From Ophelia neglecta (lineage: Eukaryota), in contig OZ260662.1 in assembly GCA_965285935.1 (NCBI GenBank), forward strand, positions 68,882,001-68,946,000: a DNA stretch of 64,000 nucleotides, in the 5' to 3' direction. The position numbers were made by a program, and so were the translations under genes. Below are positions 1-64,000 of the stretch, one piece after another (the first letter of the stretch is position 1; each line of letters starts with the position of its first letter). Below the pieces are notes generated by a model. The model did not search any database. It saw only the letters and a program-made list of their open reading frames with translations, and had not been told where the DNA came from.

Positions 1-854
1 GTGTGTGTGTGCGGAGGGGGGGGGGGGGTAAAATGCCGATAAAATGCCGATAAAATGTATGAACCCCCCACCCCCCACCCCCACCCCCACCCCAATGATT
101 GAAAAAGATATTAATAAAAATTGTGACAACCCCTTGCCCCCTGACCCCCCCACCCCCACCCCCACCCCCTACTCCAATCGGAAATCTTAATTGTTATTAT
201 GCATATTGATTTTTGGCGGGTTTTTTGCACTGTTTTGTCATTTCAAGACAGAGAAGTATTCTGTAATCGTTATTCACCCTTGAAAGTGAGACCACGGTCT
301 ACTAAACGGTATCTAGTGGATACCGTGTCATTGCATACGAACTCCTGTTATACTATTAGTGGTCAATATGTTTGAAAAACCTATCCTCTTAAACCATTAG
401 AATACCTGAAAGTCTTTTTATTGTGCACTGTTCAGGATCTAGACTCGCAAAAATGTCAATAATCTTGATTTTCCTTATGAGTTTCCATTAGTATTCAATG
501 CATTTGACCTGCATATCTTGCACCTTTAAAAGTGGGCATAACGGATTAACTGTTATAGTTTGGAAAATTGTAACCTTTTATATAACTTACGTACATACTT
601 GTCCTAAGGTCCGTCTGGTGCAATATTTGCCTGTTCGGTTCTGAGAAGAAAATATTATACTAGCCATGGGTTTTCGTAAATTATATATTACTGTGTCCTA
701 CTTTATATACATGTACTAATGAGTGATGGAGACAGCTGTGCAAGCTGAGCTAAAAATGCAAAAGATTTGTATATTTTCAATTGATGACCCAATTAAAACA
801 GTCTGTATGCATTATTTGCACAGGAAATATCGTTTTGGTCCGTAACGGGGGAAC

Positions 855-1032
855 TGTCATGAATCGGTTAGAGGAAATGGGAAAAAGCTGTGGTGTTGTT
901 TTGAGTTAAATGCGTGTAACGATGGGGTCGTGCTAAAAGCGAGCACTAGAAGACAATGGAAGCAGGACACCACTATATCTTTCAGCACGACCCCACGTGC
1001 ACAGGTTGGCTTATTGACCGATCCATGACAGT
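855..1032. mobile_element. small foldback/MITE-like element with nested inverted repeats
   Basis: ACTGTCATGAATCGGTTA (~855) pairs with TGACCGATCCATGACAGT (~1015-1032). Inside, TGGGGTCGTGCTAAAAG (923-939) pairs with CTTTCAGCACGACCCCA (979-995). Confidence 0.5.
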
Positions 1033-1610
1033 GAGAGGCTTACCGGCAGACAATTGCAAACTACTTTAACCTCCTTACCCTACAGCAATGTAGGCCGGTG
1101 TTGTTAAACGATTTTGTACCCAATCGATTAACAGCTCGTTACCAGTTACAAATCTGTGTATAAACCGACAACAGCCCTGAGACAGAAATAAAGCCCATTA
1201 GGCCTATCCAAGATTCTGTGGACAGCTTAACCTCTATCTATAGTTGAATAGTATTTGGTCAGTAACTATAAATACTTGTCTGGTTTATTATATCTATTTT
1301 TTTCTAGGACATTGTTAAGTCATTCAATTTTTTATTGGTGGAATAGTTAACATCCGGCGGATGCATAGTAATCAATTATTTAGATCAGGAAACAAGGTCA
1401 CGTACTTCAACCATTATTCACATCTGTTGATTCTTCTATTTCGAAAACAACATATAATGGATGCTGCAAGCGACGAGAACTGATAGCAGTAATATATTCA
1501 ATAAACCATGATAATAAAACAAACATGGACATGATTCTAAAGCGGTAGGCCCATTAGGGACCCATGCTTGTTTGATTTTACACTAGCAATAATAAACAAT
1601 TAAAATATTA

Positions 1611-2157
1611 CTAGCAGTGACCCGAAGAACATCCATGCCAGAGGCAGGTTCATTGAACAAGAAACGAATATGTAGATTGAAATTAACTTTAATAAGAAAC
1701 TTTAATGAATTTGTACAAAACGTCAGATAAGAGGAATATTTCATGAAAAGGGACAAAATCTTAAGTGTGGGTGGCAGTTACAAGCAGGCAAGTAATACTG
1801 GCATGTACAAAGTCAATGATCGAGACACCTTGTAATTATAACCCTTGTTTCATGTAGTCCAGGCCTGATTTGCTTGTCACAAATGGAATGACAGTCTAGA
1901 GGAAAAGCAGTGTTATTTCGTCACCAAGGATAATAATGCACAATGTCAAATCGTGCCCCCCCCCCTCCCCATCCCATCCCACTCCCGCCTACCTCCTACT
2001 CCCGGCCCCTACCTCACACTCCTACCTGCTGCCGCTCCCTCCCTCTACTGGCCCCATCAGCTTCCGCCACTCGCCTATCACACTATTTCCCATCCTCCCT
2101 CCTTACCACTCGAGGCCGACTGATGTCAAAGTAAAACACAGCAAATATAAATATAGA
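1611..2157 (-). mobile_element. non-autonomous Helitron (~550 bp)
   Basis: On the minus strand it starts A|TCTATATTTATA (2157) and ends GGGTCACTGCTAG|T (1611), the TC...CTAG ends inserted between A and T. The terminal 14 nt match the Helitron end at 28326. It contains a pyrimidine-rich tract at ~1955-2105. Confidence 0.65.
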
Positions 2158-3021
2158 TGACCGAAGGTGGTATAATCATTGACATGAACGATTTTGGTAG
2201 TGAGAAAAACAGGCTATTGGCATTGGTTCTGAAATTAGAAAATATGAGTAGACTGGTTGGTGAAATCGGTTCAAGAGTTTACAATTATCGGGAATGCATA
2301 AAACTGTGAATAAATTTATCTGATTTGGGTCTACCTATAGCGTTTAATCTTTGCTATTAATTCCTGTGGTGAAATTGATGTAGCAAAATTGTCGTCATAC
2401 TCTCTACAGGGGTCGCTATTGATAACATTAATAATGACAACAAAACAAACATAAGGCTTTCCGCACTATTTATCAATAGGTCAATGCCATCATTATTATT
2501 TTATTAACCGCAGCATCATGAATAAAAATCAATAATATATTAGATTGTATTATACGTTGTACGGCGGTCAACGAAATGACTTAAATCTCGATAAAATAAT
2601 AAGGAAGAGAGACCAACCCATTTTCGGTACTTCCTGTTATACGATACTGCAAAGATATTAAGTTAATTTCAATTCGAATAAAACATTACTTATGACGTTA
2701 CAATACAGAAAATGTTTACACTTAGTTAAACACTTAGTTTTTTGTTCTCCGTTGCAAAGGTGTGGTTTTAAATGTTGTTGGCTGATTTGATAACTTTTGT
2801 TGATCACATCGTTCTTGTCTAGAGTCTAGACCTTGGGATGTTGGGAATTCTCCTTGCCAAATGTATGTCCACTTGGTGATATGACCATGGGCTTTCGAGA
2901 TATAAAGCCTAAATGTACTTGAAAATGATAAAATTTCGTGAAATAGCCTTTTTATTCGGTGGCGTGACACTTTTTTTTTCAATACCAATTTTGTTTAGCC
3001 TAACTGGTACTCTTAATTTTA

Positions 3022-3198
3022 AGTGAAACCTGTGAATTAAGACCACCCTTGGGAATAGATAATAGTGGTCTGATTATAGAGGTGGTCTGTTTAGACAGGT
3101 TATTTAACATTGAAAGTATATAGCATGGTCCTCATATGAGTGGTCTGAATTGACAGGTGGTCTGATTATAGAGATGGTCTTTGAGGTAGGTTTCACTG
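3022..3198 (+). mobile_element. Tc1/mariner (pogo/Tigger-type) MITE, copy 1
   Basis: Ends AGTGAAACCTGTGAATTAAGACCACC ... GGTTTCACTG|TA with internal GGTGGTCT repeats. Homologous copies lie at 16403 and 60185. Confidence 0.75.
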
Positions 3199-3487
3199 TA
3201 TGTATATATGTCTGAAATTCATTTGGCTCTTTGGTAAAAACAAGACAGTGTACAATTGACCTTGTTTAAAGTCAATACAATAATTATCATTTGCTAATCA
3301 TAATCATTTTGTTATCTTTCTATAACAAGATCTGGTAACACCTAACCTTGTATCACAGATATATTAAGTTTAATTTAGGTCTATGTATAATGCAATAGCC
3401 AATCAACACTTTACAAAGTTAAACAATAGATATTATTCCTATCAGATTAATGGTGTATCACGTAATGTGTATGCATTGCATGGGAAC

Positions 3488-3723
3488 AATACTAATATAG
3501 TCATATAACGCATGGACATTATGAGAACTAGAGCTCATAAGTTTAAAGAAATATATTAATTTTATTAATACTAATATAGTCATATAACGCATGGACATTA
3601 TGAGAACTAGAGCTCATAAGTTTAAAGAAATATGTTAATGTTATTAATACTAATATAGTCATATAACGCATGGACATTATGAGAACTAGAGCTCATAAGT
3701 TTAAAGAAATATGTTAATTTTAT
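3488..3723. repeat. tandem repeat, 79-bp unit x3
   Basis: AATACTAATATAGTCATATAACGCATGGACATTATGAGAACTAGAGCTCATAAG... starts at 3488, 3567 and 3646; the copies are nearly identical. Confidence 0.95.
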
Positions 3724-6700
3724 CACCCTTAATTTCTATGTAACTCATAATTATTGCAACTCTTATATCCATTTAGAGCGGACAAACTTTTACTAATTAC
3801 AATTAACCTTCAGGTACATTCATAATTAAAGGTTTATTTGCTATATATCAGAGTTCAACAATATTACAATATTGTCCTTCTTCAACTATTGGGTTATGAA
3901 TTCTAAATCTAAATTATGCAGTAAATGCAAATAATCTCACCATAAACAGTTATCCAAGCAGAAGAGATAAGGTTCAACATGCAACATAATTTTAAAACGG
4001 CTATGCCATTCAAGTTTACTTTTTACAACCCAAAGAAATACATGTAATTCAGATACTATTTCAATTGGCTCTATGAATAAATTATGTGTGCCGTCCAAGC
4101 TATGATTATTCTGTATATTTCCAAAATATGGCACTATTTGGCTGTTACCATAGTTACGTCATTCAGAGAGAGGTACTCGCCTGCTTATATACATATGGAA
4201 ATATTACTGAACTTCGATCGTTAGTAGAGGAGAGAAGCGGATCGAATTCCGCTGAGAGCAAGGTAGATCAATGACCAACATTACCAGAATAAGTAATTCA
4301 TCCTTGTTTAATCTTTCTGATCGACCTATTATGTCAAACCTCGATACACTTGTTCTGATCAATTCAGTTAGTCGATCGTCGATGTCACGAATAATTTTTT
4401 CCTATTAGAAATGTATTAAACATTACTGGTACTCACGGGGTCTGTGCTCTAGAATGAACACAAATTATCGCCATATTGATTGATTCATTGAATGTCGCAT
4501 CAACTACATTGCATTCAATCAAAAAATCGTGCCGACGGCATTTAACCCATTTTTGTCCACGGCTGGTCTATATCGCAGCATCCTAAATTGATTACTTTCA
4601 ATGATTTCGAACCAGTATGCCAAGTATACAATGCAGGATTACTTATGTCGATAGCGTTTCAGAAAAGCTATACTTTGTAAGCGAAAAACTGAAAACAAAT
4701 GACTATACTAGTATTGAAGAAAATAGATGACTAGATATTTTCAGAATCTATAATATCGAAGTAAACCAGACGACAATTTACCATCTATCATTATAACAGG
4801 GAGTCGCTGGTGATTTTCTCAATTATCCTATCTGTAGGGAACTTATTTGTATGAGGCAATGGGGCCACGCCGAGAAATCATAATGCCCTGATGGCAAAAC
4901 AAATATCAACAAAATAAAACCCTTTTACATGATCATGCACGCCTTAATGGTTTATCTACTTTTCCTAGATAGCCCGAGTCCTTTCCACAGAGAGGATAAT
5001 GATGTGTGCATTTTACACGTCATTAAAGTAGGGCTGACGCATTTTCCCGCTGGCTTGTATTTAAATATTAGAAGATAACAGGATCGCAAACTAACTACCG
5101 ATTATTGATTATTTTCACAATATTGTGCCATGCATATTCATAATCGTAAATTTGAGAAGTTCAGAAGCTAATACCAACAGGCAAAACACTTGCGGATGCT
5201 TGATACAGAAGTTATTATCCATCGATTAATATCTCGTCTCGGAAGAGAGCAACTTAAGCCCATAAATAATTGATGATAGTTACTAAGAGAACTTTGGTGC
5301 CTACCCCGTATCAGTAGTAAACGTATTTGTTGATATTAAGCCTTCTATCTATTATAACTGGCTATTGGCCACGGTTGTCCCACACATTTATTTCGCAGTT
5401 TCCAAACTGTCTGCTTCGCTTAGTTTAGTGGCTGGCCGATATGGTCTCTTCACTCGTCCGGAACAACATCGGATATCATATAGGATGGATAACCCAGCGA
5501 GCAGCCGCTGGTGTGGAAGGGAGCAGCTCTCTTCTTGACCATTTTGAACATCTCCTATCATCAAATACCTACAGCCACTTTAGAAATACTGGCCGTATTC
5601 CGAACGGTATGAAGTTCACCATCGGGGTTAATGAAATCTTAATATGATATTTATTGGGTTTATATCCAAATTGGTAACTTATAAAAATGGGGTTGGATAT
5701 GTATCACAGTGGTAGGATTACTTTGATCGTTGAGCTACTTTGGTGTGGTGGTGGTACCGCAAACGTTGTGGGTTCGAGTCCTAGTCAAGTGAACAAATAC
5801 TGTGAATTCAAAGAAAATGTTTACATAAATTATATCTTTAATCAAATTTAAGTCAACAAAAGCCAACAGAATAGCGTTTCGTATATATTCAACGACACAA
5901 TAATATCGTTAACCGTTAAGTTTCCTCTTTAATTTAACCATTTAATACTTTTTTAAATACAATATGTTGTTTGGTCAAACGATCTCCCTAAATTATATAT
6001 CTCACTCCCGATAAGAAAAGAACATGGCTATAAAAGATCTATCGCCGACAGGTTTTGTTTGGTTCTACTCAATTTGTGTCTACACATGACCACCAGGAGC
6101 CCCCTTTTGATTCTCGTATTAAAAAATTTATATTATCTCAGTTATTCCATTTTATTCACAAATCTATTGTATCAATTCTTCGATAGTCTCCGACGCCATG
6201 CCCATGTATTACAATCAAGAATTTTTAGACTTTTTTTTAATTTATAAAAGGCACCTCAAATTCATTGGACAAAGGTACTCTTTACCAATGCTTAAAAGAA
6301 TTGTCACGAAGCAAATGTCCCAATGAGCCAATATTTCATTATTTGGTTATGTACTTTAGGTTCATGGGATTAATGCAATCAAACATCTTTGTATTATTTA
6401 TTTTGTATGAAAACAACTCGCCAGTTATTCCGATATAAGTTATATTGACTAAGTCTTTAATCGAAAGAGATATATTGAATATGATCCATGTAGGCAAACT
6501 TACATAATTACATTGGAGGCATGTTACAATATGGACGTTATTTGGGAGTGCCTCCTACTCATTGCAGTTCGACGCGCGGTTCCGGAAAATCGATTTTTCT
6601 TTCTCTTTATACAGCCAAGTATAAAGTATGCTGTTAATGCGGTTAAAAGTTATCAACGGAGCAAACTACCATCAGCAATTTCTACGTTCACACGGTAGTC

Positions 6701-6785
6701 GTTAATGTTGTTATAGGAATTCTTGTGACCATTACGCATAATAATATCTGGACATCTACGTACTATGAGCAATTCGACAAAGAGA

Positions 6786-9028
6786 ATGATAAGGGATGTG
6801 TTTTTCCTTATTTGCTTCGGCGAATTATTCACCATCGTCAGGACATATTCACCGGGTGTGGCTTTAGTTTACTTTCCATAATGCCTTATTGTAACAGCTT
6901 ATGGCTAAATTCATTGAAATTATATTACAAATATTCATTCATGTTTTTCTTTAAAAAGACGAAGTGTCAGACTTCTACTTTTTTTATACTCTTTACAAAG
7001 CAGGCAGGACGAAGACTTGCCGAAATAAATGTATGATAAAAATAAACTGTTAATAAGTATCATTTCAAACAAGTCGCTAGGTATAAGCAAGCCCGCGTGT
7101 CTGGGAAAGGGGAAATTAATAGTACATTGAGGAATTAACAGGATACATAAGTGTAGCGGTACAAGAAAATAGTGGAAAAGGTTTCAAAACTTTGTTCATT
7201 GGGCGTTGGAAATGAATAGTAATTCGCCTATTTCGTTAATATTTTACTTGCATGATTTATCCTTTTATAATCTTCCAGGAGGGTGTGAGAAGCTTTTCTA
7301 CCAAGGAGTAAGACACTCTGGTACATACAATATTACCACAAACACTGGTAACAAAATAACGGTATTTTGCCAGTTCGAAACTGGACAGGGTTACACCTTT
7401 ATTTCCAAGAATACGCTCCCGGCTGGATACGGAATACAGTTATCCGAGTTTTATAACACGCGATCCCGTGTGGCGATCCGCTTTCTCGCCAATGACGGTA
7501 CTCGTCAGTTTGAAACGATCATAAAGCGACTCAGCAGCGAACCCGGGAAACTTCTGTCGTTTCTGTTAAATTCTCAACCTGGTTTTCAACAACCTATCAA
7601 CATCGCCCTCTCGCCATACATATACGTCGGGGTTCATCCAATTATTGAAGTTAATCACGCTAATGCCCAGCTCGGATTCAGTAGTAATGGTGCAGATTTG
7701 CTACAGTCCTCCTCTGACGGAAATCCGAATGCTTACTTCAGTTTTTTCTCCAATCCCAGTGGGAATACACCGTTAAACTCTAACTCAGTCTGGGGGAGCT
7801 CCTCCTTGTGTGGGCGATGGAGAGGTAGCGCTTTGCAGGTAGAGTCCTCCTGCTTAATTATCACAATTTGTTGAACTTTCAATTTTCGTTTATTTTGGTA
7901 TCTAGGCCTTGCCCTAATAGAATATTGACATGTTTTTAATATATTGTCTTGACTGTTTTGACTCAAATTAAGGCAGCTACTGTACCTAATTGTACTCGTC
8001 ATTGGCATTTAGATGAACCATAGCTTACTCCCCGATGAGTTTTTCTACGTGACGGAAGCCCATTTTGGAGGAGGGGGTTGTGTGGAGCTGAGCACAGCCT
8101 GGCCTGAGTACCAGTCAGCCGCCGTAGGACTGCCTTTTGGTAAACATATTTATTTAAATTTTAACCTAAAAACTCTTATAACAAAACCTATTGGTAAGAT
8201 ATAATACATAGGTTATAAAAGGTGATAGTCTGTTTGTAGATGGCATAAAATAACTAAATTCGAACTAAGAAAACGTTATAATATGCGTAGGCCCCTGCTT
8301 GTATTTCATGTAATGTAAAAATGTGTCTCCTAAGACTTGTGGCTTATTTAGTCTTATTCATCAATTCAGAATACCTTTTTTATATTATTCACAGACATAC
8401 CAAGCTGTTTCAGTTCGTCGGGCGAAGTTGGTTTGATTTGTGTAGATGGGGACAGTAGTCCCACATGTAACAGAGGTAGGTAAATTTCCATTTGATATAT
8501 ACCAAAAAGACACATTTAAAATTTATTGTTTTAAGACATTACTTCTGTGACTATCAATTGAGGGAAATCAAAGCTAATAAATAGTTGTCAAGCAATATTT
8601 CTCCTGCTGACACTCTTGACATAAATTTTGTTCTTATTATTGCGAGAAAGGCAATTGTTTGTCCGTATACAAATTTATAAAATGATGATTTTATGTTATA
8701 TAGACCTCACATTGTACAGTTGTAAATAAATCTTTTCTGACTTGCAGCTAGAAAGAAGAGTGGAAAGTTCATACAGATAGCTGATACCCATCAAGTCGAC
8801 GGCTTTGTTTTAGAGAATTTCAAACTAACCGAGGGCATACGAGGCAGACGTGTGTGTGCCTCACTCTGCATTGGAATCCACCACTGTCATGCGTACAACG
8901 TCATAGGAAGTGGGAATGACGTCTCGTGTTTTCTCTATCCATGTGACTTTAAACTTGTAGTTAGGTCCGCCGTATCTGATGTTGATTCTTCATTTTCTCT
9001 TGATGTATTAGGATATTCTCTGGAATGA
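6786..9028 (+). CDS. secreted protein (~372 aa): fibrinogen-like N-terminal motif, uncharacterised central domain, Cys-rich linker, PAN/apple-like C-terminal domain
   Basis: Exons 6786-6855 (signal-like MIRDVFFLICFGELFTIVRT, weak GTGTGG donor), 7279-7838, 8013-8139, 8395-8475, 8748-9028. All introns are GT-AG and the frame is preserved. CEKLFYQGVRHSGTYNI...VFCQF resembles the start of a FReD domain. CASLCIGIHHCHAYNV...CFLY fits the PAN/apple Cys pattern. Exon 1 is the least certain. Confidence 0.75.
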
Positions 9029-10383
9029 CAAGGCTGACACATACGAAGAAATCAGTATATGTACACTTGACCCATTTAGCTGTGATATGGAGAGAGCTAT
9101 TGTTTTAGATCAGGCAGTTTAATTACTCAGTTTTACCGGAAACGCCGCTACTATTTCAGTAGCCATACTTATCGTATTCTTTGTCAATCTCAATCTCTGT
9201 TATATAAACTCAAATAGAACTCGATACTATGATTTTGACTTTCAAAAGCTGCCATTTAATTTGTGACTTTTCTAGCTCACTGCTCATATTACCTTTCACT
9301 GCTAAAGATATCCGTTATATCTAGTATTAAGATTGATGCCATAGGGCGCCAAGTAGACATGGGTATGTTAACTTGTAACCAACTCACGGTTTTTTTGTTG
9401 TTACGTGGGTTCATAAAAAGCTCGGCTATGCCCGGGTTTTTATCGATTCTAAGTGGCTGGAACGCCAAGGTTTAACATTAAACGTGGGGTAATCTTAATT
9501 AGCATGTACTTGGGAACACGAGCTTCTTATAATGATCGGCTCGCTTTGAACAGTAGAACTCCCAATATAGGTTTCTGCGGCACGCCATAGTTCATAAAAT
9601 TCTGCCTGTATTTGCAATTCTAAAATAACACATATATTGTTTCTTTTATGCAAATAACCTTTGACCAGCTTGATGTACAATTTGGTATAGGTAGATGTAC
9701 AAGAGCCTAACCATGAACACGTGTTAGGTTTATAATGGTTTATTAATAACAATATAATACATAATTATATGGTTACAATGTTTTTCAATCAAATTTGGAA
9801 ATAAAACTTCCTTATCTTAATCGGATGAGGTATTTTCATCATTTGTACAAGGTAAGCTATGTAAGATAAATATATTATAGCTAGTTTGACACGTGTGTTA
9901 TGCTATGAACGGGTCGATTTTAAGTACCCGCTAGGCCTATTACTAGACAGGAATTATTGAATCCATTTTATCACATTTATTATATTTATTATACTCCTGA
10001 AACAGAAGTTGGTGAGCTTCAACCATAGAGGCTTGATTTGATTCTCATTTTAGGATTCCAGTTAAGCAGCCTCCTTCTTATGTTGACCTAAACACACCAA
10101 TACAAACAGTAGGTGTATTAACATTCATATAATCATATTATGCAGATGTACATGTATTAACCAAGATCAAAACAAGTAAATCGATATTAATATTTGACCA
10201 CTGAACTTATTATAGCTAATCCAGCTAAACAATCAAAAACATTGCTTTTCCTCAGATTTCTTTGGTCTAGTTGGTTTGAAATATGTTCCGATATCTTTGA
10301 ATAGTCCCTGACTGAAAGAGATCAAGGTAATAAAACCTTTAGACTACTTCAGAAATTATTATCATTCCTGATCTAGTTGAGTT

Positions 10384-13300
10384 CTAGAAGACTCCGTAGT
10401 CAATGGTGTCCAGTTCGGCACAGGGTCTCCTTTCGTTATTATCGCCGTTAAATTGACGTAAGGTGCGAACCATGTCAGAGAAGGTAAGTTCCCTGGAAGT
10501 AACAAAATTAAGTTTATATGGTATTAATATCAAATAACGCAACAATCAGAAACTTATATATGCAGATTATAATTCGATGAGGTCTGTTCGTTAAATTCAG
10601 GATGTAGCCCTAGGTACCAATACCATTCATTCGAATCAATTATTTTAGTGAAATGATAAATGAATGCATACTAATTTAAACCCACAGTAAGGTATAAAAA
10701 TAGGTAAAATAGCGTCCTATCCACTACAAAATAATTTAGTAAAAGTGGCCCGATTTTTTCTTGAGTCGAACTAAAGTCTATGTCCAACGCATTTCAATTA
10801 CTTATTCTGCGTTCGTTTAAACACCGACAGATCAGAATGGAAGCTTACTTTAGGTTCCTTTTGACGGATGATGAGGGTTGGAGCAGCACGTATTTCTGTA
10901 TGGTGTTGACGCTGTCCATGTTGTCACACATTATGCGCGACAGGGTGAACTTGCGGATCTCATTTAGTTGAGCTGGCGAATAAAATTAAAAGATATCTCA
11001 AAACAGGGGCTAAGGTTATCACTAACCAATATTTACTACTTTTTATGAATATTAAATAGCCTATCATGAAATAGGCTTGCGTGTACATCATTATAACAGC
11101 AAACGGGACCACTGCAAAAAAAAATATGTTAATAACTTGTAGACATAATAAAATTAGCGCCATCATGATGAAGTATGTCTTACCCTCAGAGAAGGCAGTG
11201 GGCTGTTGGGCGTTCTCGTAGAAGAATCGGTCTCCGACTTTCAGCATTCGGAACTGGTTGGCGAAGAGGCAGGCGAAGGTAGGCCCTACGTTACCACCGT
11301 CGACATTTGTCTCAGAAATACCACCGACATACAGGTCAATATCCTCATAGCTCCTGAAGAATATATAATAAAGTATGTATAAATTATAGGCCTATATTTG
11401 ATCCAATCAATACACATATATAACCCTATAGTTGGCGTAACGGCAGGCAGAACTGTCGGTACCAAGTAGATGAAGTCCGATAGTTAATATACGCTTGCCT
11501 TAACCCTAAGAACTTTAACACTGATATTCCAATACTTTAACACTGATAATCTAATACGTTACAGGTTATCTTACTCGTAAAGATTTCTCAGTTGGGCCCG
11601 GACGCTGGTAGGTATGTACGTTATTTCATTCCATCTGTTCGGCGTCGGAAGGCCACAGAATCTCCGGAATTCCATCCAACCTTAATGAAGAGAACATAAT
11701 GATAATAATTGCTGTATGAGATATACATGGACATTTGGGTGTATTTTATGGAGGTGAATAGGCCTATAACAGTTAGTTACTTGGCAGTCCGTGGTCGCGA
11801 CCCCTCTGGAGATTGAGTGACGGCAGGTCGGTACCCAGTCCGTGAGGAGGGTCGGCGGTAAAAAGGTGGGCTGTCACCGACTTCGAGAAACTATGGTCAG
11901 ACTCCTCGGCCGGCTGACTGATCTGACCAAACATAATGGCATCGACGCCGGAGCCGCCAGGGGCGCTGGTATTGTACAGAGCGTTTGGGCGAAGGAACAT
12001 CTGTAAATCAGTATAGAGAAATTATAACAATCCACCACATATGATGTACTTGGGCCCATTTTTTGATACATAATTATTTTTGATCTTACCCACACACCAC
12101 TCCAAAAAGCTGGTAACGGTAACGCTCTACCCAATGAATACCCTGGGGCTGATAATTTCTTGAAAGTACACCACCCTTTGCCACGTTTTCAAATATATTT
12201 GCCGATCTGATGCATAAATACATACATTTGCCATTTCGTGGACGGCAGCCTGACGGTACATTTGATTGGTAAACTCGAGGAAGTTGGATATCTGGCTGTG
12301 TCCATAGCGGAAGGCAGCTGTTGCAAACTCATTGGCGATGTTGGGCACCACAGAAGAATCATAACCTACAGCCAAATACAAGTGTTCATTGATAAATATT
12401 TGATATTTTTCGAATCAGATATGAAATCAATTGTCCTAAGCCTTTTGCCAAATCTGCATAAATATCAATTAGGAACGGAAGCAATTATTTTCGGTACTGG
12501 CTCCTATATTGAGTTCATTCTTTATCTATAGGCCTATAGCCTTCTTCACATCATAGTGCCCCCGGCAACAGACAGAGACAGACAGCCCCTTTATTGTAAG
12601 ATGTAAATAACCTAGTGCGTACCTCTGAAGAATCCAGAGGTCTGAGGGTAAAGACCGAACTCTGTCATCTTCTCTGGTCCAATCACAGTTGGGAGGTACT
12701 CATTGTAGACGATGTGCTGCCAGATGGCGCTGACTATCCTGCGCGTCTCTCTGTACAGACGATTTCCGGAGTACCGAGGGTGGTTGTCATTGAGGCGACC
12801 TTCGATAAGGTTGTGAGCTCTCTGCCACAGGGTATGCATGGAGGATAGACCCACCTGATCATTGACTCGTTCGTCACCTGAGAACAATGCATATTTTTAT
12901 CGTCCGCCGATTCATTAGTTAATATTGATCATTTCAATGCAAAGTTGATGTCGGTTACGGGACTAGCTAGCACAAAATTGCAACATATCCATAGAATCAT
13001 ATTTGGATATATGCTTACCGGCTTCGAAGCATTTGATAGTGTCTGTCAAAGTAGTTGTGTCACAACCGGAGCCATCCTCGTTGGTTGGCAGGAGTCCTTT
13101 CAGGCTGGATTCCAGGGGGTGTGGGGTCAGTATCAACCTGCCGCGAGCTACAAGGGTCACAAATAATAACAAAGTAGTAAGATGTGAAGGCTGTGTTTTA
13201 GTATGGGCAATATATGCAGATTGTCAGGCAACCTCTTTCCTTTACAGGAAGCACTTAAGATGTTTTCGACATATGTTTTATGAGTTCCTTCTAATAGATA

Positions 13301-16300
13301 CAAATATTAAGACTTTTCTTGTTATAGGGCCAAGCAACATTACTTTTTATAGCCATGGTAGCGAGGATCATAAATTTACACGGACTTCTTCATTGAAATT
13401 TAATTGAACTACATTACGGAAAGAGATACATTCTAAGTAGTATATAAAACCCATATATACTATGCTCGATTGATTGAATATAATTTATACCTTAATGACT
13501 ATGCTTGAATACAGGCCTGATATATAATTTGTCGGTAATTGTTGAGGTATATATAGCAGGCCTACTCACTGTTATCTGGGTCTCTTAAGCTATCAGCCGC
13601 TTCACCGTTTTCGCCGTAAATGTTTGAAGCGTCCACCCACGAGGTAATTTCATTCATCTGAGTCCTCACCACTAAAAATCAAATTAAAATTATTCATCAT
13701 TTAATTGATGTACTAAAACAACTTTAACCTTGCACGCATGACTTGTTCCAATAGGTTACATCGGTATTCCAGAAAATTAGTGTGATTTTCTGTCATTTAT
13801 TTGTATGGTATACACATAAAACACCGAGTCTTGGACGTTATGACACTTACTAAATGATGAATCTCGGTCAAAGTCATAGAACTCCGCTTCATTTTTAAAT
13901 ATCCATCAATTGATTATTTATGCTTTATATTTCATTTATTATTTTCTACTTTAAATAAAGGGACCACACACTCTAAAAGAACCCTTCAAAAAGCAGCTTT
14001 TCATTTTTACCGGCCTGCAACTTATATACATAGGCCCTAACCATTGCGTTTCTAGCTGAAGTTTGATATGATGTTTTTTAACTAAATTGGTTTCGTTTAT
14101 AACTTGCCATTTTTATGTTATTTTAATATTTCTCACCTTATTTTAGTTATATAAAATGCTGTGCTTACGGTTTGAGCAGTCGTCATTGAATCCGTTCTCG
14201 GAACGGACAAAACTCAGGCAGCTGAATGAACTGTAATCTGGGTCGGAGTTGGCGACCTCGATAGGAAAGCAGTCCTGGTTCTCCACGCCCGTGGTAGTAC
14301 ACCCGTCTACACAGGTGATGAAGACCGCGTTGCCATCAGCGTCTGTATTGGTGGAGCCAGGAGTTCTCACTACGTCGTGGTCCAGAAACTGACCGAAAGT
14401 CATGTGGAACATGGTCTCAATAGGGCTCGCTATCTCCAGATCCTGGAACACAGCGGTACTGACAGCTCGGGCACTGGGCAAGTCTCTGCCACTCCGGGCA
14501 ATCCTTGGATCCCCAACACCTATAGGTCCCGAAAAGAAAATTCAATGTTGAAAATGAAGGGACAGTTCTGTGCTTGTTTTCCCCCCGAAAAAGTAAATTT
14601 ACCGCCTTCATGCCGGTGGCACCATTTAGACATGTGAAACTAATGTGTATTATTGATTAGGGCTAAAGAAAAATTCAAGAAAATTTGGTTAATATAAAGC
14701 GCCACATGCAACCCGCTAAATCTGCCGCCCCTCTCAAAACTCCCTAATCTGAATTATTTGTTGTTTTAATTTAAACGTATTTTTTATTGTGATTAACCAA
14801 GTGGTCCGGGGCTACTTTAATGGTTGTGTGTTGACCTTTTAATGGGTCAGTTTAAGTTTCAGTTGAACGAAAAAGTTCTGTATTTACGGCGTTAGCCCAA
14901 AATATTTATTGATTCGAAAATGACACAAGCCAATCATGACTTTCATGTTTTGATATTAGTCGAGATGAGATTAACATGTAAAGTGTATTTATAAGAATGA
15001 TAAAAAATTTACCGTCGGCGTAATCCGGATCTAGGAACCGGTGAAGAAAGCGGTTGGCAGCTCCCCAGTTGGGGTTCTCTAGGTTGTTGCACGTGCCGTC
15101 GATGGTACGGAATCTCGTAGTAGTCGAACAGGAGAAGCTGGAGTCTTCAGGGATGGGGCAGACGAAAGGAGTCGGGGTTGGGGCAGGGCGCGGAGCTGGG
15201 GTGGCCGGGCCTGGCCCGGGAGGCGGATTGTTACCCTGGCCACCTTGGTTGTTGTTACCACCTTGGTTGTTATTACCACCTTGGTTGTTATTACCACCTG
15301 GTCGGTTACCACCAGGGCCCTGTCGGGCCTGTCGTGCTATTTCCAGCACCTCTAACAAGGCTTTGTCATCAAGACCCTTCAACCTGCAAACAGCGACAAT
15401 GAGTAAAAACTTGGGTGCATGATTCGAATTCAGAAAACACGAATCTCCAACATTGTTTCGCTAAAATGTTTGTCTTTCGCAAGCTACAGCTTTAGAGTAT
15501 ACTTCTTTATCGTTGTACCATTAATTTCTAAGCACAAAATGCCAAATGCTTACTTTTCCTCGGCCCTTAACGCCTTCACAGTTTCAATGTGTTCATGGGC
15601 ATCTTTCGACATGTCTTTTATCTTGGAAGACGGTCGCAGTTTCTTTTGAACATGATGATATCCACCATGTGCCTTGGCACTATATCCTATAAACATAATA
15701 TTAAAATAAAACCACTGAGATAAACCACTCACTTTGTTAAATGGCATAAAACTATACAGTAGATTTATATCACTCAAAGTATAAAGACATAGGGTTAACA
15801 TAAAGATCATGCCTGTTATCTCCTTTTTTTAAATATTCATCAAGCATAGGCCTTCAAATATCTTAAATGTGTAAATTTCTCTCACCGTATGCAATTAAAT
15901 TTGTAAGACATATATCTAAATTAGGCTATTTACATGTGACTTGGTGGATTAATAATACATAACTGAGGCTATTTGTGATAAACATACCGCTCTTGAGGAT
16001 CGCTTCTCCAGCATCCATCTTCTTTGCGTGATATTCATCAGCATTCTTACTTCCGGTTTCCAGTGCCCTAAGAGCAGCCTCTAGGACCCTCTCCGTTAAC
16101 TCATCTGAAAACATAAAAGCTTATAAACTACAAAAAAGTGAAGAGGAGAAACTGTTACTGGGCATCCAAATCATCAGGAGTATTAGCTTGATTATATTAT
16201 AATAGTAATTACTAATTACCTTTAGCTAGTTATAATAAAATAGTACACTGGCTGACGGTAGTAATGCATTGGAACATGGGGTCATAACCCCCCCCCCCCC

Positions 16301-17980
16301 GCAACCCCCCCCCCCCTCTTCTTAGGCGTGATGCGAGTCTTACCCCATGCAGCAAAGGTACTACTCGAGTCGCTTGTCCGCTACTACCTATATGTATAGC
16401 TACAGTGAAACCCGCCTTAAAGACAAACTCTTAATTAAGAACATCTGTCCTACATTTTGTATTATCTATGTAAAATAACCTGCCTGAGCAGACTGCCTCC
16501 ATATATCAGACTAGTAATTTCCAATTGGGTGGTCTCAATTCACAGGTTTCACTGTAGTTATACATGGCAGGGGCAGTAGCCAGATCGTAGCGGAAAAGCG
16601 TCTCGCGTAACTGTGCCATGCAGAGGAGGGCCGTTGGACTATACAAACACCATATGGGACTAGACATTCCCATCACACGCCCTGCTCAGATGGATGGTGG
16701 AACTAATTTTTCATTAATCCTAGAGCAGCCAGTTAATAAGCCCTATTTCATACATACAGTATTGTTGTAGTCTTACAAATAAACACACAAATGTATTAGG
16801 ATTTAACACAACATTTAATAAATGTCACTAACCTTCATTAAGATGAGGAGCACCGTTGACGTTTGGTGGTGCCAGCACTACTCCAATAACAACCAAAAGG
16901 CTAGGTAATAAAAAAAAATTAGATATGATGGCTCTTCTCTAAAGTTTTAAACGAGCAGAGATGAGGTAAAGCACGTCTAGGAGTTTCAAAAGTCATATAA
17001 CTTGCATGAAAAATCATATAAATTGCATGAAAGAAAATAGGAAATGAAATAAGATAAATTTTATCTAAAGTTGTTTAAGGTTTTATTACAAAAAAACGTC
17101 AGTCATGGACTATTTCTCCTTCAATTAATTTAAGATATGAAAACGACGAAGATGAACTTGTTATACGTATACAATGAATCAACGAGTGGTGAGAAAGCAA
17201 AGGTTAGATAATATAGGCTATTGTATACCAAGAGGTCATGTATTATAACCACCCTTGTATAGTTATATCATGGGCAAAATGCACAGGGCTTAGTTAATTC
17301 AACCTATGTAAAGTAGTACTGTAGTTACATTATGGATAAAATACAAAAGGTGCAGTTGGAACAATAATTGCTTGACAAATCTAGCCCTTCTAGGCCCATT
17401 TAAAAAGTCTCTTAGCTATTGCTTCGATGCCATTTTAAATGCATTGCACGGACCATTACATATTTTAGCCTCCTGCTACAAATGATTTTTTTAACTTATT
17501 AAATGCAGTTAAATCGGGGACGCTCTACTGAAAACTTGAGGTATCAATTCATCGAAAAAAATCTTTTCCGCCGAAACGAGGTTTTAATATTCTTATTGAA
17601 TATAAAAGAATCCTTTTGGTGAAATCCCAGTCAGAAAATTTTGTTTATATCATATATTATAATTTATAAGACAGAGGCCTACAGCACAGTTACAAATAAC
17701 GTAGCTAGGATATTGGCATCGGTAGGCACCGATTTTGTCTTACCAAGATAAAAAATTGTCAAGAAATTGTTTTGTAGGATACGGTACCGGATATGCCCAA
17801 ATTCAGTTATCAATATACACGGTTTTTAGTCGGCGTTGGTCCTGAAGCGTATTATAGACGGCTTCCTTAACTTTGTTGTTTTTGCTTATTTGAAAATATC
17901 AACCCACCTTTTTATAACGATTCGTTTAAAAAAAGAAAAAAAACCACTTACCATAATTTCAAGACGGTCATCTTCACCAT
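10384..17980 (-). CDS. animal heme peroxidase PxA (peroxidase-cyclooxygenase superfamily, ~807 aa, secreted)
   Basis: 15 exons: 17980-17952, 16900-16833, 16104-15988, 15686-15554, 15383-15013, 14519-14169, 13671-13570, 13147-13019, 12877-12623, 12365-12226, 12000-11781, 11680-11575, 11353-11184, 10972-10849, 10492-10384 (2424 nt, in frame). Signal peptide MVKMTVLKLCLLVVIGVVLA. Motifs: [17 protein letters not shown] (distal His), TSWVDAS (Ca loop), GDERVND, AFRYGHSQI (proximal His), [24 protein letters not shown]. Confidence 0.93.
15160..15320 (-). repeat. coding low-complexity insert in PxA: (GGNNNQ)x3 followed by a Pro/Thr-rich linker
   Basis: Translation GPGGNRPGGNNNQGGNNNQGGNNNQGGQGNNPPPGPGPATPAPRPAPTPTP, with 18-nt tandem units in the DNA. 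Confidence 0.9.
16403..16554 (-). mobile_element. pogo/Tigger-type MITE, copy 2 (in PxA intron 2)
   Basis: TA|CAGTGAAACC ... GGTTTCACTG|TA terminal inverted repeats with a TA duplication. Orientation is opposite to copies 1 and 3. Confidence 0.75.
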
Positions 17981-18072
17981 TCAACACACTGTTCAGGAGG
18001 CTGGATCTCTCTGCGAAGTTGTCAATGTAATCGTGTGTGGGTGTCATAAACGCGACCAGGGCTCCTCGACTC

Positions 18073-18107
18073 GAATGAAATCCTCGGCTTATACTGTTAA
18101 TTATATA
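18073..18107 (-). promoter_or_regulatory. putative TATA + Inr core promoter of PxA
   Basis: Minus-strand TATATAA at 18107-18101 lies 31 nt upstream of the A in TCATTC (18076), about 95 nt upstream of the ATG. Confidence 0.6.
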
Positions 18108-19619
18108 GCCCTCCTATAGTCAGACTGACCCTGTCCAGTCGTGCGTAGAGTTACATTTGCGTTAAGCAGTTCATGTAAACCCTTTGAGAAATTTTGTTCA
18201 GCTGGGTTCAAATTGCATTCTAGTTTCGTGCTATATTAGGATAACTTCTGTTGCTTTGTTAATGCCAATAATAGGCGTAAGTTTAATGTTCAGTGAAATG
18301 GAGAAAATCATAATGAATTGTTGATAGTTATTAATTACTAAATAACAAGCCGTGCCTAAGTTTCGTGATCACGATGAGTCACAAAACTGAGGCATTTATG
18401 AATTAATCATAATCGTGACATATTCACATGAGATTAATGAAAAGCTCCAACCGAAGCCTATCGTATTTGCATCTTACCGAAAGTTTAATGTAAAATGCAA
18501 GATTATTGATAATATTAAAGGTATTTTGCATGTCATTTCCGTGACAAGTTATTATTGATCGGTTCAAATTACCACTTCGCAGCTACATATTATTTACTCC
18601 TGATTTCTAACTATTCGAAAAACAAAATCAATGACACAACGCTTCCCAAGGAGGAGAAGTATTCAAAATAGATTGTCAGTGTAACGTGGAATGAGTTTAA
18701 TAAGAAATGAACTATTTCCAATTAAAATGCTGCGGGATAAAAGAATAAGGTTTAAATTTGTCCGATAAAGTATGGTTAGTAATCGATTTGTAATTGTATT
18801 TTATAATAAAATGGATGCAACTTAATTACTCCTGTCTCGGATACAACCTTGACCAGTTGACATGTTCATGCAACTCACGCCAATTAGATCTATTGACTAA
18901 ACGGGTTCGAATATAGGATGTTTTTGTTGCCCTATGCGAGTTATACGTCCATAATTAGATTCACGGTTGACCGCTTTCATTGTTGTCAAATGACGCGAAT
19001 AAAAGGCTTAACTATTAACTAGAAATATTCATACTGTGCAAACTTTCTGGTGAACAATACATATGCACTAGTTTCAGAAAAGTTATAATTCAATAACAAG
19101 AATTGTACAATGTATGATGCTGGCCTAACTTTTAGAAATGCTGTTCTGTAAAAATGTTGAAAAAAATACATTTAATTTAATGGTGTCCCATTCTTTGTCA
19201 TTTAAAACTGAAATACTAGATGGTAAATATAAATATATTTCGAGTTAGGGTATGATATTTGAGTATCAATGTTGATAGTTCGAGTGCTGAGTCTGAATTA
19301 AAATTCGATTATCGAGTATAAAATCTGGAGTCACTATGACTCAGTAGGAATACCGAGTCTCACCATCTTCAATGGGGTCTGTCAGGGATGTTGGATACTG
19401 CTATAACCAGCAGTCACAGTTGTCACCTCGAAGCCTGATTTCAATCAAAGAAAATTAATAGCGGTCAGCAAGAGGCTCACAATTCTTTTGTCTTATGGAT
19501 GGACTTTAATAAGACAAACCTGGTGTGAATCCCGTGGCCTTCGTGTCCGACTAGTTGGCGTGCCGCCTCCGAGTGAATATTAGTTCCTTCTCAAATCCCT
19601 GCCATTTCCTACTACGACA

Positions 19620-20555
19620 GGTTCAGGATTAATATGGTTAGATAGTTAGATGACTAGCAGAACACAGTCAGTTATCAATGATTGAAAGTATGTCAAATAA
19701 TATGGAGTTCCACAGGGATTTATCTTACGTCCCTTCCTGTTTACATAGTATATAAATGATTTACCCAATGTCGCTAACCATAGTAAATTTGACTTTTGTG
19801 CGGACGGCACATTTTTATTTGTGTTTGGAACTGACGTGAAAGAAATTGGAAAGGTATTGGTTTAAATTTGAAAAGGATAAGTGGCTGTTACTTGCCAATA
19901 GATGACTCTCACTGCCATAGAAATGTATGTTATTTTGTTCTTGTGCTAGACTGGCCAAAAAAGACAGTTTATGACAATTGAGTGTGAAGGAAGTCTTTGG
20001 AGATGGTGTCGAAATTTAAACATCTTGGTTCGAACAAACTCTTAACTAGAACATTCATATTTATAAAGTCAGTGCATCGATGTCTTAGAGGATACTCAGG
20101 ATAGGTATGTAAATTTGTATCGTTCCATCTTACGTCATTCTAAGCTTCTTAGCTTTTTAAAGCAACTATCATGCCAATTATCCACGATGGAGATTCACTC
20201 CGGGAAAAAAGCAATAACAGTAATTTGATTAGGTTTCAGTGATTACAGAATAGGACAAGTAGAGCAAAATTTAAGTGTCACTAATGTACACCCATTAGTG
20301 ACATGCAAAACAACATGGGATGGCTCAAATGTGATCAAATATGTAAATTAAATAAGTGTAACATGGTGTCCAAATATATAATGCTTGTTTAATATACGTC
20401 CAATCATATTTTACATGCGTACTAATGCTCACTCCTCACACTAAGGGCTAGTCACCACAATCTGTATCTGCCAGGGGCGAACACACGTCGTAGTGCTAAC
20501 CTCGAATTTTCGTATGAAGGTACTGTTTTGTTTAACAGTTTACCTGATTCCCCTT
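19620..20555 (+). mobile_element. degraded LINE (CR1/L2-like) reverse transcriptase 3' fragment
   Basis: Broken frame YGVPQGFILRPFLFT*YINDLP at ~19701, a decayed YADD-like FCADGT at ~19795, and C-terminal GTVLFNSLP at ~20520. Confidence 0.8.
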
Positions 20556-21728
20556 AGGTATATGTGATAATTTAATGATTTTAAATGTATATGGTAACAG
20601 TTTAATTTCTCACTTTTTTTTAGTAACTGTGATATAATCAACTAATTGTGGGCCACCGATGGTAATTTTCAGTTATGATTATTTTTTTATTTTTTTCATG
20701 GTATTCTTGATATTTATTCATTTGCGTGTTCTGTGATATAAACATAGTTAAACTGTGCATAAAGGTGTTTTGAATGTGTATGTTGTTTAAATGAAGAACC
20801 CAAATATGAAAGCATTTCATTTTTTTTATTTATAGATGGCATAGGGATTTATTTGGCTATCCTGAAGAAATATACATGAAACAAAACAAATAACCAAATT
20901 ATCAAATGGGTCCGCTATATTGGTCGCCTACATCTTGAACCTTATGCCAAAATTTTGCTCTATCTCTATTATAAGATTTTATTTGTCTATTCCAAACGCA
21001 ATGATTTCAACCGTTGACTAATTCTCATTGCAAGTAATGTTAAATGTTATATTATTTATTCAAATTAATTTCTATTAAACAATTATGCAGAATGAAATAT
21101 AAGTGACCAGCGGAAGAGCACTTGGAGAAGTTAACTATGTAACTACTTTATAAGTGAACCAATAATTTCCGATAAGACATCGGTTTAAGCGTACCATAAG
21201 AAAAATTTACAATTAGTGAAAATAATAAAAACTTTATTTTTTTTCCAATTACAGGTAAAGTTACAATTGTTGTTCTTGTTGATCACTTGGTGTAGTTTTC
21301 CTATCACTTTTATATTATGTTCGAAGATTTATCAAATTAGTCGTTCCGTTACGTTTGTTCGTTGCAAAAAATCAATGGTTAAACCAAATGTTTGTGAATC
21401 TTTGCTTCATGTTCAAAATGCGATCTAACATTTTGCTTAGCAGTTATTGGGTAACTGTAATAACTGTACGGCAGGTAAATCCCATGCAGATTTAGAAGAT
21501 ATGTTTCTCAGAACCGCTAATCTAAAGTGCAAACGTACTACTCACCATTACATTAAACTATTAGAAAAAAAAACATAGTCCTATCAACGGGTATATGATA
21601 CTTTGGCAGCTACGATTTTAAACTTATACAATTCAGTTTGTCGTTTATGTACACAGATGAAGTGTTAAGCAGACATTCGACACTGTATCAGGTACTGGTT
21701 ATCTTTTTTACGAAACGTGGCTGCTTGG

Positions 21729-24700
21729 TCACTTCTGGTAGTCTTTCCACTTGTTGAGATCCACGGAAGGGATGTATGCACAGGGTCTGATGTAGTTGAC
21801 ATCGCCCTGATACAATGCCAGCAAACTGTAAAGATCCTTAGAAGCCGCTTTGCTGAGGACGTTGAAAATATAACAGAACGAAATATATAACATATATATG
21901 TGTGTATTTGAATTAAGAAACAGATAAATACGATGATGGACTACTACCATGAGACCCCAAGCCATTAGTGTCTCCTTTTTTACCCTTAGTGTAAACCTGG
22001 TAAATGTAGACACGTGTTTACTCACGAAATGCCTTTCAAAGCCTCTGGGAAAGGTCGTAGGAATGACCATCGCTGTATCTTTTTAATGTGGTCCAAATTA
22101 TCACAAAGGACTCTGGACAATGATGATTTCCGGATCTCATTTAGTTGATCTATAACATAATAATGTCATGCTTTTGACCTTTATTCTTGGTAGATCAAAA
22201 TGTATAATAAACTTATACTATTTTATTGTAATTGTCCATTGTAGGCAATAATGTTTGATTTGTTCGGAAAAAGGGATCAGATAATCAAAACGAATGTGTG
22301 CACTTGTACATTTCAGTTACTCGCTTAGTACAATGCATATGAACGAAAATTATAAAGACCATTATTTAATCGGAACCAACATTTTGAATATTGGTAAACT
22401 GACCTGGCCTGAGTCCGACCACACCATCTTCTCGCTCGTGCCAGAACCTGTCTGATACCCTTACATCATGAAACTGTCGTGCATTAATACAGCCAAACGT
22501 TGGTCCCACGAGAGCTCCCGCTAAGAGTCGCTCCGAGATACCGCCCGCAAACAGGTCTATATCGGCGACATCCCTAGGGGGAATAGACAAGGGTAAAGAG
22601 CGTAGAATGGTATGTATAGTATGACATGCTGGTAACCGTTGATCATTTGAATTATAATTCCAATTTGGTGGGCCCAAACTGTGCTTGTCGAAGAGTTGCC
22701 CTTTGAACATGTTAGCATGATCTTTCATCAAAGAAAATATTAACAAAAAAGCGTCTAAGAGGCCAGCATTCAGCCAATTGCAAGCAAGGGCCATATAATC
22801 GTACAACGGCTAACTACACAATAAGAAGTTGCATTTAATAACCGAGATTACACTTACTCGTAAAGCATTTCAAGTTTGGCCTTAGCGTCCTCGGGGATGT
22901 CTGTTAGCTCAGCAAATGACTTGGGTACTGACAGATCACACCACTTCCGCCATGCAACGTAACCTACAAGATATAACACGCTTCCCTTATTAATAAGACT
23001 TACTTCATGTTGGCGCTTCAGGAACATGATGGTTTCTTTTTGTAATCTTTATTTGGTCTTTACATGTCGAGGAAACACATTTTCGTTGCAACCTGTGTTT
23101 TTTATGTTCTTGATCCTAAATCACGCTCACTAGAATCACCCTTTCCCCTCATCTGTTACCTGGCAGACCGTGGTCCCTCCCCCGTTGGGTATTCAGACTG
23201 GGCAGATCTGTGCCTGGGACATCTGGAGGGTTCTCACTGAACAAATGAGCAGACACCTGTTTAGCGAAGTGTCGGTCTGGATCTTGTGCAGGATGTGCCA
23301 CGTGACCTAGCATCAAAGCGTCTATTCCTGACCCACCGGGTAGATTAGTATCGTACGCCGCACGAGGTCGATGGTTAAACTGAAATTACATTAATTGTTT
23401 GGAATTAGATTCAAAATTAGTTTACATGTCAGTTAGTCTGCATAAACGAGGTGCTCCCTTTATAATCGGCCTGACTATCGGCCTGCCTAAAACCGACTTG
23501 CGTATTTTGTTTTTGCAATGGTTCTGCTCTTGGCAAACCTGTCTAGTATATATACTTATCACCCAGAGCACTATTCTGTCATCGAAAGACTTTAAAGAAT
23601 ATGCACACGCGTTTCTATGATACGGCTGCTATAGGCCAAATGTCACTTACCGAATCATGTAAGAGTTTTGCGACCTATTATGTACATATAATTGTCTTTA
23701 TTTGTCACTGTGTTAAAATCATCTGATATAAATTATTATGCGAACCGTTATTCTAGCCAATCTCATTTGGTTTTTATTTTAACATTTAAGGTAGAATCAA
23801 TAACAACCTGGTGAACTTAATAAATAATCAAGCCTTGGTATAATAATTATGGCGATCTATATTATGCTGGAATGCTGTTCTGGAAATTGAATATTTCAAG
23901 CCAAAACTCTAGATGCATATGACCACATGCTTGTAAAGATAGAAGAAAGCCGACCAAACTTTGATTTGTGGGCCTGCTTTTCTCTAATCTATAGGGCACA
24001 CTGGAAATCGTATAGGGCTGTAGTTGGAATCCAACTGAACCATACCATGATTAAGGTAAATACAAAACACATTTTGAAACATTAAGCCATATCGTATCTC
24101 TGTCTGATATCTGTCCTTTGTATCGGATTTTCCAGCATATCTGTCATAATTGATCACATCTTCTTGGACGAGTGGGCAGAGTTATGGACATGTGAATTAA
24201 AGCTGGATGCTTAATATTAAAGTAGAAGTGCGCACTAAACGGTTAACGCAATTGGGTTATTATCACCTCTTGCATTGGCTATTACGACATAAACTGTCAT
24301 AATCATAATAGTTTATCTGCTGGGCTATTTTATTTACTATATAACTCAACAAAGGGTGCTAGAAAAAAACTACACTTAAATTAGTGTGTTCTAACACTGT
24401 TACTTTCAATATAAGTCGTTTTATGAAAAGTTCTTATGACAAGGTTAGGATATTTTTCCCTCTTGTTCTTCAGGTATATTCACCACTGTTTAATTATTCA
24501 TAACGAATTATTTGTATAAACTTCTGCTAGTAATGACCATGAAGATGTTATGATGGCAATCATGGATAAAATGTTTTGAGCCCCTTGTTTCTGCAATTAG
24601 TGTATATATTTTTATAAGAGTTTATAAGAGTTTAGAAACTTTTAACCTCGACTTTGACTGTACTTCCATTAAATTCTTGAAATACACCAACCAAACTGAT

Positions 24701-27700
24701 ATGTAAGTTACCTTTAAACTTCTTCTCACACTTATCTTGCGTTTAAGACAAAACTGGGTAACTACCGTTGCTTTACCAGTAAAAGAAACGTATTCCCTAT
24801 GACGCCATTTTGATTTTGTGTTTAAAGACCAAGCTATATCCGGAAGACATTTTCAGATAAAAACACTTATGGTAATAATCCTAGCCAGCGTCATTCTCAC
24901 CAAGCTGTCCTTCTCAAAGAGATCCTGATTGTACATGGAGTTAGTTAACTTGAGAAAGTTACTAATCTGACTGTGACCAAATCGGAATGCAGCAGTGGCA
25001 AATGCGTTGGATATGTCCGGGCTAACAAGTGGATTGTATCCTGAAACATTAAAAATCTCCCAAATAGTGGTCAACATCATTCAAATGAGTAACAATACTA
25101 GACAAACTAATAACATTATCAAATCGGTTTCAGAAGGATACCATCGCCTCGATCCCCGATATAAAAAGCTTGCCGAAACACTAGCTTCCGGTTCGAATCA
25201 AAAAGGGTAAAAATATACTTGAAAATGTGTACTGTACCTGTATAATACCCATGTATACTTAGTCCTAGGCCATACTTTTTCACAAGATCTGGACCAACAA
25301 CGCTTGGTACGTATTCATTGTATGAGATGTACTGCATAATTGCAGCCATTATCGCTCGCACCTCCTGGTATAAACGCTCGCCAGACCAGTGAGGGTTAAT
25401 CTTGTGGAGTTCGTCCTCCATCCGGTTGTGCTCGCGCATGAACACAGTGTGAAGAGACGCTAGACCAGTATGTTCATTAAGGCGACCGTCACCTAGATAA
25501 AGCAAACGTATTGCCAATACAGACTGAATAAAAAATTCTTGTGAGGTTGCTGAAAATGAAAAATTGCAAAGGAAAACAGGAAAAAATATGTCATGCAAAG
25601 GTAACTTCATAACATTATCAGGCCTATGACTATTTAGACCTAGTCTAAATTAGTTGCCACCGGGCGATTCGTTTAAAAGTTTTTCTTGTTCGGCACATTA
25701 AATATAAATGAAAATGGCACCATGGGTTATATACGTAATTAACTATTGGATATACATGAGTTACCTACAATAAACCGTATAATATCTACTAACTATGGGC
25801 ACCGCAGTGACAGTGACTAGCACAGAGGCAAAACGCAGTAACATATTATGATCATTAATTATTACGAAGGCCAATGTTAGTAACGCGCCTCATACAACGC
25901 TTAAGGCAAATGGCAGTCTATCATCAAAAAGAAAATTTAAACCAAATAAGCTACTAACAATCGCACATGAGGAGCGGTGGTCGTTTGGTTGGCGAGGTTG
26001 GTTTTTAGATGGATGGTGAAGGGGTCGTACATCCCGTTCCTTTGTCAAGGACCATCACCTAGCTATAACATTCTCCGCCCGGGAGACTCGAAGGTGCCTG
26101 CCAGACGAATCAGTATGGTTCTAAGGCGCCAAGACCATTGTTGCTAGTATGCTCCCCGGGATGGTTCAGGAGAAATTGAATGAGTATACCCCCATAGGTC
26201 TGGAGGTAACTTGTACCTTTTTGTGTATTGGCATAACCTGGCGGTACTCATTAAATCGTACCTTTCATATGTGTCTTAGAGCTTCATAATAATATCTTTT
26301 ATATTTGCTTCCTGTCATCAATCAACGTTTGCCTTTTGCTTAATGTCGGACAGAAGTAGGAGTACATTTTGTTTGTGCGTGAAAGACATATTTGCTCATA
26401 CAACACCATGAACTACGTTGCAAGATTATTTTAACGGCATGTGTTACCTGCTTTAAAGCATCTTATTGTCTCGTTGAGGTCTCTGCAAGCTGGCACATTG
26501 TTTGTTGGTAGAAGGTATTTCAGTGTGTTGTCGTAGGGGTGTTGTTGGGTCCGGAGTCTCCCCCTGCTGGAGTCGGAGAAGTCTCTAAGGTCATCAGCCA
26601 TCTCTTTGGTACTTCCATAGACATTGGAGGCGTCGATCCACGAAGTTATCTGGTTAATCTGTTCACGGGGGCCTTGAAAACAAACATTTAACCTAAGCTG
26701 TACAACTTTCATTCTTTTTCGTCCATATTATGCTTATCTAATACGGACCTCACGGTAAAAAAGTATAGGGATTATACCTAAAGCTTATGCTCTCGGAATG
26801 ACCTGAGGATATGAGCAGAGCACCGTTGCTCGTAAGATATGAAGGTGGAGCTTGCCAAATAGCCACTGCCGTCCCGCATGAACAACTTCTTTAACCATAC
26901 TCAAAGATCTACCCACCCTGTCTCTCATCAGACGAACCCATCTTTCGCCTGCAATAAATGTTAGGTATTTACTTACTTAATCGACAGTTGTCCAGCAAGC
27001 CTTCCTCAGTACGGACAAACATGAGACACTTTTGATCACCGAAGTCCGGATCTCCGTCGGGTATCGGGATCGGGAAGCAGGCTCGGTTCTCCTCTCCCTC
27101 GGTACTACACCCATCATCCCCGCAGGTCACGTCCATGGTCGGCCCCGAGCCGTCTTCCGTGGTCGTCAGTTTGGCAATAGCAGTACGGTCAAGGTCATGG
27201 TCCAGGAACTGTCCAAAGCGCATGTGCATTGTGGTGACTAAGTGGCTGGGATTATCAGCGTCTGTGAATAGCTCTAGGGAAATTTTTCGGACGCTAGGAA
27301 GAGGGTTACCACTCACACTCGCTCTGGGTTCACCGATACCTGAATATTATATCTTAATACAATTTTAAGAAACTAAATTAGAAACAATTTCCTGCGGTTA
27401 TCTAGATATACAAACATTACACGCGAGTAAAAAACACGATTATAGGCGGATTAAAGCTTAACAACGACGCCCAACGTATAGGGTAGCGTGACACGTTTAC
27501 CCAAGTAAACCTTCCGTACTATGTTATGTTAACTGATTATAAAAGCCTATCAAGTTAAACGTAATATACAGTTCCTAATTGAAATAAGGGCCTAAGTAAA
27601 CCATTGATATATCGGAGACTAAATCAGATACCCCAGATTTGTACTTTTATTACGGGATGCATATATCGCCCTATCTTTCAGTCCCTAAGTGGAAGTTGAA

Positions 27701-30700
27701 GCTTAAGAGGCCAACAAATTGAAAATTAGGGTGGAATTTTCTGTAGTATATTGTAATTTGTGTGTTACACCAATCGCTTTGTATACGTGCCCAAAAAGAA
27801 GAAAGTAATTTGCTATAACAATGAACAATGTAAACTGAACTGTATAATTACAAGTCTAGAATATTAAATTCGAGTTAATCGCAAAGGTAGGGAACAAGTA
27901 CAAGTAACACACAGCATCAGGGACAGGGTTAAGCTATTGCACCTAGGAAAGCAGGAAGGTAAAATAAGAACTTCATAACGGCCAAAGCAGAAACAACATC
28001 AAAACCGCCATCAATGGGACGGCCACTTGGTGCGTAGCAAGATGGCGCCGTTTTTGTCACGTAGCCTTACATAACGCATTGTGGCAATTCACCTGGCTGG
28101 GATTCGAATCCCACGTAGCTCAACCATTTGTACTATATCCCCAACTTCACTTTAGAGTTGCTTGAAACGTTGACTCTTTTCGTGGTGCATATCTGTCCTG
28201 GCCATATAATTATGAGTATATCCTCTCTCGGTCCCAAGCCCCCCCCCCCCCCCCCCCCGTGGTCCTTACCTCCTGTAACCTTTGTATAATCTTTGTCATA
28301 GCGACAACTAGGCAATATAATTATACTAGCAGTGACCCGTGGGCAACCACGGTGAAAAGGGCAGCAGTGGATTGAATGGTGGTCTATTCGAAGAGGGCAG
28401 TTTTCATTTGTTACTATTATAATGCTGGGTTGAGACAAAAAAATAGAAAAGTAAGTTGGTATAAAAAAAATCCATCATAAATGATAGTGCCTATATATTG
28501 CCAATGTTGGGAGAGACAAAACAATAAAAGTGCAAACAGATTTGAATGAAACATACATAGCAAAGGTAGTCTTAAGTTTTATTCCAGTCATCCAGCGAAC
28601 ACCTCTCGAGCAGTTCATTGAAGAATTTCAGGATACACAACAGTTTTGGTGACTGTTGTCATGGTGTCTGATGCATAACCCTGCTTTGTGGTGTTCTCGA
28701 TTTTTACTTTAATGCGTTGAAATGATTTTGTCTGTGAGAAGGCTATGTATAGTTGTCCATGTGTGAAAACAGGGTCAGGAAAGTAAATGCCTATTTCTTT
28801 GAATGTTTACCCTTGCGCCTTGTTGATCGTCATTAAATAGGCTATCCGAGCAGGGAATTGGATGCGTTCTAGGACGATAGTCAAATTCACATCTGATGGG
28901 GCGAGTTTAATGCGGGGAATGAGAATCCTCTTCCCTGCCTGTGTGTTCGCCACAACCACTGTGCCAATTGTGTCGGCATGAAGGTGACGAACAATCTGGC
29001 GGGTCCCATTACAAAAGCCATTTTTAATGTCAAGGCTACGAAGGAGCATTATCAATGCACCCTTCTTCAGGATCACTTTGTGCTCTGGCATTCCTGACGG
29101 AGTGAGACTGTTGAGGAATTCAACTGGGAAATTGTTCTCGTCAGGGTTGTGGGACACTATACAGTCAATGCTCAGGTTTTTTTTTGCTCCCTGGAAGTTG
29201 TTTGAGGATTTCTCTGTTGATGGCCAAGATGGTGTCATTTTTGGGGGTTAGAATTATTTGTTTGGAAACATCACACTCTAATGTTGGGTATACTGCTTGT
29301 ACCAGGTCCCCGTCGCACAGGCACTCATTAGGAATGTGAATTGAGCAGTCCCCAAACGTAGCCCTACAATAATTATATATAAATAGTAACGGTAATGTCC
29401 TTATTCCCTCACAATTGAGATAATTTTATTCACACATTTAGTTTTGAATTCCTACATTAAATTTCTAATCATATCCCAACCGGTACAATTAAATTTCCGT
29501 ACACTTTAATTTGAATCACTGCAAACAGTTTTCCTACATTTTAATATCAATAACAATTTCTCTGCATTTTTCTATCACTCCAAATAAATCCCCGGATGGC
29601 AGCTTTGTCTAAGGTTCAGTAATGAGTCCAGAGGCGTAGGAAGGAAAATCAAAGTGAGGGGGCCAACTTTACATCAGCAGCATAAAAAGTGGGGGGGGGG
29701 GGGGGCAAAACATATGATGGCCCCCCACTTTTTTAAGTCGGGGGGGGGGGGGGGGCATGCCCCCCTGACTTAAAAAAGTGGGGGGGGGGGGCATGCCACT
29801 GTACATTGATCTTTACGTGCCAAAAAAACATTGAATAAATTCAATTATCGGGTGTGTATTGGTTTGTAAATAACCTGCCTACAGGTAACTGTTTGATGAT
29901 GGTCTAGCCAACTGAGGACAGACGCTCCTAACCACTGCTGCATTACACTGTGACCATTTTGAGAGGGGAAAAAGTAAGAGGGTCATCATTAAAAAGTGGG
30001 TGGGCCAAAACATTTGATGCCCCCCCCCCCCCATTTTTTAAGTGCCCCCGTTTTATTGTCGTTTTCCCTCAAGAAGGACTCACTCATTAAAAAAATATTG
30101 ACAGCCCTTTGACCCCCTGGCCATATATATTTAACCTTGCTAGGGTATCTACAAATGGCTTATTATTGAGCACTTTTCCCAAGAGGAGAACTAATTCATT
30201 AATCAAAAAATGACAGCCCTTTGATCACCAGTAGGCTTTGTTCTGAGGTGTTGAATATCACATTTCGAATTGGGTCATAGCTAAGACGACTGAATGATTA
30301 ACTGGCACCAACCTCCCATGTTGTTTATTACTTGCCGTGTTAAAATGAAAGTAACAATGTAGCATATAAATTTGATTTGACAGGTGTCAACACTTGTAAA
30401 GGAACCTGTCATAATAGTTTATTATATCACAGCTAATTCGTCACTTTTCCTTTAGTCAACATTTGTAAAGAAACCTGTCATAATAGTTTAGTATGACACA
30501 GCTAATTCATGACGTTTCCCGTACTTGTTGCTGTCAATGATATCCCAAAACATCAGGCGTTTGCAATAGTTTGTTACCAACACATTACTCTGCCAATAAT
30601 ACCTCAATTTTTGCATATATTCTGCCAGTGCAAGGTGTCCACTGGGCATATGTACATATAGCCATCGCTGTCCTTATATATATATACAAACAATAACACG

Positions 30701-33700
30701 CGTGGGAATGAAAATAGGTCGGGTCAAGCTATAAAGGAATCCAGCGCATTGATACGAAGTCAGTGAGCCGTAGACTGGTAAAAAGTAGTACAAACTGTCT
30801 ATTTTGTCAGAGGGTTTTGGTGATGTCGAAAACATTCTAATAAACAAACAAATCGAATCGACTCATGCAGCAAGTATCCGACAATATATTACTCATCAAA
30901 TCGGCCTCCTTTCCCAAGAAATACACAGCTGACTGTGGCGTACGAATATTCAAAGCTGCGAGTCGTTCGTATCGAGACTGCATGGTCGGGTGTCCACCTT
31001 CCCTTCGTAGCAGTGCACACAGCTCTGCTCTCTTCGCCTGTAGCGGTGATGCGGAGAAGCTAGATACGATAAGCATTGGCACCTGCTGCGAAGGGTAGTG
31101 TCCAACCCAACCGGATAAAATGGCGGCGATCGGCAGACGACAGAGGCGAGCGAAAAGGCAAACGCGCACGGTTCGAAGGTTTACATCGCACCGAACTGGT
31201 CCGAAATAAAAAATTCCACGATTGGAGCGGACAGAAAGGCGTCGCCAAAAGTTGGGGGCGTACCGTCCGCCAGCGGCCGAGAAAAATCGTAAACAATTGG
31301 GTAATATATAATAGATTGTCCTCAATTAAAGGGCTTCCAAGTGCAGGCAAACTAAGTGGTTTAAAGGCTTTTTAATATAGTGTATTAATAGGAAATAAAC
31401 AAAAAAGCTACTTAATTTCTGTAGTATATTTCGAGCGACACTTACCGTCGGCATAATCTGGGGGCAGGTGTCTAGCCAAAGGACGGTTTGATTTACCCCA
31501 CAGAGGGCGCCACAGGTTGTTACAAGAACCGTCTATAGTGCGGTACTTGGTATATGGGTTGCAGTGGTTATTCTGGTTGTTTGTTGGGTAAGGGCAGGTC
31601 CCAGGGGTCGCCACTAAGTTCGGCATATCCGGGCCTGCAGGAGTGGGGTTTGGCCTCAGAAATGCAGGCAAAAGTAGGATCAACTTGCCAATGTCATTAG
31701 CTGCTACACCAAATCTACCCAGGAAAATAGAATTAACTGAAGTCATTGCTACAATAAAAAAAAGAACATGCAAGCCCAAGTTCTGATTATCTTTATTTTA
31801 ATTTGTTTTCTTAATCGTAACCAAATCGACGTTGATGCCTAGATGCTCTGTGTGCCTGCCACTAATAGATGGTAAACATCGACTGTTTTTTTTTTGGACT
31901 TTCTGGATTGTTTGGCCATCATTTTTCCGCCGGGTTTTATCTTGCGTTTTCCTACTATACGCGTCGCGCATCGCTTTGTAACACATGTATTGTATGGGAA
32001 AGACCATTTATGTGAAATTGAATGCCCCTTGACCGCATATAGCTTTATTTCTCAGCATTGAACATTCTGGTTACGACAATCTGCTTCATATCATTAATTG
32101 CGAATGTGACCCCTCTTATTAATAGTTTCATTAACTATCACGGGTCGCCTAAATATTCTATTGCAATTGCATTGAATGGATTTTTGCTAGCGGAGTTTAA
32201 TTGTAAATTTATGCAAATGACATCGTTTAACGAAACATTTTCCGCGATCGAAATTATTAAGTAATTGATACATTATGTAATGTTTTACATAACAATCTTA
32301 TATTGTTACCTTACGTGGCACCTGAATACTTGAACACGGTTTTTAATGCCAGACAGTTTGCAATAGGACGACATTAGTGACATTATGTGTCTGTCTACAC
32401 GAGGCTGTAGGGCAAAATATGTCACCTCCACGGACATACATGACCTAATTCTACATACAGTCGGTACATTACACTGGGGTGCAAAGCCCCTTCGGCAACG
32501 AATTAGGGATACTTAATATTGACAACCTTACTTACCTGCAGGCGAATATTAAATAAATTTAAACAAAATTAATGTCAGGTACAAGTATATTACGGTACCC
32601 TGCTATCAGAGGGAACTGGCTACAAATTATGTCTGCATTACAATAGTCAAATGATGTCCAGCCAATTTCTAATGGCACATTTTTAAAGATGTTACCTGGT
32701 TTTGGCAATTCGCAGTACCCCTAGTTGATCGGCTGCGGGTATAGAATTTCTCTTCAGCAACTTACTAGAGCCGAGGAAACTTTGTACTTTACGAAAGGCG
32801 GAAATGCGTTCAACTCTTCGTCTTCTAGTGCCTAAAAACAAGTTTCCTGACAACTTATTTTGTTAGTATAATAGCAGGCTGAGTAATAATTAACACTGTT
32901 TTTAGTAAAAGAACGAATGTGAATGTTATCAAGGATGTATGTGTACATACAGTTTAAAATGACATGAATGGTATAGTATTATCTGTGTAGGGTTTCCTAT
33001 ATAACCGAATGAAAACAAAACTTTGAGAGTTTATTTTTGATCAAACTAAAACTTGTTATGATATGATGATAGGTAATCTTAGTAAACAGTGTGGCTTTAG
33101 TCTATTTACTTCCCATATATTCAGAGGTTATAGATATATGGCTGCTACACAGCGGATTGTTGTTTTTCTTTTTACCTATGGTCATATCTCTTGTCGCGGC
33201 CACCTCAGCACGTAATGCCGACGCTGTTATCTGCCTCGACTCATCCATAATATTCTCTAAATCGGCCAGAACAGCATTTGCAATATCACCAATAGATAAT
33301 GCAACTGTAAAGAAATAAAACGTTTAGAGAGGATTTTGGGGGTAGAATTAGGGATAAACAAAATGTTTCTAAGTCCATGTCTATGTTAAAATGATGCAGG
33401 GGTGAAAAGACCTGAACGTTAGATAATAAAAGAAAATGCTGAGAAGGCATAAACTCACATAAAGAGGCATCTGAAGTTACGAGGGGAAACGGATCGTTTC
33501 ATGAATAAGGTACATGTACTGCGAAGAACTCCCCTCATCACCACAGTCACCCATCCCCACCCATAGATAACCCCTACATACCCCCTCAACCCCCCCCCCC
33601 CAAAAAAAAATAAAATAAAATAAAAAACAAAATAAGGAGCCTAAGATAGTAAGGGGTAGCGTGCTAATTTGAAAGAGTATAGGCAGATCTTTTAAAGAAT

Positions 33701-36506
33701 ATAAAAATACCCAGACGACAAAATACATTTTGGAATATAACAAAAAAATGTAGATATTTTCAGAAACGTTTTCCTCGAACAGTAAAAATCCTGTTACTAT
33801 TCAAGGAAAACTAAAATGAATTTCAAAGTAGGTTAGATCTCGTAACTAATTGAAGTGTGTGTCTTACCGGTCACTTGTCTTTGTGTGGTTGAGACAGACG
33901 GGCACCTGTATAGCGCATCGCACACTTTTAGGGTGGGATTAAAGTTGGGACTGTTCTTTGGACAGTCCGTGCTGAAGCTGCTCTTTCCGTTGCAGGATAT
34001 GAATTTACCACAGTTTCCCGGATAGGAGTAATAGCCGATAGCTCTGTTGTTACAGAATTGAACAGGTTGCACATCTGTCGAAAGAAAGCATGTGAATGTT
34101 TTATTTATCAGAAACTACGACAAGTGTGCTACCAAAATGTTTAAAATAAAGAATAAATACAAATGGGCGTGTATACCAACATGGCAGTGCAAAATCAATG
34201 ATCACGTCTATCAAATCGGTTCGTAAAAACAGTAACCGTCCGCTGTAGACCATCAAACATCAAACCTCCGTTCCTAAGCAATCTTGCTATTAGATGGATG
34301 CCACAATTAAACTTGATATCCCTTGCAATGAGGAGTAGTCAACAGTTTTCTTATTGCGAGTGAGAGCATACACAAACGAGTAAGCAGAACAACGATAAAT
34401 TTTGGCCTCGTGTCTGATGAATCGAACTCTCATAAATTTGCGACCAAAGACGGAATTCGTATGAACCGAAACTAAAGAAGGTGTAAAAGATCTTTGCAGT
34501 CTAAAGGGAAAAAGTGTACTTTATATCTCCTATAGTGCAATAAATACGTAAAGGGAACCAGTCACGCCTTTATTGTAGCTGACCATTACAATTGTAACAT
34601 GCGATGTTATATCAGTCGTATCAGAGGTGACACGTGTGAAAAGTCATAGGCTTATGAATTATTTGAACACTGTGTTGTCAGGCTTAGGATATATGCTATC
34701 GTTTTCCTAAAAAAAAATAGAGAAAACCTGTGTGTCACTATATTGTCAAAACGCCAATTCTCAACATCACGTGACCTTTCGCCCTTGTTTTATTATTTAT
34801 TGATTTTCCTCCTAATTCTTGTGAGCAAAATTTAGCGGAATAGATTACTGCTTAACTGCGTAGATGTTGAAACAATGGCTATTACACAGCCTACAGATAA
34901 TACAGTGATCGATTGTGTATTAAATCACACAAAGCCTAATCGAATCCTTTATCGATGTCCACAATTCCTCATAGGTATTTGTTTTACTTAGGTAAATAGG
35001 TTGAATAATCATTTATCTGTGAATTTTGAAAATGCCCGTTTGACCCCGCATTGTTCATAATATAAGCATGACCCTGGTTCAGTTATATCACCAAAAGGGC
35101 TATGTTAAAACAACGTATTTGTTAAAATCACGATCTTTCAAAGGCAATAATTCTTGAAGTATATAAAGAAAATATTGTCCCCGTACCTCTTGCTTATGAC
35201 GCATCATTTCAGTAGATTGTTAGGTATGCATTTGCCATCCAGATATTACACTAAGTTACATAAATTAAATCCACTAGTCCTATATCTCATTAACAGAGCT
35301 ATGAAAACACACACGCCTAACCCGTTATTCAATCTGACTGTTGCAATTACCTCTTCTTTGCTTAATATGATATGTCATACATATAGCTCATCTTTTGACT
35401 GTACAAATCAAGCATTATGGCTCTATTCTACAGTCAAAATCTGTCAACACTAACTTTTAAACATTATTAACCATAACGGAACCCATTCGCTTCATGTAAC
35501 CTAAAATATTTAGTGGATACATGATATAGCCTAAATCATAAGAAAAACACTTCAGACATTTGCTGGTAGATTTCATTTTTGGATGTGAAAAAATCCACCC
35601 ACCCGTCTACACAAATGGCAATTATTTAATTAAATTAAGAACAATTGTGGGTGTCTTTGCATCTTCGTAGCATTTTAATTATGTTAGGTTAATTATGTCA
35701 TCCGAGGATTAACACGACAGAAAGAAACTACACCTAGCATTTCCAGCATAGATATGAGGTGACAGGAGTGAAAAGTCATAGGTTTATGACTTATTTAAAC
35801 ACTGTCTTGTGAGGCTTAGGATATATATTATTGTTCTCCTAAGAATATAGAGAACACCTGTATTAAAAAAAAATCCATCTGCTAAGTTTGAAAATTTTTG
35901 AGCCATGTTTTTCTGCACAGACAAAGCCACAATGCAATTTCGTTCACTAAAGGTAATATGTATTGTGCTTCAACATTTGTACACAAATAGTCCCCCAACA
36001 TGTTCATCGTTTCATATGGCAAAATTAACAATTAACCAAATCTAAAAAATATCATGTCATCAACTTCATTTTCCACTCACATAATTTTTTCAACATTATT
36101 AAAACATAACGACATTCAATCAGAAAAACAGCAGTATTCACTCAGTTGACCACCAATGCAAGTATTAATTTAACCATTAAATTGACTTGTATTATCTAAC
36201 CTTGAGCTGTTCCTCCGTGAATAAGAGCAATGAGAAGGAATGAAAACACACTGAAATGGGAAAGGCAAAGACAGGGTTCAACTCCGTTGGTTGTTGGCTT
36301 TATATCTTGTCCGACGGTTGTCATACTTGTATCATGTAACATTTAATAAATACCATATGTTACCAGTATCATTTCAGTACGAAATGATTTATATTATCTA
36401 TATATATTGAGAAGTACTAATAATCAAACAACCTTAAATTTATTTTCTTTAAAAGAATTATTCCTTTCAAGAAAACCACTTACAATTGATGAAGAAGCGT
36501 CTCCAT
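21729..36506 (-). CDS. chitin-binding (CBM14) animal heme peroxidase PxB (~846 aa, secreted)
   Basis: Exons 36506-36484, 36250-36201, 34074-33868 (CBM14), [33470-33459 possible microexon], 33304-33176, 32831-32696, 31714-31446, 27339-26977, 26672-26448, 25492-25238, 25040-24901, 23379-23160, 22963-22858, 22573-22404, 22149-22026, 21852-21729 (2541 nt without the microexon). Signal peptide [23 protein letters not shown]. Motifs: [34 protein letters not shown]. Confidence 0.92.
25965..26260 (+). mobile_element. degenerate SINE-like remnant in a PxB intron
   Basis: GC-richer segment with an A-box-like start (GCGGTGGTCGTTTGGTT) and a TATGCTCCCCGGGATGG motif reminiscent of invertebrate SINE cores. 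No intact B box is visible. Confidence 0.3.
28326..31390 (-). mobile_element. internally deleted Helitron in the PxB intron 27340-31445
   Basis: The 3' end has a hairpin CCGTGG-TTGC-CCACGG (28337-28352) followed by GTCACTG-CTAG|T (28326). A PIF1 helicase relic lies just upstream. The 5' end is approximate (CTATATTAAAAAG near 31380). Confidence 0.8.
28615..29240 (-). pseudogene. PIF1-type helicase C-terminal fragment of Helitron RepHel
   Basis: [33 protein letters not shown]...CNGTR...[21 protein letters not shown]...[13 protein letters not shown]...VVYPEIL. There is an in-frame stop at 28807, the frame is broken upstream, and no Rep domain is visible. Confidence 0.92.
33868..34074 (-). other. 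CBM14/peritrophin-A chitin-binding domain exon of PxB
   Basis: [52 protein letters not shown] has six Cys with ChtBD2 spacing and aromatic residues. The exon is phase 1-1, 207 nt. Confidence 0.88.
34624..35860. repeat. dispersed direct repeat of ~105 bp (34624-34730 and 35756-35860)
   Basis: GAGGTGACA..GTGAAAAGTCATAGG.TTATGA.TTATTT.AACACTGT.TTGT.AGGCTTAGGATATAT...ATAGAGAA.ACCTG occurs twice. Confidence 0.85.
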
Positions 36507-38084
36507 TTTGAACTGACCTCAGAATCAGATTGGTGGTTTTAGCCTCAAATAAAGTGGTACATCTAGAACAACTAAAAACCTGAACCCTCCTGATGTGAAA
36601 CGGTCTCTATATTGACGCAACATCCGACAAATGCAGTAATGTGGCACCAGATAACCAAGACAGGAAATATGTTTTTTTTCTGTCATTAAGTTGAGCACAC
36701 ATTTGAATGCATAACCATAACACTCGGGTCAACAGTTGAATGATATCACCGCCAATAGGATAGGCATATAGACTAATTTAAAGCGCGCCTTTTGACATCA
36801 CCCGTCTAGGCACCATCGGTGTCCTGTCTGGTGGTGGTGGTGGTGGGGGGGGGGGGTTGGGGTGGGGATGGAACAAGCTTGTTTGCCAAGTTAACCCTAG
36901 AAATAATTTTCATCCAAATGTTTGTGAAAAAAATAGTATGTTAAGCAATGCGTATGAAAAAAAATAGATTGTTGACAACCAGCAGATTTATAAATAAAAT
37001 CGGCCCGAAAATGCTGAGAAAGATTAAAAAAAGATCTTTCTCGCTCGGCTTCTGACTGTCAAACTTGAATAGGATGAATTTGAATATTAACTTGAATGAA
37101 CATGGAGTACAATTTGCTAGTCTTTACAAAGTATAAGTGCTAAAGAAGAGCAAAATTTCGGCAACCTCTGGGTACGGGATAACATAGTGGTTTCTGCATA
37201 ATTATATTCTGGAAAAAAGTTTGTTTCTGCCGCCTCGGGGAAAAATTGTTTGCTTTGATTAGGGAGAAAATAAAAGGCTTAGTGTTTTCTTGGACGTAAA
37301 AAGTTTGGTCAGGAAAAAAAAACCATAACCATAAATTCTTTCGTTTGCAAATATCATCGGTTGTAGGACTTAGACTTGGCCCAATACCACTATAGCTTCA
37401 GGGATCGATGGCTCAATAGATTTGTCAACAAATAGCAACATTTTTCCCTCAGTGCCTACCTCTATGGAAGACCTGGGTAAATTGGAACTTTTTGGCAGGG
37501 TATAACATAAGAACATTACCTTACATTAAAAGGTACTTGGTCTACCCATAATTATATGACAAATACTTATAAATAACATACATCAGTGGAGGTTTTGATT
37601 ATATTTCAAGCACATACAGTCTTAATTTCTGCGCCTTTCCTAGAGAAAATTGCTTTTTGAACTTTCCATTTTAATCTATGCTCTCCTGGGGCACAAGGTC
37701 AGACCGAAACCCGGCAATGACAGGGATAAAACAAAATTATTTAATAAATGTCAAGTATAGACCATGGTGTAAATCATTTCAGTTTAACAAGCAACCGCAT
37801 GGGAAAACCCCATTTTTCGCGATTAATTAATACATGTATGTACAACCAAGAGTGACTTCCTTTTTCAGGATAGCACGTCTGTATTTCGTCTGGCCTGTTT
37901 ATACCGAATAAGTACACATTCAGTTAGCCGATAATGATAATAAATATAAAAGCCTGACAGTGATAAAGTGGAAACACGTTCGAGTTTAGTTCTGTTCACA
38001 CCACACCCAGTACATCAGTCGCCGGGAAAGCGGTTATTGCGAGAAACCGTGGAGTCGTGGAAAGGACAGTGCATGCGAGAAACG

Positions 38085-38261
38085 CAGAGGCGGATTTAGG
38101 GGGGGGGGGCAAATTTTCCAAGGCTGACAACGCCAATGTCGGGATTGTCCCCGGTACCAATCCTCTGAAACCAACTTGCGAAGGTCCAGAATTAGTCCCT
38201 GGTCCGGGCTCACTTTTTGGCAAAGGGGGGGGGGGGCTGCCGCCCCCTAAATCCGCCACTG
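38085..38261. mobile_element. MITE with G-run terminal inverted repeats
   Basis: CAGAGGCGGATTTAGGGGG ... CCCCCTAAATCCGCCACTG, 19 bp with 1 mismatch. Confidence 0.75.
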
Positions 38262-38477
38262 CATATATCGACCGATGCATGACAGTGCTTACCCTTAGGC
38301 AATCATAAAAGATGTAGGACTAACGTACTGCTCGCCATACACCAAACTTATTTAAAATACTGACCAGGTTAGTTTTCTACATTTTCTACAGCTCGCGCGA
38401 AACCATTAGACGCCTCACAGCATGTCAATTTACGGTAATTTCCTGTTTTATTGTATGTGTTTTTTCAGTCTTTCTAT

Positions 38478-38603
38478 TGTTCAAAAGACATATCATTTGA
38501 TCTGAGCCAGTTATATTTTAATAATTCAACAAACGTATCATTTAAGTCTGAACCAGTTGTATTTTAATTGTTCAAAAGACTTATCATTTAAGTCTGAGCC
38601 AGT
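38478..38603. repeat. degenerate tandem repeat, ~45-bp unit x ~3
   Basis: TTCAAAAGAC.TATCATTT.AGTCTGAGCCAGT recurs three times. Confidence 0.7.
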
Positions 38604-39608
38604 CTGAGTTCCGTTGCTCAACTCGCGCCATATTTATATCCATAACTTTAAAGTAAAAACAAACCATTTTCGCACAACTATTTGGCCTTTTAAGGCTTCG
38701 CAGCAATGAATTCTATTTAAGTTAACCTTGACCAGAACGAGGGCAAAATTTAAGTTATGTCGACCTCAGGAGCTCTTCTAGTTTATAGGTTAATGTTTGC
38801 AATACAAGCTCGGGGTGTCAACTGTTGTACATGCAGCATTTTATGAGTAGCAAACCTAATTAAATCTATGTGAAATTGCAGTTATTTGTGAAAGTCTTTG
38901 ATTTTAATGGTCGTCGGCAGTCACCTTATGACTGTGTGTTATATTGATTGTATAATGAATGTAGTAAACGGAGATTTACGATTCAGCTTGTGCAAACACG
39001 TGATACTAACGAGCATCCGGTTTTTGAATGAGTCTGTGAGAACGGTTGAAAAATCATCACGCCTATCAAATTTCGTCATTTTTAGTGAGCAACAGAAATA
39101 TAACCCGTAAACAACACAAATATTTTATTATGCCAAACTGTAGATATTATGTATTTGTATGATCCCAGTATATCGCCTTCAAATGCCGGGACAATGTGTG
39201 TTGTTCGGAGTGATTCTCTCCCAGCCATCACAATTCCTTGCGCCGCTTCACTTATCCAGGAAAGTAGTCTGATTTTACATGTATGTCTGTATTTCTATTT
39301 TGTCGCTGGGTACTATTGCATATTTGATTATGCCTACGAATTGTGATTTGGGATGGCTTAAAAAAATTTTTAAAGCCATTAGAAAAGCTTAGGAACTGGT
39401 CTCTCGCATATACATTATGAGGTCAGAATGATATTTTTCTAGCTTTGTTTTAAGATTGATCAGTTGATATATTTCTTTAAAAATTGAATTACATAATTTG
39501 AATATCATCGTGATTCTGAGTTCGTATATGTGTCTTGTATGTAATATTATTGAATGCTTTCAACCGTTGCTTTCACGTTTAACAAAACATTTTAGACTGG
39601 GTTTTTTT

Positions 39609-42400
39609 TCTTTTGCAGTGGGGCAAAGATTATGTTTTTTGTCATGTCTGTGAGTCCGTCTGTCTGTCTGTCTGTCTGTGCATCTGTCTGCGAGATATCT
39701 CAAGAATCACTTGGCCGACTTCGATGAAATTTGGTGAGAACCTAGAATAGGGCAATGGCTCGAGGCCATTAACTTTTGGTTGACCTAGTTTCAAACTTTA
39801 GGTCACACCGTGACCTTGAACATTTCAAATGGCTATATCTCAGCTGTTTACTGACTGATTTCCGCAAAATTTGGCACGAATGTAGCCAGTCAGAAAGTCT
39901 TCTGACCAAAATTATCTAATTGACCTACTTTCAAAATCAAGGTCAAACCGTGACATTGAAAATTTTAAATGGCTATATCTCAGCTGTTTACTGACCGATT
40001 TCCGCAAAATTTGGCACGAATGTAGCCAGTCAGGAAGTCTTCTGACCAAAATTATCTAATTGACCTACTTTTAGAATCAAGGTCAAACCGTGACATTGAA
40101 AAATTTCAAATGGCTATATCTCAGTTGTTTAATGACCGATTTCCGCAAAATTTGGCACGAATGTAGCCAGTTAGAAAGTCTTTTGACCAAAATCATCTTA
40201 TTGACCTACTTTCAAAATCAAGGTCAAATCGTGATATTGAAAATTTCAAATGGCTATATCTGAGCCGTTTACTGACCGATTTCCGCAAAATTTGGCACGA
40301 ATGTAGCCAGTTAGAAAGTCTTTTGACCAAAATTATCTAATTGACCTACTTTCAAAATCAAGGTCAAACTGTGACATTGAAAATTTCAAATGGCTATATC
40401 TCAGCCGTTTACTGACCGATTTCCGCAAAATTTGGCACGAATGTAGCCAGTTAGAAAGTCTTCTGACCAAAATTATCTAATTGGCCTACTTTTAAAATCA
40501 AGGTCAAACCGTGACATTAAAAATTTTAAATGGCTATATCTCAGCTGTTTACTGACCGATTTCCGCAAAATTTGGCACGAATGTAGCCAGTCAGAAAGTC
40601 TTTTGACCAAAATTATCTAATTGACCTACTTTCAAAATCAAGGTCAAACCTTGTCATTGAAAATTTCAAATGGGTATATCTGAGCCGTTTACTGACCGAT
40701 TTCCGCAAAATTTGGCACGAATGTAGCCAGTTAGAAAGTCTTCTGACCAAAATTATCTAATTGCCCTACTTTCAAAATCAAGGTCAAACCGTGACATTGA
40801 AAATTTTAAATGGCTATATCTCAGTTGTTTACTGACCGATTTCCACAAAATTTGGCACGGATGTAGCCAATTAGAAAGTCTTCTGACCAAAGTTATCTTA
40901 TTGACCTTCTTTTAAAATCAAGGTCAAACCGTGACATTGAAAATTTCAAATGGCTATATCTCAGCCGTTTACTGACCGATTTCCGCAAAATTTGGCACGA
41001 ATGTAGCCAGTTAGAAAGTCTTCTGACCAAAATTATCTAATTGACCTACTTTCAAAATCAAGGTCAAACCGTGACATTGAAAATTTTAAATGACTATCTC
41101 AGCTGTTTACTGGCCGATTTCCGCAAAATTTGGCACGGATGTAGCCAGTTAGAAAGTCTTCTGACCAAAGTTTTCTTATTGACCTACTTTCAAAATCAAG
41201 GTCAAACAGTGATATTGAAAATTTCAAATGGCTATATCTGAACAGTTTACTGACTGATTTCCGCAAAATTTGGCACGAATGTAACCAGTTACAAAGTCTT
41301 CTGACAAAAATTATCTAATTGACCTACTTTCAAAATCAAGGTCAAACTGTGGCATTGAAAATTTCAAATGGCTATATATCAGCCGTTTACTGGCCGATTT
41401 CCACAAAATTTGGCACGGATGTAGCCAATTAGAAAGTCTTCTGACCAAAGTTATCTTATTGACCTTCTTTTAAAATCAAGGTCAAACCGTGACATTGAAA
41501 ATTTCAAATGGCTATATCTTAGCCGTTTACTGACCGATTTCCGCAAAATTTGGCACGAATGTAGCCAGTTAGAAAGTCTTCTGACGAAAATTATCTAATT
41601 GACCTACTTTCAAAATCAAGGTCAAACCGTGACATTGAAAATTTTAAATGACTATCTCAGCTGTTTACTGGCCGATTTCCACAAAATTTGGCACGGATGT
41701 AGCCAGTTAGAAAGTCTTCTGACCAAAGTTTTCTTATTGACCTACTTTCAAAATCAAGGTCAAACCGTGATATTGAAAATTTCAAATGGCTATATCTGAA
41801 CAGTTTACTGACTGATTTCCGCAAAATTTGGCACGAATGGAACCAGTTACAAAGTCTTCTGACAAAAATTATCTAATTGACCTACTTTCAAAATCAAGGT
41901 CAAACTGTGGCATTGAAAATTTCAAATGGCTATATCTCAGCCGTTTACTGGCCGATTTCTGCAAAATTTGGCACGAATGTAGCCAGTAAGAAAGTCTTCT
42001 GATCAAAATTATCTAATTCACCTACTTTCAAAATCAAGGTTAAACCGTGACATTGAAAATTTTAAATGCCTGTACTTAGCCATTTATTGAACGATTTTTA
42101 TAAAATTTGAATGTAGCCAGTTAGAAGGTCTTGGGGCTAATTTTATCTTGTTGATTACTTTGAAAATCAAGGTCACACCATGACCTTGATAGGTTCAAAT
42201 TGCTTTATCTCAGCTGTTTATTGACCGATTTTTGTAAAATTTTGCATGAATGTAGCCAGTTAGAAGCTCTTGATCAAAAAACTTTAGTCATCTAGATTAT
42301 TTGCTTATTTTTGCTCATCTATATTTTGCAGAACTTTTTATTACGATTGAGAAACTATCAAAGGGCAAAGATATCGTAGCCGATAGGATACACCTTTAAT
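39609..42400 (+). mobile_element. DINE/HINE (Helentron-associated, pearl/DTC84-like) non-autonomous element with an internal satellite array
   Basis: GGGCAAAGAT occurs near both ends (~39621 and ~42363). A (TCTG)n microsatellite lies at ~39648-39690, an internal tandem array follows, and the 3' end has a hairpin TATCG-TAGC-CGATA and a T-rich tail. Confidence 0.7.
39780..42275. repeat. satellite array, ~140-bp unit x ~18
   Basis: Unit TTGACCTACTTTCAAAATCAAGGTCAAACCGTGACATTGAAAATTTCAAATGGCTATATCTCAG... starts at about 39780, 39920, 40060, 40201 ... 41877, 42017, 42151. The edge copies are diverged. Confidence 0.97.
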
Positions 42401-43567
42401 TGTTTTTATTTTTTTCATTGCTAATACATTTGCTCATTCTCATTTAATAAGTGTAGCAAATAGGCAACTCATTCTGTGTTCTGGCTCATTAGTAAAATGA
42501 TTAATTCGAATAGAAACAACTGCTTCCCGGGTGATTTCAATGTTGTGATTTTGTTTCAGGATAGATTTCAAATAAAGTATTATGGATTAATCTGTTTTCT
42601 ATTTTCTTGACGATTTATCAACTCTAATTCTTATTTTGTTTATTCATATCAGTTTGTTTAATGGTTTAAAATATCGCATGCTATTTTATCGTATTATTTT
42701 GGACTTTATTATATTTTATCTATATCTTTATTTGAAGTTCCAAAGTGACTCTCTCCATAGTTGTTTTCCAAGTCAGATGAGGATTATGTAATAAAACAGG
42801 GGTGTTATTAATCATTCAGATGATATGATTGGCTAACATTGCGGCGTCAAACTCCATACGTGGTTTCAAGAAGCTGGCCGGCTAAATATCAATTCAATTG
42901 CTGGCTCCTTGCTGGTCTTTCTGCCGATGTGCACTGCGCATGTCAAATTGACTTTGCTGAGGTCATTGAAGTTTCATTGTGTCGGTTGACGGTTAATTTA
43001 TTTTATAACTTTCAGGACCGGTTTAGGGTGTTGTAGGCTAGGATTGATGTCAATGACATTCGCAGTTACCATACTGGCCTTTATAAAACTTGATTGCACT
43101 GAGTTCTTTTCATACGCTGCATCAGGCTGCCTCTACATTGATATGGAAAGAAAACCATTGATAATGATCTAACGCAAGTTATATATATATGCCATCAAAA
43201 GGCATCCACGGTTAACTTTGAGAGTTAGACGGAAAAATTAAATGTTTCTTTAGGTTATTTGTTCCAATATAAGTCTAGCGAGCTATAGACTATTTTTTCC
43301 ATTTCGTTGCCCAGCAGATTGTATTACGCTTAGGCCTACATGAACTATTTTGGCTGGCATATAAAGCGTCACATAGTATATCAGAAGGTGGCACACTCAA
43401 CAGTCCTTTAGATGTGACTTGAAGCAAAGAATGATTGTGTCGAGCACCAGGGTCAGTTAGGGACGATACAGATCAGATTGCCAATTCCAGCGTGATACCT
43501 TGTTTAGTTTAGGAATAACGAGTTTTAAACTTGTCACTTGTGTACATGAGATTCGTAGACGTGGAAT

Positions 43568-46500
43568 ATGATAAAAATCTTACATCTAAGGTAAGTTGTT
43601 TAAAATATATTCGTGGACTTAAAAAGACTATGCTGTGTGTAGTTTGCCACTTAATGTCCCATACCGTGGGATACTCCCTCCCCGTCTGGTTTATGTCTAG
43701 GATAAATCACAGGCCAAAATATAGTGCTATTTAATAGCGTGCCTTAATTTTTTTAATAAAGATGCAATTATAAATTTACAAAAAACCTCAAGCAGAAAAT
43801 AATATCAAATATCACAAAGCATATCATGCTTCACAGACTGAACCAGTCACCAAAAGCGGTCGTAACTCTAATTGAAAAGACGTGTTTTTTTATCGTCTAC
43901 CTTGTTTTACGTCATATGTACATTGTGAAATCACAATTTCTTTGCGAAGTCATGATGACCGCCGAAAATAACTTTACTACTTAAATACACAAATGCTGAT
44001 GCCCACTGCAATGTGCACCATAATATAATAAATGGAAATGAAGGAGTTAAAGCATTTTGCACCTCCAAGTAATTTTTAGAACGTAAATAATAATGACTTG
44101 ATATTGCCGAATGCACGCCAATACTAAACAATCCTCCAAATGCACCCCCTTAAAAGAAGTTATCACTAGCCCTGAAGCTGAATGGGGTCTGCCGCCAGAG
44201 GTCTCCAATCCATACCCTTATAAGTAAAGTTTTAGGGCGTTTAGTTTTCCAGAAGTCTCAAAATAGAAGCCCCGCTGATTCTCATCCACTTTATCAGGTT
44301 AAATTCAAATTGTCGTAATTTGGTATTTAAGACCCCCCCCCCCCCTAGGAGACTTTAACACTTCTGTGCCCCCCCCCCCCCCCATCAGATGGTGCCACAA
44401 TTCTTTGAAATCTCCCTCCCCAAGGGATTTTCGCCCCCCACCCCACCCCCCACCAAAGGCTACACTAACTGACGATCCCCTTATCTTTGGATAAAAATTC
44501 CCCCAAAACGAGCCTTTCTGGCCGCACATACCGAGTTTGGATGCAAATCCTGAACATCATTAAGAATCACAAACACAAATCATGTACTAGATAATATTCA
44601 ATATACCCGTCCTTGTTTTTAAAGTAACACGTGTACTTTCGTATATGTTCGTACAGCGTTTCAAATGATATTAGTACAATCAGTATAATGTTTGCTTCTT
44701 ACAGAGTAGGTAGAACAATTTAAATTAATAGAGTTACTAGTCCTAGAAAATACATATTGAATATATTATATTAGAGTCATTTTATTCAGCATTCAGCATT
44801 CAAACCTCGTTTTACTGGAATGCCCTATCATGACACCTGATTCACATAGGGCCCAGGTAGCGATGCAGGTATCATCCAAGACTATGTACACTATACCTGC
44901 CTTGTACGTTTTATAACCAACATGTCTTCTTACCTCTATGGCTTTTTTTCCAGTTTTATTTCATTTCTCCTCGCCTCGCTTGATCGAGGAGTGTTTCTTC
45001 AAGGTAAGCTTGGGCATTCAGTTATTATAGCTCTATCATTAGGGATCAATTCTTATTTTGCAACATCTGTGTAATAAGCACATGCTTTATGATGAGTATC
45101 TTTTTGTATATATACTTTCCATACCCTCATATATATACCTATATGTATATATATACATATATTGTGTGCATCGTTTTTAGCAAATTAAGTTGGATATCAT
45201 AATTATGTTGTTGTTACAATTTGTTCATAAGCACTTTGTTGTACATGTACATTTGTCCAAGTCCCTTGGGTAAACTTTGTATGCGTTTGCTACACTATAA
45301 TTTACTGTCTTACGCCCAGCTACCAGTTTTAAAACTAAACACGTCTTAGGTACTATTTTTTTTTATGACTTAATCAGGATAATACACATGTCGAATAATG
45401 TACAATGTACATGTCTCCCAAAGATCATAATAAATGAATCCATTTCCTTGTGACTATTGAAACGTACGGTTCGCATGTGTTGCTAAATGTGCTCGTATTT
45501 ATCTCGATGGTCCGGAAATATGTCTACAATTATTAGTAAGAGATGGAAATAAGGGATCGACGATATACAATGGGGGATAGGGGGTGCGTGTGCGGGGGGT
45601 TGGGGGGGGGGGCGGCGGGCTAAGAAGTGCTAAGAATTCGTGTTTAGGAAAAAATGTTTTGCCAGAACAAATAGGCCTACCTTAATTTACAAATCGAGGA
45701 AATACATGGGTCCTTGGCCTATTTACAGGTGTGTTCCTCGATTATCTAGTTATCAGGTGAACACTCGCGGCTATAGAATTCCGTCCAATAATTAAGTGCT
45801 GTAATGTTTCATTACAAAAATGAGCTTTTTAATTAAAAAACATGCATGTGAAATAATATAAAATGTGCAAAGCTTTATTACCATAAGGAACAGTTGAATG
45901 GATCCGGAATGCGTGTTATTTTGGGCGTAGTGTGATTTCTGTAGGGCATGCATTCCTAGCCACGTGTCATTAAAACGTATGAGCATGTGATCATACTTAG
46001 CCGAATTACAAAGTATAAAGTTTAATATCAAACCTTAGAATTTGAATCAATGAAAGTATGCAGAGGAGGAATCTACAACAACAAATGTGATATGTGATCG
46101 CAGGACAGGAAAAGTATGACCCCCGGTGGGGGGGGGGCGTTCCCGGCAGCGCATCCCTACCAAAAACATTGGTCCTACATTCCTGAATACTGTTATTGGA
46201 GTCAGATACTATACCGAAATTGGCACTGTTCCATTTACCCCTAATGACAGTCACTTCTAATGAAAAAATGAAAAACCAAGTGGTTTGATATATGTCTGTC
46301 ATGTTTTATCTGCAATGCAACGAAGCTTTTGGTATAAAAACGATTTTACTCACTAACTGTGACTCTATCAAATAAATTGCATTAAATACGTTACGAGAAT
46401 GTTCCGAAAGCAAGGTACAATAGAGCTATGAAGTAATAGTTATCTACATCAATCAGGTCAGAAAGGAACACTATACAGTTATATTTTATTTCTAATATTT

Positions 46501-49500
46501 GAAATAAATACAATGAACAGGTTTTTCTAAGCACAGTGTGAAATCACAAATTTACAATATGGAATGCTTTAACAAATACACCACGGTCCAGTGACCAATA
46601 TGTAGGACAGACCTATAAAGATAGCGTTCCTCGTGGGGCATGGTTGTCAGCATCAAAGGATAACCATTAAATAGGTTTACAACTATTACCTGGTAAACAA
46701 GGTTTTGCTATCCCTAAAATATATGGACTTTCAATTAGTTACAGATACGATAGGCTAAACATTATTTGAATACAGAAATATACATAGAAGAGAAACCCCA
46801 AATAATATGCATAACACATATTCATGTACACGTACATTGTATATTGTTGTACATTCACGCCTAAGCTTTCGAACAAAATACGTGAAAAGTTTGTGCTCTG
46901 AAACACAGAGGTAAATTTTTATTTATCATTTAAACCAGAACTTCAGACATCAATGATGAATATATATTTCATGTACGCAATGTATTACCTGGTCGCCGAA
47001 AATGAAGTAATATTCAAAAATTGAACATTTCATTTGAACCTTGTGCTACAGAGATAAACCCTGTTCAGTTCTGCAGTGTCAGAGCTAGGGGTTCATATCC
47101 CTACCATGGAGACTGTGGACGATACATATTATGCGAAGACAGGAGGAGCTCTATTTTAAATTGTCCAAACCATGCCCCAAACTTCGATCCCACGTCAAGA
47201 GCGTGTGATGAGTCATTTATATGCCCATCAGACTCATTCAGAGCTACATCGAATGTTGTTAAAGGTAAGTCCACCATATCTATCACAAATGTACTAATTT
47301 GCCCTTGAACCGCGTTTTTTGTTTACTTTTTGAAAGGCTAGCGAAGTCATTTCAAAAATCATTCCCAATAAATTTCTCCATGTATTCTGTCTACCTGCAT
47401 GTAAGAGACCAACTTAGTATCAACTGGATATGAGAGACCAAACCCTTAAGGTTAAAGTGTAAGAATTAAACAATTGTTCAAAGCGGGTATATATAATGTC
47501 TTAACTTTTACAAATATATCCTTGGTTTTGTAACCACGAAAAGTTAGGTTAAGGATTTTTGGCCTTAAAAGTTTATGGTCGGAATGTAAAACTGAATCAA
47601 TAGTCACATTCGACTCAATTGCGTTCAAGGTGTAATACCAATAAAAGTTCTAGCGCCTAGGGCCTAATCTTCGGGAACCTACTATGTCTTAATTCACATG
47701 ATGCGCTCCGTTTTTTCGAAATTTTAATTATATTGTTCTTTAATTTCAGATGAGTTATCTGTAGAAGGCGTGGCCGACGCTGTCGTGGCTGATTTGGACA
47801 ACATCATGAACGAGTCACGGCAGAAAACATCGTCAGCGTTACGAGCAGAGGCAGCTGCTACCAGAGTGGCCGCGACTCGTACGCGAAAAATATTTAATTA
47901 ATAAATCAATGCTTTATTCGGCTGCAAGAACCGGTTTTTCGTTGTCAGATTACACTACGATTTTCGAACGTTCATTTGTACATGCCCACAAATCGTAAAG
48001 GGCATTCAATATCATGAAGACGATAAGCTCTTTGGGGTTACTTTAATGACTTTTTTTGAAACTACCATTTACAGGCAAGACGCGTCCATCCTTCAGAAGA
48101 ATACAAAGTTTTCTCGGCTCCAGTCTGATGCTGAAGAAGATGTCGATACCAGCGGCACACCAACTAGGGGTACTCAAAATTGCCAGACAGAGGTAAAGGT
48201 TACGACAGCTGTCTGGCAATATAGTTTGAATGTTGGGCCTTGTAGCACAATGAAAACTACTTTCAGCCGGGTGTAATACAATCAATGAAGACAGATGACA
48301 GAATAGCATCTTGCTACGACATACATAATCAGTCTTGAGGACCTGTTGAAGCAAGGATCCCGATCTCCTAAAGTCTTTACTTTGACCAGAACAGATATAA
48401 TATGCCTGATTGTGGCACCTTCAGACATCAATGCTAGTGGCATATTCAACAAAATAATTTTGTTTTACAGGTATGATCTACCGGTCGAGGCCATTGCCCC
48501 TTTAATGAATCTTTTGCCGGTATTGCTGAAGCCCAACCCGATTTGTGCTGGCCCGGATATGTCAGAGATTGTCCATGTAACCCCCGGGACTTGTCCCTGT
48601 CTTCTAAACAACCACAAAAGACGTTGCTATCCATATGCCAAGTACCGCACCATAGACGGGTCTTGTAACAACCTGGGCAGGCCACTCTGGGGAAAATCCA
48701 ACCGACCGCTGGCCAGGTACCTGCCCTCGGATTACGCTGACGGTAAGGAACGCTTTTAGGTAATTTTAAGTGTCGTCAGGTGTACGTTGAAGACACTGGG
48801 TGTGCTTTACGGTGACATTTTGGGAGATACGAAGATATTTTGCATTTGAATTAACAATTGCTTATGGTCATAGTTGATTCAGTTTTAATATTCATATTCA
48901 TATGAAAATAGAGGTTTCGAAATAATGCCTGTCGTAGTACTTAGTCATCCTTGGTAGGACTAAACGGCGCAGCGGACTGCTTTCCGTCAGTCTACATTCA
49001 CCTATATGCGGCCGCGCGGACAGCGCCGCAGTGTTATTCCTGCAAATGACTACTAGGACAGCCAACCTTTCGACGTTGGTCAAGAACCTCTATTTTTACA
49101 TGGATATAATTTTTTCTTTACTGAATCGACTATGACGAATCGAATGTTTAAATGTGACCATAGCATATCACCACTCTATATCGCCGGAAAAATAGCGCAT
49201 TTTGGTGAAGTCGGAAAATTTCGGCTTCCGTCAGACGGCTGATGGCTTCCGGTATGGCAATAAGGGCCTACTTTGAAAAATGTAAACAACATAATAAAAC
49301 ATAGAGCTGCCCTTTGAAGCCACGTAACTTAGCTAACACTAGTCTGATCGAAGATTCGTCAAATTTAATGTTCATGTTAAATGAATAATTGACCATTACT
49401 GCAGGCATAGGTGATCCCAGAGTGAGTGTCAGCGGAGGTCCTCTCCCCACTGTACGTAAGATTACCCTGGAGCTCTTCGGAGATACCGACAGCCCCAGCC

Positions 49501-52500
49501 ACCTAGCCACCGCCATGCACATGCGCTTTGGACAGTTCCTGGACCACGACCTTGACCGTACTGCTATTGCCAAACTGACGACCACGGAAGACGGCTCGGG
49601 GCCGACCATGGACGTGACCTGTGGGGATGATGGGTGTAGTACCGAGGGAGAGGAGAACCGAGCCTGCTTCCCGATCCCGATACCCGACGGAGATCCGGAC
49701 TTCGGTGATCAAAAGTGTCTCATGTTTGTCCGTACTGAGGAAGGCTTACTTGACGACTGTCGATTAAGTAAGTTCCGGAAAATTATTTATTTGAGGCCAG
49801 TCAAGGATAAGAAATACATTTCCATTATTATTATGGCCCAGTGTACGAATATTATGTCAATTTGGTGCCCAGTCGCCTGGACTCACCCTTGGTTGATAAT
49901 CCGCGAAGACGTACATGTACTAGACAGCTATTTTGAGACCGTGGGACGAAATGAAGTCTAGTAAACCAGAATTTGTGACTGGTGTCCTATTTATAATGAA
50001 TACCTAGGGATTCTAGACAGACTGCTTATATACTAGATTTATTAATTATTTTAAGAACGGGCGAATCCAGGGTTAAAGTAAGTAAATGTAGTTTTATTTT
50101 GACCTTTCATGTGGGGGACTCCCTTTACTATCACACCGCCGTGCCACACCGTATACACTGTATGTATGGGCACAGCACAAGTTAGTATGGTCTCTACTTA
50201 GAATAGAGGCCTTTAAATGTTGGCCCACACTTATCACGCTTCACTGGTTATTAATAGTGTGCAGTCTGACTGAATTTCACAAGTCACCCAGTGCAGACAG
50301 AATTTGAACCAAATGGAGGGATAAATGCTAGGCTTGTAATTCCTGTGAAATATGTAAAATTGTGTTGTTGTTTTTTCTGATTAAACAGACAGCCAATATT
50401 TCTGAAATTTCATATTCAATTTTAGACATACCAATCATTTCAAAATCTATCAATATTGAGCCTGATGTTTTGATTTATATATTACTCACTAATTTGGTCA
50501 CTCTGGCCCACTGTTAACAATGACAGCAGTGTAATGTGGGTAATTATATGCTGTTGACACCTGATGGGAAGTACAAATATTCTATAGCAATTTCCTGCCT
50601 ATTGTAGAAAGCTTCGGAAACTGATACCGCGAGAGTTAATACATACACCCACTCACATATGTGTCCCTCTCCACAGGGTCAATCTCTAAAACATTTCTAG
50701 GCCTAAAATATGTTAGTATACTTTACAATTCAATAATAATACTTAGAACTGATAACCTTACAGGCCTAATAATAGGCCTATGTAGGCCTTTTTGTACGGA
50801 AAACGGTAAGACATTATTGCCTAGCACCTTACGCCATTTCTTTGGACAGATTGTGTGTACAATGTAAAACATAAAAGCATGCCTAATAATTGTGGCTGAT
50901 TGAATATCAATATATGACTGAGCAAACATGCAGCAGCTGATCATGAGACAACCACCGCATTGTCATTCCCACTGTTCAGTTCGCCCCTAGTGTTCAAATA
51001 GGGCGGATACCCCAAAACAATATTTGAAGTAGGCCTTAAGGACTAGCCGTAGATTTTCAAACACAATAGATAAATCTTTTTTTTCATTATGCTGGCCATA
51101 AATATTGCCATACTGGTAGACTCGTTCGCTATCACGCAGACGATATATGACTTATATTATTTTGTATTTATTTTGTGTTAACTTTGTATACCTTTATATA
51201 TAAATAGTCTAATAGGTCTGCAGACGCACGTGGCTTTGATCAATGGTTGCTTGTTGGGGTATAAGTGGTGTGTAATATTCTGGGTAAATGAATCTGTTTT
51301 TCTGTTCTTTTACAAGGTACCCGGGAACAGGTCAACCAGGTCACGACATGGATTGACGCCTCCAATGTGTACGGAAGCACTAAAGAACTGGCGGACGACC
51401 TCAGAAACAATTCTGACCTTAGCAGGGGGCGTCTCCTGGCCCAACCGCATCCCTACGACAAAATGCTCAAATTATTGTTGCCGCCAAAAAATGTTTCTGC
51501 TTGCAGGGAGCTCAATGAAACAATCAGATGTTTCAAAGCAGGTTAGCTTAGTTATTTAGGACAAAGCCTTTTATGGTGATATCATTATTTCCACCCGTGG
51601 GCACTCCCGGAGTGGAGGTCATGAGTATCGTGCATAAAATGGTTGTCAAGAAATTACAAAGATGCATGTCGTAATTTGAATTTTCCCGTTTTAATCATTG
51701 CGCCTACAAACTGCTTTTAAAAGGAAGGTCAATGAAATATGATTTAATTTTTATGTATTTTTTTCTCATTTGTACTCGTATCTTTGCTAATTTCTGAAAA
51801 GATTATTTATTTGCACGGCTGATTTTTCTAACCTCAAAATGTTCAGGGAAAAAATGTTGATTGATTATGACTTTTAATTTTGATTTTTTTTTAATTTCAT
51901 ATATTTAATTTATAGTGTGTATCTCGGTAGTAAAAAAAACCCCAAAGGCTAAGAAATCATACATTTTTTATTATTTGATTTTTTTATTACGCCTTTCGCT
52001 TCCTACCTGTAATCATAGTTAACAAGAAAAGTAATGAAATCCATTGCTGATTCTGATTATCCATTTTGCCGCTTTTGGTCCAGGTCCTCAATTGCTTAAA
52101 CCATTTTAAAGACTATACGAAGGCCTTCACTCGTATTGGGTTATTTAATATTTTGCCATGTACTTTGCTGTCGGTTGAAATATTGTCTACATTTTCAGGA
52201 GATGTTCGAGCTAATGAACATACTGCTCTAGCCTCAATTCATACTGTGTTCATGCGCGAACACAACCGGATGGAGGCTGAACTCCACAAGATTAACCCTC
52301 ACTGGTCTGGCGAGCGTTTATATCAGGAGGTGCGAGCGATAATGGGGGCAATTATGCAGCACATCGCATACAATGAGTATGTACCCAGCATTCTTGGACC
52401 AGATATAGTCAGAAAGTACGGTTTACACCTGGTACGAAATGGCTACTTTAATGGCAAGTTGTTTTATAGACATTTCATCCACCTTTCGCAAATAACAATT

Positions 52501-55500
52501 TAATCGATAAAAGGGCCTATGAATGAACATGCGTTTTTGTCTATTGGTGTTCGACACCTTCACTTTTTAAAACAGCGCCCAGCCATGACCGTTGCCTAAT
52601 AAGCCGCGCCGAGGATAGGCCTACATCGAGAGCGTCACTGATCATATTATGTGATATATTCGGTATTTTACGTTTTGTTTACTACTATTCCAGGACCATG
52701 AATTGCATGGATGAAAGGCGTATTATCACTTTATATAATGTGGCTCGCCCACCGTCAAAAATATGGTTTTCCATAAGGATAGAGAAGGAAGCAAAATATC
52801 CCTGCTCCGTCCTTTTATACTCGAGGGTAGTACTAAATACAGAGCTATTCATTTTAATCTGGAATCCTACGCTTCCATGTTGTTTCCCTTCGAAATGGAC
52901 AATCGACCTTCAAAGGGCACGCCTTCGGCTGGTATAATAGTCGCGACTGCGGTTCCTGAAACACCCAAAATCCATTCTGTCGCAACCAGCTTGCCCGACT
53001 AGAGGAACCAAAAGAAAAAGCGGTTCAACGATTCCTACTTGCCATCACAACAGCCGGAAATTTTGGGTATTCAAGGCATAAAAAGTGGCCAAAATAGTTT
53101 GTATACCCATATATTGCGCTTTCCCCCCTAACAAGTCAACCGACAGGCATAAAACGGAAATAAATTCTACATTGATCTTCCGCTATTGACTAATGAAAGG
53201 CTCACGTGGGATCCGTGGCGCTCTCGATATATCCGTGGCGCTCTCCATATATCCGTGGCGCTCTCCATATATCCGCGGCGCTCTCCATATATCCGCGGCG
53301 CGGCTCTTAGGCAACACACATCGCTGGGGCGGGTTTCCCAACAATGCCTTATCATTCCCCTAGACCTATTATACAGGTCACACTATCAGAAAAAATAGCT
53401 ACTTTTTGGTTTTCGCTACCGTGATTACTTGTTTTATTCATTTTTAATTTGTGATATAACTGTGTCATTCTAAATGTGACAAATGAACGCGATAATTATA
53501 AACCTGTTGTGAAGAATGATTTTAATATAGCTAGATCGTTTCAAATCCATTGTTAATGTAAATTTTCCAGGCTACAGTCCACTAGTCAAGCCGGACATAT
53601 CGAACGTATTTGCCACAGCGGCATTTCGATTTGGACACAGTCAGATCAGCAACTTTATGAAGTTAACCAGTGCTACGTACAGCCATAACCTGTACAGGAA
53701 AGAAAGTTCGGTAAACAAGTGCTTAAAATGTACCCCCTGCTAACGTTAATTTTACAATAACCTTGGTAATGTAAAGTGAATTTGGCACGTTGTGATATAA
53801 GACTGGAAAGAATTACCCACCACCCCTCACCAATCCACCCACCTGGGTAAATATTGAGGTCAACTGGGCGATATTCTGGTGCAGCAGGTTTTCTCTTCAT
53901 TCGCGTCGACCTCTATTGAATAAATAATTATACCAAAGCCTTGTAGAATGATGTTTCGACCTGATCTATATTGTTTTTATTTCGATTTAAGTGTACTTTG
54001 AAGTGCTTGTATGCGCAAAATCAGCAGTATACTGCCAAGAAACACCTGTATTTAGTCACCAAAAAACTTTGATTAAAAAAGGCGGCATAAAACCGGACAC
54101 GGTCTTTAGTTGTTACTTCACACCATGACTTTACAACCCTTCTTCAATGTGCATGTTTTTGCCAGATTTGCGCACACACCCTTACCCCAAACAAAGGACA
54201 AGAGGTTGAAATCGTGGGTATAATTATTTTATTACCTAGTTCCATAAAAAGGTCTAGGCCTGCGTGCTTCAGAAAACATTCTGCTGCTTGATTTTATTCT
54301 TGTAACTGTTAAAATTTAAAGGCTTCTGCAAGTCACCCATTCCCTTTCATATGGTTTTTTTGAAATAAGGAAACCATGTAAACGGTGTTTGGAGTCAGTA
54401 TAACAATAAAATTTGATTACGCAAATTTGTTATGTAAAAACAGAGATATTTACATGCATAGAAACTAGAGATCTAAGTGGTTTTATTGGGCGGGTTTTTG
54501 CTGGTAATATATGAGACAATACTAGACAAGCTGAAGGCAGGATTTTTTTCTGAGTTGCTGACAGGTGAAAACACGAGTTTGTTTATTACCGTCGCAAGGG
54601 ACAAAACAAAGGCGCCGTATGCATACAACGAAATATAAGCTCCGATTTTAGTTATCTCTGTTCCTCAATGAGGGTTAATAAACAAAACATTTATCCGGGG
54701 TTGTTGTTTCTGAAATTGAAATTTTATTTCCTGATTTATTTCATCGATTTTGTATTTATAACTTTTTATAGCTCAATGTTGCTTCCACTCAAATGAACAT
54801 GTTGATCTACTTTCAGTTCAACCATCGCCCTTATGCCGCTTACGACACTAATCTGCCTGGTGGGTCTGGAGTAGATTCGATGATGCTAGGTCACGTGTCA
54901 CAGGCTGCCCAGGACCCGGATCGACACTTCTCTAAACAGGTTTCAGCGCACCTTTTCAGTGAAAATCCTCCCGACGAACCCGGCACAGATCTCCCCAGTC
55001 TGAACACCCAACGGGGGAGGGACCACGGCCTGCCAGGTGATCAAGCCCCGACCTCGCCGAGTCAACGGCTTTATCAAATCATATTATATATCTATAGGAG
55101 AAAATGTAGGCCTAGTGAAGACGGTGGTTGCTTGTCCAAATAATGTCAGGTCACTGTTTTAGAGAGACGTGGCAAGCTTTTTATGCATAAAAGAGTATGC
55201 GTAATAAGCAGGAATCTTAGAATGGCATGCATAATAGTCTACCAATTTGACGAAATTAATATATAAACTGAGATATGAAGCCCCGCTAGTATAGCTAGAC
55301 GCCTGAACACGTTCATTTGTGTTGTTCCTCGAGTACACAATGTAGTTTCGTATTAATACGTGTTTGCTCGTCTAAGTACAAAAAATAACTTTGCTGTCTA
55401 CGTGACAGGTAGAAAATTCAGTCCATTTTGCCATATGGAGAATTTTATATATCAAGAAAAGTTGGCGGGGCCTTCTTCAGAAGATGCCTCGTGCCTTCGA

Positions 55501-58500
55501 ACTTTGTCAGCTTCCTTTACACACCACGAATTAGTCTTCAACACAATCTTATAGTGGTCATTGGACAGACGCTAAATCCTATAACATCTGTTTGTAAATT
55601 TGTTCTGAGAGTTCAGTTCCTCTGAGAGACACGTTCGGTTATCACCTGCCTTCACCACTGACAATAGGTGGCGTTCATATTACGAAGAACTAAATCAGGT
55701 CCGGCTTATTGTACCTTCGATTTTGGCATTGTATCCACACGAAACAGGTAGATGGCTACGAAATATCTACTGAATTTTTATTTGATCAGACAAAATACGA
55801 TTCTGTCCAATTATATTTGAGATATTTGCATTGAAAAATTCAGATAGAAGGCTGACGATAAAAAATTCAAAAGATAGATAGAAATTGAAATATGCACAGT
55901 GAAAATCAACCAATATGGGCATTGAAATCTATGTATAGGCAACAGGTCATAATGAAATTACTTATTTGGAAAACCCTTTCATACAGTATCCATCCTTGAT
56001 GGAGTTTTTCAGTCCCTTCAATGGTTGATAAGAAAAGGCCAGTTAAATAATTTCCTCGAGTTAATCCCCTGTTCACGTCTGTAATAAGGCCTACTAACCT
56101 CAGACAGACCACTGTTGCTTTAAATGAAATCAGACTTTAGAGTGAGACATGTGGCTTTGTACGGCAGTCTGAAATACCTCGGGCTAGCCCTGTTGTTTTT
56201 TTATTATAGCCTGTAGAAAGATAGAGGGGCTAAAACACTAAGTCCTATTAAGGTTCACATTTATTGGATATAGACTTTTTTTTACTAATGCGTGGGTTGA
56301 TTTTATTTTTATTTGCCAGATGCTTTTATCTTCATTTCGGAGGTTTGATTTTCATTTCTAATGAGATATCCTGGTGTCGTTTTGGGGATGCCTGGCACGC
56401 TGTTCAAACATTTCGTTTGTGTACTTCTCTTGCGGAAAGCTAACAAAGAACTATGCATAATACATAATATACATTACTAATTTATAAAAACTTAATATTC
56501 TTGTGGAATAGCGAACATAATTAGCCTGCCATACATTATGACTGATTCTTATACACGAAGAACCCTTAGCACTGTTCCGGCCTCTCAAAGAGGATGAACA
56601 TGTGGGAGAGTAATATAAGCCTGCTCTAATATGAATTGTAGATTACCAAGAACTCAATAATTTCATTTTTAAAACTTATTAATTATGGCAAGCTTGCTGA
56701 ACACTCGAGTTAATTATTGGTCATTATGGGAGGTGATGGTCTTCGAAATTGTTCTTTAAACTAAAAGCTGAAACGGGGCACCGTAATGAACACTGTCATA
56801 TCCAAAAACAGCTTTTCACAAGCTTCTGTCACCAATACTACTTTCATTTTTTATATCGTAAATATTTTTTCAAGTTATGTTATTCTAATTCCCAAATTTA
56901 CCTTTGTTCTTTGATATGTTTATATATTTTACAAATTGATAAAACTGATTTTGGAAAACAAAACAAAAATGATATGCCTGTATGTTGGAGATGGACCTAC
57001 CACTTAAGATATATTTTAAAGAATTCGAACGTGCAATCCTCTTAACAATAAGTTTTAGGCTTTTTTAGCCGAAAACCCACTTATAGGCCTATCAAAGAAA
57101 GAGCATGTTGAAATACAATATTTACCAGTATATTTATGTTCAATAAACAAATTACCGCGTTCAACATTTAACTAACCACACCAAAAAGACTGCAGTGACC
57201 TATATAAATGCGATCGAGCTTGGAAACATTAGCACAGCCTTTAAGCAAAACGTGAACGGCGTTTACATACTCTCTACGAAATTGGAATTAGCAATGATAA
57301 TAGATACCATCACTATAATTATGGTTAAGGTTATGGAAATTTTGGTTCCCATCACAGGTTATTTACCTTAGCTTAAAATAACACGTTCAATAACCAAGAA
57401 ATCTGGGACTAGTATGAATATCAATATACTAGTCCCAGAAGAAATTAGATGTAAACATACATGAAAGGTATAGGCCTATATGTGTATTAAAACTTGACCA
57501 ATGTCTTCTTTCTATCGTAGGTTACGTTAAATGGCGGAGGTGGTGTGGCCTCTCTGTACCTACGTCATTTGCTGAGTTGACAGACATCCCCGCCGACGCC
57601 AAGGTCAAACTGGAGGCGCTCTATGAGTAAGTCCAAGCAAAGAACTGTACACTCTACTAACACAAAGTGTTTGTCTTAGTGCCGAGATTATTTTATCTTA
57701 TCTTTAACTTATTGTCCACGCAGACTGTTAACGTAGTTTCGAAGGTGTCACTATGTCGAGATATTTCCGAGTGAGCAACAGAGAGTTTATTCTAAAATAA
57801 GGTAGTTCCAACTTTTAATAACTCACTGCTGGTTTCTCGGCGCATAAAACCCTACGCCCTGGAGTGTTAGATATTAGTTAGCCCTGAGCTAGGAGTAATG
57901 AGAGGGATAAAAACTCAACTACGGCTCGTTTTCATCCCCCGTCCATGCATTGTTTATGAATTGGGCTATTGATTAAACGCCATTTATTTGTTTTGTCAAT
58001 GAAAATCTTAACTTTCAAAGCCGGCTTTCTTAGAGATATTTTGGATATGTTCGATTCACTACTACAATACCTTCCATGTATTTTTCCATAAATGCCTGTC
58101 CACTAAAGTTGTTTCTGTTTGTATTTTAGTGATGTAGCTGACATAGACCTGTATGCAGGCGGTATTAGTGAGAAGTGGGTACCAGGAGGTATGGTTGGGC
58201 CTACCTTTGGCTGTATTATTGGACAGCAGTTCCATGATCTGCGAGTATCAGACAGGTTTTGGTACGAGCGACGAGACAGCATTCATGGACTGAGGACAGG
58301 TCATTACTTCAATTTTGTTCTGTTAAAGCTGTCTTTTTTATTTTTCTTCTGATCACGATATAAGCAAAACCCGAAAAGGAAATTATTACGAGACTACAAC
58401 TTAGCCAACTGGCCAGACTCTTCTACTGAGTAGTAGTTGGTAGAAGACGAGTTATCAAGCTACCAAGGTTCTGGCTTTTTAATCTCCTTCTAGCTTAATA

Positions 58501-59124
58501 CGTTAAAATTGTCTTTGAAATGTAAATTAATGTTTTTGATGTCCATTTTATAATCGAGAAAACTACCAATCCGATATAGGCCTACGTTAGCGGACTTTTT
58601 TTTCGCAACCTTTTTTGCTATTCTTTATAATAGCCCCTATCTGCAAATGTTTGTAGCCTAGAATACATATTGTTGGTTATAAGGTGTTTTTGACTTTGAG
58701 TTCTTCATTGTGGTGATTCAATATTTCAGATCAGATTAAAGAGATACGGAAATCATCGCTCTCCAGAATCCTTTGCGATAATTTAGATCACATAAAACTT
58801 ATACAGCGATGGTCTCTTCTTCGGCCGCTCTCGTCCGCATTTGAAGGCATGTCGTAAGTATTCAGTTATCTTTTTAGTGCTAAGCAGACGACTCAGAGAC
58901 GGTGAGTAGTACGATCATCTTTGTCACGACTAATGTGTTGATATTGTGGGCGTAGGTTTTTTTAATTTAGTTACCGTTTGATTAGTTGTTTTAACTTCTT
59001 CAGGCCAGGATCTTTCCAGGAGCTGTTCAGTTTAGTGACATTATATCGGGGGGACAACAACGCAATAAGACCATGTGGATACATCCCCACAGTAAATTTG
59101 TGGAGATGGAGAACAGCCGATTAA
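43568..59124 (+). CDS. chitin-binding (CBM14) animal heme peroxidase PxC (~842 aa)
   Basis: 15 exons: 43568-43590, 44954-45003, 47052-47264 (CBM14), 47750-47878, 48075-48192, 48471-48742, 49405-49767, 51317-51541, 52199-52453 (GC donor), 53571-53710, 54817-55036, 57521-57626, 58130-58299, 58730-58853, 59004-59124 (2529 nt, in frame). Most exon lengths equal those of PxB. Motifs: [34 protein letters not shown]. Confidence 0.92.
47052..47264 (+). other. CBM14/peritrophin-A chitin-binding domain exon of PxC
   Basis: FCSVRARGSYPYHGDCGRYILCEDRRSSILNCPNHAPNFDPTSRACDESFIC has six Cys. The exon is phase 1-1, 213 nt. Confidence 0.88.
48905..49096. mobile_element. palindromic MITE-like insert in PxC intron 6
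   Basis: 12-bp perfect inverted ends AAAATAGAGGTT/AACCTCTATTTT, plus an inner inverted pair CTGTCGTAGTACTTAGTCAT / ATGACTACTAGGACAG. Confidence 0.55.
52576..53331. mobile_element. TIR element remnant in PxC intron 9
   Basis: GTTGCCTAATAAGCCGCGCCGAGGAT (52591-52616) is inverted at 53291-53315. Flanking CGCCCAGCCATG pairs imperfectly with CATCGCTGGGGCG. Confidence 0.6.
53211..53300. repeat. minisatellite, 20-bp unit x4.5
   Basis: ATCCG(T/C)GGCGCTCTCCATAT is repeated in tandem. Confidence 0.95.
57402..57439. repeat. perfect 14-bp inverted repeat with a 10-nt spacer
   Basis: TCTGGGACTAGTAT-gaatatcaat-ATACTAGTCCCAGA. Confidence 0.85.
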
Positions 59125-60184
59125 GTTAAATTTGGAGGTGGTAGACTGATAAATACTAAAAACCCATGTGGCTGGATGTCCTTTTCTTCTGTTTCCCGGG
59201 TACTCTCTAGACACCTGCGTTATTGCATGCCTAGCGTCACCGTCTAACCTTGGAATGCACATTCCGTCAGTGCAGCCTGGCAAGTTCACCGCGCAGCTGC
59301 ACGGATAGTTTAGCGCCTACGTGGATATCTAATGGAGAGTATAAAATGAATGGTGACCTTTAGAGCTCCAATACAAGCCTATACATTTTCCTACTGTCCT
59401 TTTCTTCCCGATTCCGTAATGCACGGATTGCGCTCTTGTGTTTGGTTGTCAGCCTTGTAATTAACCTTAGAGATTTACAGTGTAGTACGCCCTTATAATG
59501 TAAGGTTACCTCGGTAGACAAAGCGGTGTACCATAATACAACTCTAAGGCCGTAGTTTGGAATACCTTAAGTCACTTGCTTACAATTCGTTAGAGGTGCA
59601 ATTTTGTAGCTAGAATCTGTTTTAAATTAGAACCAGTAACGGTATGCATTGCTACACCATCATAATTACAATTAATCCGGAAACTCCTACATTTTTTATG
59701 TTTAATACTACTGTAATTAATCAATCTTGATTAATTTTGCCTAACGTTGTTTTTAAAGAGGCATACGAGTCGGTAGGATAGTTGATGTTAACTACTCAGA
59801 TAAAAAACAAAAATCCTATGTCAGGTAACGCTGTAGTAGTATGCACAGCGCTCGTTTTTGCTAGGCAGCGTCGCTCTGGGGGAAAAATATTGACGGCAGC
59901 CACATCGTATATGCTCAGTTTGTTAAAGCTGTCTGGAAACGACTTCACATCCAATGTCGCGATCTGGAGATTTACCTCATTGTCAATCACCAAACTACGC
60001 GACTTTCTCAGCGAGTTTTGTGTTCTCTGAATTATCTGGAAAGATACAGTTATCATAACACGGACACTGCTGGCAGGACTGACAAGTCTGAGCAGTCTAA
60101 AGCCGGAGGTTCTGCTTATTTCTAGCAACATATACCTGGAATGAAAATTTTTAAGGAGTCGAAAGCGGAATTTAGTTTTATCTA

Positions 60185-60362
60185 CAGTGAGACCTGTGAA
60201 TTAAGACCACCCAAGGGACTGGAAAATACTGGTCTGATTGCAGAGGTGGTCTGTTTAGGCAGGTTATTTAACATTGAATTTATACATTACGGTTCTCATA
60301 ATAGTGGTCTGAATTGGCAGGTGGTCTGATTATAGAGGTGGTCTTTAAGCCAAGTTCCACTG
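60185..60362 (+). mobile_element. pogo/Tigger-type MITE, copy 3
   Basis: TA|CAGTGAGACCTGTGAATTAAGACCACC ... TTCCACTG|TA, colinear with the copy at 3022-3198. Confidence 0.8.
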
Positions 60363-62697
60363 TATATTGCTTCAGATGAACTGATGATTTGTCGATATTT
60401 GTAAAAATATGCCCCAAATTTAGATCGACCTAGTCAAAACTGTATTCAGGGTTGAAGCGGGTATCGAACTTTACATAGCTTGACAAATACTCTGTTGAAA
60501 GAGCTAGGTGAGGCTCCTCTTGTAGGAAATATTACATTTCCAACCATCTATTATAGTCATCCGAAGATTATGAGCAGAAGAAAAATGAAAGCTTACAAAT
60601 TTATCCAGGATTTTCTGAATTTTGTAGAAGGCCATCTTATGGAAATGGCATACAAAACATTGGCACTTCAATACAGGATGATTATATTTTGTTATTTTTT
60701 TAGAACACTGTCGAAGCAGAATAAATATTTGTCTGAATGTGGGTACTATGCCTTACCCGGATTGAGGCCGGGAGTCATGGCTCGACTCGGTGAAGATTAG
60801 CGAGGCACATCATCCTATAATAGGGTTTCCCTGCAAAATAGCCATTTCATCTGAAATCGCCGACTGAAACGCGCTTTTCAGTGAACTTTCTAGCTTCATT
60901 CAGACTTATTCATTCAGGAAAATTTAGAGAGCAACGAGTGTTAGGGATTTTTATATTCACAAGCAAGTTAACTAGTACTGTTTAGGTAATATGGGACAGA
61001 GATAACCAGAAACAGCATTCAATAAAATAGGACAAGTGCTATAAAGGCTCATTTTTCGAAAAAAAAAGCTTTTCAATGGAGAAGATAGCTACCTTCAAGC
61101 GGACTATTTTTGAACACATCATAGTAGGAGTGTCAAATTATAGTGGAAATTTCGTTAAGATGTGATATCTGCTACCCACGTGTGTTTGTGGATTACGTTG
61201 CAGTATTTTTGCACTTCACAGTATAGAAACAATACACTTCGTCAGAGTCAAATCTAATGTACTTCTGGATATGATGCCATTGTACATGTGACATCAACAT
61301 TACATTAAAATAAACGTTATGTTTTCTTCTAATATCCAAGTGTCGTATTGAATTTATTAAGAAATAAAAGTAGCGAACAATAATAGGTTTCGTTTTTCTT
61401 CTTTAAAATAGAGGCATTCGAATACGCTTTGAAATAATGATAACTATATCAAATAATTTATATCGTGCTTTTACAATACCTATTCATATATTTATAGTGG
61501 AATATTTTGCCACACATGTCATAATAATGTATTTTTTCCTTGTCATGGGTTGGAGAATTTATCACTACAGTTAGATTACGTAAGAAGTCTTATATCTTTC
61601 AAATAACTATGCTTTTCTAGGCACGGGTATCACGTACAAGCCATTTCGCCAGTAGGCTGCCACCACAGCTAGGGAAAACACCCATCAAAAAAGCATTTCT
61701 TAAATAATGAAATATTTGTTTGAGAAATATGTATTTGATCCATTTTTCAACATTAAAGCAAGAACATGCACTGTTTACTGATTAATAACCTTTTCCAATA
61801 AAGACAGATTTTCAATTTTGTATTTAGTCTACAAAACTTATTAACCGATGGAATTTCTTTTGAAATAAAATATGTCAGGTTTTATCTTTTCACAAACTGG
61901 GGTTAATTGTTTGTGCGTTCCAACCAGAGCAGTGAATTCCAGTTCTGCTTAGCCAATTAGGTTCGCGCTTGCTCCAGCTGTCAAGGGAGCAGTTCGTCTG
62001 CGCTTGATTTTGGTTTTGGATTATTAAGAAATGCACCCTTAATATGTTTTTCCTTTTTATACACTGGCGCATGTGCGGAAACTCCTATGTAAAGTCCAGC
62101 TGGGGTTGTATGGGTTATATTTACTGAAAACTGAGAGGCTTGAAACATTTTTTACGAAGTCGGTAGAAGCAGGGAGATCCATTTGTTTAAAAAATGACAA
62201 GATATATATGACGTACGGAAATATTGAAGTCCTACTAATATTTAAAACACACGATGTTTTTGTCCTTTTTTGTTTTAGGCGAGGAGCACGGTCATGGAAG
62301 TATATTAAGCTCTATAGGCCAGAGACAGTTCTTAGACTTCAAATCAGTTAACACTGTACATGCAGCGATTATATCAATCATCAAATGTGATATAATATTA
62401 TAATGTTGTTGTACATTTTGGAAGGTAATATACATGGTGATTACTAACGCTCCTAACATTTGTATCAAAAGATAGACTATTTGTAGTTGTCTTTAAAACA
62501 AGATGGCTGACAAAAAATAATTGGGCAAAAGATCAACCCTTTTTTCCACGTTCGTTTTCACCACATATTCTACTACATTTCTTTATGACAAATAGCTATA
62601 TACCTGCTTTTACCTTTAGTCAATAACATTATTTTTATTATTACAAACAAAGCAAAGTTGTTATTTATATACAAAGTAAATGGAAATATTTAAGTTT

Positions 62698-63366
62698 TCA
62701 AGCTAGGTTTGTGTTGAAGAAGTTTACAAGGCGATCCATTGCCAACTTTGCGAGGTCCTTATTGTGTGCCGGATTCGATGGGTCGACAAAAGCATGTCCG
62801 GCGTCATAAGTGTGGAACTCGTGCTTCACACCGGCAGAAGTTAGTTTTTCCTTTAAAGCCTCGTAATCTTTTGGGGAGGAGAAACCCACGACTTTGTCAT
62901 GTTCCGCGAAGTGGCACTGAAGAGGCACGCTTATTTTGGTGACGTCACATAGCTCTTCTGTAGGTATGCCATAAAAAGGAGCGGCAGCGCCGATCTCTGG
63001 TACTAGTACTGCGGCTGCCAGGGAGAGGGCGCCACCCATGCAAAATCCAGTGACGCCAACCCGACTACATCCATTGGCTAACAAATATTTAGCTGCTCCT
63101 TGGATGTCCTTCACCGCCCCTGGCCAGTCAAGATCCCCACTATAGTGCCGAGCCGTTTCGTTATCAATAGCAACTTTTCCACGGTAAAGATCGGGCACCA
63201 GTATAGTATAGTTTCCAAGGCGGGAGATGTCTGCACCCTTTTCTTTGATTTGCTGGTTCATTCCCCACCATGCCTGGAGAACTATAACTCCGATCTTACC
63301 ACCTTGTACGAAAAACCCTGGACAGTCGCCGAGAGCATTATCACTGCTAAACTGGACAAGAGACAT
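62698..63366 (-). CDS. dienelactone hydrolase family protein (carboxymethylenebutenolidase / Usf-like), single coding exon, 222 aa
   Basis: Motifs: VLQAWWG, VPDLYRG, nucleophile elbow GVTGFCMGG, PFYG, HFAEHD (acid) and AGHAF (His). The reading frame is uninterrupted. Confidence 0.93.
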   Translation of the reverse strand: MSLVQFSSDNALGDCPGFFVQGGKIGVIVLQAWWGMNQQIKEKGADISRLGNYTILVPDLYRGKVAIDNETARHYSGDLDWPGAVKDIQGAAKYLLANGCSRVGVTGFCMGGALSLAAAVLVPEIGAAAPFYGIPTEELCDVTKISVPLQCHFAEHDKVVGFSSPKDYEALKEKLTSAGVKHEFHTYDAGHAFVDPSNPAHNKDLAKLAMDRLVNFFNTNLA

Positions 63367-63559
63367 CTTGGGGAACTCTGTAATTGCGTAAAAACAAGGT
63401 CTTTACGTACAATACCATTTATATGCAACACCGTTATACATAGATATTTTGAATCCATGCTGTCCGGAAACTTTAGATAACATTATTACCTCATTTATGA
63501 ACTATGGTTAATTACCTTTGACTACTTTTGTTTTGTTGTGATTTTCACGAGGTTAAGGA

Positions 63560-63860
63560 TTCACTCATTGACAACGGTCATACATTAAAATGACAGCCCT
63601 TTGGTCTGAGTGATCTGTTGAATCAGGTTTCAAGTTATAGCACATATGAACTTTGCTTAGAGATCTACTGACACACACTATGTTGCTAATGTTGACTTGA
63701 CATAATGAATATTCTATTAAAAATATTTGACAAGTCTCAACACTTGTAATTCAACAAACCATGTTTGGTATTGCACAACTATATGAGCGGACATAAACTA
63801 AAATAGTTGCTAATATTTGTTTCATGGTTCTCCACTGTATACTTGTTGATATTGCCATGC
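63560..63860 (-). mobile_element. fragment related to the internal region of the intronic Helitron (30070-30540)
   Basis: Shared words appear in the same order: TCACTCATT, AAAATGACAGCCCTTTG, ATTTGACA.GT.TCAACACTTGTAA, TACTTGTTG. Confidence 0.5.
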
Positions 63861-64000
63861 CTGTTGTTCTATAGTAAGGAATGGACTTTTAAGAATTATT
63901 AGATTAGTGGATTTTTTCACCATTTAGTTCAATTCATTAATTATTTATATATTATATGAGTTAAACCGCTTTATAAATTATGAAACTACTTTTAAAAGCA

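What the first reader, a model, noticed from the sequence alone, without database searches (positions are those of the whole stretch)
21729..59124. Head-to-head pair of secreted heme peroxidases fused to a chitin-binding CBM14 domain
Seen: PxB and PxC both encode a signal peptide, a six-Cys CBM14 exon, a pro-like region and a complete peroxidase domain with intact distal His/Arg, proximal His/Asn and Ca loop. They are transcribed divergently across about 7 kb. Known: CBM14 targets chitin, and animal peroxidases cross-link Tyr/DOPA or oxidise halides. The familiar architectures are peroxidasin (LRR/Ig/VWC), TPO (CCP/EGF), peroxinectin and DUOX. Inference: these are self-anchoring enzymes that tan, cross-link or halogenate a chitin-protein matrix (shell, periostracum, chaetae, radula, jaw or tube), or attack chitinous pathogens. 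This is my best candidate for an undescribed system here.
Basis: partly seen in the sequence, partly recalled or inferred. Interest (0 to 1): 0.78.

Follow-up and report, generated by a model that had tools for sequence, protein, structure and literature searches.

The report
Paired chitin-binding-domain haem peroxidase genes
Two intact, oppositely oriented worm genes each most likely encode a secreted haem peroxidase with a small chitin-binding-type domain at its front; this layout already exists in public brachiopod and transcript sequences and a similar enzyme was proposed for chiton teeth, so it is a new member of an uncharacterised but not unknown family.

Summary
PxB (minus, 36324-21729) and PxC (plus, 44922-59124) are 13-exon paralogues with open frames of 820 and 802 residues. 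Splice positions match throughout and there are no stops or frameshifts. Exon 2 of each is a six-Cys CBM14 domain, shown by Pfam scores above cut-off and by a predicted fold that matches solved CBM14 domains. It is a phase 1-1 exon with strong splice sites, dN/dS 0.28 and no ATG of its own. The peroxidase exons keep the distal Gln/Asp/His, Arg/Glu, proximal His, Asn/Arg and the Ca loop.

Splicing of the CBM14 exon could not be checked: no RNA run holds this locus. The support is comparative. The same order (signal, CBM14, pro-region, peroxidase) occurs in a Lingula RefSeq protein and in two cDNA-like contigs. In this genome 4 of 11 peroxidase loci have a CBM14 exon upstream on the same strand.

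The signal-peptide exon is only a candidate. The "undescribed system" claim is not supported, because a chiton radula peroxidasin-like protein with a chitin-binding domain was already proposed as a chitin-scaffold cross-linker. Chitin binding and anchoring of the mature enzyme remain inferences. Some CBM14-fold proteins do not bind chitin, and the domain lies N-terminal to a pro-region. Verdict: new member of a known kind, moderate interest.

The parts
36201..36324 (-). PxB exon 1, candidate start codon and signal peptide (inferred)
   Evidence: It has an ATG, a hydrophobic core and a phase-1 donor AAG|GTTAGA. It is about 70% similar to the PxC candidate over about 60 nt.
33868..34074 (-). PxB exon 2, CBM14 (peritrophin-A) domain, phase 1-1
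   Evidence: PF01607 scores 33.8 bits. The six-Cys pattern is present. The acceptor is CGACAG| and the donor is G|GTAAGA. dN/dS is 0.28.
32696..32831 (-). PxB exon 3, first pro-region exon (acceptor 32831 or 32846)
   Evidence: It is 77% identical in DNA to PxC 48102-48196. It aligns to the pro-regions of P0004, P0014 and P0155.
31446..31714 (-). PxB exon 4, second pro-region exon and start of PF03098
   Evidence: Pfam profile positions 1-35 are matched; junctions are.
21729..27339 (-). PxB exons 5-13: 27339-26977, 26672-26448, 25492-25238, 25040-24901, 23379-23160, 22963-22858, 22573-22404, 22149-22026, 21852-21729 (stop)
   Evidence: Supported by Pfam, tblastn with full-length relatives and junctions. 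The 820-aa frame is open.
44922..45003 (+). PxC exon 1, candidate start codon and signal peptide (inferred)
   Evidence: It has an ATG, a hydrophobic core and a phase-1 donor AAG|GTAAGC.
47052..47264 (+). PxC exon 2, CBM14 domain, phase 1-1
   Evidence: PF01607 scores 30.8 bits. The model has pLDDT 78, and its top PDB matches are CBM14 of chitotriosidase, Der p 23, Blo t 12, tachycitin and Avr4. The donor AAG|GTAAGT is a full consensus.
48075..48742 (+). PxC exons 3 and 4 (48075-48192, 48471-48742), pro-region and start of PF03098
49405..59124 (+). PxC exons 5-13: 49405-49767, 51317-51541, 52199-52453 (GC donor), 53571-53710, 54817-55036, 57521-57626, 58130-58299, 58730-58853, 59004-59124 (stop)
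   Evidence: The 802-aa frame is open. Catalytic residues are shown.
39780..42265 (.). 140-bp satellite, 17.8 copies, in the middle of the divergent intergenic region

Best explanation
PxB and PxC are two intact paralogues from an old inverted duplication. Each encodes a secreted protein of about 800 residues in the order signal peptide, one CBM14 (peritrophin-A) domain, pro-region, full animal haem peroxidase. They belong to a lophotrochozoan group of peroxidases in which a phase 1-1 CBM14 exon sits between the signal exon and the pro-region exons. This annelid-like genome has at least four such genes. Shown: the gene structure, the domain identities, the catalytic residues (including both haem ester-link residues) and selection on the CBM14 exon. 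Also shown: the same domain order exists on single transcripts elsewhere. Inferred: the CBM14 exon is spliced in here; the domain docks the enzyme, or its precursor, on chitin; and there it uses H2O2 to cross-link matrix proteins through tyrosyl radicals or to make hypohalous acid. In a worm the likely sites are chaetae, jaws, tube, gut lining or egg envelope.
For: There are 13 exons in each gene, with matching junctions, equal lengths for exons 5-12 and no stops. The CBM14 exons pass Pfam and the fold test. They have no in-frame ATG of their own and carry consensus phase-1 acceptor and donor sites at the same positions in both genes. For that exon dS is about 1.5 and dN 0.42, giving dN/dS 0.28. 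Catalytic residues align to MPO, LPO and peroxinectin. Lingula P0155 has CBM14 at 99-149 and peroxidase at 635-1185. P0161 (1025 aa on a 3657-nt contig) and P0289 (850 aa on a 2908-nt contig, CBM14 at 32-83, peroxidase at 260-810) carry both domains in one uninterrupted ORF. In this genome 4 of 11 peroxidase loci have a CBM14 exon upstream on the same strand. In the tree PxB+PxC (100/100) are sister to the CBM14-bearing gene on C7 (93/95). Peroxidases occur in chitinous and mineralised lophotrochozoan matrices: a siboglinid tube (PMC8476170), Lottia and Haliotis shells (PMC4094399, PMC6003135) and the Lingula mantle and shell (PMC4595640).
Against: There is no transcript evidence for these two genes. 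The only public runs that hold the locus are genomic DNA. The signal-peptide exon is only a candidate. Close relatives on cDNA-like contigs or in gene models (P0160, P0004, P0014) lack CBM14, so the module is optional in the family. An AU test weakly rejects the CBM14-bearing genes as one exclusive clade (p = 0.04, group named after seeing the tree). Chitin binding is not guaranteed by the fold (PMC10619976). PxB has an RRRR site right after the CBM14 domain, which could detach it.
Confidence: 0.7

Rival explanations
1. The CBM14 exon is not a constitutive part of the peroxidase mRNA. It may belong to a small separate secreted CBM14 protein (signal exon plus CBM14 exon read into the intron), or it may be an alternative or cassette exon.
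For: In both genes the frame runs on for only 10-14 codons past the donor to a stop, so a short two-exon product is formally possible. A phase 1-1 exon can be skipped without breaking the frame. No RNA data are available. Relatives without CBM14 exist.
Against: Consensus donors are kept at the same phase and position in both paralogues despite dS above 1. The same domain order lies on single ORFs in P0161, P0289 and Lingula P0155. The same arrangement recurs at two more loci of this genome.
Confidence: 0.12
2. The protein is made as predicted, but the CBM14 domain is part of the N-terminal pro-segment and is cut off during maturation. It would then serve sorting, deposition or latency, not permanent anchoring of the active enzyme.
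For: The domain lies N-terminal to a region homologous to the pro-regions of relatives. Mammalian MPO and LPO lose their propeptides (established knowledge). PxB has RRRR directly after the CBM14 domain.
Against: The RRRR site is absent from PxC. Nothing is known about processing of invertebrate members. The chiton protein was recovered from the matrix itself (PMC6351634), although its chitin-binding domain is C-terminal.
Confidence: 0.2
3. The CBM14-fold domain does not bind chitin but another ligand, such as polyphenols, glycoproteins or mucus. The enzyme would then act in defence or digestion, for example as a halide-oxidising antimicrobial peroxidase at a gut or body surface, and not in hardening a structure.
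For: EHEP from Aplysia and Der p 23 have this fold and do not bind chitin, and EHEP was the third-best structural match (PMC10619976). The enzyme keeps both ester-link residues and the distal Gln, as in halide-oxidising LPO and MPO.
Against: Most characterised CBM14 domains bind chitin. The canonical Cys spacing and the aromatic positions are kept. Relatives occur in chitinous or mineralised matrices (PMC8476170, PMC6351634).
Confidence: 0.15

Closest known systems
Lingula anatina 'peroxidasin homolog isoform X2' (P0155) and the cDNA-like contigs P0161 (SRR23076773) and P0289 (SRR14039593)
   Same: They share the N-terminal signal, one CBM14, a homologous pro-region and a full PF03098 domain. 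Identity to PxB/PxC over the pro-region and peroxidase part is 43-47%. They fall in the same lophotrochozoan group in the tree.
   Different: They have a low-complexity linker between CBM14 and the pro-region, of about 90 residues (P0289) to 400 (P0155). PxB and PxC have almost none. They group with another gene of this genome (C1:87.77 Mb), not with PxB/PxC. None of them has been characterised.
Cryptochiton stelleri radular peroxidasin-like protein Cs18149|c2_g1_i5 (PMC6351634)
   Same: It is a secreted haem peroxidase with a chitin-binding domain. It was found by proteomics in a chitin-based hard structure, and its authors proposed that it binds chitin and forms bonds that consolidate the scaffold.
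   Different: Its chitin-binding domain is at the C-terminus, and it is a mollusc protein.
Peroxidasin (Drosophila and vertebrate PXDN)
   Same: It is an extracellular haem peroxidase carrying matrix-targeting domains, and it cross-links a structural matrix through hypohalous acid.
   Different: Peroxidasin has LRR, Ig-C2 and VWC domains and no CBM14. PxB and PxC have none of these.
Shell-matrix and tube-matrix peroxidases (Lottia PLSP1-3, Haliotis idb_25746, Paraescarpia chorion peroxidase-like)
   Same: They are secreted PF03098 enzymes embedded in lophotrochozoan extracellular hard matrices, and cross-linking is their suggested role (PMC4094399, PMC6003135, PMC8476170).
   Different: Those papers report disordered or low-complexity extensions, not a CBM14 domain.

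Membership tests
Animal haem peroxidase (PF03098, peroxidase-cyclooxygenase superfamily) | Match to the whole domain profile | tested here: met
   The exons of both genes cover profile positions 1-530 with scores of 37-117 bits each. They are collinear with full-length relatives.
Animal haem peroxidase (PF03098, peroxidase-cyclooxygenase superfamily) | Distal Gln-x-x-Asp-His-Asp, distal Arg and ester-link Glu | tested here: met
   GQFLDHD aligns to MPO GQLLDHD. D-x-R-x-x-E aligns to MPO DTRSSE. Both motifs are in both models.
Animal haem peroxidase (PF03098, peroxidase-cyclooxygenase superfamily) | Proximal His, its Asn/Arg partners and the Ca-binding loop | tested here: met
   AAFRFGHS aligns to peroxinectin A. 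[13 protein letters not shown] aligns to LPO. [12 protein letters not shown] aligns to LPO TSFLDASLVYGS.
Animal haem peroxidase (PF03098, peroxidase-cyclooxygenase superfamily) | Haem binding and peroxidase or halogenation activity | not testable with these tools
   This needs the expressed protein.
CBM14 / peritrophin-A chitin-binding domain (PF01607) | Profile match above the gathering score and six Cys with canonical spacing | tested here: met
   Scores are 33.8 and 30.8 bits against a cut-off of 22.1. The spacing is C-x13-C-x5-C-x9-C-x13-C-x5-C in both.
CBM14 / peritrophin-A chitin-binding domain (PF01607) | Tachycitin/CBM14 fold | tested here: met
   The model has pLDDT 78 from a 4-sequence alignment. 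The best PDB matches are 5HBF and 6SO0 (CBM14), 8IN6, 4ZCE, 2MFK, 1DQC and Avr4, with rmsd of 1.4-1.7 A for the best-fitting ones (5HBF chain A, 8IN6, 4ZCE, 2MFK), up to 5.8 A for the others, and only modest E-values of 3e-3 and above.
CBM14 / peritrophin-A chitin-binding domain (PF01607) | Binds chitin | not testable with these tools
   Some members of this fold do not bind chitin (PMC10619976).
Peroxidasin | LRR, Ig-C2 and VWC domains flanking the peroxidase | tested here: not met
   All 13 exons are accounted for by signal, CBM14, pro-region and PF03098. No other Pfam family was hit, and models of 802-820 aa leave no room for them.
Lophotrochozoan signal-CBM14-pro-peroxidase genes (Lingula P0155, P0161, P0289) | Same domain order on one mRNA | tested here: inconclusive
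   The gene models give that order with compatible phases. No RNA of this species could be laid on the locus.
Lophotrochozoan signal-CBM14-pro-peroxidase genes (Lingula P0155, P0161, P0289) | Common descent of the CBM14-bearing genes | tested here: inconclusive
   PxB/PxC are sister to the CBM14-bearing C7 gene (93/95). The P0155/P0161/C1 clade is separate, and one exclusive clade has p-AU 0.04. This means either losses or more than one gain.

The most novel reading that the evidence does not exclude
A conserved but never studied lophotrochozoan enzyme family joins signal, CBM14, pro-region and haem peroxidase, and has four genes in this worm. It may be the missing oxidase that hardens beta-chitin structures (chaetae, jaws, tubes; the brachiopod shell scaffold) by docking on chitin and cross-linking or halogenating the associated proteins in place.
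Probability: 0.3. Interest if true: 0.55.

Novelty: new member of a known kind. Interest (0 to 1): 0.35.

Why it matters
If the CBM14 domain really docks an active haem peroxidase on chitin, it would give a concrete, testable enzyme for how worms and brachiopods harden chitin-protein composites such as chaetae, tubes and shell scaffolds. For those structures the cross-linking chemistry is still assigned only loosely to "peroxidases" in matrix proteomes. The four genes in one genome, two of them a divergent pair with ongoing gene conversion, also make a neat case of exon shuffling: a phase 1-1 domain exon inserted between the signal and pro-region exons. The idea and the architecture are not new, so the value is as a well-annotated example and a target for expression and binding tests.

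Tried and rejected
(1) Transcript test. The look-up of sequencing runs found no RNA run, and the three holders are genomic DNA contigs that run through the introns. Splicing could therefore not be tested.

(2) The nearest full-length relatives of the distal-His exon were scanned with Pfam, and none of the 10 has CBM14.

(3) The 10 kb upstream of the Ridgeia gene P0004, and the gene itself, were searched for a CBM14 exon by tblastn and by Cys pattern. Nothing was found except simple-repeat artefacts.

(4) The word search with whole P0161 gave almost nothing, because its words came from the low-complexity linker. It was repeated on residues 400-1025.

(5) Papers on Arenicola 'thyroid peroxidase-like' and on chaetae with peroxidase gave nothing relevant.

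(6) Peroxidasin and peroxinectin membership were considered. Peroxidasin was rejected for lack of LRR, Ig and VWC domains. An RGD is present only in PxC (QGD in PxB), so it was judged incidental.

(7) A pseudogene reading was rejected. Both frames are open and gene-wide dN/dS is 0.21.

The joined spliced proteins were never sent to a search or fold tool. All searches were made exon by exon, by reference. Joined models were built only inside scripts, for frame checks, dN/dS, identities and the tree.
Full report
What is there.

The window is intron-rich animal DNA of about 38% GC. It lies at C2:68.88-68.95 Mb of a 762-Mb assembly. Notes by other agents on this genome call it an annelid (unchecked). 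That fits the nearest relatives of the peroxidase exons, which are Arenicola, Ridgeia/Lamellibrachia, Capitella, Owenia and Lingula.

The window holds three animal haem peroxidase genes:
- PxA, minus strand, about 10.8-15.4 kb.
- PxB, minus strand.
- PxC, plus strand.

The finding concerns PxB and PxC.

Gene models.

blastn of the two halves against each other gave ten collinear exon matches of 72-90% identity. I added tblastn with full-length relatives and a search over all GT/GC-AG pairs that keep the frame. Together these give 13 exons for each gene:
- PxB: 36324-36201, 34074-33868, 32831-32696, 31714-31446, 27339-26977, 26672-26448, 25492-25238, 25040-24901, 23379-23160, 22963-22858, 22573-22404, 22149-22026, 21852-21729.
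- PxC: 44922-45003, 47052-47264, 48075-48192, 48471-48742, 49405-49767, 51317-51541, 52199-52453, 53571-53710, 54817-55036, 57521-57626, 58130-58299, 58730-58853, 59004-59124.

Exons 5-12 have identical lengths in the two genes. The frames are open for 820 and 802 codons. The stop codons end at the finding's limits. PxC intron 7 has a GC donor.

Two boundaries were chosen by paralogy and not by score: the PxB exon 3 acceptor (32831 or 32846) and the PxB exon 4 acceptor (31714).

The CBM14 exon.

Exon 2 of each gene hits PF01607 above its cut-off (33.8 and 30.8 bits against 22.1). A six-Cys pattern scan of all frames of the window finds only these two places.

A model built from four CBM14 exons of this genome has pLDDT 78. 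Its best PDB matches are all CBM14-fold proteins:
- the chitotriosidase CBM14 (5HBF, 6SO0);
- Aplysia EHEP;
- Der p 23;
- Blo t 12;
- tachycitin;
- Avr4.

The best-fitting of these (5HBF chain A, EHEP, Der p 23, Blo t 12) have rmsd of 1.4-1.7 A, the others 3.3-8.1 A; E-values are modest, as expected for 50 residues.

Neither exon has an in-frame ATG between the upstream stop and the domain. Both start at an ACAG acceptor three to four codons before the first Cys. Both end at a G|GTAAG donor. Both ends are in phase 1, which matches the phase-1 acceptor of exon 3.

Between the paralogues this exon is 45% identical in protein. Synonymous sites are saturated (dS about 1.5), dN is 0.42 and dN/dS is 0.28. 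It has therefore evolved as coding sequence since the duplication. Gene-wide, dS is 0.92 and dN/dS is 0.21.

Exon 1 is inferred only. In each gene the best ATG-plus-hydrophobic-core-plus-phase-1-donor candidate lies about 2 kb upstream of exon 2. The two candidates resemble each other in DNA and in peptide. With them the start codons are 8.6 kb apart. A 140-bp satellite of 17.8 copies lies in between.

Pro-region and catalytic domain.

Exon 3 and the first half of exon 4 align to the N-terminal pro-regions of relatives, with the motif F-x-x-x-x-x-F-L-G-S-S ... I-A-R-x-R.

Exon-wise comparison with solved structures shows these residues:
- GQFLDHD against MPO GQLLDHD: distal Gln, ester Asp, distal His, Ca Asp.
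- [12 protein letters not shown] against LPO TSFLDASLVYGS: the Ca loop.
- D-x-R-x-x-E against MPO DTRSSE: distal Arg and ester Glu.
- AAFRFGHS against peroxinectin A: proximal His.
- [13 protein letters not shown] against LPO: Asn and Arg.

All these motifs are in both models. Both haem ester-link residues are present, as in the halide-oxidising mammalian enzymes. No LRR, Ig, VWC, EGF or CCP domain is present.

Is the CBM14 exon really part of the peroxidase mRNA?

Direct evidence could not be had. No RNA run holds the locus. The three holders are DNA contigs of one sample that run through the introns. The support is therefore comparative.

(a) A HMMER search of 1.84 billion representatives with the distal-His exon found no close orthologue; the best full-length hits are about 50% identical. 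The ten nearest full-length proteins have no CBM14.

(b) Word searches seeded with those relatives found three proteins with PF01607 followed by PF03098:
- Lingula anatina 'peroxidasin homolog isoform X2', with CBM14 at 99-149 and peroxidase at 635-1185.
- P0161, 1025 aa in one ORF on a 3657-nt contig of SRR23076773.
- P0289, 850 aa on a 2908-nt contig of SRR14039593, with a signal-like start, CBM14 at 32-83, a homologous pro-region and peroxidase at 260-810.

Uninterrupted ORFs of this size with short flanks are what assembled cDNA looks like. In those organisms the two domains therefore sit on one transcript.

(c) In the window's own genome, PF03098 exons fall into 11 loci and PF01607 gives about 131 matches. 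Four loci have a CBM14 exon upstream on the same strand:
- PxB;
- PxC;
- C7:69.2368-69.2570 Mb;
- C1:87.7735-87.7835 Mb.

The CBM14 exon at the C1 locus is 50% identical to that of P0161, and the one at C7 matches that of Lingula. The other seven loci show none within 10 kb.

(d) In a maximum-likelihood tree of 27 peroxidase domains, PxB+PxC (100/100) are sister to the C7 gene (93/95). They sit inside a clade with PxA, the Arenicola protein and P0160 (95/96). C1 groups with P0161 and Lingula P0155 (100/99). Holding all six CBM14-bearing rows as one exclusive clade costs 24 log-likelihood units, with p-AU 0.04. That group was named after seeing the tree.

P0160 is cDNA-like and has signal, pro-region and peroxidase but no CBM14. 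The module is therefore an optional, shuffled exon within the family. It was either gained once and lost several times, or gained more than once.

What it probably does.

Shown: two intact genes for secreted-type CBM14-plus-peroxidase proteins with all catalytic residues. Everything else is inference.

The most economical reading is that the CBM14 domain places the enzyme on chitin. There it would use H2O2 to cross-link matrix proteins or to produce hypohalous acid.

The literature supports the setting but not the mechanism:
- Peroxidases are abundant in the Lottia and Haliotis shell matrices, where cross-linking is suggested (PMC4094399, PMC6003135).
- A peroxidasin is mantle-specific in Lingula (PMC4595640).
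- A chorion-peroxidase-like protein is in the chitinous tube of a siboglinid worm (PMC8476170).
- In chiton radular teeth, a secreted peroxidasin-like protein with a C-terminal chitin-binding domain was proposed to bind chitin and consolidate the scaffold (PMC6351634).

Three caveats apply:
- EHEP and Der p 23 have this fold but do not bind chitin (PMC10619976).
- The domain lies N-terminal to a pro-region that mammalian relatives remove, and PxB (not PxC) has RRRR right after it.
- The tissue is unknown.

Novelty.

The architecture is already present in public sequence collections, although I found no paper that describes the N-terminal form. The functional idea has been published for a mollusc protein with the domain at the other end. 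PxB and PxC are therefore new members of a known, uncharacterised kind.

What this analysis adds is the exon-level anatomy, the evidence of selection, the count of four such genes in one annelid-like genome, and the link to brachiopod and transcript homologues.

Limits.

The joined spliced proteins were not sent to any search or fold tool; all such calls used single exons by reference. Joined models were used only inside scripts. The organisms behind P0161 and P0289 were not identified. The peroxidase rows from other loci of this genome in the tree are concatenated tblastn segments, not curated gene models.

Noticed in passing
window 10848-15382 (-): This is a third peroxidase gene, PxA, in tandem with PxB. 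No CBM14 exon lies in the 6 kb up to PxB's 3' end. It has a Gly/Asn/Gln-rich and Pro-rich low-complexity stretch just before the peroxidase domain (ORF 14906-15382).
   Followed up: partly
window 39780-42265: A 140-bp satellite of 17.8 copies at 89% match sits in the middle of the divergent intergenic region.
   Followed up: partly
window 49405-49767 and 26977-27339: The distal-His exon is 91% identical in protein, with dS 0.36 against 0.92 gene-wide. DNA contig depth doubles at 49515-49747. This is a gene-conversion tract between the inverted paralogues, as another note (s1-743241) says.
   Followed up: partly
window 28807-29238 (-): A Pif1 2B-domain helicase fragment (PF21530, 58 bits), probably a Helitron remnant, lies inside the 4-kb intron 4 of PxB.
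   Followed up: no
G000 C7:69236776-69257054 (-) and C1:87773545-87783529 (+); loci L003-L007: These are two further genes of the same genome with a CBM14 exon upstream of peroxidase exons. The C7 one lies in a 280-aa open frame, about 12 kb from the first exon of the peroxidase domain (and about 7.6 kb from a pro-region match), which suggests a long linker as in Lingula.
   Followed up: partly
window 52454 (PxC intron 7 donor): PxC has a GC-AG intron (ATG|GCAAGT) where PxB has GT (CAG|GTACAG).
   Followed up: no
window 32820-32831 (PxB exon 3 start): An RRRR furin-like site lies directly after the CBM14 domain in PxB only. PxC has an RGD near its C-terminus where PxB has QGD.
   Followed up: no
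window 7206-7874 (+): This is a 222-aa open frame with no Pfam match. It was not studied further.
   Followed up: no
window 48238-48252: A 15-base deletion allele in PxC intron 3 appears in all three DNA runs, together with many heterozygous SNPs across the locus, including 47221 A>G inside the CBM14 exon.
   Followed up: no
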